Shown here: piece by piece, positions 1 to 44,433 of the stretch
Numbering within the stretch: position 1 is the stretch's first letter
Layout of the letters: each line of letters starts with the position of its first letter
From: Jimgerdemannia flammicorona
Lineage: Eukaryota
Direction of reading: 5' to 3'
Assembly (NCBI GenBank): GCA_003990765.1
Contig: RBNJ01000067.1
Location: 1-44,433 of the forward strand
DNA length: 44,433 nucleotides
Program-made: the position numbers and the translations under genes
Notes under the pieces: generated by a model
Seen by the model: only the letters and a program-made list of their open reading frames with translations
What the model was told of the DNA's origin: nothing
Databases searched by the model: none

Positions 1-1477
1 CACTCTGGGCACTCCCTTCCCCCCCAACCACTGGGTCCCCCACTGCGATCCTCCTTCCCGACTCATCCCACTCCTCCTCCAGGACATCAAGAAGCTCCTC
101 CTCACCTCCGACTCCTCCCGGGACCCCATACTGTGGCTGTACTTCTACGCTCATCTCAGCGTCCTCCACCACGCCGCCCTGCCCTCCTTCCCCACGGACC
201 TCTTGGGCCACCCTTTGATCCACTCTGGGCTCCCCAGCCCAGTTACTTTCCCTCGATCCCCCTCCACTTCCTCCCTCTCTACCTTCCACCACACCTCCTC
301 CCAATTTCTCCAACAGCTCCTTCTGAATACACCTCCCCTGCATCTTTTCCCAAGTTCCTCGATCCATCCTGATCTTCTTCCCTTCTACAATTTCCACCAC
401 TGTCTTGACCTCATACTCCTTCCAAGCCAATCATCTCCTCTCAACAGCTCCCGTCAGATCCTCAAGAGCCTCTAGCAAATCCTCCTCTTCCTCCAGTGTC
501 CCTTTCACCCGAGAGACCCTGCACTCAGCCTGTCTCCACTTCAGCGTCGCCGGCCAGTCCCTCGCCTTCCCCATGTTCTCCTGACCAAATAAGCGTACTC
601 TTACATCAATGTCTCCAGTCCTAAGTTCCGTACCCTCCCAGACTTTGAACCCGATATCGATGACATCCCCATACTCCTTTACCACCTCCACAATCAACTC
701 TCTAGCCCTCTCCCACGACACCATAGGAAGATCCAGTACTGTCAGCTGCACCACTCTCGGGTCCCAGCGCATGCACCTCGCCATAGGAACTACCACTCTA
801 CCCACTACTACCCCTTTCTCCATAGCCTCCAGCATCGACACCTCTTCTTCAAACCCAACCTCAATCCCTTCCTTCCCCTTCATGAACTTGACCATAGCTG
901 CCCCCTTCACCTCCTGTGCCACCAGCCCCAGGATCATCCTCGCAGTCACTGCCAAGCCTCGGAAACACAATGTGACTGCGAATTCTGACCTCGACTTTTT
1001 GAGTAATGGTGCCGACACCATGCCTGTCACTCCATCAGCCAGGTCTCTGGGCCTCGTGCCCTCCTTCTGACCAGATCTGCCAACCACCGTCACATCTGGA
1101 TTTTTTTCCAGATTCCCCGTCACAGCCCCATCAGCAGTCACATCTCCAACCCCTACTTCCCCTCCCCCCATGCCGACTGAGGCTCCCATGGGGGATCCTC
1201 CCTGCCCTCCTTCTGAACCCGGCATCGCCTTCCCCAGTCCCAACCAACCATCCAGCCCTGCGGCCATCTTTCCCATCCTGACCTTGTCGGCAAAGGTTGC
1301 CCTCCCCCCACCTCTCTGCCTCAGTCCACCTCTCCCTCCACCTCCAGCGCCACCACCCACCACAGATGGCCCTGGCATCCCCAAACCATCTCCTCATTTC
1401 CTCCCAACCTGCTGCCAGTCAAAGGCCCGGCTACCCCCCTGGCTGACCTGCCCACCAGTTTGCTTGTTGCTCGCCAT
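1..1477 (-). pseudogene. LINE ORF1 (Gly-rich N-terminus, RRM-like core, Glu/Arg-rich C-terminal part), with premature stops
   Basis: MASNKQTGG...VQLTVLDLP...VVKEYGDVIDIGFKVWEGTELRTGDIDVRV. The same protein is visible in ORF 40389..40661 and at ~8050-8600. In the other copies it lies upstream of APE-RT. Confidence 0.8.
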
Positions 1478-1560
1478 GTTGATAGTAGCTTTTCACCAAA
1501 AACTTCGCAGAAAGTGTTGTCCAAATCTTGTGTCACCTGAATGTTACTGGTGAAAGGTGT
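1..1560 (-). mobile_element. Non-LTR retrotransposon (L1/Tx1-like LINE), copy A: 5' UTR and ORF1, cut off by the window edge
   Basis: Colinear with the 5' ends of the LINEs at 7484-13248 (+) and 35368-41307 (-), e.g. cctttcaccagtaacattcaggtgacacaag. ORF1 ATG at 1477 is in frame with ORF 431..1384 across a TGA at 1394-1396. This is the least decayed copy and retains many CpGs. Confidence 0.9.
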
Positions 1561-1960
1561 GTGACCTTATCTTTAATATATATATATTAATACAGTAATA
1601 TAATATTTAATTAAATAATTTATTTAAATTAGAGAACAAAATATATTAATTTAATAATATTATAAATTCAATGGAATTTTCAATTTCTCTATATATAACT
1701 TATAATATATATTACTTATAAAAATTCAATTTATTATTTTTTATTTTATTTTATTTTAAAATTTTATAATCAACTTAAATCTTTTATCTAACTCAGATAT
1801 CTAATATCTAAAATATATTAGATCTGATAAATATTTAATATTTAAACAAAGTTAATTAAAAATATTGTAAAATTATTTATTTGATAACATTATATCAAAA
1901 TTAAAGTTTATATTAAATTAAATATATATAATAATTATATAGTATACTTAGTGTGTGTAT

Positions 1961-2270
1961 TAGTAACTCTTAAACAAATTGAATTAATTCAAATTGAATC
2001 GAATGGGTCATTCAAATCACATCGAATTGGGAATTTTTCAAATTGAATAGAGGTCTGATTTGATTCAAAATTTTATCCTAACTTCAAATGTAATAACTCT
2101 ATTAAAATACATCCAAATTTAATATTCTTTGTTATGTATGCTATATTTGCCATAATAAGGCATATCTAATAAGCTAAAAATCATTAAATTTGGATATGTT
2201 TTGGTCAAGTTATTGAATTTTGAAAAATTAGGTTTGAATCAAACTTCAATTTGATTTGTTCAGAGCACTA
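1961..2270. mobile_element. Non-autonomous hAT-like MITE (310 bp)
   Basis: Termini TAGTAACTCTTAAACAAAT / ATTTGTTCAGAGCACTA form an imperfect TIR. 8-bp TSD gtgtgtat (1953-1960) / gtgtgcat (2271-2278). TAG ends with an 8-bp TSD are typical of hAT. Confidence 0.75.
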
Positions 2271-2462
2271 GTGTGCATGCATTTAAATATATGGCACAGG
2301 TACTCAATAGTACTCAATTTACTCAATATACAGTACCAGGATTTCTGTGATGGAAATAAAAATAGACCAAGAGTACCACAAACGGATGGACGCGCGATAT
2401 CCATATTTCCATCCCATAGCCTAACGACAATAGCTGGGGTTTCCGAAGCATTTTATTACTTG

Positions 2463-2465
2463 GCC

Positions 2466-2515
<50 letters not shown>

Positions 2516-2518
2516 GGC
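2463..2518. repeat. Perfect palindrome GCC-T25-A25-GGC
   Basis: T run 2466-2490 directly followed by A run 2491-2515, flanked by gcc/ggc. Confidence 0.85.
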
Positions 2519-3284
2519 GTTTAGCGGGAAAATGGTACAAACAAGTCGATAGATTCAACACTTAGTAGTATGACTGCAATTCATGCTCATACAGAGAAGG
2601 CATCCCGCGTGTACCCTGAATTGTCCCAGGGAGACCCTTTCACGCCGTATTGGCACGGCTACTTGCACAAAACCCTGGGAAGTAGGAGAGCAGGAGTCCC
2701 CACCGCCTGACGTCGCCGATGTACGAAAAAGAAAACGTCGATTCGAGCGCTTGGGGGGCTGACAGACATACAAAAGCGCGATTTTCAAACAAATCCCCAC
2801 CTGACTTTACTGTGAATCAACAAATCATAAAGTGAGGAAGGTGAGTAAAAGATGAGGACACGCGCGTAGCGACGGGTGAAAGAGTAGACGGAAAAAATAG
2901 AGACCTGACTAAGCAACGGACGACCACAAGACTGGTACAACGAAGTATTACCAATATACACCCCCATGGCACGGGACTTTCGAATCACGTCTGAATCAGC
3001 GTAGCTTGGGGTGCGTAAACAAGATCGAAATGTGTAATGAGAAAGTGGGGCCTTTTATTCAAAGCTTTCTATAGCTTATTTCATACACGGGGATGCGTAG
3101 AATTTTCAAAAGTCAAGAAGACGATATCATAAAGCATGTGGTCGTAGAAATACGGATTGGTGCGTAGGGACGAAATGTCTCATTCTTAATATTTGTTTTC
3201 ATATAAGGCGGGAAATATAGATTTTTTTTTTTTTTTTTTTTTTTTAAGTATAGCGTTAAATCATTCTTCGTCGTGTAACGGATC

Positions 3285-4646
3285 TCATTTTTTTTTTGAA
3301 CGAATAAACCATCGTAACACTCGGCAAATTCCTCTCTTTTGCGTTGATGGACATATGGACATTACCACCGGTTGCCCGCCTTCTCTTTTCCACGTATTGC
3401 CTCTGTGGCGGTGGAACCCATGCCACCTAATCCACATGTTTGTCTTCTCCATCAAATGGCCGGGGATAACCATCTTCTCGAGCTTGGGACAGCTGCCCAC
3501 GGCCCATTCCAGGAACGACTCGTCGAGCCTGTCGCACCTTGCCAGCGACAACGTTCGTAGTTCGGACCATCCAGCGCCAACAGTTACACGGTCGTCCAGA
3601 TTCAAGCATCCTTCTAGGTCGAGGTTTTCGAGTCGCCGATATCGCTTGTGCGAGGCATCAGTCAGTACCAAACCAACCACCCAGCTAATCCGCACCCAAC
3701 TAATCCGCACCAAGCGAAGACTCCGCAGTTCGGTGCAGCGCGTCACGACGGCACACACGTTGCTAATAGTGACGGCGGTGTTGTCCATTGGTCCCAAGTT
3801 GACGAGGGCGAAAGATTGAAGCCGCGGGCACGAGATCGCCAGCGCTTCGATGGTGTGGTCCAACTTCTGTCGGTTGCTGTGCGTGTAATGAAATTGGCGT
3901 AAGTCTGGCCAAGCCGGTAAAACAAAGGCTAAAGCTTCGCCGGTGACATGGACGTCGCTCAAGGACACCTCGCGCATCCGCGAGCACATACGCAGGGCGC
4001 TGTTTGTGCCGAGGGATATGGTGCAATGAGTGAGGCGTAGGGATTCAAGTTGAGGAGACAGGAGGGTAAGAAGTGAGTTCATTTTCGTGTAGTCAGTTGT
4101 GTATCTGTAGCCTTTGAGGTCGAGGCGCTTAATGGGATGCGAGAAGGGTCGAAGGTCGTGGAACACATTGTTGACCTCGTTGAGGGTCATGGAGTACATT
4201 TGATTTGGACGGGCTATGACGATTTTAAGTTCTACAAGGTTGCGCGGTCGCAGGTGGAAGAGTTCCTTGAGGGTGTTGAGCTTTTGATCGAGCCGATAGT
4301 ATTCCAAGGAGGAGACGTCGATCGTCACTTGCTCGATCTGGTCCAGATCATCAAGCTCATTACGACGAGACTCGGCGAGTATGTCGATATAACGTTTCAT
4401 TCCATCGATGTCGAAACGATTGTTGTAAATGACAGTTCGGAACAAGCCGAGTTGGATGCTCTTGTCGAGTAACGGGCGGGCCTCAATGTACCAGCTACGG
4501 CAAACCATCGAACTGGCGAAAAGGTCCCAAGGCGTCTCCGATAAAATGGTGGCATGGGTTGCCGGCAATAGGTGCCGGAGCACCTGGTTTAAAACGTCAG
4601 GGACAAGGCAAGGTTGGCTGTGGTTGCGGTTTACGAGGGCTGCCAT
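3285..4646 (-). CDS. F-box/leucine-rich-repeat (RNI-like) protein, apparently intronless, ~453 aa
   Basis: N-terminal F-box-like motif (LVPDVLNQVLRHL...LFASSMVCRSWY). Cys-containing LRRs: CPRLQSFAL, CTELRSLRL, LENLDLEGC, LRTLSLARC, CPKLEKM. ATG at 4646; CpG-rich. Confidence 0.85.
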   Translation of the reverse strand: MAALVNRNHSQPCLVPDVLNQVLRHLLPATHATILSETPWDLFASSMVCRSWYIEARPLLDKSIQLGLFRTVIYNNRFDIDGMKRYIDILAESRRNELDDLDQIEQVTIDVSSLEYYRLDQKLNTLKELFHLRPRNLVELKIVIARPNQMYSMTLNEVNNVFHDLRPFSHPIKRLDLKGYRYTTDYTKMNSLLTLLSPQLESLRLTHCTISLGTNSALRMCSRMREVSLSDVHVTGEALAFVLPAWPDLRQFHYTHSNRQKLDHTIEALAISCPRLQSFALVNLGPMDNTAVTISNVCAVVTRCTELRSLRLVRISWVRISWVVGLVLTDASHKRYRRLENLDLEGCLNLDDRVTVGAGWSELRTLSLARCDRLDESFLEWAVGSCPKLEKMVIPGHLMEKTNMWIRWHGFHRHRGNTWKREGGQPVVMSICPSTQKRGICRVLRWFIRSKKK

Positions 4647-6591
4647 CAATCGAGGAACGGTGTTGCTGAGCGCAGCCCAAGTCGGCCTTTTGACATCGAT
4701 GAACCGTCACAAAATGTCAACTCCAAAATCGTTTGTACGTTTAGATTAAGTATCTTTTGGTCGATCGGGTAGTCGGTGAATGTTTGCTGACCGGGTTCAA
4801 CCCCACGCGAAGCCAAAACAAACACAGAACCGCTTTAGGAACTCAAATATCAGGTGCAAAGGATGTAATACCGCGAAGCTTGACCAATCCAAAGAATTTG
4901 AGTACGCAGGCCTCAAAATCGATGCGAAAGAATTCACAATGGCCGTAACGACCGATCGATAACTAGCTCTGACGACCGAAGCTGTAATTGTCGGGTTGCG
5001 ATCGATCAGTTTGATTTCAGGGGGGGTGACCCATCCGATTTGAGAAGCTGAAAATAAACTCACCAAATAAGGCATTACAAGAAAAAAGTTACCGCGGACT
5101 GCGTAAACTAAGATTAGAAGGACCAAGATAGCTTATGAAGAGTTCGATAAGATATGCGGCGAGGGTTGAATCTGGCGTCAGCGGAAACTATGAATAGCTC
5201 GGCATAGAACAATCTATTACTTAATTGATTATCATAAATAGCAAGATTTTATAAATTACACCTAATATATTAATACCATATAAAATATAAAATAGGAACT
5301 ATCTAGATTACAACTGAATAGTAATAAAAAATTAGCAGAATTTATTAATCTATAATATAGTTAAAAATATTGTTATAATATTTTTACTATTATTATAATT
5401 TTAATTAAATAAAATAAAAAGCTAATATATTATTAATTATATAAAGTTTTTAAGCTTAGAAATATTTATATATTATGATATACAATATATATATCTTTTT
5501 TACAGAATACACTGCTTAATATACCACTTAGTTATCTTATATGCTATTTATCTTTTTGTCTAACAATGTTCTGGCTTAATGTTCAGTTTAACTGCTGTTT
5601 AATTTATTTATATTTCTCATTTATATCAAGTTGAAGTTTATGTATTATTGATGTTTATATATTATAAGTCATTGGTCACATAACTAGATATTCAGAATGG
5701 TGAAAGGTGAAAGTACATATATTGTGGATTCTGACATACTGATGGTTATCCTGGTGTTCTTTAGTGAAGTTTTCTGGCAAATTGGCAATCTTATATCTTA
5801 AATTCCATGTAGTCTGAGGTCTTATATCTGATTTTCATAGTAGTGGTTCTTAACTGACTGTCTTGTATTCTTTTGTGACAATTTTTATAGTAGTGACAGT
5901 TCATATCTTGAGTTTTATAATGATTTTTATATCAATTTCTAAGGTAGCAAGAGTAATTTCTTAACTCTTAGAAGTAGTGTATTTCTTTGTAAATTTCTTT
6001 TACTTCAAACTATCTGACTGAAGTTTATTCACTCTTGTTTTGAAGATATTTATATATATTTCTACTATATCTTAGTAGCAAGATCTAAATATACTATTGG
6101 TTTACTGGTAGCAGTACATCAGTGGCAAAGACTATACTAATGGGGTAAGATTGGAATACTTTTATTCTACACTACTGATAAAGAATGTTTAAATAATAGA
6201 GAAGACTATTCTATATTTATTCTATACTGCTGGCAAAAAATATTAATCTCTATCTTAAAAGATATAGTACTTTTTATCAGTAGTAAGCAAATTATCTTAC
6301 TGAGTTATAATTTCATTATACTACTCTTTAAAGAGGAGAAGTACTGACCAAGAAGTGAGAAGATAGAATAATGACCAATTATCTTCAATAATATTTTCTA
6401 ACCCTTATATAGCTTGAAGGCAGACTGAAGATTGTTCGATTCTTTGTTGTTCTTTTTCTAAGAATTCATCAGTTTGAACATCTTGAGATACTATGGTAAT
6501 TTTAATAGTAAAGTCTTGGTGTTCTTCTTCTTCTTAGATAGAAGCTTCTGGGACTTCTTAGTTCAGTTCCTATATAACGTAATGTGACATA

Positions 6592-7114
6592 TAGTACTCT
6601 GAATGAGTTAATTCAGATAGGATTTGAATCTCATCCAGATTAACTCAGATAAGATTTGAATCTCATCTAGATAGATTTGAATCAACTATTGTTTTGATTT
6701 CTGAATTTAATGATCTTTATATCATTTGAAAGCTCTTAATAAGGTCTTTCTAATGATACTAAGAATATTAAAATTGAATTACACATTATCAAGATATTAA
6801 GAAAAACATTCTATTTAATGAAATTTCCAAAATTAGTAAATTAAATAATTTCCAAAATTAGCAATTCAGATGGTTTCCTTTATAACTCAGCAACATATGA
6901 TCTAATTTCAATATTCTTAGTATCATTAGATAGGCCCTATTAAGGGCTTTCAAATGACATTAAGATTATCAAATTTGGATAATTATTTATTGAGTTATTG
7001 ATATAAACATTTAATTGTCTAATTTGAAAATCAACATAATAGTTGATTTGAATCCATCCAGATCTGAATTAATTCAAATCCAATTTAGATTAAATTAACT
7101 TGTTAGGAGCACTA
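6592..7114. mobile_element. hAT-like MITE (523 bp) with a long internal inverted repeat
   Basis: TIR TAGTACTCTGAATGAGTTAATT / AATTAACTTGTTAGGAGCACTA. 8-bp TSD gtgacata (6584-6591) / gtgatata (7115-7122). ~6700-6790 is an inverted copy of ~6895-6980. Termini are related to the MITE at 1961-2270. Confidence 0.8.
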
Positions 7115-7483
7115 GTGATATATAACTAATAGAGTAGTGGATGGTCATAGTAGCTTCTATAGATGCTTTGATAGTAATAGATAGTTCTTCAAAGATTTCT
7201 ATAAGACTTATTAGATGGCTTTAATAGTTGTCTTGGAGAGGAGTGGTATAGAAGTCTGGTAGAGTGGATTCAATTTGTTGACTTTCTATAGTAATATGGT
7301 TGCTTCTGATATAATCAATGACTTTAGCTTCCATCTAATTGACTTCTTTAGTAGTGAGATAGACTATGTTTCTAGCAGTAACTCCTTATAAGTAAGCTAT
7401 AGCCTAGAGTATATGGCAGAAGATTTGGTAGATATGAAGGGCTCTCTTGATCAGCCAGTTGATAGTTAATAGTTCAGCAATAA

Positions 7484-10400
7484 ACACTCTCTCATTACCT
7501 TTCTCTGGTAATATTCAGATTATACAAACTTCTGACAATACTCAAGACATTATTTTTGGAGAAAAGATAATAGCAATATAGTAACTGACAAGTATTCTAA
7601 GATATATACTAGGCAGGGCAGCCCTAGTATATTTAACTGGCAATATATGGAGAGAAGTCATAGCTTGGGGGAAAGTATGTAGGACTTACTGGCAGAAGAA
7701 TATAGAAGGGGAGAAGACAGTATTAGGAGATAGGAGACTGGGAGAATAAGTTTTACAGATAAGGTAAAGAAGAGTCATCTGATGACTAGACTAGAGAGCT
7801 GACTGAGGAAGGGTAAGGAGATGGTGAGGACTGTAGAAGCTGATGGAGCAGCCTATGGTGGTGAGAGCAGTAGGGCTGAGAGAGTAGTGACTGGAGAGAG
7901 TGGGACTGCTGATGGTAAGTAAACTGCTAATCTGGAAAAAAATTCAGATATAATGGCTGATGATAGATCTAGACAGAGGGGGGGTATAAGGCTTAGAGAT
8001 CTGGTAGATAGTGTAATGGGCCTGGTAGCAGTACTATTACTCAAAAAATTGAGATCAGAATTTACTATCATATTATATTTCCAAGACTTGGTAGTGATGG
8101 TAAGAATGATTCTGAGACTAAGGTGAAGAGAGCAGTATTGGTGAAATTCTTAAAGAGTCTGAAAGAGGTGAAGGTCAGCTTTGAGAAAGAGGATATACTA
8201 TTGGAAGTAATAGAGAAGAGAGTGGTAGTAGGAGAGGTAGTGATCTCTATGACCCAGTGCTTGCACTGGAATCTCTGAGTAGTACAGCTGATAGTGCTGA
8301 ATATTTCTATAGTATTGAAGGAAATTGCCAAGAGATTAATTGTTGAGGTCATCAAGGAGTATAGAGAAATTATAGATATTGAGTTTTGGGTCTGGGAGGA
8401 CACCAAATTCAGGACTAACAATGTAGATATCAGAGTGTAGCTGGTGGGCAAGAAGAATATAGGAAAGATAAGGAACTGGCCAGTGGTCCTCAAATGGAGA
8501 TCTGTGGAGTACAAGTTCTTGAGAGTGAAAGGGATACTAGAGAAAGAAAAGAACTTGCTAAAGGTATTAGAGGATCTAGCTAGAGCTATAAAGAGGAGAA
8601 AATTAGCATAGAAGGAGTTTGAGGTCAGAATAGTTGTAGAGATCATAAATGGCAAGAAGGTGTAACTGGACTGAGCAGCCTGGGAGAGAGTATAGAAGAG
8701 GTACATTCAGAAGAATCTATTGGCTAAGTTGGGAGAAGGGGCAGCTAGGGGAACTACCACTGATGAGGCTAGATCAAGAGTGAGTATCTGAGTAGAAGAG
8801 AAGAAAGCAGTACCAGAGGAAATCTCAGGTGGGGGGGAAGACATAGGACTGAGTATTATGGTGGAGGATGCAGAGATGATAGAGGGGGAGAGGAGTACTA
8901 GGTGAGGCTGAAGGATATGATAAATTGCAGGATATACTAGAAGTAGATTGAGATGAGTTAATAAGGAGAAATATAGAGAGTAGACAGGTAGAAGGAGAGA
9001 AGAGAGTGATCTAATGAGTGGTAGAGGCTGAGGTTGAGGAGAAATGGCTATAGAAAACACTTGAGAATATGGTAGCTGAGGAGCTAGAGAAAGGACTTCT
9101 AGATACTGAGTGAGAGATACTGAAGTAAAATTCTACAGAGTGAGGAGGTGCTAAGAAAACTCTGTGATGAGATAATAGTAGCAATACTGAAGATTAAGAC
9201 ATATCAGATAGATGATGATAGAGAGATGATACTTCTGATGATTACAAATAACAGAGCTATATATATATAGAGCTCAAAGAAAGGGCTGGCTAAGTGGCAG
9301 GTAGTGTGTGAGGAGTACTGAACAGAGATAGAGGCTGTGGATAGTATAGATTATTAGGAGATCTTGGAGGCACTAGAGACTCAGTAGAGAGAGATAGATG
9401 AACTAGAGGTAGAGAGGAATCTTGATGTTACTGGTGATATAGCAAGTATGGAATTATAGAGTAGATAGCTATTCTTTAAATAACATTATTTAATATAAAC
9501 AATATAACTAGAATATCATCTTTGAATATCAATGGGCTATGGGGAGCAGTGAGGTGTCAAAATATCTTTGGATAGCTGAAGGGAATGGAAGCTGATCTGT
9601 TCCTACTATAGGATAGTGAGTGTGATAGAGACTTAGATATTCTGAACTAGATAAAGGAATGGGGTGGTGTGGCTATTTGGCAAGGATGTGTGGGCATTTT
9701 GGTTAGGAAGGGTAAGAGGGATATTAGAGATATTGGATACTAGAGGAGTAGAGTAGAGTGGGGAGTTTGGAAGAGACCAGGCTAGAGATTCTTGATAGTA
9801 GAGTCTTATTATTATCCAGCAGAGAGAGGGGAGAGAGTGGAATGGATTCAAGGGCTACAAGAGTCTGGAGCATTGGTGGAGGCAAGAATTGATTGTCTAG
9901 AAGGAGACTTTAATATAGTATATAATAAAAAGATAGACAGAACTAATGGGGAAAGAGAGATAGCCAGTAAGAGTAGTAATATGGAAGCCTGGAAGGAAGT
10001 CAAACATCTGAGCTCTCTAGTGGATATAGAGAGGATTGGATGGAGAGATTGTAGAGTTTTTATCTATTAGATGGCAGGACTGGACTCAAGAATTGACTGA
10101 ATATTGACTGCTGATTGCTGGAGAGTTGATATCTAGAGAACTTTGGAAACTATTTAGTATCTGTAGTCAGATCACTGGGGTCTTCTAGGAGAGGGGTATT
10201 TTGGGAAAAGTAAAGAGGGACCTGGACATTGGCAACTGAATACCTCTTTACTAGAGGAGGCCTCTCTATGGGAGGTATGGGTGGTAGATATTAGCTCTAG
10301 GGTTTTTGGTTAGCAAGCAGAGAGGCTGAGAATTGGGGATTACTAGATAAGATTGAAATCTGAGATATAATAGTACTGGGGAGAGGCAGGAAGGATATAG

Positions 10401-13248
10401 AGTGCTCAGAGAAAGAAGCAAGTAAAGTAGATCTCTCAGAGATTGGCAGGGTTATTAGTGATTTGGACAGATCTACTGAAGAATAGTAAGAAAGGAAATT
10501 GGTAAATATAATAAATCAGACTAGAGGTAGAGAAGCTGAAGGATATATTAAGACAAGAGAAGGATCTATAGATTAAGAGCATAGTAGCCTAATTATAGTA
10601 GTAGAGATTGGAGGAGGGAGAATAGTCTACTAAGTTTTATCACAGCTTCTACAGATAAAGAGGATATGGCAGCAGTGAGAGAGAGTTTTGAATGAGGCTA
10701 GGGTGTTGGTTGTTAGGATATCAGAGATTCTGGATCAGTTGAGCAGATAGTGGAGACATCTGTAGAGCAAGGAGGATAGAGGGGTAGGGGTACTGAATAT
10801 TGACAGACACTTGGAGAAATAGTACTCTGATCTGGCAGTAGGCTTAGGTGATCTTGGTACTGCTGTTTAAGAGGAAGAGATTCAGCAGGTTCTGATGATA
10901 ACAAGCTCCAGAATAGTACTAGAAGAGGATGACTTATAGTGGAATTTTTGAAAGAAGATGGCAAGAGTTGAGTTAATTCTAAAGAAAATAATGGCAATGT
11001 GTGATTAAGTGATAGACTTAGGGGCATAGATTGGGAGGCAGAGCTTAGGTCTTATAGCTCTGCTGTTTAAGAATAAGAGGAGAAGAGAGGAGTGGAAGAA
11101 CTGGAGACTGATCATGTTTCTGAATATAGATTGCAAACTGATCATAAAGATCCTAGTGGTTAGGCTGTAAAGAGTGGCTCAACAGGTTCTGGGGGCTGGG
11201 CAGAGAGGATTCATAAGGAGATATCTGATTAGAGACAGGACAGTCTGGATGTATGGTATTATTAAGAGAGCTCATACTACTGAGGTAAATAGAAGGCTAG
11301 TTTTCTTAGACCAAGAGAAGGCCTATGATAGAGTCTGGCAAGTGTGGTTGAAAGGGGTGCTAAAGTACATTGGGGTCTCCCCTGGGATCCAGCAGGCCTT
11401 GGTTGGTCTGCTGGAAGGAAGTTGGGCAGCAATTATAGTGAATAGACACAGAGGAGTTTCATTCTCTCTGAGCAGAGGAGTGCTGCAGAGGGATCTACTG
11501 TTCCTGATTCTGTATACACTGTCTCTAGAGTCTTTTTTGGATAGAATATGATATAAGGTGAGAGGATTAGATATTCTAGAGGTTAATTGGAAGGTGGGAG
11601 CCTTCACTAACAATATGGTAGTTGAGCTGGAGTCAGTTGAGAATATTACAATACTGAAAGGTATAGTAGAGTGATATGAGGGATACTCAGATACTAAGCT
11701 CAACTGGTATAAGTGTGAGACTTTGGTGTTGGGAGGAGAGATAGTAGGTAGGGATGTCATTGGAACAATTGTCTCTGTGAGAGAGGCTGTATACTATCTG
11801 GAAATCTACTTTTTAGTATATAGTTCTTTGCTGCTGTATAAGTGGTGGGAGCAGCAGTTGGTGGAGTGGGGAAGTACTCTCTTGGAGTAGAGTGGTTGCT
11901 ATATATATATCTCTGATGGGAAGAGTGATAGTGTTAAATATTTACTGATTGCCTAAGCTATGGTATTTAGAGTACTATCTGAACTTTCTGACATAAATGA
12001 TCAAGCAATTGTTGAAGATAGTCAGGACCTGAATATAGGTAGGATAATAGAGTCAGATTGGTTAAGAGGTATTGATCTGGCCAATGAACTGGAGAGGCCT
12101 GGGTCTGGTGGATTTTCTCAAGTATCTTCACTGCTTAAAAGTATGATAACTGAAGCAAGTAAGCAAGTTGAGGGATAGAGAGTGGGTTCCCCTCATACAG
12201 AGGATGTGGAAAGCCCAGTTCTCCCCCCAGGGTACAACTGGGGATCTTTTATCTCTGGTGGTATTGGAGGAGAGTCAGAGGATGCATTATAAGGTATTCT
12301 GATAAGGAGTGGCTAATAGGGCACACTATATTGATCTCTGATATCAGGATATTGAGAGAGAGAAGTAATAGAGACCCCAGATATAGAGGTAGAACTACCT
12401 TCTGTTAGGTAGGGTACCAGTGGATAACTTCTGCTTAGAGGATAGCATAGAGTGTCTTTGAAAATACAGAAGAGATCTGTGGCCTGAGATATGGTAGGGG
12501 GTAGGAATTAGAGAGGTGTGGAACTGAAACAGTATTTGGCTGTAGGGTAAGCAGGTGGCAAGATGGATTCCCCCTAAGTTCTGGATAGTATAGTGGAGAT
12601 TTCTATAGTGTAATGTTATGTTGAACTACCAGATAGATTATTTGGTAAAAGGAGACATCCAGGAGTATAAGGAGTATCTGAATATCAGATAGGAGAAAAA
12701 AGTAATACAGACTCATGAATATTGATTAGGAGAGTGTAAGGTGATAGGTGACTTTTGGAGAGAGATTGAGATATGGCTGAGATGACACCCACCAGAGTTA
12801 GTGGTAGGAGAGAGATGGGGTGACCTCTGGAGGAGATTGGTGGAAGGATTGGGAGATGAGTGGTTGATATTAAGATGGGTACTAGTGATTTGAGTTGGGC
12901 TTACAGGACATTGGCTACATATATGTATTTGAGGAGGATTGATAGTTGACTTTGGGGGTAAGAATAGCTAGATAAGAGTGGCTGATGATGAATATGTTGA
13001 CTGAGTGGTGGAGGAGTAGAGGTACTGGTGGGAGATACATATCAGAGATAATTAGTAGAGATAATCTGTAGGAAGAGTGGGGGGAGAATTGGAGTGACTA
13101 GGGGGTTGGCAGTGTTTTGAGAGAATGATGAAAAGAAGAGAGAGATTCTGAGTGAGGTTGAGTAAGGGGGTTCATTTGTATTAGTATATTATAGACAGTT
13201 TGGTAATAAAGTAGAAGTTCTTATAACTATAAAAAAAAAAAAAAAAAA
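7484..13248 (+). mobile_element. Full-length decayed L1/Tx1-like LINE, copy B
   Basis: ORF1 remnant from ~7578, then ORF2. AATAAA at 13205 and poly(A) at 13231-13248. 18-bp TSD ttaatagttcagcaataa (7466-7483) / ttaatagtttagtaatga (13249-13266). Confidence 0.93.
9495..13150 (+). pseudogene. LINE ORF2: APE endonuclease, reverse transcriptase and C-terminal CCHC remnant
   Basis: APE motifs SLNINGL, DLFLL*D, GDFN, SRID, SDH and the L1/Tx1-type GPGHWQLNTSLL. RT motifs NWRLI..LNIDCK, QRGF, DQEKAYDRV, GVLQRDLLF (<-GVPQGDPLS) and AFTNN (<-AFADD). Many stop codons. Confidence 0.9.
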
Positions 13249-14049
13249 TTAATAGTTTAGTAATGAGATCTTCCTGGTCATATTCTTGGGTTTCATTATA
13301 GAGATAGTATTCAATCTCATAGTTATATCAGAGAGTCATTTGATAAGTAGTGTTCTTGAGCTGCTATATCATTATATAGTAATAGTTAATAAAATGTTCA
13401 AGGTCTTTGATATAGAAGTTCAGATTCTCAGTGGTATCAGGGCACCAGGTAGCCATTTTGATAGCTTTGAGGATAAGACTCTTTAGACTCAGTAAAGGAA
13501 TACTGTGGCAGAAGGTCTGGTTAGAGCAGTAGAAAAGAGATATTATATTCTTATTTGTTCTAATTCTTTTTAACACACTGGGTCTAGGTTCTTTAAATAA
13601 TATAGCCTTCATTTTAGCTCAGATTATTATTATTCCTTTTAGTTAGATCATCAGACAGTATCATCTAATTATTATGTCATAAGGTTGGGGTTAACATCTG
13701 ATTAAGGTAATTATGAGATTTATCATCATTGTTCCTTATTTCAGTATTATCAGTTATATACATCACATCTGCTTCTTACAAAATTAGAGCTATTCTTAGT
13801 AGTGATAGTTATATAGGATTGAGTGGTCTTAACTCTAGAGATGAGCAGAATGTTAGTATATTTGCAAGAACTAGCCATCCTTATCTAGGGTGAGAGCTCT
13901 CATTGTTATGGCTGGGGATTTGAACCTCTTAAAAATAATATTCTCTATAATCTGAGACAATTTTTAGTAGCAACATCTATCATATAGATGAGCTTGAGAA
14001 TGATTCCAATGATATTAACTTCTTGAGTTCCAGATAAAGTATCTATTAT

Positions 14050-15300
14050 CCTCTGATAGAGGTGATACAGATGAAGTTCAAATGTGTTTTACTTCTCTTT
14101 AGTAGTAGAGTATTATGTAGTTGCAGTGTATCTTGGTCTTGAGTAAAAGTCCATCCATGATCTTGAGCTAGTAGGTGTAATTTATGAATACTTAATGTAT
14201 AAGATAAGGTCCTTTCTATTTTAGTTCAAGTTTGGTACTCCAGTTTCCTTTAATGATGGTATAGTATACCAATACTTATTGTTCAATAAGCAGGAGTTTA
14301 AGGTTGGCTTTGTAGTCATAGTACTTCTTTTGTCATTCTTGTGCTTTGATAATAAATCCTCATACTTGCTAGTATACTTCATGTAATTAGGTGATCTCTT
14401 CAGTGACTCATTTTGTCAAATTTAGCTAGATTGGTTCAGTGGGGTCCTATACTTCTTAGCCATATATTAGATAGAAAGGAGTTTATCAAGTAGTAGTTAT
14501 TTTTGAAGTTTGAATACTGAATAAGATTACTGGAAAATATATAGATACCCTAGTTAAGTTAATCTCAGGTTCTACTGAGACCTTACTTAATGGTCTGGTT
14601 TATTCACTCAGTAAGTCTATTTATCTGAGAGTAGTAGGCTATTGTTAGCTATAGCTTGATCTTGAAGTTGCTTGCAAAGGTTTTTATAGCTTTATTGATA
14701 AATTCCCAGCCTTAGTCTGTGATGATTTTCTTAAGAATACTATAATGGCTGAAAATTTCATTATACAGAATTTCAATAATTATCTGAACATTGGCAGTCT
14801 CAATGGCAAAGGCTTCAGGCCATTTTGTCAAGTGATCTTCAATAGTAAGAATATAGTATCTTTCTTAACTGATTACTGGGAGAGACCTAATAATATCTAT
14901 TCCTAGTCTTTGAAAGGCTCAAGCTAGTACTGTGATCAGTATTAGAGATACTTTATTACTTAGCTTTTATTGATAGCTTTGGCAGATATTATATTGTTGA
15001 ATGTATGTTAAAATTTGTTTTTTCATTTTAGGCTATCAGTATTACTTTTTAATTCTTACAATAGTGATTCCAATTTCTTGATATATATTCTGGCCATAGT
15101 TTGTTATCAGGATTTTAAGTATTTCTTTTTTTCTTGAGATGCAGATATACTGATCTCCTTTTACTCTCCAAAGTTTGTCATTGCCTTTCTGAATTTTTTT
15201 AAAGTTTCTTTGAATAAATAGCTTGTGGGCTGGCTGAATTTCTTTCTTAAAACTCCTATGGTACAGACTCCAGATGAGGGTGAGACATAATTCTTGGTTC
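14050..15300 (-). pseudogene. Ty3/Gypsy integrase (rve core plus GPY/F tail)
   Basis: FQRLGIDII..LP...YILTIEDHLTKWPEAFAI...IITD*GWEF at ~14700-14920; KGPYLIH at ~14200. No chromodomain seen. Confidence 0.9.
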
Positions 15301-15399
15301 ATTTAGAAGAGCAGGAAGTAGCCTTTACTTATAGGGGCTCTTTCTCTTCTTATTGATTCTGTGAGATTCTTGACAGGGTATCAATATTAGAATTCTTAG

Positions 15400-15780
15400 T
15401 ACCTTTCTTGTAGATAATAGTGAACTAGTATTCTTGCAAGGATATAATCCACCTAGCAAAGATTTTTAAAGGTTCTGGCTTATTAAACAACTATTGTAAA
15501 GCTTAATAGTCTATAATGAGAGCAAATCTCTTTCCTAGGAGATAATGTTGAAAATAGTCTACTACTTATACTACTGCTAGATATTTTAACTTAGTGACTC
15601 CATAGTTTGCTTGTAATTTATGTGTAACTTTGCTAGCATATTCGATAACATGCTCTCTCTTTTGGTCATCTTGCTGGGATATAATTGATCTAAGTTCTAG
15701 AGCTAAGACATTAGTTGCTAGGATGAATAACTTGTTGAAGTTTGGTTGAGCCAGAATAGGTGCTTCAGTAAGAGCCTTCT
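15400..15780 (-). pseudogene. Ty3/Gypsy RNase H
   Basis: APILAQPNFNKLFILATN...VIEYASK...NYGVTKL...HYLLGKRF...ARWIISLQEY. Confidence 0.88.
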
Positions 15781-15899
15781 TAAGTATATTAAATGACTTC
15801 TGTTGGTCTTCCTTCTAGTAGAATAGTTGGTTCTTCTTAGTAATATCTTATAGTAATACTGTTTTATTAGAAAATCTTGAGATAAATTACTAGTAGTAA

Positions 15900-16560
15900 G
15901 ATACTAATATGAGAAAGAATAGAGTCTCCTTTGCTGAGATTAGTGTTGAGTAGTTCTTGACTTTCTCTATCTTATAAGGGTCAGTATGGGTTTTTTGAGC
16001 TGAGATAACATATCTTAGATATTTAACTTAGTGTTTTCTGAAGAAGCATTTCTTAGTATTGAGTCTAAGTCCCAATCTTCAAATAGTGTCAAATACTTCA
16101 CAGAGGTCTTGTAGGTATTATTTGAATATTTCAGAGTAGATGATTATATCATCTATATATACTAGTATATTTCTTCTAATAAGGTCTTAGTAGATATGGT
16201 TAATTATTTATTAAAATGAGACTAGTGTATTATAAAGTCCAAATGGCATACAAAGATATTTATACTATCCTCATCTAGTGATAAAAGCTGTCTTGTAGAT
16301 ATCATTCTTAACAATAGATATTACTTGAAATCTTTGAAATTGGTCTGTAATAGTTATATATTTGGCTTTTCCAAGAGTATTAAGGAGGTCATCAATTCTT
16401 GATAGTGGGTAGGCATTCTCTATAGTGATCTTATTGAGTTTTCTGAAGTTTACAACTAGTCTTCATTCTTTTTTCTTAGTACTATAATTACTGGTAAAGC
16501 CCAAGGGCTTAATGAGGATCTAATAACTCTATTTTATAATATTTCTTCTATATGTTATAT
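15900..16560 (-). pseudogene. Ty3/Gypsy reverse transcriptase
   Basis: PWALPVIIV...NFRKLNKIT...YPLSRIDDLL...KTAFIT...MPFGL...VYIDDIIIYS (YIDD at 16148-16159). Confidence 0.95.
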
Positions 16561-17179
16561 TCAAACTCAATTAGGTAGTATGGTGTTTAGTATGGACACT
16601 GTCAGGTTGGTTTTATATCTTCTGTATATAACATGCTCTCTATATTAATATGGTGGGAAGTTATTATATATAGTGATAAATATATCTTTATATTCTTCTA
16701 TCAACTTTTATATCTATTGTTACTGATTCTCTATTAGAGTTGTCTCAATATTGATGGCTTTAATTGCTGAGTCTTCCTCTCTAATACTGTCAGTCTTACT
16801 GGAGAGGACTTGCTGTTTTCTAAGAATTCAAAGACTTCTTCCTCATAGGTGTCTATCAGTGATTCAAAGTATACTAGTATTGTTTCTTTAGAAATTGTTA
16901 CTATTTTGAAGTCCAAATTTCTGATAGGAATGTGAATTGGTAATATCTGATCATAAATTCATTTTTCAGCTAAAAGGAGGTGATACTTTTCTTGAAGTTC
17001 AATTGAAGGCTTAAATATCAAATTATTGACATCTTCTGATAGATATATGTCTAGGCTTCTTTGTTGATAAGGCTAAAGGATGACATCTTCTCTTGTTCAA
17101 ATGGAGTGGCAGAAGTATGGTTTTATTTAATAGAACTAAGCTACTATTACTAAGTGAACTTCAATAAGTGGTTGAGTTC

Positions 17180-17580
17180 TATTGATACTTCTAAAGCCTC
17201 CTTGTCCTCTCTTGGTGCTGCTGAATTGGTCTACTTCTTGGATAGTTAGTTGTGATGTCTTGATGAATAGAATCTGACAGATAGCTTCTAAGGAATTAAA
17301 GACTTAGTGATTTCTGCTACTGTTGTGGATGATAACCTTTAGTGGGCCTTGATAATCTTGGCCAATAACTCCTCCTTCTACTATAACTTCTTTGGCTGCC
17401 AGAGACGATCTTGATACCAGTTGACCATAGTATCCAGATAATATAGTAAGTATAAGTTGAATTAAAAGTCTTTGTAGTTCTGAGATACAATATTGCTTAG
17501 TAGAAAAAACAGAGATCATATCCAACTGATCCTTCTATTTGTACAAGAGGAGGTTGTGCCCAAGATAATAATAACTTGAC
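17180..17580 (-). pseudogene. dut: Retroelement-encoded trimeric-type dUTPase between protease and RT
   Basis: All five motifs in order: GSVGYDL; GYYGQLVSRSSLAAK; GGVIGQDYQGPLKVIIHN; AICQILF; RGQGGFRS. One frameshift after motif 1, plus stops. Confidence 0.92.
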
Positions 17581-18699
17581 TTGAATAACTAGCTGAGTTT
17601 GAGGAATAGTACTTCTGTGGTTACCATTATAAATGAGAGCTCTATATATTCTGGCTTGAAGAATAGCCAATATACTCTAGTCTTTAGATTTCTGGTATAA
17701 TAGAATTCTGTTCTTCCAAGTAGATCTAGAGCTTCTATGAAGGCAAAGGTAAGGTTGACTCTTTGATTGTCTTGGTAAGGATTGCAATACCAGTAAATGA
17801 TTACAAGTAATTCTAATAACAGATCCCAAATAGAGGTCTTGCTCTTGGCTTTACAGTCTCCTTCATGGTTGATCTGTTTGCATTTTCAACAGGCCTAGTA
17901 AATTCAGAGTTCTTGTAGAGTAGGATTCTTTCTCTTAACTTGGCTCTTATATATAGACATTATTACTAAGGTAAATACTTCAATATTTATACTAATAATA
18001 GATAAAGATCTTTCTACAATTATAGTGTCCTTGCTTGACAAATATCTCATTCTGCTGCTTGACTTTCTTACTTATAAGTATCTCCTTCAATATTTCATAA
18101 GTAGGTAGGATAATCTGAAGAGTTTGGGTGATAGTATGAATATTATTGTTATCTCCTTCAATTGTGAGAGTTTTCAGAGATTGGTGAGAAAAGACCTTCT
18201 GTTCTTTCTTATAGGGTTTCTTAAATACCTTTAGGATTGGTAGTTGTATTTGTCTGAGTACTAGACCTCATTTTAACTTATCTTTGTCTTCTATTAATAG
18301 TATTGAAATCTTCTTAAGGTCAAGAATTTGACAGTTACTGTAATCATCTCTTAGTGAGTGGAAATGATTATAGTGTTCACACATGCCTAAGTAGAAAGCT
18401 CACATGATTTTGTTTTCCTTCGGTGGTGGTGGTTGTATGGATGGTCCTGCAAACTCAAGTATTACTTGTTCACTAATAGCTCATTAAATACTTTCCTCCA
18501 GGTTCTCAGTATCAACAACTCCAATAAAAGGATCTTCTTGACCACTTTCAGAGTTTTGAGGGACATCAAAATCACTTCTTAGTTCTTATATGAAATTGGT
18601 TTTGCTTTTATCTTCTATAGAGATAGATATAACTTTATATTTTTGCTATTTTGTTTCAGAGGTCTGACTTGCTTTTCTTAAGAATTCTCTTGATTCAAT

Positions 18700-19050
18700 T
18701 AATATCTTGTACTTCTATCTATAGAAGGTGAAGACTAGGAGCTATTTCTTGATATCTATATTGATTCCAACTCAGTGTAACCAATCAGTTCCTAAGATCA
18801 GATCATAAGAGGTTACTGGAGTTATCATGGCTTATAGTATATTGAAGTAGACTTTTCCAACTTGAATAAATATATCTCTGACTAATCTAAGAGAGATAGA
18901 TGCTGATCCATCTGCTATGATGACTCTTGCTTTAGTTTCTTCATCAATTCTCCATTTAATCCTCTCTAGTATTTACTGGGTAATAATGTAAACTGCTGCT
19001 CTAGTATAAATAAGGATTCTGGCATTTTCACTATATACTTTTCCATTGGT
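18700..19050 (-). pseudogene. Retropepsin-like aspartic protease
   Basis: ARILIYTRAAVYII (<-LIDTGA), IIADGS, YDLILGTDWL. Confidence 0.8.
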
Positions 19051-19699
19051 GAGTCTTGTAGATTGATATTCTTTACACCAGTTTTTATAAACTATATGGA
19101 TAGTGCTAGGCTCTAGTATATATAGTCCTTAAACAGAAATTCTCTTAATATCTTCTTTGGCTTTCTTTAGGAATTTTCACCTAACTTCTGGTATATTCTT
19201 GAGAACATGTTCAAATATAAGGCCTATATTCTGTATATAGATATATTTCTAAAGGAATGCTACTTCATAGAGTCTACTATTTCTTCAATGTCTAGATCTC
19301 TTATAGTAAGCTCTCTCATTTCTATTGGGTATTTTATTAGCCAAAGATTCTATACTCATGTACTCATCTTCTTCAAGATTAGGCAAGAAAGTACTTCTTG
19401 ATATTCTTGAAGACCTGGCCTTTGGTTCAGAGGTATCTCTTCTGACTTGCTTGTCATTTTTCTGAAGAGTATCTGAGAAGGAGTGATCATATCTTGGGTA
19501 CTTGCCTGTGAATACTGTCACTGATAGTGGTGGTAGAAGAGGGGTCCTAGGAGGTCTTTCTCATCCTCTGGTCTGTGTTGGGGCAGTATCTTAAGTCATC
19601 TTAGAAGGGAAGGCTTCATAGTAGATATCCTCTTAATTATGAGACCAGGCAGCTTCTTCCTCTATTTCTTGAGTCTCTTCATCTATTTGAATGAGGTTG

Positions 19700-20935
19700 A
19701 CATTTCTGTCATTGGGTGGGGGTTGTTTCTTTGGGCAGAACCTCTAAATATAGTCTTGATTTCCACAGTTGAAATATGTTAGAGCATAAGTACTTATTGT
19801 TGATGGATCTATAGTTATAGCTAGTAGGGCCTGAGTGGAGCTTCTATTGTCTTGCTATCAGTAGTCTGATTTACTATCATGGCAATAATCTTACTGTCTT
19901 CCTCCTTAGTTCTTTAGCTGAGTGACTGCAATGACTAAATTCTTTATTTGCTTAGTAAGTATTATTATAAAGTCTTCTTAGACTCTTGATAAAGGCTGCT
20001 GCTATTGCTGTTGCTATCTGTACTGAGTTGAGATTGCAGATAGGGATCTTGTCTGATAGTTGGCCAGCTGTACTCTTAGGTAGACATTCTCTTGTTCTAT
20101 AATCATTCTATAGATTCTTAGAGTTTCTACTTAAACTGGTTCTTGCTACTCTTGTATCTGCTGAGCTAATCTATAGTCTGCTTCTCAACACCCTTGTGCT
20201 CTAGTAACTTGCTGCTCAATACTTCAATAATACATTCTGATAACTTGTCTCTGAAGCTCTAGAAATATTTCATTGAAGAAGACTAGAGCTAATTGAACTA
20301 TAGGTTGCAAGCTTGCCTTGATCATCTGGACTTAGATTTGATAATAGAAAGCCTTAGGGGTTTTATTGGCAGCTTGGCTCATATAAGTCAAAGCTTCTTA
20401 TACTTCTTATTGATACTTGAGATTATTGAATTAAGTGTGGAATTAGATCTTATAGATATTATATCTGTCTGCATAATCTCCATTTGCTCAAAGATTGTTA
20501 GTTTGTTCTGTTGTATGGATTTTTTCTCCAATTTGTCTTGCTTGGTTGTACTTCTATAGGGCAGGACCTCTTAGGAGTGATTCTACAATTCTGAGCTTTC
20601 TCTGGACATCTCACTGCTTAGCTGTTACTTATACTTTGATTTCTCTAAGAAATTCCTCAATATCTTCACTGTCTGTACTATAGAATTTCTGAAGATAGCT
20701 CATCTCTGATTTGTTTTCACTATCTGAGTCTGGTTCTGGAGTAGAGTTTCTTAATAATGCTTAAGATAGAGATAGTGGAGATACTTGATAAACTGATAGT
20801 ACTGATAGGAGACAGTATCTTGGTGAAGGTATAGAAAGTCTAGCTCTTCTAATTAAAGTAGGTATAGAGGTTCTTAACAGTGGTAGTTCTCTGATTGAGT
20901 GATAATGATTACTAAATACTGAGATTCTGAGAGTT
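19700..20935 (-). pseudogene. Gag of element Y (capsid plus CCHC knuckle)
   Basis: LQKFYSTDSEDIEEFLRE...LLRGPAL at ~20550-20700. Knuckle TYFNCGNQDYI*RFCP (<-CFNCGNQGHIQRFCP) at ~19730-19780. Confidence 0.8.
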
Positions 20936-20939
20936 CCAT

Positions 20940-21215
20940 TCAGTATTGTGTAGCAAGACCTTAATTTCACCTTTGAATCTTTGGTCTATAACTTTTCTAA
21001 CTACAGAGTCTCTCTTCTTTAGCCAGACCACTTTTTTCTATAAGATAGATATAGATTCCTTTAGAGACTTCCATTCTAATATCTGTACTAATAGTCAATT
21101 ACTTGCCTGGTTTGATAGTTACTTCTATACTAGAGTAGAGATCATAGCTAGCATTAGATTTATATACTTTGTTTGAAATTTTTGCAATTATATAGAATCT
21201 TTTAATCTTGATTTT
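20940..21215 (-). pseudogene. dut: Second dUTPase (motifs 1-3, truncated), in frame with the upstream Gag knuckle
   Basis: KIKRFYIIAKISNKVYKSNASYDLYSSIEVTIKPGK*LTISTDIRMEVSKG...EKSGLAK / VVRKVIDQRFKGEIKVLLHNT, i.e. DAGYDL, xSGLA and GVIDxxFxGEI after reversing G->A changes. Confidence 0.85.
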
Positions 21216-21324
21216 TTTAGAGATTTCTTTGAGATTATCTCCTATCATAGTGATGGTATGTGAGAAGAATAATTGTTTGTTTATATTAGTCTTCTTGTTA
21301 GGATATTTATGAGATATATGTTCT

Positions 21325-21332
<8 letters not shown>

Positions 21333-21409
<77 letters not shown>

Positions 21410-21559
21410 TTACTTGGACTTTGTCATTTATTACCATTCTCTCCTCCTACTACTCAATATTCCTAGAAAGTTCCCCCCCTACTCTCTTATATTTGAAAAC
21501 TACCTTGTCACTCATTACTCTAACTTTCCTCTCACTCTGCCTATATATTTTCTTCACCA
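21333..21559 (-). mobile_element. 5'-truncated LINE end (~150 bp plus a long poly(A))
   Basis: Minus strand ends tggtaataaatgacaaagtccaagtaactt-(A)n, like copies B and C. TSD atatgttctctcttttt (21316-21332) / atatattctctcttttt (21560-21576). Confidence 0.8.
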
Positions 21560-22048
21560 ATATATTCTCTCTTTTTGTAGTAGAAGTATGCTCCTTTCTT
21601 TATAAGTTCTTCTATTTTCTTATCAGATAGTTTTTTAAATCTATATATCTTATGGTCTTGTGGACTCATTCTGGAGTTTGTACTTCTTCTTGAATTGATA
21701 TTATTTATCTTTATTGTTATTTCTGTTGTCTCTTGGTCTTTAGGCTATAAGAATAGTATATATATTCTAGTAACAGCTTATCCTAAGCACTATTGCTCAT
21801 ATAGACAATTATAGATTATCCTTATTTACAAATTTTCTCTGATAAATATCTGGAGATAGTACTGAAGAAGTAAGTAGCTTGGGTTCTTTTTATAATCTGT
21901 TCTTATTAGCTGTATTTTACTTCTATAATATTCAGAAAAGTTTCCAGTCTTATAGTAAAGACTTTGAGATTTTCTTTTCCATCATTATAGAATTAAAGAT
22001 TCTTAAGCTTAGTTCTGACTTCAGCAATATAAGCAGAGCTATAGAACT

Positions 22049-22080
22049 GAGTCCAAGTAACTATAAAAAATAAAAAAAAA
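22049..22080 (+). mobile_element. Micro-insertion: terminal ~15 nt of the LINE plus an A-rich tail
   Basis: gagtccaagtaactataaaaaataaaaaaaaa flanked by a perfect 10-bp TSD ctatagaact (22039-22048, 22081-22090). Confidence 0.85.
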
Positions 22081-23576
22081 CTATAGAACTATTAGATAAT
22101 TAGTTTCTTTAGGCTTATAGTAACTAGGTAGACTTTATAGTTAGAGCAATTATCTTCTTCTTCACTTATATTGATTTTAGCACAGGTTTTCCAAATGAGA
22201 GGATGTACTGATAGATTATACTACCACTGGATAGCTGTATCTGTAAAATGGGTAGTGATATTCTCTACTTATAAGCCTGTAGTTATATATATAAAAATCT
22301 TCAATCTTATAGTATTTGTTGTTATTAAGAGTATTGTCTGAGTTCTGATTATTATTCTATCTATTAGTATAATAATTGGTATCAACCTATTCTATAAATA
22401 TTATTACTTGGTCTACTTTACCTTTAAATAAAATAAAGCAGGAGCATTTTGTAGATTTGTTTATTTCAATACTGAGATAATAGACTTGAGTGAATATAGC
22501 TATTTAGTCAGCCAATATTGCTATTTTGTTATCTGCTGATATTATTCTACTATCTCTATTATTTATTTAGTAAGATAGTTAGAGTTCTTCTTCTATTGTT
22601 ATGATATATTGATCACAATTTGGAGTTAACTCTTCTATGATATTACTGAGATAGATGAGCTTATAGGCTAGTAGTTTTGATAGAGTAACTATTGGATCTG
22701 TCATAATTTTTGATAGGCTTAATATTCTTGGTAGTAGTTCTGTAACAGTACTGAGATCACCAATGTCTAGTTCAAGTATCTCTTCAATTATTCTCCTAAA
22801 TCTAGATAATGTAGTAGAGGTCTTACTAGATTCAGTAGCTTGTAGTTCTAATTGCTAGATTATTCTTACTTATGTATAGAGAATTTAATAATAGAAGTAG
22901 GATTTCTTTTAATTAATATAGTATCTCTTGTAGTTCAGAAAGGCCTTGACTTTATATTAGTAATTATTGGGGAGAAAGTTCAAAAAATGTTCACTTGTAG
23001 TCTTAATGAATTCTTATATATATTTCTCATAAAAGTGTCTACCAACTAGCTTGTTGAGATTCTCCTTAAGTTTAGTAGTATAGGGGACTTCTTTGTTGAG
23101 TGTGAGGAAGATATTGAATACTTTTTAAATGGTTTCATTGTTGAGTTTATCAAACTCTTCTTAGCTGGTATAAGTTTTGGTCTACTTAATTATGATTCTA
23201 TTAGATTCTTCAGCTTGAGTCTCAGGAGTATCTAGGGTAAAGGTGCTTCTTAACTATTACTAGCAATGTTGTCAATATTGACTAATTTTGATTATCTGTA
23301 GTAGGTTCTTGAGAGAGGTTGCTTGTGGGTATAGAGTAACTTCCATTACTATTAAATTATAATAAAACTATATGCTGATAGAATTAATATATTATAGATA
23401 ATCAAACTGACTATTGGCCCTAAGTTCTGAGTTTCTATAAAGAAGCACTGAGTTCCAATTGTCTGTTACAGTAGAGTCTAGATATCACTTTCAGATTCTT
23501 GTACTGATAGAAGTACCATACTTATATTTTAAATTGATCAGGCTTAGAATTATTAACAAGTTAGGTCGGAGAGTTC

Positions 23577-23785
23577 TGTGATAAGAATACTGTTTTATTC
23601 TTATATTCAGGGAAAGCAGAGTTGCAATTACAACATACTTAGTACAGAAAGTATTTATACACATTTGAGGCTATGACTAAATATAGTGCACTGGGTATAT
23701 CCATATGTATTTATACTATTTTGAATAACTATAACTGTTAGTCAGAAATTTCCAGTAGCTCGTAGGTATATAACAATTTGTTACA
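23577..23785 (-). repeat. Candidate 5' LTR of element X
   Basis: TGTGA...TTACA ends; minus-strand TATAAATA (~23650) and AATAAAA (~23595); lies upstream of gag X at the edge of the CpG-free block. No partner LTR or canonical PBS found. Confidence 0.4.
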
Positions 23786-23955
23786 ATACTATTTGAATAA
23801 GTTCAAATACTTTCTAATTAATCTTAGATGATTATATATTATTAAAAAAACGTTATATTCCAATTTTATTTACACAATAATCATTACAAATAATCTCTAC
23901 TTTTGTTTTTGGGTTGCTTTTATATAATAAATGTTTTTGTATTAATTGTCCTAAT

Positions 23956-25611
23956 TTAATTTCGTACACGCCTTTGAGAAGGCGTTGCACAGATAGCTTT
24001 CTTAATCCGCTTTTCCAATTCCTCCATCAACCCGGCCTCCGCCAACCCCTCCTCGATTAAGGCATCCCTCCATCGGATCATTGGTATCTTTTTCATATGT
24101 GGGATCTTTCCCAGAGTATTCCACGCCCACTTCAAAAGTTCAAGATCTCGCGCCATCGCTGCTTGTTGAAAAGCCCGCTTGGTCAATCTCAACGCCCGCC
24201 TCTCCTCGCGCTCCCTCAAGAATGTATCGAGCAGCCTGACGACCTCGATGACGCTCCGGATCTCCTTGCGATGACACAGGTAGTATTGTACTAACTCCGT
24301 TGAAATGTGGGTGGCGTCAATCGCCTCAACGACTTTGGGGTAACGGTCGATACAAACCAGAAGCGCGTTGACGTCGTTGTTCCGGATTGCGACGTAGACA
24401 ATTGCAGGTGTCGGCTGGTACTCTGGGAGGACACGCACGACGTAGTCTAGCACACCGAAGTCGGAGCCGCGGATAGCCTCGTTGATGGCGTTCAAAAGGT
24501 TTTGGCGGCTCCCTGAACTCCCGAAAAGCCTGTCGTTCAGCATCACCCTGATGGCCTCTTCGTCATCATCACCCATGCCATGCACGCTCCTGTCTGCGTC
24601 GCCATGCATTTCATACACACTCAACATGCCCCACCAGCCGATTCTCGGCAACCACGTCTCTCGACACTCGACGCACATGTCGTCCGGAAAAATGCCCAGA
24701 GACTGCATGGGTTGAGGTGATGCAAGGCCCCAATAAGGCCAGTGCTCGTGGTACCCGATAGGTGCCTCCCCGTCGAGGAAGTCGATAATATCCTCGTCCC
24801 AAGTCTTGAATCTCACGCCGCGCGCGTGCAGGTATTCAAGTGCAGCAGGCCATCTACGAAAGAGGGCGAGTCGCAGGATAATGTCTGGCTGGTCCTCCAT
24901 CTCGTTTAACCGGGCGTGCTCGTAAATATATTGAACGAGCTCGAGCCTCCTGCAATTCCCGAGCATGTTCCAGTCGAGGAAGGCTGGGCGATTCAAGCGC
25001 GCGAGGTTGGATTGCTGCAGCCACTCGAGTACATCAAACCGGGCTGCGCGGGTCGCCCAGGAGCGGATCTTGCTAAAGCATAGCATGTGTTGAGCAAAAC
25101 CGGCTGGCGAAAGCTTACGCTCCCTCGCAACATCAAAGAGCGTGTACAGGTACTTGAATACTATAAGGTTGTGCTTCGCGACATTCCAGCAGCTGTATTC
25201 GAGTTTCTGGAGGTCCGAATGGGCGCGGCGTGACGATAGAAGGTGGCGGAAGAGGGGGAGGTCACCAGTCCCTGCAGCTTGCTCTAGGGCTGTTGTTACG
25301 CGGCAAGGGTAGAAATGGATACTTCTAAGAGGCGGGATCTTGATGGCGAAGGCGAAGAGCCCGGCGGCCGAAGCGTGGTCGCGACTAGTGAAAGAGAAGA
25401 TGTATTCCACGAGCTCGGGAGAAAAGGTGGAGAAGAGTTGGACCATAAAGTCGACTCGTTCAGTGGGTGGTGTGGGGCCCATGGGACGAGGTGTGTGAGG
25501 GACGAGATGTGGGGATGGGACGAAGTGTGGGGGGTGGGTGAGATGGGACGGTGGGGTGGGATGGGACGAAGTGTGAGATGGGACTAGGGATGGGATGGGA
25601 CACGCCACCAT
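23956..25611 (-). CDS. Hypothetical protein with an F-box-like motif and divergent ankyrin-like repeats (551 aa; the start may be a downstream Met)
   Basis: Long CpG-rich intronless ORF. FSPELVEYIFSF; repeats AAGTGDLPLFRHL, AARFDVLEWL, LELVQYIYE, AIRGSDFGVLDYV, AAMARDLELLKWAW. Confidence 0.75.
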   Translation of the reverse strand: MVACPIPSLVPSHTSSHPTPPSHLTHPPHFVPSPHLVPHTPRPMGPTPPTERVDFMVQLFSTFSPELVEYIFSFTSRDHASAAGLFAFAIKIPPLRSIHFYPCRVTTALEQAAGTGDLPLFRHLLSSRRAHSDLQKLEYSCWNVAKHNLIVFKYLYTLFDVARERKLSPAGFAQHMLCFSKIRSWATRAARFDVLEWLQQSNLARLNRPAFLDWNMLGNCRRLELVQYIYEHARLNEMEDQPDIILRLALFRRWPAALEYLHARGVRFKTWDEDIIDFLDGEAPIGYHEHWPYWGLASPQPMQSLGIFPDDMCVECRETWLPRIGWWGMLSVYEMHGDADRSVHGMGDDDEEAIRVMLNDRLFGSSGSRQNLLNAINEAIRGSDFGVLDYVVRVLPEYQPTPAIVYVAIRNNDVNALLVCIDRYPKVVEAIDATHISTELVQYYLCHRKEIRSVIEVVRLLDTFLREREERRALRLTKRAFQQAAMARDLELLKWAWNTLGKIPHMKKIPMIRWRDALIEEGLAEAGLMEELEKRIKKAICATPSQRRVRN

Positions 25612-28043
25612 TTATCATGTGCAATAGCAACTGCGCCACTCTCGACCTACAGTAAATGACGCCTCACGCACCCTCTTACTCACTCTCAACCATCTATTCA
25701 CTCCACATAATCAATTGTGGACAAAAATTACACGGTCGTCATAGCGATATTTATTAAGGCTTAAAAAAAAAAAAAAAATGGCCCTTGCTACGACCTGCCC
25801 GATTGAGAACTAAAATTGCAAAGGTCGTCAACAAGCTTGAATGCATATGTAACCAATGTTACCATCTACATTTGCCATAGTTCATATTACTGATGTTGAG
25901 AGCGCCACAAATCGCCCCTTACCGAAATAGAAACGCCACTTGGTTCTCATTATGTATTAGATGACGTAGAGTGACTGGAATCGATCTAAATTTAACATCA
26001 CGCTATCTACCCATTGGCGGAAAAAGAAGAAATTTTACAAGTCATTGTATGGAAAAATTAATTTGAGAACCAAAAAAAAAAAAAATGCGCGCAGATCCGG
26101 CGTTCCGCAACTGCGTCATAATTCAGATGGCCGTGTTAGATACGTGTTTATGCCAATATCTGTGTTGTATACAATGTGATGGCTCATACGAAAACATTGA
26201 TGCCATCCGAGTTTCCTCGTTATGACTATAAATACTATTTTAGCATCGGAGTAAATTACGTATTTGCAGTCCACAAGTCACTTACGGGTGCAACGTGTAT
26301 TATTCTGTTAAAAGTCCGCTTGGCTAAACCCTTTAAATGCGAATAGATGGACGTGGTTTGAGCTTGGACGAAGCTCCGATGGTGTAGTAAAAATTCACGT
26401 TATTTACCAACCAGTACGGTCATCGTATGCATACACCACCAAATTTCGTGTTTGGCGAGCCCGCATTCGCCATAACCGTTTTCTTTTACTCGGTATATGC
26501 AACCCGTAGGCATTCTCGGCCACCCGCTCCAATATCAACTGCAGATATAACGCGCACGAACGGATTCTCCGAAATTGGGGATTGCCCCCGATATATTCAA
26601 TCCCGCTCTGCCGCGGGCTCGACAAGGACCACACTGATGCGGGGAACTGCATAAATGCTACGATCGTCTTTCGTTTGGCAAAAAGAAATTCTCGTGGAAA
26701 AGGTTTAATTTTCACGCATTGTTTGCGTCTCCCGCCACTCGGCCTCTTTGCCCGAGCGGAGAATAATTCATACGCATGATCTCCATTTTAGATTGCAGTT
26801 GCGGCGGATTTATCTCCTCTCCAGGAGCGAGATCAATCCTTGAGAAGAGGGTTCACGCTAGGTATTGGTTTACGATGAATCGAACCAAGTAGATCTGTCA
26901 AAACAGTTCGATGGGATGGCGACGAGGTGGAGAAAATACAGATCTACGCGCCCATAGCTACTCGAATCCAAAACAACAAAGTTTTCCAAAAATTGGACTT
27001 GGACGAAGAAAGGGACCAAGAAGCACAGCCCTGCTTGTCCCACCATCCTCGTCATATCTCGTCCTGCCTGTTCTGCGGGCGGATTTCATAGATAGGAGAT
27101 CCGCTGCCGGAGCCGAGCTGGCGATTCCGTCCGCGGAACTTTTTCGACTTAAATATGTAGCGGTGGCTGTATAGTGACGGTGCAGAGCTGGTAAATGAAT
27201 TGCCGGGCAGGCTGAGACATGATAATTGTTATTCCGTGCCGCGCCGTGGGAATGAGCGTGTCGCAAGTCGCGGAGGCCAAATACGAACTTGTGTAGGGCA
27301 TAAATATAACAAAAATAAATAAAAATAAAAAGAAACAAGATCCGAAATAGAACGCTAAAATATAAGCGATTTTCGAATCAACGAATGCCCTCCTGGCATG
27401 ACCGTCACGCGAAACGTGAGCTGTCAAATGTCCGCTTGACGTTACATGGACACAGGGTCATCCTCACAAAGGCCGTTCCGGGGCCGCGGGGATTTCAGCA
27501 TTATTAAGCCGATCCCTACGTCAGCGGACATAAAAAAAAAGATATCCTTGTAACTAGACCCGTAAATCGACCATTTGCGGAGATAGCTGTACCCTACATC
27601 GGTTCGACAGGAACGCTCGTCTCATGTGTTGAATACGATCCATGGGGTACATTTGTTGTAAGCTTTGGCCAAGCTCTAGACCGATGTTCGGAATGTGAAA
27701 CCGACCAAAGCAGTGGGTTTCGGTTGGTGATACATGCACGACGGCGTTCTCTTTTTTCCTTCGTTTCTCATTTTGGACAGCCGAAATTGATTATCAATAT
27801 CAACAAATGGATGGTTTATAATATGACAAGTGTCAAAGCAGTACGGGGGTATATACGAGTGCGGAAAATGTCAAAGGAAGTACATAAATATCGAAATGAG
27901 TTACAAAGAAAACCGGACATTGCAGAGGATGATTTTGAGTAGGTACAAGCGCATTCTTACAAAAACAGTGATGAGGGGTGACGAATGTTCCACGGAAAGC
28001 ACTGAAGTTGTGAATATCCATTGAAAAACGATAATAAATACAA

Positions 28044-28970
28044 TTACAAAGTGGAGATACTCGGACTCCTCTTGAGAAGGCGTTTGATAGAGTTCCTCTT
28101 CTTCGGACCATGGCCGTTTGGCTCCTGTGTTGGTTCCTGTGTCTTTTCCACGACCTCGGGTGGGAGGAATGTCATTACGCCCTTGAACGAGATTTTGGGA
28201 TCATCCGAATGAATCTTCACCAACATCCGCTGGCCGGGAAAATTCGGGTCGAGAATCTTCTGGTGGTTCCGATACCCGAACACGGTCTCGAGGTGAATCT
28301 GATTGCTCTCGTCGAAGCGCCGCCACTGCCCGCGGTGCTCGAATCGCCACACTGGAAGGAACTGGCGATGGCAGTCGCGGCCGAGGTGGAGAATCTGCGG
28401 CGGATGTGGTGTTTCCGGCGATGTCGACGTGGATGAGGACGAGGGTGCATCGTCCGACACCTTGTGAGACGATCTCGGATCGCAAGTGCAGGCTTCGCGG
28501 AGATGTATTGTGACATATCTTTCAGGGAAGTTGGCGTCGCGGACGGTGATGCCGTTCAACTCTCTGTCGTGAAAGTACTCCTCGAGGAGGTGCTGATTGA
28601 GCTCTTCTAGCTGCATCATTCGACCGTCCGCGGCACCGAAACTCCATACTGGCTCCACGTCGCGGTGGACGCTCATGGCATCTGCTGGTATGTCCGCGAG
28701 CACAGTTTGTTGGCATTCGTCCTCGTACGGGGTGGGTTTGTGGTCCTCGTAATTGAAGTTCTCAGCTAATGTCATGGACGATCGCGAGGCAGGGTGGGCT
28801 CCTGTGGCCGGGTATGCTGATCGGTCTTCCGAATGGCGTGGCGTTTTGAATTTTATGGATTTTGTGTCATCAGCGCCCGAATTCTTTGAGAGGCGGCGGA
28901 AGAACCCCTTCGCCTTGCTCTTGATAGACTTTATGGTATTTACGGTCTTGATACTCGAAGATTTTCCCAT
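28044..28970 (-). CDS. Hypothetical protein (308 aa) with an N-myristoylation-like basic N-terminus and a WWE-like C-terminal domain
   Basis: ATG at 28970 gives MGKSSSIK...KAKGFFRRLSK. VWRFEHRGQWRRFDESNQIHLETVF fits the W-W-E pattern. The upstream TTG extension has non-coding-like composition. Confidence 0.7.
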   Translation of the reverse strand: MGKSSSIKTVNTIKSIKSKAKGFFRRLSKNSGADDTKSIKFKTPRHSEDRSAYPATGAHPASRSSMTLAENFNYEDHKPTPYEDECQQTVLADIPADAMSVHRDVEPVWSFGAADGRMMQLEELNQHLLEEYFHDRELNGITVRDANFPERYVTIHLREACTCDPRSSHKVSDDAPSSSSTSTSPETPHPPQILHLGRDCHRQFLPVWRFEHRGQWRRFDESNQIHLETVFGYRNHQKILDPNFPGQRMLVKIHSDDPKISFKGVMTFLPPEVVEKTQEPTQEPNGHGPKKRNSIKRLLKRSPSISTL

Positions 28971-31900
28971 GGTGAGATGTGATGTTTCTAGTGATCCAAT
29001 TCCGTAAACTATTATTTTCTTTTTGTTAGCGTGCAGAGGTGGAGGAAGAGGAGAGGGTATGATCGGGACACACAAAATTAAGTGAACATTTAAAGATGGC
29101 ATCATAGGAAGAGGGTCCCTAGTGAAGCAGTCATTTTGGGGTCCAGGCACGAAACTGGCTGCGCTTCGCATCATTCTAGGATCCTTGGCGAGGGCTTGGT
29201 CGGAACTCAATGGAAGCCAATCATCTTGGCAAATACTCTATTACATAACACCACTTCCAGCGAGAAACTACACCGTTTCGGGTAATAACTATGCCAACCA
29301 TGTTCTAACGTCTACCTCATGTACGCCCTCACAGACCATTCTGTGCCAGGGCGGAAAACGTGATCCGTCGAAGAGTATCACACACAGGACCGTTTTTGGA
29401 TGACATTCGGAGCGATTCCGTGCAGTCAACGCAGTCTTATCTCGGTTCTTGTTGGTGGGGAGCTTGGTGGTAGTATATCCCTTCTCGACATAACTCGTGG
29501 GGAATTCCCGTTTATATCAATTGTTTTGGCAGGATCGATAAGGGGTTGTTCCAGTGAATGACCATGAGTATACTGCATATAATCTAATCTCTAAAGATAA
29601 ACAGGCAAAAAAATGAGGTGACTGTATTTGCTACAAGTTCGGTAAATATTTCTGAGAGAATGTTACTGATTACATAAAAAGGTGGTTCACGTTTCGAAAC
29701 CCATTGACCAAACTATGTGGACTCATGATTTCATAAATGCGTCTCATTCGTCGGCATTTATCTCCCCATCGTAACCAACCTGACTCAGCATGGTATTAAT
29801 CCGCGCCCCGCTCATTCAGCTCAGCACGCGGCACAAACGTTGGTGCAGATCGTTCCATATAGAACCAACCTCCCTGAAAATCATTCTGGCAGTCGGCCGA
29901 TATTGAACTAATATGGGTGTGCCTCTAATAGTGCTGCGGCCTCGGAGTCAGTGCCGTAGGCTTCGACACCTGAAATTTTGACTCATCTAGCCATCCGAAT
30001 GATCGAGTGGCGGGACTGAAGTCCAGTTTCGGGTAGATCAAGAGAAGGGCCCGTAGGCTGTGTTCATGCGCCCAAAAACCACCCCCCTCGAAATTATCAT
30101 GTGCGATTGTATACGCGAAATGACGACTTCGGTGGGATTTAAGCGGAGAATGAAGTTCTATTGTCGTAATTGTTATTGTGTGAAAAACTTCAAAGCTCCT
30201 TCGCAATCGACGACAATTAGTAATAGGTCACTGAAAGTTGTGTCTATCAATCGAAATGCATCGGGCACGGGATCGACAGCCCGCCCCTCACCCCTGGCTA
30301 AAAAAATTGATAGATAAACAAAGCGAAGCCTGGTCTTCTAGGATCGACGACTTCCGGCCCGCCGACCGAAACCGAGGGTTCAACACAAATCTGTTCTGTT
30401 TAGAAGGTTAACTCCAACCCGGTGCTAAAGTAGACGCCACCTTTGCTAATCGTTTTCATATGTCGATCGACGACCCGAATCCTCCCCGCCCTAAATAATA
30501 TAACGGAGAAACAAACACATGAAACCTGTTGACTTTCCTCAACTATGCCGTCATTTCAGTGTGGCAGAAATGAGATGTCTTTCGTGATGTTGACTTCATT
30601 TCGAACTAGACGTGTAAGAAACCCCTCGCGCAATGCGCGGGAGAATACGAAAGACGTAAAATCCCTAATATTGCGGCTTTTGAAGGCGTCAACTCACTCA
30701 TTGTGTGCAGCTTGGGCACCTGAGGTGATCGTGGCTCATGACAAAAAAGATTCTCGAAAGATTTGAATTAGCGTCGATGAACAGGGTAGGCATTATGTGG
30801 AGCACATTTTACAGCTGTTACATATACGCAATGTCGGCTGGGGAAATTGTGCGCAAGCGAGCCGCATTCCTGAAGACGAATATGGCAGTATTTTATCCAC
30901 GAAGGCTGGTGATTGATGAAGTCCGAGTCAAGCTGTCGCTGTTCGGGTGTATAGCGGGGTACCTTCCGAGGAACGATGAACATAGTGTTTATGTGTGTAA
31001 AATATCTTTGCGTTTGCAATCAACGACGAGTAAAGCCTTGTTGTTGACTGATATAAGACCCTCCCTAACAGGCTTGTAATGCTACACCTTCATCCAATGT
31101 ATATACGCGATGCACGAACTTGAGTGTTGGAGACAGGTGCCATGATCGACCTACGTAATCGCCTTATGCAGGGACTCCGAATTTAGGCACAGGTCCTGTT
31201 CCAACATCGTAGGAGCTGGCGTTACTATTCTTAAATTTATTAATATATTGCGATCATATAGTGAAAATACGTCCAGAGTAATGTAATGACGTCAAAAAGA
31301 CATTTGGATACCAGCGTGTTTCACAAGGCGTTTCGTTGGAAATATCAAAACGTTTATCGAATTTCGTTCGAAATCAAAACGTTATCAATGTGAATAGTGC
31401 GGCTGTCAACATGGTCAAGCACATTGGGTGCTAAGAAATCCATGGAATATCACGGACCACACACAAAACAATAAAGACCTTTACGGCAGCTGCACCTCTC
31501 TCAGGGGTTCATGCACCGATCAGTTTTTATGTACCGATCCCCGCAAATCATGACATTCCAGCTCCGCCCATTGTCCTCTTACCGTCTGTTCCTCAATCAG
31601 TTGTCCAGGACCGGGTGTCAGGTTCGCACAAATCTGCGGGGTCGGACTTTCACCCCTGTGAAATTTCTGTGCCAGCCAGAGGGGACCACGTCGCGTCCGT
31701 GCATGGTGCACGCCTCCCAAAAGGAACGCGGGAACAAGAGAAAACTGCCAGCTGCATGCATATTGTGCAGGAAGCACACATCCCATGAGCAATGATTATG
31801 TAGGGCATAGTGGAAATCCGAAATTCATTAATCGTGTCATTTTGGTCGTAGCCCGTGCTTCTCGTTTGGTGTAATAGCACTTTCATAAGAACTTTTTGAC

Positions 31901-33253
31901 AATCATCATGTATATACAGGCGCTAATTTTATGAACGAAGCACACGTGCTTGATCAAACAAAATCGGCGCTAGCAAGTCAAACAGGAAAAAAACATAAAT
32001 CGGCCAAAGGGCAGCCCCAAAATGTTAAGGTACAAGGGGGAACACGCGATACCAAAGAAGTGTTGGTGAATACACGGATTGATACCTTCTCGGAATAATG
32101 CCACAACGCGTTTACTTGTTATCAACGTTTGTATGGCCCCTGATGCAATTGGCATGACCGCCGATCCTAACCACTTTGTACAGGGGTTAGGCGCGCCCCG
32201 CGCGCCCAACGTCGTTCTTGTTGCACTGTCGTTGAAGGTGATGATCTGGGCGTGTGAATGGGGAGATCGACTGCGCTCTACGTCATTTTGTGACGACGGC
32301 TGGATCGTAAGGTTTTTTACGAATCCCTCAGTGCTCGCCGTTGCTTCTGAAATGGACAGGCGATCTCCATTTTCAGTCATGTCCCCCCATTTTTCGAACC
32401 CTCGCAACTGGGGGATATCTAACGTTCCATTTATTGCTTGAGAATTCTCTCGTTTATCAATCAAGACACTTCCACGATTCTCTTGTACTCTCTGAGGCTC
32501 TCTTTAGGCGAGAATACTTGGCGAGTGCCACAAAATATTTCGTGGCGTTGGTTACTCGAAGAGTTGCCAAGAATTCGCTGGAAAGAACTTTCCGTACTAT
32601 ATTCATGATTAGGTTGGATTATAATATTCTACATTATTTATTTTCGTTACAATTCTCTTGGCCTCACTTGACGTCTTGAACATTCAAGATTAAACCCGTG
32701 CGTCAATTGGATCTTGTATCATCCTCGGAGAACATATGTAACTTTGAAATTGAAATATATATTTTATCCAAGGTCGTTTTAAATTCTAATATAATCGATA
32801 TATGGAGATCATTTGGTATTCTACTACATTTTGTTGCTTTTGAGGAAACAAGAATGTGAGACGCGCAGGGCAATTAGGTACCATAATTTCATGGCAATTG
32901 TGTATTGTAATTTTTAATCGTGGACAGGCTCCTCGAAGTTTAGCGGCACGATAAGCTTGTAAATTGGTCGTTCAACAACCGATGCCCGTCCCAAAAATAA
33001 AATAAAAATAAAATACGCTTATCTCAATTTGCAGCTCGGGGTTCACAGAGGGAGTGTTGGCATCACGTGAAGAGTTTTTACACCCGCGACTTTTCCAACG
33101 TGGCTCAGCTGACTCACGAATCACCTGTGTTGCTGATACCCTTCTTCTATCGCCTCTTCATTCACGCATTAACTTTTGTAATTCACTACTGTTCTCTCGA
33201 CTACATAACCTGGGTTGTCTGTATGGTCGTTATGTGGCTTATTCTTTCTTTTT

Positions 33254-33421
33254 CCAAGCTACACGTCCGCCCGGCCAAGCTACACGTCCGCCCATCCAAG
33301 CTACACGTCCGCCCATCCAAGCTATACGTCCGCCCATCCAAGCTATACGTCCGCCCATCCAAGCTACACGTCCGCCCATCCAAGCTACACGTCCGCCTAT
33401 CCAAGCTACACGTCTGCCCAT
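33254..33421. repeat. Minisatellite, 8 x 21 bp (CCAAGCTACACGTCCGCCCAT)
   Basis: Eight head-to-tail units with no spacers; this explains the overlapping repetitive ORFs in several frames. Confidence 0.97.
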
Positions 33422-35361
33422 CCATCCCACCCACTCCGTGTCCCACCTCGCCCTCATCCCTCTCCTTCGTGATGCTGGACCGCCACCATTCCACCTGGAT
33501 CGTCTCCCGTCTGCAATGTCTCAAGCAGCATCGGGTTCGTGTGCAATAGAGAATTTGGGAGACAGGATGGAAGAGGTCCGTGGCGAGGACCTTTGACGTT
33601 GCGGGTGAGGGATTGGTTGTTTGGAGCGAGCAAGTGTAGGCGCGATGAATTGTTATTGTTTGGGCCTCACCATTAGTACAGTACTAATTTGTCACGACAT
33701 CGCCATCTGCCTATTGATAACAACCATTCCCTCTCAGAAAGTTCGCATGTGCTTCGACCGAACGAAACCCACCTATTATTCGTGGAATATGTCCAAAGAG
33801 GCGGGGCTCCGACATCAAGAACTTTAGGAGGTAGGGGGATGTGTCTGTGATTCGCAATGGCAAGAGTGCCATATGCCAGCTGGTTTAAGGTGAGTATAGC
33901 GGTTTGGCGATCGTCAGGGACGTGTGTTATGAGATAAAACGGGAGGAGTTGGCAAAAACCTGACCGGAGATGCAGAACTTGGCCTGGGTGGCTGATCGTT
34001 CGCAAAAGAAGTGTATCGCGGCCTGTCAAAAGGTCTCTGTCGTGCCTGGCGGGATGCTCAGTGTGGAGTTTCATATATTCCATATCGTTATGCTCGTCCC
34101 ACTCTCTTTGATCACCAACGTATATTTACAATGTACTGCCCACAATAAACATCCGATTGTTTTCAACCTGCAAGAGATTTCTCTCAAGTTCACGAGGCAA
34201 GGGTTAGGGCGTGTATATAAAGGTATCAGCTCTATCTCAATATATAACGTTATAGGTATACGGAATTTGTATAAATGTTATTCTAGACGTTTCTGGAATT
34301 GAATATCTTACTATACTTAAATAAAAAGGTGATTCTGAGGCAATTATTGATTGCGGCGAGTTTGGTACATGGAGGAAGGGGTTGCAACATACACAGCTAA
34401 ACTTCAAATTTTCCTAAAGCATATTAACTCGTGGCTGAATACATTTCTGTGTTGCTCCTCTCAAATTCTCCAGAAAGCAACTGTAATAATAATAATAATT
34501 ACTGAAGATAGGTGTGTGCATTGATATAAAAGACTCACTATATCCGGGTACTGAAAACTGGGGATGCGGCTGGATATGCAATTGATTTTATTTTATTTTA
34601 TTTTATTTTTTGCTGGGATCAAGGAGTTCTAATTTGTTATTGATATTGGCCATCTCATTACTCTGACCTAGTAATATATATTTGGAAGTATACTACTCAG
34701 CCACTATTTATATTTACATATATTTTTTATAATATTCATGTGATTTTATCATTTCACTGAACAAACTCACTTTAAACAACCTCAAGGTTTGGGTCAGAGC
34801 CTGATATTATAGTCCATGAGATTACCAATATTAATAATCCAACTTTCATATTACTTTTAGTAGATTTTAATTTTGACTTATATTGAAGGTTTAGACCCAT
34901 CTCTATAGAAGTAATCTGGACCTATTCAGTCAAGGTCATGTTCTGCTTCAGAGGTTTGGCTAAGGTACATGTCCTCTTGTTACTAATGATATTATCTAAG
35001 AATGAGCAGAAATGAGTAAATATATATAGATAGTAATCTTGATTCTATCATTCAACTATATATAATATTTACAAAGTTCTAACATATCAAAAAAATTCAG
35101 CTCAGTTAAAGTAGTGTTCTGCTTCAGATATTTAATTAGAGCATATATCTTTATTAATTACTATCTCCAAAAACTAGTTAATATTTGAATAAGAGTAGTG
35201 AAAATCAATATAACTATTATAGACAAAAATACAAATAACAATCTGATAATAATAATAATAATAATAATAATTCTTTTAGTATAAATATATATTTGTTCTC
35301 ATATATATCTTTTTTACTTACAATCATAAAAAAAATTATAGGTTGATATAAGATATATATT

Positions 35362-35393
<32 letters not shown>

Positions 35394-37336
35394 TTTTATA
35401 GTTACTCAGACTTCTCTTTATTATCATGCAATCTAAATTAAAAATACATTTGTACCCACAACTCCTCAACTGATGCCCCTTAGATCTCTCTCTCTACTCT
35501 CCATCTCTCTCTGTTAGAGTACAACTCAGCCACCTGCTATCTGTATTCTCTCTCTACTCTTTCTGCAAATACAATTTATCAGACTCTGCTAGCTCTTCCC
35601 ACCTAGTTCCCACCCTCTCTACCAACTATTCAAAATATCAATTATTAATCATTCCCAACATGCTACCTTAGCCCCAACCTCAACTCTCTGGCCCCCTTCA
35701 AAGATATGAAGCCAATGTCTGGCCAGCCCAACCCAAATTACCAGAGCTCATTCCAAGGTCAACTACTTATCCCCAATCTCACCCACTAATCTTTAGCAGA
35801 GATCTCCCCACCTCTTCCCTTCTCCCCCCACCAGGGGCTATAGTTCTAACTAGTTCACAATATGGTACCAAAACTCTCCCAAAACTTTGCACTCTCTTAG
35901 CCAATGTTCAGGTATTTGTATCACTCCCCTCTCCTGGTCAATATCTATACATTTCTCACAATCAAATATACCATCTACCACCAAGTGCTCTGATTAATAG
36001 TTCAGCATCACATTCTACCTCAGAAACCTCCACCATACTATCCAGACCTTGGGGGAAAGCCACTACATCATCTGCTTACTCCACAGCCAAATACTATTCC
36101 AGTTCTACTTCTTGCTAATCCTCACTCTTTGCCATGCTTCAGGCCATAAGTCCTCCCTCAGTTCCTATATATATTCTATTCTATTGTCAAGCTAGAAATC
36201 CTCTACCAATACATCTCCCAGCAGTAGTCTGTCCCATCTCTACATCTGTAGTCCCTAGTCCTTCTCTCTCTCATCACTCTGCTATTAAAGGCCAATCCTC
36301 CTCACACTATCCACCACTCCCTATCAAAAACCTGTATAATACATTCTCCTGCTCTCATCCAGAGCCACTATTGCAAACAGATTACTAGTCACTCTATATG
36401 AGAAATACCAGACTTTCCACACTCTCTGCATTAGTGATATCCACTCTCTATCCCTCAACTTGCTTGCTCTCTTCAACCACCATGCTCTCAGGCAATGAAG
36501 GTACTTGGTTAAGTCTACTAAGCCCAGCCTACCTCTATCAACAGATAGAGTCAGAACCTTTCAGCCTATCTGACTTTGCCAGTCAGTCCAAATTTATGAT
36601 CTTACTATTTTTAAAAGTTATCTGACCACCCATACTGAGAAGTCCAGATGATACTCCTTATATTATAGCTTTGACATCTAATACACATTCAGCACCATCA
36701 CTCTTCTTGCCAAGGAAATATGTTGACCACCCCATCTCAAGAGAACATTCTCTCATACTAATATATAGCTGTTCCCACCAAACATAGGGCAGCAGAGACC
36801 CATATATCAAAAAGTATATCCCCAAGTACCAGACTGGTTCTCCTGCTAGAACTACTATACCAATCACATCACTGTCAACTAATCTACTGCCTAACACTAG
36901 AGTCTCACATTTGTGCTAGTTGCATCAAGCATCTGAGTCCCTCTTATACCATTCCACTGTTCTTCTCAATTCCTTAATATTCTCCAATGAATCTAGTCTA
37001 GCCACTATATTATCTGCAAAAGCCCCAATCTTCCAGTTAATCTCCAAAATGTCCAAACCCCAATTTAATACTGGATCCTGTCTAATAGGAGCTCTAAGGA
37101 GAGGGTATAAAGGATGGGTGATAAAGGATCCCCTTATGGCACCCCATGACCTAGTAGAAAAGTCACTCTCCTGTACCCATTCACTACTAATGCTATCTGA
37201 CTATTCTTTAATAGACTGATTAATGACCTCCAGAACTCTGGGGAAACTCCTACACATTTCAATACTCTCTTCAGCCAGACTCTCCTCACTCTATCATATG
37301 CCTTCTTCTGATCCAGAAACACTAATCATCCATTAA

Positions 37337-37540
37337 CCCCAGCTGCCTGAGCACCTTCAATCACCTCATAGACTCAGGCAGTTCCATCTCAGATTAACTG
37401 ATCACTTACAAATCCCCTCTGCTCTATTCTCAGTACCTCCCCAGCTGCCTGAGCACCTTCAATCACCTCATAGACTCAGGCAGTTCCATCTCAGATTAAC
37501 TGATCACTTACAAATCTCCTCTGCTCCATTCTCAGTACCT
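37337..37540. repeat. 102-bp tandem duplication inside the RT region of LINE C
   Basis: 37337-37438 and 37439-37540 differ at two C/T positions; the region is single-copy in LINE B. Confidence 0.93.
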
Positions 37541-40232
37541 GCTGGGCAATCCCCTACAGCTTAGTTACCAAGATCTTCATCACCATCTTGTGGTCCATGT
37601 CAAGGAGTATGATCAGTTGCTAGTTCTTCCAGTCTTCTCTTCTTCTCTTATCCTTATAGAGCAAAGAGACCAGCCCTAGGCACTGGTCTCCAATCCAAGT
37701 TCTCAAATAAAGTACCTTATCACACATTACTACCATCTCTTTCAGTACCACCTCCATCCCCACCATCTTCTTTTAAAAATCTCAGGATAGCCCATTCTCC
37801 CCAGGAGCTGTCCCTTTACTTATTAAAGCTAAGACCTTGCACACCTCCTCCTCCTGCACTGGGTCTCCCAGTAACCCCAGACCCAGTACTGGGTCTAGAT
37901 ACCAATTCTCCAGCTATTGTTCAATGTTCAGCACATCCTTACCCCCCACTTCATCACTCCATAAGTTCCTCCAGTAAGTCCTCAGCAATCTCAAAATCAT
38001 TGGAGTTCCTGCCACCATCTCCCCATTCTCATCCAAAATACCATCCCACTGCTGCCTGGTTTTCTGAGCTTAGAGTATCTGTGATAAAAATCTAGTGGGC
38101 CTCTCCCCCTCCTCTAACCTCTGCCACCTCAACCTTGCCACCATCCTCTTCAGCTTAACCTCTTTCTCCATTTGTAGCACTCTCTTAGCTCATCAACTTT
38201 CTTTTGTATCTACACAATTCACCACTCAGCTACCCCCCCATCCTCCAGCGACCCTGCTCACCTCTCCAGAAGTGTCACCAGTCTCTGTGAAGCCCATTGC
38301 ACTCACTGCTACCTCTGAGTACTCCTTTCTTTCCCTGCCTCTCTTCAGTACTACTAAGTACTTGATTTCAGCCATCACCAGCAATCCCTAATCTCTAGTC
38401 CCTGCCCCCACCACCTACCAATCTTCTCAACAACTTCTATCTTCTAGTCTATTCACAATAAACCATCCTCTAATAAAGAAGTATTCAGTCACCAATGTCC
38501 AGGTCCATCCCCACTTCTCCCAAATCTCTCACTCTCTATCAGCCTCTAGTGATCTGACCATGGGCATCAGACCACCTCTAGTATATCCTAGACATTTACT
38601 CTCCAGCACTCTGCCATCAATATCCAGTCAATTCTGGAGCTCAGCCCTACTACCCAGTGAGTATAAATTCAGCACTCCCTCCAAAACTGTCACCCCATAT
38701 CAACTAAGGAGCTCAACCTCTCAATCTCTATCCAATCTTCCAACCTACCACTTCTGTCCCCCCTTTCTTTCCCACCATCAGTCCTGTCTATCCCACTATC
38801 ACATACTATGTTGAAATCATCTTCCAGATAATCAACCCCTGCCTTACCCAAAACACCAGCCTCTTTCAAGCCTCTGATCTAATCAATGTGTTCTCCCCTC
38901 TCAGCTGGGCAATAATATGACTTAACTGTCAAGGAGTTCCATTCAAGCCTCCTCCATACTCCCCACACTAGTCTACTCTCCCAATGTCCAATATTCTCAA
39001 TGTCTCCTATCCTCTTTCAAATCAAAATACCCACCTGATCAGTGTACACTGCTGCCCCACCTCATTCTCTAGTCCAGTTCTATAAATCCACATCTATTTC
39101 ATACCATATATCCTGTAGTAAGAAAAGATCTGCATCCAGTCCCCTCAACCAGCCAAAGATATTCCTTCACCATACTGTGTCCCTCAATCCATTTATATTC
39201 AAAGAAAAGATTCTAGTTGTACTATTCATATTGAATAATGTTTGATATTAAGAGCCCAGTCTAGTACTCTATGCTCATCTCATCATCAGTCAGCTCCAAG
39301 CACTGCTCTGTCTCCAACTTATCCTCTACTACAGCCTGAGCATCCAGTGCTTCCAATATTTCCTAACACTCCACCCCATCCACAACCTCTATTTCTACCC
39401 AATAATCTATACATACCAATCTCCACTTCTCCAAACTCTTCCTTGAATCCACAAGTATGCCACCTATTCATTTACAATTCCTCAAAGGGCCTCCTCTCTC
39501 TGATCATTAACTTGATACTCCTCCAACTCTAAGAGCACTGCTAGGATCTCATTTCTAATCTTTTTTAGCACCTCCTCACTATAAAGAATTTCCTCCCAGT
39601 ACCTATCACTTAGAATCTGAAAGTTCTCTCCCCCCAGCTCCTCAGCTGCCACCCCCTCCAGAGTCTTCCATAGCCACTTCTCTTCATCCACCACCTCAGC
39701 AACACTCTGGATAATTCTTTCAACCCCCACCACAGGGTCTACCAAAGTGCTCCTCCTCTCTGACTCATCCCACTCCTCCTCCAGCATGTTCAGAAGTTCT
39801 TTCTCACCACTTGCCCCTATATGAGACATCATACTGAGGGCATACTTTCTCTCCCATTTCTGCATCCTCCACTATACTACCCCATCTCTCCTCACTTGAT
39901 CTATCTTATGTCACACCCTGAGCTGGCCTGTGCTCTCCAGCCCAGGTACTCTCTCTCAATTCAGCACTACCTTCACCTACCCCACTACCTACCACACCCT
40001 CTCCTAATTTCTCCAACAGCTCCTTCTGGATTCACCTCCCCTGTGCCTTCTCCTCTTATCTATCCTGATCCTCTTTCCATCCACAATCTCCACCACTATT
40101 CTGGCTTCATACTTCTTCCAAGTCAATCTCCTCTTTCTGCCAGATCTTTAAGAGCTTTCAGCAAGTCCTCCTCTTCCTCTGGCATTCCTTTCACTCACAA
40201 GACCTTACATTCAACTTATCTCCACTTAAGAG

Positions 40233-40240
40233 TTACTGGC

Positions 40241-40298
<58 letters not shown>

Positions 40299-40309
40299 TA
40301 CTGGCCAGT
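40233..40309 (-). mobile_element. Pure poly(A) insertion with TSD inside ORF1 of LINE C
   Basis: ~50 T flanked by ttactggccagt (40233-40244 and 40298-40309). Copy A has the empty site (gtcgccggccagtccc, ~546-561). Confidence 0.85.
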
Positions 40310-41481
40310 CCCTTGTCTTCTCCATATTCTCTCTTCTAGCCAGCCTCACCCTAACATTGATGTCTCTAGTTCAGAGTTCAGTACCCTCTCAGACTCTGAA
40401 CCCAATGTCTATAATCTCTCTATATTTCTTGACCACCTCTACAATCAACTCTCTGATCCTCTCTCTTGACATTGTAGAAAGGTCCAATACTGTCAACTGC
40501 ACCACCTGGGGGTCATAGTGCATACACCTGGCCATAGGGACCACTACTCCACCCACTACTACTCTCTTCTCTACAGTCTCCAATATTGATGCCTCTCTCT
40601 CAAATCTAACCTCAACCCCTTCTTTCCTCTTCAAGAACTTCACTAAAGCTGCTCCCTTCACCTCCTATGCCACCAGCCCCAGAATCATTCTTATAATTAC
40701 TGCCAAGTCTCAGAAGTACAATGTGACAGCATATTCTGACCTCAACTTTTTGAGTAATAGTGCCAATACTATGCTCATCATACCATCTGCCAGATCCCTA
40801 GACCTCATACTCTCTCTCTACTCCAATTCATCAATAACCATCATATCTGGATTTTTTCCAGATCCCTAGTTATAGTACTATCAGCAGTCATACCCCCAGC
40901 CTCTATGCTCCCCCTCCCTACTATCTGACCCTTCTATGGGAGCCTCTCTCTATCTTCTAGCTGAAGCTATTGATACCTTCCCTAGTCTCAGCCAACTATC
41001 TAGACCAGATACCATCTTCTCCATCTTGACCTTGTCAACAAAGATCATCCTCCCCCCTCCTTGTTGCCTCATTCTGCCCCTCCCTCCACCACTAACACCA
41101 TGGCCCACTATAGAGGGCTTTGGTATCTCCAAACTATCTCCTTGCCTTCTCCCAACCTACTGCCAACCAAAGGCACTACTACCCCCCTAGCTGACATACT
41201 CACCAGTATGCTTATTGCTGTCCATGTTGATAGTCTCCTTTTACCAAAAACATTTTGGAAAGTATTGTCTGAGTCTTGTGTCACCTGAATATTACTGGTA
41301 AAAGATGGATATATATTATTATTATTTATAAATAATAATAAATATATAATATATAAGTATGTAAACAAATACCACTAAATAGAGATAATCTAGAATAGAC
41401 CAGTTTTGCTAACTCATCAGTTGTTGGTCTAAAGCAACCAAGACTGGGCAGCACAGTGCATTTACATCAGCATCTCACACT

Positions 41482-41525
<44 letters not shown>

Positions 41526-43495
41526 CAGAGTAGGCAGAAGAAACTGAGAGAATACTTATCATAAATAGGCAGCTTATTTTCCCACCCATCAAAACTACAA
41601 AGGCTGAGATGCACACTCCAGAATGGAGAGGGGTCCCATATTATCATCCTGGCCATGAACGCAGCCTACCCAGATCTAACACTTTGTGGTATACACATGA
41701 TGTGCTCTCACAAAGTGTCATACACTTAGTGTACCTTCACGCTGGTCATACCCACGTCAGCGTCGCCAAAAGTAGGTTGCCCTTTGTAGCGGAGGAGATA
41801 AAATCTATAGCAAACGAATGATGGGATGGGAATTTGGGGCTGCCAGTGATGACGCGAACGACTGTCCCACCAGACACAAAATCTGCTACGGTCTCTGGGG
41901 TGTCTGATTTCAAGTGAAGTGCAAACTCCATGTAGCATCCTGTTCCTAAATTTAATGTCGTAGATGAGGGAAGAAATCGCGGGGTTCGTTCGCTAAATGT
42001 AGATTCTTGGAAAGCGCCTCATATAATTGCCGTTACCGACGGTCTTGTTTTGTAATCTCCCACATCCCACAATATGTAGTGGGCAGGTTTAGCTAACTTG
42101 AAAAATTGCGATCGTTTCATTGTCTTGTAATGCATTATAGTTTGTCGTAATAGTGTATTATCTAAACTTAAGTATGTCGTCGCGGCCATCGAAAGATTCT
42201 GTGATGGAAATTGTTCCCTAGCCATTAACCCTTGACGTATGGAGGAGGATCTACATTATGCCAAACATCTCTTCGGCGCACGGATACCGTCTAAGGTATA
42301 GCTGGATCGTGCGAATGCGATCACACAGTTCGACACCCTGCACCGCGGAGGCTAACATCAAGTGGTATTCACAAGTCATAATAATATGTGTTCTCCGGGA
42401 ATTTATGCTATTATTATACGATCCATTGTCACTCAAGAGAGGCGGAAACCAAACGTTGGCCAATGCGTCAAGCAATTCACCATAAACTCCGCGTCCTCAC
42501 GACGCAAATTAATAAGAGCCTGACCCCCGACCGACCGACCGCAAAACCAAAACATCGTGAACATCAAGCCCTGCCAAGCACTCCATGAATCTGGAATCAT
42601 ACAACCTTCCACAGTACATCCTTATCAACGGGAAAATATCTTTCTATGGCTATCATTACGCACGCAAGGAATCAGATGTCGATGCGAAAGACGAGCTATT
42701 TTTTGAACATGCGTTTTCCTCTTGCCATCATTTATATATGTTGACGTCATGGCAGCGCTGAGAAACTGTTTACAAATTCTCATTTCACCATCTCATCGAG
42801 TTTTCTGTTCCTCTGGAATCCCGCAATCTCGAAATATTTGTTGAGGCAGCTTCACGCCGGCGCATTTTCTATAGCCCGATTGAAATCGACCACATGTCAC
42901 GCCTTTTTAACTTCCGACAGATATGCTACTGGTAAAGTTGAACCAACATGAGAATTGAAAATCCCTTGTTATTATTTAAACTCAAATAAGCCGTTTTTTG
43001 TTCAGTTGTTAAAGGGAGGATGGAGGTTTGTCATATCCAAGAGTCGCAAATATTTTTTCGTACATTACAGTTTTCTTCTCATTGAATAGAAAAAGACCAT
43101 ACGTACGACACCCTTGCCATTTCACATTTAACTTGTATTCCAAGTCTCGAACTGCAGGAAGTAAATATCCAACGGGACCAATCCCTTGAGTTTGCACTCA
43201 GCTTTCATTTATTTATTAGACTAATATAGAAGTATAGAATGACGTGGTTTTGGTAAATACTTTTGCACGAACACAATTCAATAGCAGATAATGCCGCGCT
43301 CAGTTGGGACTGGTCGGGTTGTGAGCTAATACCATCTGAGTGATAGCAATACATACTTGCCGTCAAGGGTAAGTAATTATGTTCGACGACGGTTTCGGTG
43401 CATTTGTGAACAAACTCCTAATATTGACAAAGGAGTATGTATTTATTTGGATTGCATATGTATATACATGAGCTGAATTTCGTCGCCTCCCGACG

Positions 43496-44367
43496 CTAGA
43501 AGCGATACACTCTCTTCGCGTTTTCATAATACACCTTCCTCTTCTCCGCCTCCGTCAGATGTTGATCCAATTCGTGTAACTGTCGCCGTGTATCTCAACT
43601 ATGGGCCAATCCCCTCCAAACAACACCCGATCAGGTCCAAAGGCTTCGAAAATAGCTTTGATAAAAGGCTCTATCGTCTCCTTTCTCACAGGAATCTCGT
43701 TTGAGGGGGCCTCGGTTATTATCCCATTCGCTTTGCACACAACATTGGGGAACGACGCAAGCTGTTTAATGATAGCGACGTACTCTGTCTTCCGCGAGTG
43801 ATCATGACACGGTGGCTTTCCTGCATGGTCGAGCACAAACTGGGTGTTCGGACACGCACGCACGAGGTCGAGTATAGGCGGAAACTGCTCAGGGAAAGCC
43901 GCGGAGTTAATAGTAATATCAAAAGTATAGCCGTACTCGCTCAGGACTTGGCATCCGCGGACGAACTCGGGAGTAATTGGGAAGGTGGGGTCGCGCGAGG
44001 GGTCTTGTAGCAGGTACCTGACGCCCTTGATGCGCGTGCCGAAGGCCTTGAGGACGTCGAGGTAGGAACGCAGACGCTCGCCCTGGTAGACAGGTGCGTG
44101 GACGACGATGGCGCGAATCTGCGGGGCGACGGTTTCCGCGTAGCGATTGATCCAGAAAGCCTCGGCGAGGGCGGAGGCTGGGTCGATGTCGGTCTCAACG
44201 TAGACGATGGAATCGACGGTGAGGCCGGCGGCGTCGGTGGCGACGGTGTACTGCGGAATGAGGAGAGGAATATCGTATTTCCCAGGGAAGTCACTCGTCC
44301 AGGGGATGGCGATGTACGAGGCGTCCTGGAGGTGGACGTGGCTGTCGACGATGGGGAACTTGGGCAT
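43496..44367 (-). CDS. Amidohydrolase_2 family sugar lactonase-like (L-fuconolactonase / L-rhamnonolactonase type), frameshifted near the C-terminus
   Basis: IVDSHVHL, VYVE, KGVRYLLQ, FVLDHAGKP, LASFPNVVCK, FGPDRVLFGGDWP. The family-type tail LTEAEKRKVYYENAKRVYRF* is in another frame (43496-43558). Confidence 0.88.
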
Positions 44368-44397
44368 CGTTGGAGGTTTGTTTGGTTTGTTTGTTGT

Positions 44398-44433
<36 letters not shown>

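What the first reader, a model, noticed from the sequence alone, without database searches (positions are those of the whole stretch)
1953..41323. RIP-like CpA->TpA hypermutation of repeats, on top of CpG loss
Seen: all six mismatches in four TSD pairs are CpA/TpG versus TpA (gtgtgCat/gtgtgTat; gtgaCata/gtgaTata; three in the LINE B TSD; atatG/atatA). Both start codons of LINE B are ATG->ATA (7578, 9495). Invariant residues decay Cys->Tyr, His->Tyr, Gln->stop and Trp->stop. CpG decay is also clear: the same ORF1 codon is TGA in copy A and CAA in copy C, implying ancestral CGA. Known: CpA-directed RIP is a Pezizomycotina hallmark, and CpG-type decay occurs in Basidiomycota. Inference: if the host is non-Dikarya, this points to an under-described RIP-like defence or heavy non-CpG methylation.
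Basis: partly seen in the sequence, partly recalled or inferred. Interest (0 to 1): 0.72.

Follow-up and report, generated by a model that had tools for sequence, protein, structure and literature searches.

The report
Transposon C-to-T decay in Endogonales fungus
In the early-diverging root fungus Jimgerdemannia, old transposons have lost almost every CG and many cytosines before A or C (few before T) while neighbouring genes are untouched, which looks like slow damage from targeted DNA methylation and not like the CpA-specific repeat-mutation system (RIP) of moulds.

Summary
The decay is real, but it is not CpA-specific RIP. The host is Jimgerdemannia flammicorona (Endogonales, Mucoromycota). 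Repeat blocks have CpG o/e 0-0.015, gene blocks 1.1-1.2. Across 90 LINE copies in three families the order is CpG >> CpA >= CpC >> CpT. Old family B: CpG 99.8% gone, CpA 36%, CpC 32%, CpT 10%, T>C 0.9%. Young family: CpG 16%, CpA 1.5%, CpC 1.4%, CpT 0.7%. CpA exceeds CpC only 1.2-1.4-fold. Hits show no strand coordination or clustering, composite RIP indices are negative, and thousands of near-identical repeat candidates persist. A 2.8-kb tandem array inside an LRR gene is spared, while a similar LRR piece beside a LINE has decayed. The genome holds three DIM-2-like methyltransferases; general profiles found no RID. Best reading: gradual deamination of DIM-2-type methylation in heterochromatin; an enzyme-driven mutator is not excluded. 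No methylation data were available. I found no published description for Endogonales. This scan noted the same pattern on other pieces of this genome.

The parts
1..1560 (-). LINE copy A, young family, 5' part (ORF1 ATG at 1477; premature TGA at 1394-1396 from CGA). Partly decayed: 30 of 62 CpG sites hit, CpG o/e 0.34
1953..2278 (.). MITE1 (1961-2270) with 8-bp TSD GTGTGTAT/GTGTGCAT, one CpA mismatch
2500..5150 (.). Gene block spared by the decay (CpG o/e 1.20); holds the LRR/F-box-like ORF 3288-4634 (-), 99% identical to a J. flammicorona protein
5200..23850 (.). Nested block of dead repeats, 8 CpG in 18.6 kb (o/e 0.015), GC 34%
6584..7122 (.). MITE2 (6592-7114, long inverted arms) with 8-bp TSD GTGACATA/GTGATATA; related copies on other contigs at 74-84%
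7466..13266 (+). LINE copy B with poly(A) tail and 16-18 bp TSD (2-3 CpA/TpG mismatches); 0 CpG; ORF starts ATA at 7578 and 9495
13300..21100 (-). Dead Ty3/gypsy-order pol (protease, dUTPase, RT, RNase H, integrase), many stops; described only
   Evidence: Pfam, stops read as X
23950..34500 (.). Gene and intergenic block spared by the decay (661 CpG, o/e 1.11, GC 48%)
34929..35127 (-). Decayed remnant of a host LRR exon-intron unit beside LINE C: all 10 CpG lost, CpA 15/34, CpC 5/17, CpT 4/26, T>C 2/93 against an intact unit in L162
35352..41323 (-). LINE copy C with a perfect 16-bp TSD; 1 CpG in 5.9 kb
37337..37540 (.). 102-bp tandem duplication inside LINE C; two mismatches, one CpC and one CpA
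40233..40311 (.). Poly-T insert in LINE C with a 14-bp TSD whose single mismatch is in CpC context

Best explanation
Transposons and the DNA next to them are packed into heterochromatin and methylated by DIM-2-like C5 methyltransferases, densely at CpG, more lightly at CpA and CpC, least at CpT. The methylated cytosines turn into thymine site by site on both strands over long times. CpG goes first, then CpA and CpC, so every class of repeat drifts to AT-rich, stop-ridden DNA while gene islands keep their CpG. Shown here: the spectrum, its confinement to repeat blocks, its graded build-up with copy age, the lack of strand coordination, and three DIM-2-like genes. Inferred: that these sites are methylated, that these enzymes do it, that H3K9me/HP1 guides them (from Neurospora), and that deamination is spontaneous.
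For: Same rank order in three LINE families and in pairs of other repeats at every age class: CpA/CpC 1.2-1.4, CpA/CpT 2-4.5. A four-rate clock reproduces the share of CpG sites that ended as TpA without any extra term (0.32 vs 0.30 in B, 0.178 vs 0.178 in C). Strand choice is binomial per copy (young chi2 29.0, df 29; old 23.6, df 29). Adjacent hits fall on the same strand 294 of 569 times against 289 +/- 10 by chance, and residual correlation is under 0.007 beyond 5 bp. Young copies are lightly and fairly evenly hit (11-31 CpG hits per 1.15 kb, mean 20, variance 27). The CpG-rich LRR tandem array in a gene has an ordinary spectrum (intron CpA 18/332, CpC 3/95, CpT 6/135, T>C 19/728), while an LRR piece beside LINE C has decayed. 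Three BAH-type C5 methyltransferase loci with PCQ and ENV motifs group with ascomycete DIM-2-like proteins; the best solved structure is Neurospora DIM-2. DIM-2 methylates CG and non-CG (PMC11315935, passages). Phycomyces, with DNMT1 and Dim-2, has CG 2.2%, CHG 0.3%, CHH 0.5% (PMC7862722, table passage), a ratio of the same order.
Against: No methylation was measured. The excess is very large for passive deamination: CpA is 25-46 times, CpG at least 200-300 times the transversion rate of the same copies, against about 3 and 8 times in the control intron. Within families the C>T load does not rise with private background changes (Spearman -0.44 in B, -0.21 in C); the copies were picked by likeness to the window copy, which biases this downward, so the clock is not shown. 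Across age classes CpA per transversion climbs from 13 to 44, which an offset or an accelerating process would both give. Load differs among copies beyond chance (chi2 150 and 170, df 29). No CpG-specific DNMT1 or DNMT5 was identified to explain the CpG dominance, and a review gives Neurospora DIM-2 a CpT preference (PMC13297926, table passage), the least hit context here. The spared-repeat control is one locus at 84% identity.
Confidence: 0.58

Rival explanations
1. An active, RID-independent mutator: one or more of the three DIM-2-like enzymes (or a partner deaminase) converts cytosine to thymine in heterochromatin during vegetative growth, a few sites at a time, with its own context rule CpG > CpA >= CpC > CpT.
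For: Size of the excess over background. Reproducible flanking rules that look enzymatic: 5' T lowers CpA (TCA 0.23 vs 0.38-0.43) and CpG (TCG 0.08 vs 0.16-0.22); a pyrimidine at +2 raises CpA and CpC (CAT 0.51, CCT 0.38 vs CAG 0.27, CCA 0.23). Precedent: Dim2 of Zymoseptoria tritici raises mitotic C>T more than tenfold (PMC8016269, section 11). UNG (two loci) and a TDG/MUG-like fragment are present, so simple loss of repair genes does not explain it.
Against: In Z. tritici over 98% of these mutations are at CA and CG is spared (PMC8016269, section 11), the opposite of here. Flanking rules can equally come from methyltransferase preference followed by passive decay. A slowly dividing symbiont would also show a high ratio of time-driven to replication-driven change (inference).
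Confidence: 0.22
2. True RIP: homology-triggered, premeiotic C>T mutation of duplicated DNA, weak in each cycle and averaged over many cycles.
For: C>T confined to repeat blocks of all classes seen (LINE, MITE, Ty3-like). DIM-2 can mediate RIP without RID and spreads into single-copy flanks (10.1101/115501, passages). Many weak rounds would erase strand bias in old copies.
Against: DIM-2-mediated RIP has a very strong CpA preference (10.1101/115501, passage); here CpG leads 7-12-fold and CpC nearly equals CpA. No strand coordination even in lightly hit young copies. Composite index negative in all window elements. 6,239 candidate places for the young family, the best 40 at 95-96% identity. A 15-unit, 2.8-kb direct array at 84% identity is spared. 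No RID-like locus among the methyltransferase matches.
Confidence: 0.12
3. A genome-wide C>T mutation bias or repair defect; genes keep CpG only through selection.
For: Repeats are neutral and old; the control intron also shows CpG about 5 times T>C.
Against: 10.5 kb of largely non-coding DNA at 23.95-34.5 kb keeps GC 48% and CpG o/e 1.1. CpG returns within a few hundred bases of block edges. 500-bp windows are bimodal: 232 of 400 under 0.15, 64 at 0.8 or more. UNG and TDG-like sequences are present.
Confidence: 0.04
4. AID/APOBEC-type editing of retroelement cDNA at the time of transposition.
For: G>A is somewhat commoner than C>T at CpG on the sense strand of young copies (360/1853 vs 248/1852).
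Against: Both strands are hit about equally in old copies, load grows with age, MITEs, TSDs and a host LRR remnant decay too, and 5' T is disfavoured (TpC preference of APOBEC is recalled, not tested).
Confidence: 0.02

Closest known systems
Dim2-dependent TE methylation and mitotic C>T mutation in Zymoseptoria tritici (PMC8016269; abstract and section 11 read)
   Same: DIM-2-type enzyme present, C>T confined to repeats, no need for a sexual stage or for strand-coordinated bursts.
   Different: There over 98% of C>T is at CA and CG is spared; here CpG is the fastest context and CpC nearly equals CpA. There it is shown by experiment, here inferred.
RIP of Neurospora crassa and other Pezizomycotina, RID-dependent and DIM-2-dependent branches (10.1101/115501, passages; PMC12543289, abstract, passages, section 9)
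   Same: C>T on both strands, repeats and their flanks turned AT-rich, TpA enriched, ORFs filled with stops.
   Different: No strong CpA preference, no CpA depletion (substrate index 1.14-1.39), no strand coordination, near-identical repeats abundant, no RID found.
CpG-signature TE decay in Basidiomycota and in Tuber melanosporum (PMC4352252; abstract and section 8 read)
   Same: CpG is the predominant target; Tuber has CpG first and CpA second, with a Dim2 gene.
   Different: The basidiomycetes listed have only a CpG signature and a Masc2-type enzyme; Tuber also has RID/Masc1. Here a strong CpA and CpC component comes with no RID found. That survey's table lists only Dikarya.
5mC on repeats in Phycomyces blakesleeanus, Mucoromycota (PMC7862722 and PMC13297926, passages)
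   Same: Same phylum, DIM-2/DNMT1-class enzymes (P0004, P0005 are the closest named relatives), CG well above CHG and CHH.
   Different: Methylation measured, mutational decay of repeats not described in the passages read; three paralogues here.
RIP-index signal in Entomophthorales (PMC11105155, passages)
   Same: A report of RIP-like signal outside Dikarya, with duplicated methyltransferases that the authors say cannot be read as RID homologues.
   Different: Based on composite dinucleotide indices only; here the index is mostly negative and the spectrum is resolved by context.

Membership tests
RIP (Pezizomycotina type) | C:G>T:A transitions confined to repeated DNA | tested here: met
   C>T 19-29% of ancestral C against 0.1-1% for every other change; gene blocks spared
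RIP (Pezizomycotina type) | Strong CpA preference over the other contexts | tested here: not met
   CpG 7-12 times CpA; CpA/CpC 1.16 (1.06-1.27) to 1.4
RIP (Pezizomycotina type) | Positive composite index, depleted CpA/TpG substrate | tested here: not met
   Composite -0.04, -0.12, -0.46; substrate 1.14-1.39; positive in 25% of 158 CpG-free windows sampled elsewhere
RIP (Pezizomycotina type) | Many mutations per round, scored by strand (strand clustering partly recalled; per-strand scoring seen in 10.1101/115501) | tested here: not met
   No per-copy strand bias, no runs, no distance correlation; very weak rounds cannot be excluded
RIP (Pezizomycotina type) | Triggered by homology alone, any duplicated sequence | tested here: inconclusive
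   One 2.8-kb tandem LRR array at 84% identity is spared; one locus only, partly coding
RIP (Pezizomycotina type) | RID/Masc1 methyltransferase | tested here: inconclusive
   All matches to PF00145 and TIGR00675 are DIM-2-like or DNMT2-like; no RID query was available, the search goes exon by exon and the assembly is fragmented
RIP (Pezizomycotina type) | Acts in the premeiotic stage | not testable with these tools
   Needs crosses or parent-progeny sequencing
DIM-2-type methylation-linked decay | DIM-2-class enzyme (RFTS/DUF7893, BAH, C5 methyltransferase with catalytic PC) | tested here: met
   C8187, C11271, C3657; Pfam, PDB 9BAQ/9BAP 136 bits vs DNMT1 92, quick tree. No Masc2 row was in the tree and a basidiomycete DNMT1-RFD cluster scores 0.96 in the Atlas, so the subclass is not closed
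DIM-2-type methylation-linked decay | 5mC on repeats in CG and non-CG contexts | not testable with these tools
   No methylation-aware data could be reached
DIM-2-type methylation-linked decay | Targeting by H3K9me3/HP1 heterochromatin | not tested
   DIM-5 and HP1 genes were not searched; positional decay of an LRR remnant is indirect
Z. tritici Dim2 mitotic mutator | C>T almost only at CA, CG spared | tested here: not met
   CpG is the fastest context in all families
Basidiomycete CpG-only signature | Excess limited to CpG (TpCpG preference recalled) | tested here: not met
   CpA and CpC about 20-45 times background; TCG is the least hit CpG (0.08 vs 0.16-0.22)

The most novel reading that the evidence does not exclude
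Endogonales have their own transposon-erasing mutator outside Dikarya: triplicated DIM-2-like enzymes, without RID, that drive C>T in heterochromatin hundreds of times above background with a signature not reported before (CpG >> CpA >= CpC >> CpT, 5' T disfavoured, +2 pyrimidine favoured). It would show that DIM-2-based mutagenesis is older than RID-based RIP or arose twice.
Probability: 0.25. Interest if true: 0.8.

Novelty: new variant of a known kind. Interest (0 to 1): 0.5.

Why it matters
A kingdom-wide survey concluded that RIP-like signatures are limited to ascomycetes (PMC12543289), and early-diverging fungi are described as 6mA-dominated (PMC13297926). This Mucoromycota symbiont shows one of the most complete repeat-confined CpG erasures one could see, plus a large CpA/CpC component that standard RIP indices miss because CpG decay refills CpA/TpG. 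It predicts an unmeasured methylome and gives a testable signature for DIM-2 paralogues. It bears on whether mutagenic genome defence began as a by-product of DIM-2 methylation. It also means that TE ages and RIP calls in such genomes need context-aware models.

Tried and rejected
Sequencing runs for polymorphism or methylation: none was listed, so no reads were laid. A search for close duplicates of the 23.9-34.5 kb gene block gave only 66-75% paralogue pieces, too far apart to test homology triggering. An LTR pair for the Ty3-like element was not found, so no LTR dating and no placement of the fourth TSD. The first synonymous/non-synonymous count used a wrong frame and was redone. Load against private background within families gave a negative correlation that is confounded by how copies were picked: inconclusive. 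The careful tree did not finish; the quick tree is reported. The genome sample covers 20 stretches of large contigs only; mid-sized and small contigs were not sampled. Rejected: CpG-only decay (CpA and CpC stay high at trinucleotides confirmed by the young family, 20.3% and 17.6%, and do not depend on distance to a CpG); hidden CpG as the source of TpA (four-rate fit); loss of UNG or TDG genes; APOBEC-type cDNA editing; sequencing or assembly artefact (both strands, context rules repeated in independent families).
Full report
Host. The LRR/F-box-like ORF at 3288-4634 has one relative among 6,516 candidates, a Jimgerdemannia flammicorona protein at 99% identity. A methyltransferase exon gave two more J. 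flammicorona proteins. The species belongs to Endogonales, Mucoromycota, so the host is not in Dikarya. The window is contig C67 of G000.

Composition. CpG o/e is 0.015 in the 5.2-23.8 kb block (8 CpG), 0 in LINE B and 0.004 in LINE C, against 1.20, 1.11 and 1.20 in the three gene blocks. CpG returns within a few hundred bases of the block edges. In 20 stretches of 10 kb from large contigs, 232 of 400 windows have o/e under 0.15 and 64 have 0.8 or more; small contigs were not sampled. RIP indices are not those of RIP: product 0.93-1.10, substrate 1.14-1.39, composite -0.04 to -0.46.

Five of the six TSD mismatches are at the stated places and are CpA/TpG vs TpA; the fourth pair I could not place. 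ATG>ATA at 9495 and the CGA codon are confirmed from other copies. The examples are biased, though. The three verified TSDs hold no CpC. A further TSD in the interval has a CpC mismatch, the LINE C TSD is perfect, and a 102-bp duplication has one CpC and one CpA mismatch. Pro and Gly codons decay as much as His, Cys and Trp.

Spectrum from copies. I took the best-matching copies of three LINE families: 30 loci each, from 41, 44 and 78 matches; only 40 candidates of 6,239, 8,890 and 11,569 were scored. Each set includes the window copy. Young family A, about 95% identical: C>T at CpG 608/3705, CpA 69/4585, CpC 104/7496, CpT 31/4680; T>C 65/13953. The T>C and transversion changes there are mostly synonymous (omega-like 0.30-0.38), so they largely predate insertion. 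Old family B: ancestral CpG now TG 1040, CA 990, TA 855 and 0.2% CG; CpA 4132/11446, CpC 4226/13229 with the 3' C intact, CpT 1034/10782; T>C 0.9%, T>A 0.9%, C>A 0.7%. Family C: CpA 22.2%, CpC 20.3%, CpT 11.4%; at the 1,523 columns whose trinucleotide agrees with the young family, 20.3, 17.6 and 9.0%. Ancestral states were set by a 10% rule that caps T>C; transversions give the same background. CpA/CpC hazard is 1.16 (1.06-1.27) and CpA/CpT 4.5 (3.7-5.4) by site bootstrap in B. A four-rate simulation gives CpG 3.1, CpA 0.46, CpC 0.33, CpT 0.11 for B and 2.2, 0.26, 0.20, 0.13 for C, and reproduces the TpA share at old CpG sites. Flanks matter: 5' T lowers CpA and CpG, a pyrimidine at +2 raises CpA and CpC, and there is no CHG excess.

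Other repeats. From 1,358 alignments, 164 pairs of at least 350 bp with at most 2.5% transversions were kept; this filter raises the transition share, but not the order of contexts. The 84 pairs outside the window's three LINE copies give CpA 0.11, 0.19, 0.32, CpC 0.09, 0.14, 0.24 and CpT 0.04, 0.06, 0.10 in rising age classes, with CpG survival falling from 0.25 to 0.05; their CpG/CpA ratio is 4-6, lower than in the families. The 13.3-21.1 kb element is a Ty3/gypsy-order pol, and two MITEs carry the same marks, so the process is not tied to one class.

Burst or clock. Strand choice at CpG is binomial per copy (young chi2 29.0, old 23.6, df 29 each). Adjacent hits share a strand 294 of 569 times against 289 +/- 10. 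Residual correlation between non-CpG hits is 0.04/0.025 at 2-5 bp, under 0.007 at 6-20 bp and nil beyond, alike for same and opposite strands. This argues against RIP rounds. Against a simple clock: within families the load does not rise with private background (Spearman -0.44 and -0.21, biased by copy selection), it is overdispersed, and CpA per transversion climbs from 13 to 44 with age class.

Targeting. A 15-unit, 182-bp, 84%-identical tandem array in an LRR gene (L162) keeps its CpG and shows an ordinary spectrum: 248 transitions to 151 transversions; in the intron part CpA 18/332, CpC 3/95, CpG 17/123, CpT 6/135, T>C 19/728. A similar LRR unit at window 34929-35127, next to LINE C, has lost all 10 CpG and 15 of 34 CpA. 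Position or chromatin state, more than being repeated, seems to set the target. This rests on one pair of loci.

Enzymes. PF00145 gave 4 matches of 8 candidates and TIGR00675 6 of 6. They fall on three loci with long N-terminal regions (C8187, C11271, C3657) and three DNMT2-like pieces (C58, C2181, C1744; class assigned by eye from recalled motifs). The C8187 protein has weak RFD, DUF7893, BAH and methylase domains. Its best solved relative is 9BAQ/9BAP at 136 bits against 92 for DNMT1; these entries are Neurospora DIM-2 (PMC11315935, passage). All three have PCQ and ENV motifs. In a quick tree of 17 rows they group with Phycomyces, Basidiobolus, Gigaspora and Trichoderma proteins apart from a DNMT1-like and a plant chromo-type row (SH-aLRT 99); C3657 is partial and long-branched, and no Masc2 or RID row was present. 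Atlas neighbours are first ascomycete DUF7893 clusters, then a basidiomycete DNMT1-RFD cluster at almost the same score. Searches with P0003 and P0005 found no fourth locus. RID and DNMT5 were not searched with their own queries. UNG is present at two loci and a TDG/MUG-like fragment at one.

Mechanism. Most likely these enzymes methylate heterochromatic repeats, CG most and CA/CC less, and the marks deaminate over time (0.58). The excess is large: CpA 25-46 times and CpG at least 200-300 times the transversion rate, against about 3 and 8 times in the control intron. An enzyme-driven mutator as in Z. tritici therefore stays open (0.22), though its CA-only signature differs. True RIP is less likely (0.12).

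Literature. Nine searches listed no paper on repeat mutation spectra in Endogonales; most subscription papers, which may include the original genome report, are not in the library. PMC12543289 (abstract, passages, section 9) finds RIP-like k-mer signatures only in ascomycetes and uses only scaffolds over 50 kb; in a fragmented assembly like G000 only some 30 contigs reach that length (inferred). Its supplement file 1 lists J. flammicorona, Endogone and Bifiguratus; files 13-19 were not searched and may hold its scores for them. PMC8016269 (abstract, section 11), PMC4352252 (abstract, section 8), and passages of PMC7862722, PMC13297926, PMC11315935, PMC11105155 and 10.1101/115501 are used as cited. 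The TpCpG preference of basidiomycetes and the TpC preference of APOBEC are recalled.

Earlier notes. One search, made after my reading was set, listed eight notes on other pieces of this genome with the same pattern; one gave the lead to 10.1101/115501. They are not counted as evidence.

Verdict. A real, strong, repeat-confined C>T decay with a CpG >> CpA >= CpC >> CpT signature in a Mucoromycota fungus with three DIM-2-like genes. It works like methylation-linked transposon decay and fails the tested features of RIP. New variant of a known kind; interest 0.5.

Noticed in passing
window 13300-21100 (-): The dead Ty3/gypsy-order pol carries a dUTPase domain between protease and RT (PF00692, E 2.7e-18), unusual for such elements and curious in a host with heavy C>T decay.
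   Followed up: no
G000:C8187, C11271, C3657 (L077, L150, L078): Three divergent DIM-2-like methyltransferase paralogues (about 30-50% identity in shared pieces); Phycomyces is listed with one Dim-2 and one DNMT1.
   Followed up: partly
G000:C5369 and C1630: Two uracil-DNA glycosylase (ung) loci.
   Followed up: no
L162:5800-9700 (G000:C150): Gene with ankyrin-like repeats followed by about 16 one-exon LRR units of 182 bp (exon plus intron) in tandem; an NLR-like or exon-shuffling array.
   Followed up: partly
window 33253-33424: Eight copies of a 21-bp unit in the gene block, CpG retained, differing by a few C/T changes.
   Followed up: no
window 40247-40297: A pure poly-T run with a 14-bp TSD inside LINE C: an extremely 5'-truncated retroposition event. 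Similar long poly(A/T) runs lie at 21328-21405 and 41485-41523.
   Followed up: partly
young LINE family, L001-L030: G>A outnumbers C>T at CpG on the sense strand (360/1853 vs 248/1852); old families show no such bias. A few sites shared by descent may cause it.
   Followed up: no
window 2467-2516: A run of 24 T directly followed by about 26 A, a perfect homopolymer hairpin in the gene block; may be an assembly feature.
   Followed up: no
L156:3-3210 (G000:C27): A 3.2-kb inverted repeat whose arms differ by 443 transitions and 43 transversions, same context order.
   Followed up: no
gene blocks, window 2500-5150, 23950-34500, 41700-44350: CpG o/e is above 1 (1.1-1.2) and TpA/ApT low (0.68-0.75), the mirror image of the repeat blocks.
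   Followed up: no

Follow-up and report, generated by a model that had tools for sequence, protein, structure and literature searches.

Two decayed Ty3/Gypsy elements, each with its own dUTPase, at one locus of Jimgerdemannia flammicorona

A 44,433-nucleotide stretch of Jimgerdemannia flammicorona DNA (contig RBNJ01000067.1; hereafter the window) contains a tract of retroelement sequence that is very probably made of two dead Ty3/Gypsy elements joined by a local deletion, and not of a single element. Element X survives as a 5' stump in the order LTR-Gag-CCHC-dUTPase, ending past motif 3 of the enzyme. Element Y follows in the order Gag-PR-dUTPase-RT-RH-IN, its 5' LTR missing. Both dUTPases, as originally predicted, match PF00692 above its cut-off of 22 bits. 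The features of the joined locus are given in Table 1, and host-like genes border both of its ends. On its own the locus is ordinary debris, with no new element type to report.

Table 1. Features of the joined locus, in window positions
Feature	Position	Strand	Evidence
5' LTR of X	23350..23788	-	ends approximate; L115 direct repeat, L113 match up to 23788
Decayed gag of X, including first half-knuckle (21588-21559)	21560..23330	-	X copies align across
Poly(A)-tailed insert splitting X knuckle	21333..21560	-	other X copies jump 21560 to 21332
Second half of X knuckle	21300..21332	-	translation; adjoins first half in other X copies
dUTPase of X, 5' part, motifs 1-3, one frameshift	20934..21218	-	between knuckle and missing protease
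X/Y junction	20933..20934	.	blunt, 0-1 nt common; 29 X and 10 Y copies compared
Leader end and gag of Y, knuckle 19776-19735	19735..20933	-	55% identity to open frame of young copy L181
Protease of Y	18730..19044	-	PF13975 E 1.4e-4, PF08284 E 7.2e-4, both under cut-offs
Cys/His module relic, C-x-H-x(8-10)-C-x2-C	18310..18405	-	own profile; tblastn with P0184 E 1e-4
Cys-rich spacer, module to dUTPase	17586..18310	-	no Pfam match; in Gag-PR-dUTPase frame in young copies
dUTPase of Y, all five motifs, one frameshift	17180..17586	-	PF00692; 30 loci
Conserved post-dUTPase domain, ~115 residues	16822..17180	-	common to Y, V, P0169-P0171
Relic in-phase G GGA AAC -1 slippery site, ORF1 end	16815..16821	-	site after dUTPase
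Reverse transcriptase of Y	15956..16570	-	PF00078 E 8.1e-19; own profile
RNase H of Y	15428..15811	-	PF17919 E 2.5e-23, PF17917 E 4.3e-21
ATGA overlap, RT-RH stop and integrase start	15299..15302	-	ATGA in 12/18 rows, ATAA in 6/18
Integrase of Y, own frame	14081..15302	-	rve E 7.9e-7 (under cut-off), H2C2 E 0.02; 66% to young copy
Accessory ORF of Y, 5' half	13250..13618	-	55% to L181, E 2e-35; no clear Pfam family
LINE-type insert in accessory ORF	7484..13248	+	Y copies jump 13249 to 7483; RVT_1 E 5.9e-8
Accessory ORF of Y, 3' half, overlapping LTR sequence	7104..7481	-	50% to L181, E 4e-34
Small insert with inverted repeats (I7, I16) in Y LTR	6594..7114	.	Y copies jump 7115 to 6593
3' LTR of Y, minimum length, 5' edge not found	5474..7241	-	same sequence before leader in L091, L092, L093

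Results

Two families meet at a blunt junction

All 29 other X loci diverge from the window at positions 20923-20944 and then run into X's own dUTPase half. Nine of the ten Y copies that reach the junction have their own common leader upstream, three with LTR sequence there. Among 191 fetched loci, some of them copies fetched twice, the X side was matched by 70 and the Y side by 15, and both sides by the window's locus only. Since the LTRs of X and Y do not match each other, the joined unit never transposed as one. The original prediction had offered two readings of the locus, and these results, together with the separate lineages of X and Y, bear out the one that saw two retrotransposon families.

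The other was a chimeric double-Gag, double-dUTPase element moving as a unit, arising for instance by template switch between co-packaged RNAs. Its parts do lie on the same strand, with no gap between them, but such an element should carry a matching LTR pair and show its join at several loci, and among the fetched loci we found neither. Reverse transcription copies both LTRs off one template, yet here an X-type LTR stands at the 5' end and a Y-type LTR at the 3' end; with the first dUTPase also severed midway, this reading is exceedingly improbable. Simple nesting, of Y inside the X dUTPase or of X inside the Y leader, is very unlikely even where nested inserts are as abundant as here (three within X and Y): no remainder of X lies beyond the Y 3' LTR and no Y 5' LTR before X, and nesting alone cannot delete both pieces, although it may have preceded the deletion. 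The assembly is fragmented (35,354 contigs), but a misassembly of two repeat copies is also unlikely, given that each copy differs by ~17% from its nearest relatives and that the two elements have no sequence in common at the join to give an assembler much cause to cross over. We infer that the junction is a genomic deletion.

Under the deletion that we favour, X and Y, members of different lineages and both dead, would have lain near each other on the same strand. The deletion would have taken at least 6.7 kb, comprising ~4.9 kb of X (the second half of the dUTPase, PR, RT, RH, IN and the 3' LTR) and, from Y, the 5' LTR with the leader, a minimum of 1.8 kb, followed by blunt joining of the remains.

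Element X, a chromovirus-type element

The RT of X groups with chromodomain-bearing elements, which on sequence grounds makes X a chromovirus-type Ty3/Gypsy element. In our RT tree, which holds no named reference element, X pairs with its sister family X2 (support 100/93) within a group that includes families W and Z (99/97). The chromodomain PF00385 is found in X2 (E 3e-14) and also in W; the one X copy scanned, L115, gave an SH3_Tf2-1 match and no Chromo match. This copy is flanked by LTR sequence that forms a direct repeat (80% over 345 nt) and contains a dUTPase, PR motif, RT region, RH, integrase motifs and a Tf2-type SH3 before the second LTR, the order PR-RT-RH-IN being read partly by Pfam and partly by eye in L115, and by Pfam profiles in X2. 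An intact X would encode one Gag-NC-dUTPase-PR-RT-RH-IN-chromodomain polyprotein.

In the window, the predicted gag with its CCHC knuckle is Gag by homology: the profile search matched no Pfam family (0 families), and positions 22052-21831 match the Gag of X2 (tblastn E 1e-8). The knuckle is split by an insert, the short 3' end of a non-LTR element with a 79-nt A run and a target-site duplication of ~13 nt. The dUTPase proposed at 21215-20940 is real, and the PF00692 match on which that call had been staked is present (21182-21003, 29 bits, E 9.8e-7, profile positions 4-63); the enzyme is incomplete, ending after motif 3 at 20934 with motifs 4-5 missing. Other X copies have the full domain (PF00692 E 5.7e-12 in L115), with the remaining motifs decayed.

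Element Y and its likely expression

Y falls apart from the X/X2/W/Z group in the RT tree (100/100), and no Chromo match was found on the integrase tail of copy L180; by these signs Y is a non-chromovirus. Pfam matches in the window follow the Ty3/Gypsy order PR-RT-RH-IN on the minus strand, as had been predicted, and the dUTPase has its five motifs (PF00692 at 17468-17190, 65 bits, E 6.5e-18). The protease has clear profile matches in young copy L181. As for gag and its knuckle, no Pfam family was matched in the window (0 families), and the assignment stands by homology to a less decayed relative (tblastn E 0.0 over 892 residues); less decayed Gag relatives, including L181, match zf-CCHC. The locus had been taken to end at 14050. 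Y extends well past that point, through an interrupted accessory ORF to its 3' LTR, ending near 5474. The LTR pairing is suggested by LTR sequence at either side of Y, but in different copies.

In an intact Y, ORF1 would encode Gag-PR-dUTPase, and RT-RH would be reached by a -1 frameshift: 35 of 41 Y rows have RT in the -1 frame, and 29 of 39 have G GGA AA(C/T). An in-phase X XXY YYZ heptamer with frame overlap occurs in Y and also in family V (L191). A hairpin is predicted past the slippery site, but its stability does not exceed that of shuffled sequences (z +0.4 to +0.8). The integrase would be made by stop-restart at AUGA, as its frame suggests. Fungal victoriviruses are RNA viruses with AUGA stop-restart, and the RH/IN border of Y has a similar overlapping stop and start. 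Output of the Y dUTPase would thus equal that of Gag and far exceed that of RT.

The conserved domain that follows the Y dUTPase (17180-16822) may be a second dUTPase fold that has lost catalytic activity. It is predicted to be all-beta, with a strand spacing like that of the first domain and model strands in register. A weak profile test against dUTPase gave an hhalign probability of 2.7 (E 0.017), and a deep profile scored above shuffles for two of four sequences (0/200 and 1/200, as against 56/200 and 27/200). In fold searches with this domain, the matches were taken up by the first domain. A relative found in another assembly, P0184 (1343 residues), terminates after this post-dUTPase domain, without RT.

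Origin and exchange of the dUTPases

We lean towards the view that the X and Y enzymes came from a pool of retroelement dUTPases swapped among elements, and not twice from the host gene. Nine AU tests were run. Y and host as sisters were rejected (p 0.017), as was the grouping of X, X2 and host (p 0.049), both near the 0.05 line; a shared origin of the X and Y enzymes was not rejected (p 0.23), nor was a grouping of six families (p 0.14). Resolution of the dUTPase tree is poor, with 6 of 39 inner branches starred.

Independent capture, as first suggested, does not follow from these results, although the two enzymes are neither recent paralogues nor sisters of the host gene. Two separate captures from unrelated donors would agree with the different dUTPase positions in X and Y, with the low identities (27% for X-Y, 35% for X2-Y), with the failure of the two to group in either of two trees, and with family Z, whose cellular-type enzyme without a Cys/His module indicates that this genome has indeed seen separate captures. 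Against this stand the unrejected shared origin and the module common to both lineages, which requires some exchange, and separate capture is a credible but less likely reading than the retroelement pool.

This Cys/His module adjoins the dUTPase in both lineages. Its own profile scores 15 bits in the window and 33-46 bits in young Y copies. A profile built from X2, W and P0058 matches the non-chromoviral family U at 51 bits (shuffles <=1.5), and X2 and U are 51% identical over the 35 columns of the module, versus 41% in RT. Its presence in both lineages points to exchange between elements. The order is dUTPase-module-PR in X, X2 and W, and PR-module-dUTPase in Y, V and U. A single clade of all carriers was rejected (AU p 0.031), so that joint movement of the two as one fixed unit is too simple an account. 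Taken as a whole, the proposal that dUTPase and a small, metal-binding module were exchanged, in both orders, between chromoviral and non-chromoviral Gypsy elements inhabiting one host group, and that Y and V carry tandem active and dead dUTPase folds, expressed at Gag level through relocation of the frameshift to a site behind them, is tentative and rather unlikely.

Selection and decay

Substitution patterns indicate that element dUTPases were under purifying selection: transversions fall at third positions in 75 of 96 cases in X2 and 15 of 18 in W. Young and old Y dUTPases differ by 67 synonymous and 45 non-synonymous changes; among the young Y copies themselves, third positions hold no excess of transversions (10/35). 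The strong selection against uracil proposed for this host is accordingly plausible, but the host carries its own intact-looking dUTPase gene, and decay by C>T/G>A changes affects both strands alike and tracks dinucleotide context, which indicates host mutation after insertion and gives no evidence of uracil stress in replication.

Discussion

Several dUTPase positions in one fungal genome have been known since 2010. In Postia placenta, the Gypsy families PosPlaTy3-3, -4 and -5 are described with dUTPase at several positions, at the start of Pol as in X and between PR and RT as in Y, and separate dUTPase sources are already proposed (Novikova et al. 2010, PMC2864245). Compared by description, the text on these families names no Cys/His module, post-dUTPase frameshift or separate integrase (PMC2864245). 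The gene layout of Y is unusual. Tuber melanosporum Tmt1 and Phanerochaete chrysosporium elements are fungal Gypsy elements cited as having dUTPase, in the order PR-dUTPase-RT as in Y (PMC2864245, PMC5408684). The bdelloid rotifer elements Juno, Vesta and TelKA, from an animal host, are likewise reported with the PR-dUTPase-RT order in more than one lineage per genome and, as in Y, with an extra ORF (ORF3); Juno has an extra Zn knuckle beside the dUTPase, but following it (PMC5408684).

The knuckle-dUTPase-protease order of X is the NC-dUTPase order described for betaretroviruses (MMTV, M-PMV) (PMC4531489). Unlike these, X2, W and Z have knuckle and dUTPase in one frame, without frameshift, and X has no env and would have a chromodomain integrase. 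In retroviruses, dUTPase position is described as setting the amount of enzyme made, and we read the dUTPase site of Y by the same logic; by analogy, the X and Y enzymes would enter the particle and lower dUTP at the site of reverse transcription (PMC4531489).

At least eight dUTPase-bearing Gypsy families are present in this genome, where dUTPase-like matches number in the thousands. With two positions and two expression levels, it is natural material for asking why retrotransposons carry dUTPase and where they obtain it. Should the exchange of the module and the dead second domain be borne out, they would document domain traffic between distant Gypsy lineages. Tandem folds at Gag level, if true, would give retrotransposons a counterpart to the duplicated dUTPases of herpesviruses and would point to dUTP as a limit on reverse transcription in this host.

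Structure of the locus

CpG is nearly absent and open frames are few across 5.2-23.9 kb of the window (contig C67 of an assembly totalling 231 Mb). A Pfam scan of its translation, with stops read as X, recovered these of the parts named in the original prediction: two dUTPases, one of them within 20940-21215 as proposed, a protease and, behind the second dUTPase, RT, RNase H and integrase. The first enzyme, that of Ty3/Gypsy family X, stops after motif 3, and an insert with a poly(A) tail interrupts the knuckle of X.

Features of the window
Feature	Position	Remark
First (X) dUTPase, Pfam	21182-21003	29 bits, profile positions 4-63
Protease, Pfam	19044-18730	
Second dUTPase, Pfam	17468-17190	65 bits
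tRNA T-loop/B box-like short stretch	~13900-13930	just past Y integrase; by eye
Accessory ORF of Y	13618-13250 + 7481-7104	LINE between halves; second half overlaps LTR sequence
LINE insert	13248-7484	interrupts Y
Small insert	6594-7114	interrupts Y
LINE-type copies	1-1560, 7484-13248, ~35370-41300	three related copies, 60-76% alike
Small inverted-repeat elements	~1972-2258, 6594-7114	recurrent as inserts across many fetched loci
Host-like ORF, CpG-normal	3285-4706	leucine-rich F-box-type repeats (E 8e-6)
Host-like ORF, CpG-normal	23956-25611	no clear family (Pfam)
Host-like ORF, CpG-normal	28044-29237	WWE domain (E 9.5e-5)
21-nt tandem repeat	33253-33424	8.2 copies, 94%

A genome search with the X dUTPase gave 245 candidates, of which 40 were scored and 30 fetched. 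At all 29 X loci besides the window's own, the match to the window ends at 20923-20944 and the locus's own dUTPase continues; in the long copy L115 it is followed by a protease motif, an RT region, RNase H, integrase motifs, an SH3 domain of Tf2 type and, at the end, another LTR. X is an old family: 134 of 150 scored rows were X-like, and in every one of these the enzyme is either incomplete or interrupted by a stop. The second dUTPase is that of family Y. Ten of 20 long Y stretches reach the junction, nine of them starting to match at 20933 with a common leader of their own upstream. Further upstream, LTR sequence in three of these stretches matches window 7241-5474, so that Y extends to 5474.

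A single unit with two Gags and two dUTPases, as once envisaged, is contradicted by these comparisons. The LTRs of X and Y are unrelated, and both sides of the join occur at one locus only, the window's own, among 191 fetched loci (some duplicates); since a reverse-transcribed chimera would bear two like LTRs, an X+Y unit never moved. To judge from the sequence, the simplest cause would be a deletion, blunt and at least 6.7 kb long, that joined X and Y; that the join at 20934|20933 was instead made in assembly is improbable.

dUTPase families and their origin

Further dUTPase-bearing Gypsy families, X2, W, Z, V, U and U2, are present in the genome. A whole-genome scan with PF00692 gave 8265 first-look candidates, which are not copy numbers; all 150 scored exceeded the cut-off. 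In an RT tree built without a named reference element, X is sister to X2 (100/93), and both group with W and Z (99/97); these four have the order knuckle-dUTPase-protease in one frame. The 'chromovirus' label rests on chromodomain matches, in X2 and W. Y, V, U and U2 fall outside this group, with the dUTPase between protease and RT. Differing positions in one fungal genome, as here, are described in Postia placenta: Novikova et al. 2010 (PMC2864245) give three positions among its Gypsy families, for which they propose separate sources. Other reports describe PR-dUTPase-RT order in rotifer elements (PMC5408684) and enrichment for dUTPase, protease and knuckle domains in Entomophthora muscae (bioRxiv 2023.09.13.557621). 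Metagenome polyproteins P0005, P0007-P0011, P0013, P0015, P0016, P0061 and P0075 join dUTPase to Copia-type or integrase domains (labels partly by eye).

dUTPase identity is 27% between X and Y, 35% between X2 and Y, and 28-41% between these enzymes and the host type. The host gene has four exons (three introns) and intact motifs; one processed, intronless copy (L190:3602-4015, contig C6287; L192, contig C33350) indicates that reverse transcription of the host's dUTPase mRNA takes place in this genome. In a 42-row dUTPase tree, host and Z lie among cellular-type enzymes (92/81), and X, X2, W, Y, V and U outside them, where branching is poorly separated. AU tests, soft at 138 columns and nine tests, rejected Y+host (p 0.017), one clade of all module carriers (p 0.031; see below) and, barely, Z+host (p 0.045) and X+X2+host (p 0.049); they rejected neither X+X2+Y (p 0.23) nor X, X2, W, Y, V and U together (p 0.14). 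Two captures from the host are not demonstrated by these tests, nor is the independent capture proposed in the original prediction.

The module in question is a small Cys/His motif, C-x-H-x(8-10)-C-x2-C, found after the enzyme in X, X2, W and protein P0058, before it in Y, V, U, U2 and proteins P0004 and P0161, and absent from Z. Profiles from either side detect members of the other side above 50 shuffles each; the X2/W-side profile run against Y itself gave no match. The non-chromoviral U and U2 (L119:4464, L123:4379) carry an X2/W-type module ahead of the dUTPase, and U and X2 share 51% of module residues over 35 columns, their RTs 41%. Passage of the module between elements would be the best reading of these sequences, the alternative being that a short, old motif is strongly constrained. 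Literature searches returned nothing on the module, nor on the predicted late (post-dUTPase) frameshift of Y.

Third codon positions hold 75 of 96 transversions among X2 copies and 15 of 18 in W, with no enrichment in young Y copies (10/35); young and old Y differ by 67 synonymous and 45 non-synonymous changes, all pairwise counts that are not independent. Selection maintained the dUTPases during the active life of the elements. Decay by C>T and G>A changes is heavy, equal on both strands and ranked CG > CA > CC > CT, which would fit methylation by the host, or a RIP-like process, acting after insertion; it is uninformative on uracil in cDNA.

Predicted expression of family Y

A single frame in young Y copies encodes Gag, protease, module, spacer, dUTPase and, last, a domain of 115 residues. 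This last domain has eight predicted strands, whose starts trail those of the dUTPase strands by 130-137 residues; catalytic motifs are missing (by eye), profile tests against dUTPase gave weak matches, and in fold searches the dUTPase itself filled the results. On this modelled pattern we lean towards a dead dUTPase fold.

The ORF1 frame ends ~31 codons past an in-phase G GGA AAC, and P0184, a protein of another assembly, stops there too. The heptamer persists as G GGA AA(C/T) in 29 of 39 Y rows and recurs in V, and 35 of 41 rows have RT in the -1 frame; the hairpin behind the heptamer is no more stable than shuffles. Integrase has its own frame, starting at an ATGA overlap (ATGA in 12 of 18 rows, decayed to ATAA in six). 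Retroviruses, according to one review, make ~20-fold more Gag than full polyprotein (PMC4531489).

The locus is two dead elements of known type, probably joined by deletion, and family Y is an unusual variant. Because its dUTPase lies in the Gag frame, ahead of the -1 slippery site, Y would make the enzyme at Gag level.

Follow-up and report, generated by a model that had tools for sequence, protein, structure and literature searches.

Contig RBNJ01000067.1 of Jimgerdemannia flammicorona was analysed over 44,433 nucleotides (the window). It carries a decayed LTR retrotransposon, element X, in which a CCHC zinc knuckle is followed by a trimeric dUTPase with no protease (PR) between them (Table 1). 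The locus raises the question of whether this adjacency is a trait of the element family or an accident of one damaged copy and, if it is a trait, how the dUTPase would be made and whether it would stay joined to the nucleocapsid (NC).

The window copy of element X

The window copy is the dead, truncated 5' half of a Ty3/gypsy element, which afterwards took up a LINE fragment, decayed heavily and underwent a deletion. It keeps one LTR only, the 5' one, and the Pol order PR, reverse transcriptase (RT), RNase H (RH), integrase (IN) is not present, as the copy is cut at 20934. The decayed Gag gives a tblastn match at 22291-22524 to residues 214-291 of the intact relative P0002 (E 0.007). Tyr stands at all three Cys positions of the knuckle, that is, at 3/4 zinc ligands. 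The Pfam dUTPase match (E 3.8e-8) covers positions 4-64 of the 129 in the profile. The domain is broken by a stop (21099-21101) and by a frameshift near 21000, so that motif III lies in another frame, and it breaks off at 20934 without motifs IV and V.

Table 1. Features of elements X and Y in the window (positions count from the first nucleotide of the window).
Feature	Position	Strand	Remarks
Element X 5' LTR, with approximate ends	23350..23788	-	matches both ends of full-length copy L093
Element X Gag, decayed, with approximate start	21589..23200	-	collinear with X copies
CCHC zinc knuckle, split by insertion, Tyr at three Cys positions	21303..21588	-	
Target site duplication, right copy	21560..21576	.	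16/17 bases as in left copy
LINE-type 3' end, 5'-truncated, poly(A) tail of 74 nt, in X orientation	21333..21559	-	absent from 19/19 copies
Target site duplication, left copy	21316..21332	.	16/17 bases as in right copy
Linker of ~30 codons with hydrophobic Thr/Ile tract, putative protease site	21213..21302	-	
Trimeric dUTPase, N-terminal part, motifs I-III, one stop and one frameshift	20934..21212	-	PF00692, E 3.8e-8
Deletion junction, element X / element Y	20933..20934	.	X copies match from 20934 up, Y copies to 20933
Element Y internal region: Gag, CCHC, PR, dUTPase, RT-RH, IN	13768..20933	-	
Second dUTPase, element Y, between PR and RT	17178..17586	-	PF00692, E 2.8e-19
Y 3' LTR of about 2 kb, split by LINE 7482-13248 and palindromic insert 6594-7115	5474..13767	-	

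The knuckle is split by an insert of 227 bp that has all the marks of a LINE-type insertion, namely a 17-bp target duplication, a poly(A) tail and 5' truncation. On the minus strand the decayed Gag leads into a T-run at 21328-21406. In this copy 442 nt separate the first knuckle ligand codon (21588) from the motif I Tyr (21146), and removal of the insert and one duplication leaves 198 nt, which places knuckle and dUTPase in frame. When the genome itself was searched by DNA similarity, 40 of 247 candidates were scored and 19 of the 39 non-self matches were fetched as loci; all 19 are collinear on both flanks of the insert and are without it. The reconstruction proposed in an earlier note on this DNA, which excised the fragment and one duplication to join knuckle and dUTPase in frame, is thus borne out. 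For the non-tail part of the insert, 39 of the 40 scored matches lie elsewhere (at 69-89%), and in 2/5 loci examined (L128, L131) the match runs on into sequence like the window LINE at 11420-13248.

The window has three LINE copies that are related to each other and show a strong strand skew, at 1-1595, 7482-13248 (inside the Y 3' LTR) and 35340-41306, the last interrupted near 40247-40296 by a 50-nt T-run with a short duplication. A 21-bp tandem repeat of about 8 units, in which several frames are open, occupies 33232-33462.

The deletion junction and element Y

Element X abuts a second gypsy element, Y, with its CCHC at about 19750, PR at about 18720-18950 and RT-RH at 15190-16550. All 11 Y copies examined extend past the 20933 point with a common 5' sequence of their own, and 8/11 then reach sequence matching window positions 5474-7481, the longer stretches also 13249-13767, which belong to the Y 3' LTR. 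The downstream half of X was looked for across the window and was not found. The simplest reading of the junction is a deletion, which would have taken the 3' half of X together with the 5' LTR and leader of Y. A nested insertion of Y into X, with the 3' half of X beyond Y, is rejected, as there is no such sequence in the window. The lack of PR and RT in the window copy of X is a deletion in this copy.

Two dUTPase placements thus adjoin in one window, after the knuckle in X and between PR and RT in Y. The palindromic repeat in the Y LTR (6594-7115) has inverted arms at 6704-6809 and 6870-6975, is also found in L094, L099, L112 and L130, and is possibly a non-autonomous DNA transposon.

Element X across the genome

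Landmarks of X were measured in 53 distinct contigs, 34 picked by protein query and 19 by DNA similarity, with the natural copy L093, itself included, as reference. The distance from knuckle to motif I is exactly 198 nt in 33 of the 51 copies having both landmarks; the two are in frame in 35/51 and both in frame and stop-free in 32/51, in a set that is biased, since choice by likeness in the protein query favours in-frame copies. Among the DNA-picked copies (n=19) the distance is 198 nt in 8, 197 in 5, 199 in 2, 196 in 2 and another length in 2. The indels are scattered (no more than 3 copies with a -1 per 30-nt bin), so no common frameshift site is apparent between knuckle and dUTPase, and all copies together have only 5 stop codons over the 67 codons of this stretch. 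The absence of a protease between knuckle and dUTPase, which the earlier note had read from the single window copy, is a family trait, as is that of a long spacer.

At the four knuckle ligand positions, Cys is kept in 21/51 copies, Cys in 11/51, His in 22/49 and Cys in 10/52, the rest being nearly all Tyr. The CCHC knuckle is real at the family level and is intact in relatives. All five dUTPase motif positions are present in X copies, and in L093 the PF00692 match covers 7-125 of 129. In 30/41 copies, Ala replaces the first Gly of the GFG of motif V, which suggests that the X enzyme may have been weak.

The dUTPase is followed in X by a spacer of about 130 codons and then by the protease. In L093 a single tblastn frame runs from dUTPase through PR to RT, with IN and chromodomain-region matches further on, and the order PR-RT-RH-IN was found by tblastn in L093, L094 and L111. 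The earlier note had proposed looking in fuller copies for PR/RT or a stop after the dUTPase; protease and RT follow, in L093 as in P0002. L111 aligns with the chromodomain regions of the related family W and of P0002. In a Pfam scan of the decayed L093, a chromodomain was not detected, only the SH3 part. The LTRs of L093 are direct repeats at its ends, with 80% likeness across 412 columns. Only 9/27 copies keep the frame between motif V and PR, none of them stop-free, and a -1 lies just before the PR active site or near the PR start in 7/29. One ORF (open reading frame) is thus shown less well for X than for W, family Z and P0002.

Stop-rich columns occur all along X Gag and Pol, with TAA, TAG and TGA mixed with CAA, CAG and TGG. 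As a control, a Trp that is kept in intact relatives reads as a stop in 40/44 X copies, so the stop-rich columns do not mark programmed stops. A programmed stop after the knuckle or after the dUTPase is rejected, as these columns behave as C-to-T/G-to-A decay. Between the window copy and the 19 fetched copies there are 1115 transitions and 123 transversions. Throughout the repeats at 5474-23800 of the window and in the X and Y loci, there is strong C-to-T/G-to-A decay, by which stops replace codons for Gln, Arg and Trp; the decay of the repeats looks RIP-like or methylation-driven.

In an RT tree with compositionally biased X rows and no named reference elements included, the X RTs form one group (100/100) and the backbone is open. 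Across the trees, only the grouping of the X dUTPase with that of P0082 is firm (99/96), the deeper RT and dUTPase branches being open.

Intact relatives and other dUTPase-bearing families

In the genome search for the dUTPase family, 150 of 8265 first-look candidates were scored, all 150 over the Pfam cut-off; these figures are not copy numbers. The top 30 loci comprise 28 of family Z, 1 of family W and 1 that is like a stand-alone host gene. Gypsy families that bear a dUTPase are very abundant in this genome, and W and Z are far less decayed than X. Family Z (L114) reads capsid-CCHC-dUTPase-PR-RT over 822 codons without a stop. Family W (L115) has 1804 codons in one frame, 7 of them stops, and this frame aligns to P0002 residues 132-1963. 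LTR likeness is 95.8% in W and 93-94% in Z.

P0002 is one intact ORF of 1964 aa, with CCHC at 516-533, dUTPase at 566-693 and PR at 826-955, then RT, RH, IN and a chromodomain (Pfam Chromo, E 5.5e-16). It is collinear with X over knuckle, linker and dUTPase (pair E 1e-17) and over PR-RT. The Z region, used as a query, retrieved 67 long proteins, and the 11 scanned with Pfam were 8 gypsy-type ORFs and 3 copia-type. Among the 8 gypsy-type ORFs, CCHC-dUTPase-PR is seen in P0001 and P0002, P0003 begins with dUTPase-PR, P0004-P0007 have PR-dUTPase-RT, and in P0064 the dUTPase comes after IN. A profile built from 16 X copies found 7814 matching proteins; 5 of the best 150 extend into the knuckle part, and 4 of those 5 have a CCHC ahead of the dUTPase. 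In P0082, P0088, P0093 and P0106 the CCHC lies 46-58 residues before motif I. P0082, whose dUTPase is nearest to that of X, ends after the spacer motif described below, on a 2-kb contig.

Pfam recognises the Gag of Z and P0001; the Gags of X, W, P0002 and P0082 have no Retrotrans_gag or Ty3_capsid match. A homologue search with P0002 residues 400-720 returned only P0002 itself and two copia-type proteins, and scanning metagenome contigs with P0002 turned up no locus. Many long copia-type (RVT_2) polyproteins with a dUTPase were also seen (P0008-P0063, P0065, P0080, P0081), one from the diatom Chaetoceros tenuissimus. In P0234, from Paraglomus occultum, a dUTPase lies directly before a gypsy RT-RH, so such elements occur in Glomeromycotina.

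A Cys/His motif in the spacer

A motif C-x-H-x(11-13)-C-x2-C is present in the post-dUTPase spacer of P0002 (747-766), P0082 (455-474), P0088 (231-250) and W (L115:3660-3830), and X copies carry it in decayed form. In P0001 it stands before the dUTPase (433-450). The motif has no Pfam match and no usable ESM Atlas match, and the top 50 fold matches listed are all dUTPases. It is a possible extra metal-binding module.

Expression and processing of the polyprotein

The probable best explanation of these data as a whole is that X is a single-ORF chromovirus of Ty3/gypsy type with a packaged and processed dUTPase, of which the window holds a dead half. The Gag-Pol of X reads capsid, CCHC, linker of ~30 residues, dUTPase, Cys/His spacer, PR, RT, RNase H, IN and chromodomain, an order that intact relatives have in one polyprotein frame. 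The dUTPase would be packed into the particle within this polyprotein and, to judge from its enzyme family, would keep dUTP low in reverse transcription. The element's own protease would then cut at two hydrophobic stretches, one past the knuckle and one ahead of PR. It is rather likely that the dUTPase would be freed in this way as a separate trimer.

Read by eye, a beta-branched hydrophobic tract lies ~5-15 residues past the knuckle in 8/8 knuckle-then-dUTPase sequences. A like tract, also read by eye, follows the last knuckle in 3 elements that have no dUTPase, and occurs before PR as well. The presence of the post-knuckle tract in elements without the enzyme suggests cleavage there. From their resemblance to gypsy polyproteins, we take these tracts to be candidate gypsy protease sites; a literature search for Ty3 protease sites found no residue-level data. 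As the whole Gag-Pol would be one frame, RT and IN would be made at the same Gag level as the dUTPase. The idea in the earlier note that the dUTPase is possibly expressed at Gag stoichiometry would thus hold for a 1:1 synthesis with Gag, but this is not special to the dUTPase, since RT and IN share the frame.

The released trimer has to be weighed against a rival in which NC and dUTPase stay joined after processing, as a nucleic-acid-binding NC-dUTPase trimer that would be convergent with those of MMTV and M-PMV and made without a frameshift. In favour of this rival, the order of domains matches the betaretroviral one (PMC4531489), and the length from last Cys to motif I is narrow (46-58 residues in 7/8 sequences, across two Gag types). 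P0001, however, has 163 residues there and yet carries the tract directly after the knuckle, so that the tract goes with the end of Gag. The linker is also predicted to be disordered (pLDDT <50 in an AlphaFold2 model of P0088 with 6 sequences, poor overall at a mean pLDDT of 55), and in related elements the dUTPase stands behind PR or behind IN, so the enzyme need not adjoin NC. A lasting fusion is thus unlikely, if worth keeping in mind. Equally doubtful is its extended form, in which the lineage would make, with no frameshift, one stable NC-dUTPase per capsid subunit, and after it a C-x-H-x(11-13)-C-x2-C module of an undescribed metal-binding kind, the layout having arisen on at least two Gag backbones in convergence with betaretroviruses.

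It is quite improbable that Gag-dUTPase is the first ORF of X, with PR and RT reached by frameshift or read-through past the dUTPase, so that the enzyme would be made at Gag level and above Pol. Several stop-rich spacer columns and the 7/29 copies with a -1 near the PR start would fit such a boundary, as would P0082 and P0093, which end shortly past the dUTPase. But stop-rich columns run throughout Gag and Pol and include the conserved Trp read as stop in 40/44 copies, P0082 sits on a 2-kb contig, and P0002, P0088, W and Z are open from dUTPase into PR. Least credible of all, to the point of being refuted, is that the adjacency is an accident of the window copy, a deletion having removed a protease from between knuckle and dUTPase. 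This copy does have a deletion, and its neighbour Y has PR before dUTPase; however, the deletion sits downstream of the dUTPase start, and 33/51 copies and the intact relatives show the same knuckle-dUTPase spacing.

Relation to known elements

The layout of X is real, family-wide and mostly known, and X is a further dUTPase-bearing fungal-type chromovirus. The earlier note suggested that a dUTPase at this position might be undescribed for fungal LTR elements. That is not supported: in Postia placenta, according to Novikova et al. 2010 (PMC2864245), the dUTPase of PosPlaTy3-3 lies at the amino-terminus of Pol, that of PosPlaTy3-4 at the carboxyl-terminus and that of PosPlaTy3-5 between PR and RT. 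The same text gives earlier dUTPase gypsy cases in Phanerochaete and Tuber (Tmt1), describes most full-length fungal elements as one fused Gag-Pol ORF or two ORFs, and calls the role of these dUTPase domains unclear. PosPlaTy3-3 is like X, by description rather than by sequence, in being a gypsy element with the dUTPase ahead of PR at the Pol amino-terminus, and the PosPlaTy3-5 type is matched by element Y. The section of that paper on dUTPase elements has no mention of the Cys/His spacer motif of the X/W lineage. None of the parts of PMC2864245, PMC5408684, PMC3605345 and PMC4974528 (which covers Ty3 frameshifting) within the scope of this comparison states that a knuckle is joined in frame to a dUTPase in a fungal element; the Phanerochaete paper and the element-structure supplements of PMC2864245 lie outside it and may bear on novelty. 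The new points are small, namely the conserved spacer motif and several high-copy families with the order CCHC-dUTPase-PR.

Single-ORF chromoviruses, including those of beet (PMC3605345), resemble X in having PR-RT-RH-IN-chromodomain in one gag-pol frame (PMC2864245, PMC3605345). X differs from the usual ones in its extra dUTPase, its spacer motif and a Gag outside Pfam Retrotrans_gag and Ty3_capsid. The gypsy-like elements Juno, Vesta and TelKA of bdelloid rotifers share a dUTPase with X, but theirs, as described in PMC5408684, lies between PR and RT, and Juno has an extra zinc knuckle after the dUTPase.

In betaretroviruses, NC-dUTPase (MMTV p30, M-PMV) is a transframe product of the gag-pro frameshift that resists proteolysis, according to Hizi and Herzig 2015 (PMC4531489), where dUTPases are said to lower the dUTP/dTTP ratio and tethering of the enzyme by NC is offered as a possibility only ('it may be'). 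X shares with these viruses the order knuckle, dUTPase, PR, RT and the trimeric dUTPase family, but has no frameshift, one knuckle, a chromodomain integrase and no env seen. Of the betaretrovirus-like arrangement claimed in the earlier note, the order NC-dUTPase-PR therefore remains and the frameshift falls away, knuckle and dUTPase being in the same frame in 35/51 copies and open in P0002, W and Z. What the common frame of knuckle and dUTPase demonstrates is a polyprotein. Retention of NC on the mature, protease-resistant enzyme is a betaretroviral feature; the hints that bear on it in X are indirect and come from sequence.

The families described here add to a short list of dUTPase-bearing gypsy elements, and several of them occur at high copy in this one genome, where two placements of the enzyme are found next to each other. 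With P0002 and other natural relatives that are intact, dUTPase activity and processing become directly testable. If NC were to stay attached, these elements would offer an independent test of the idea that NC tethers the dUTPase at the site of reverse transcription.
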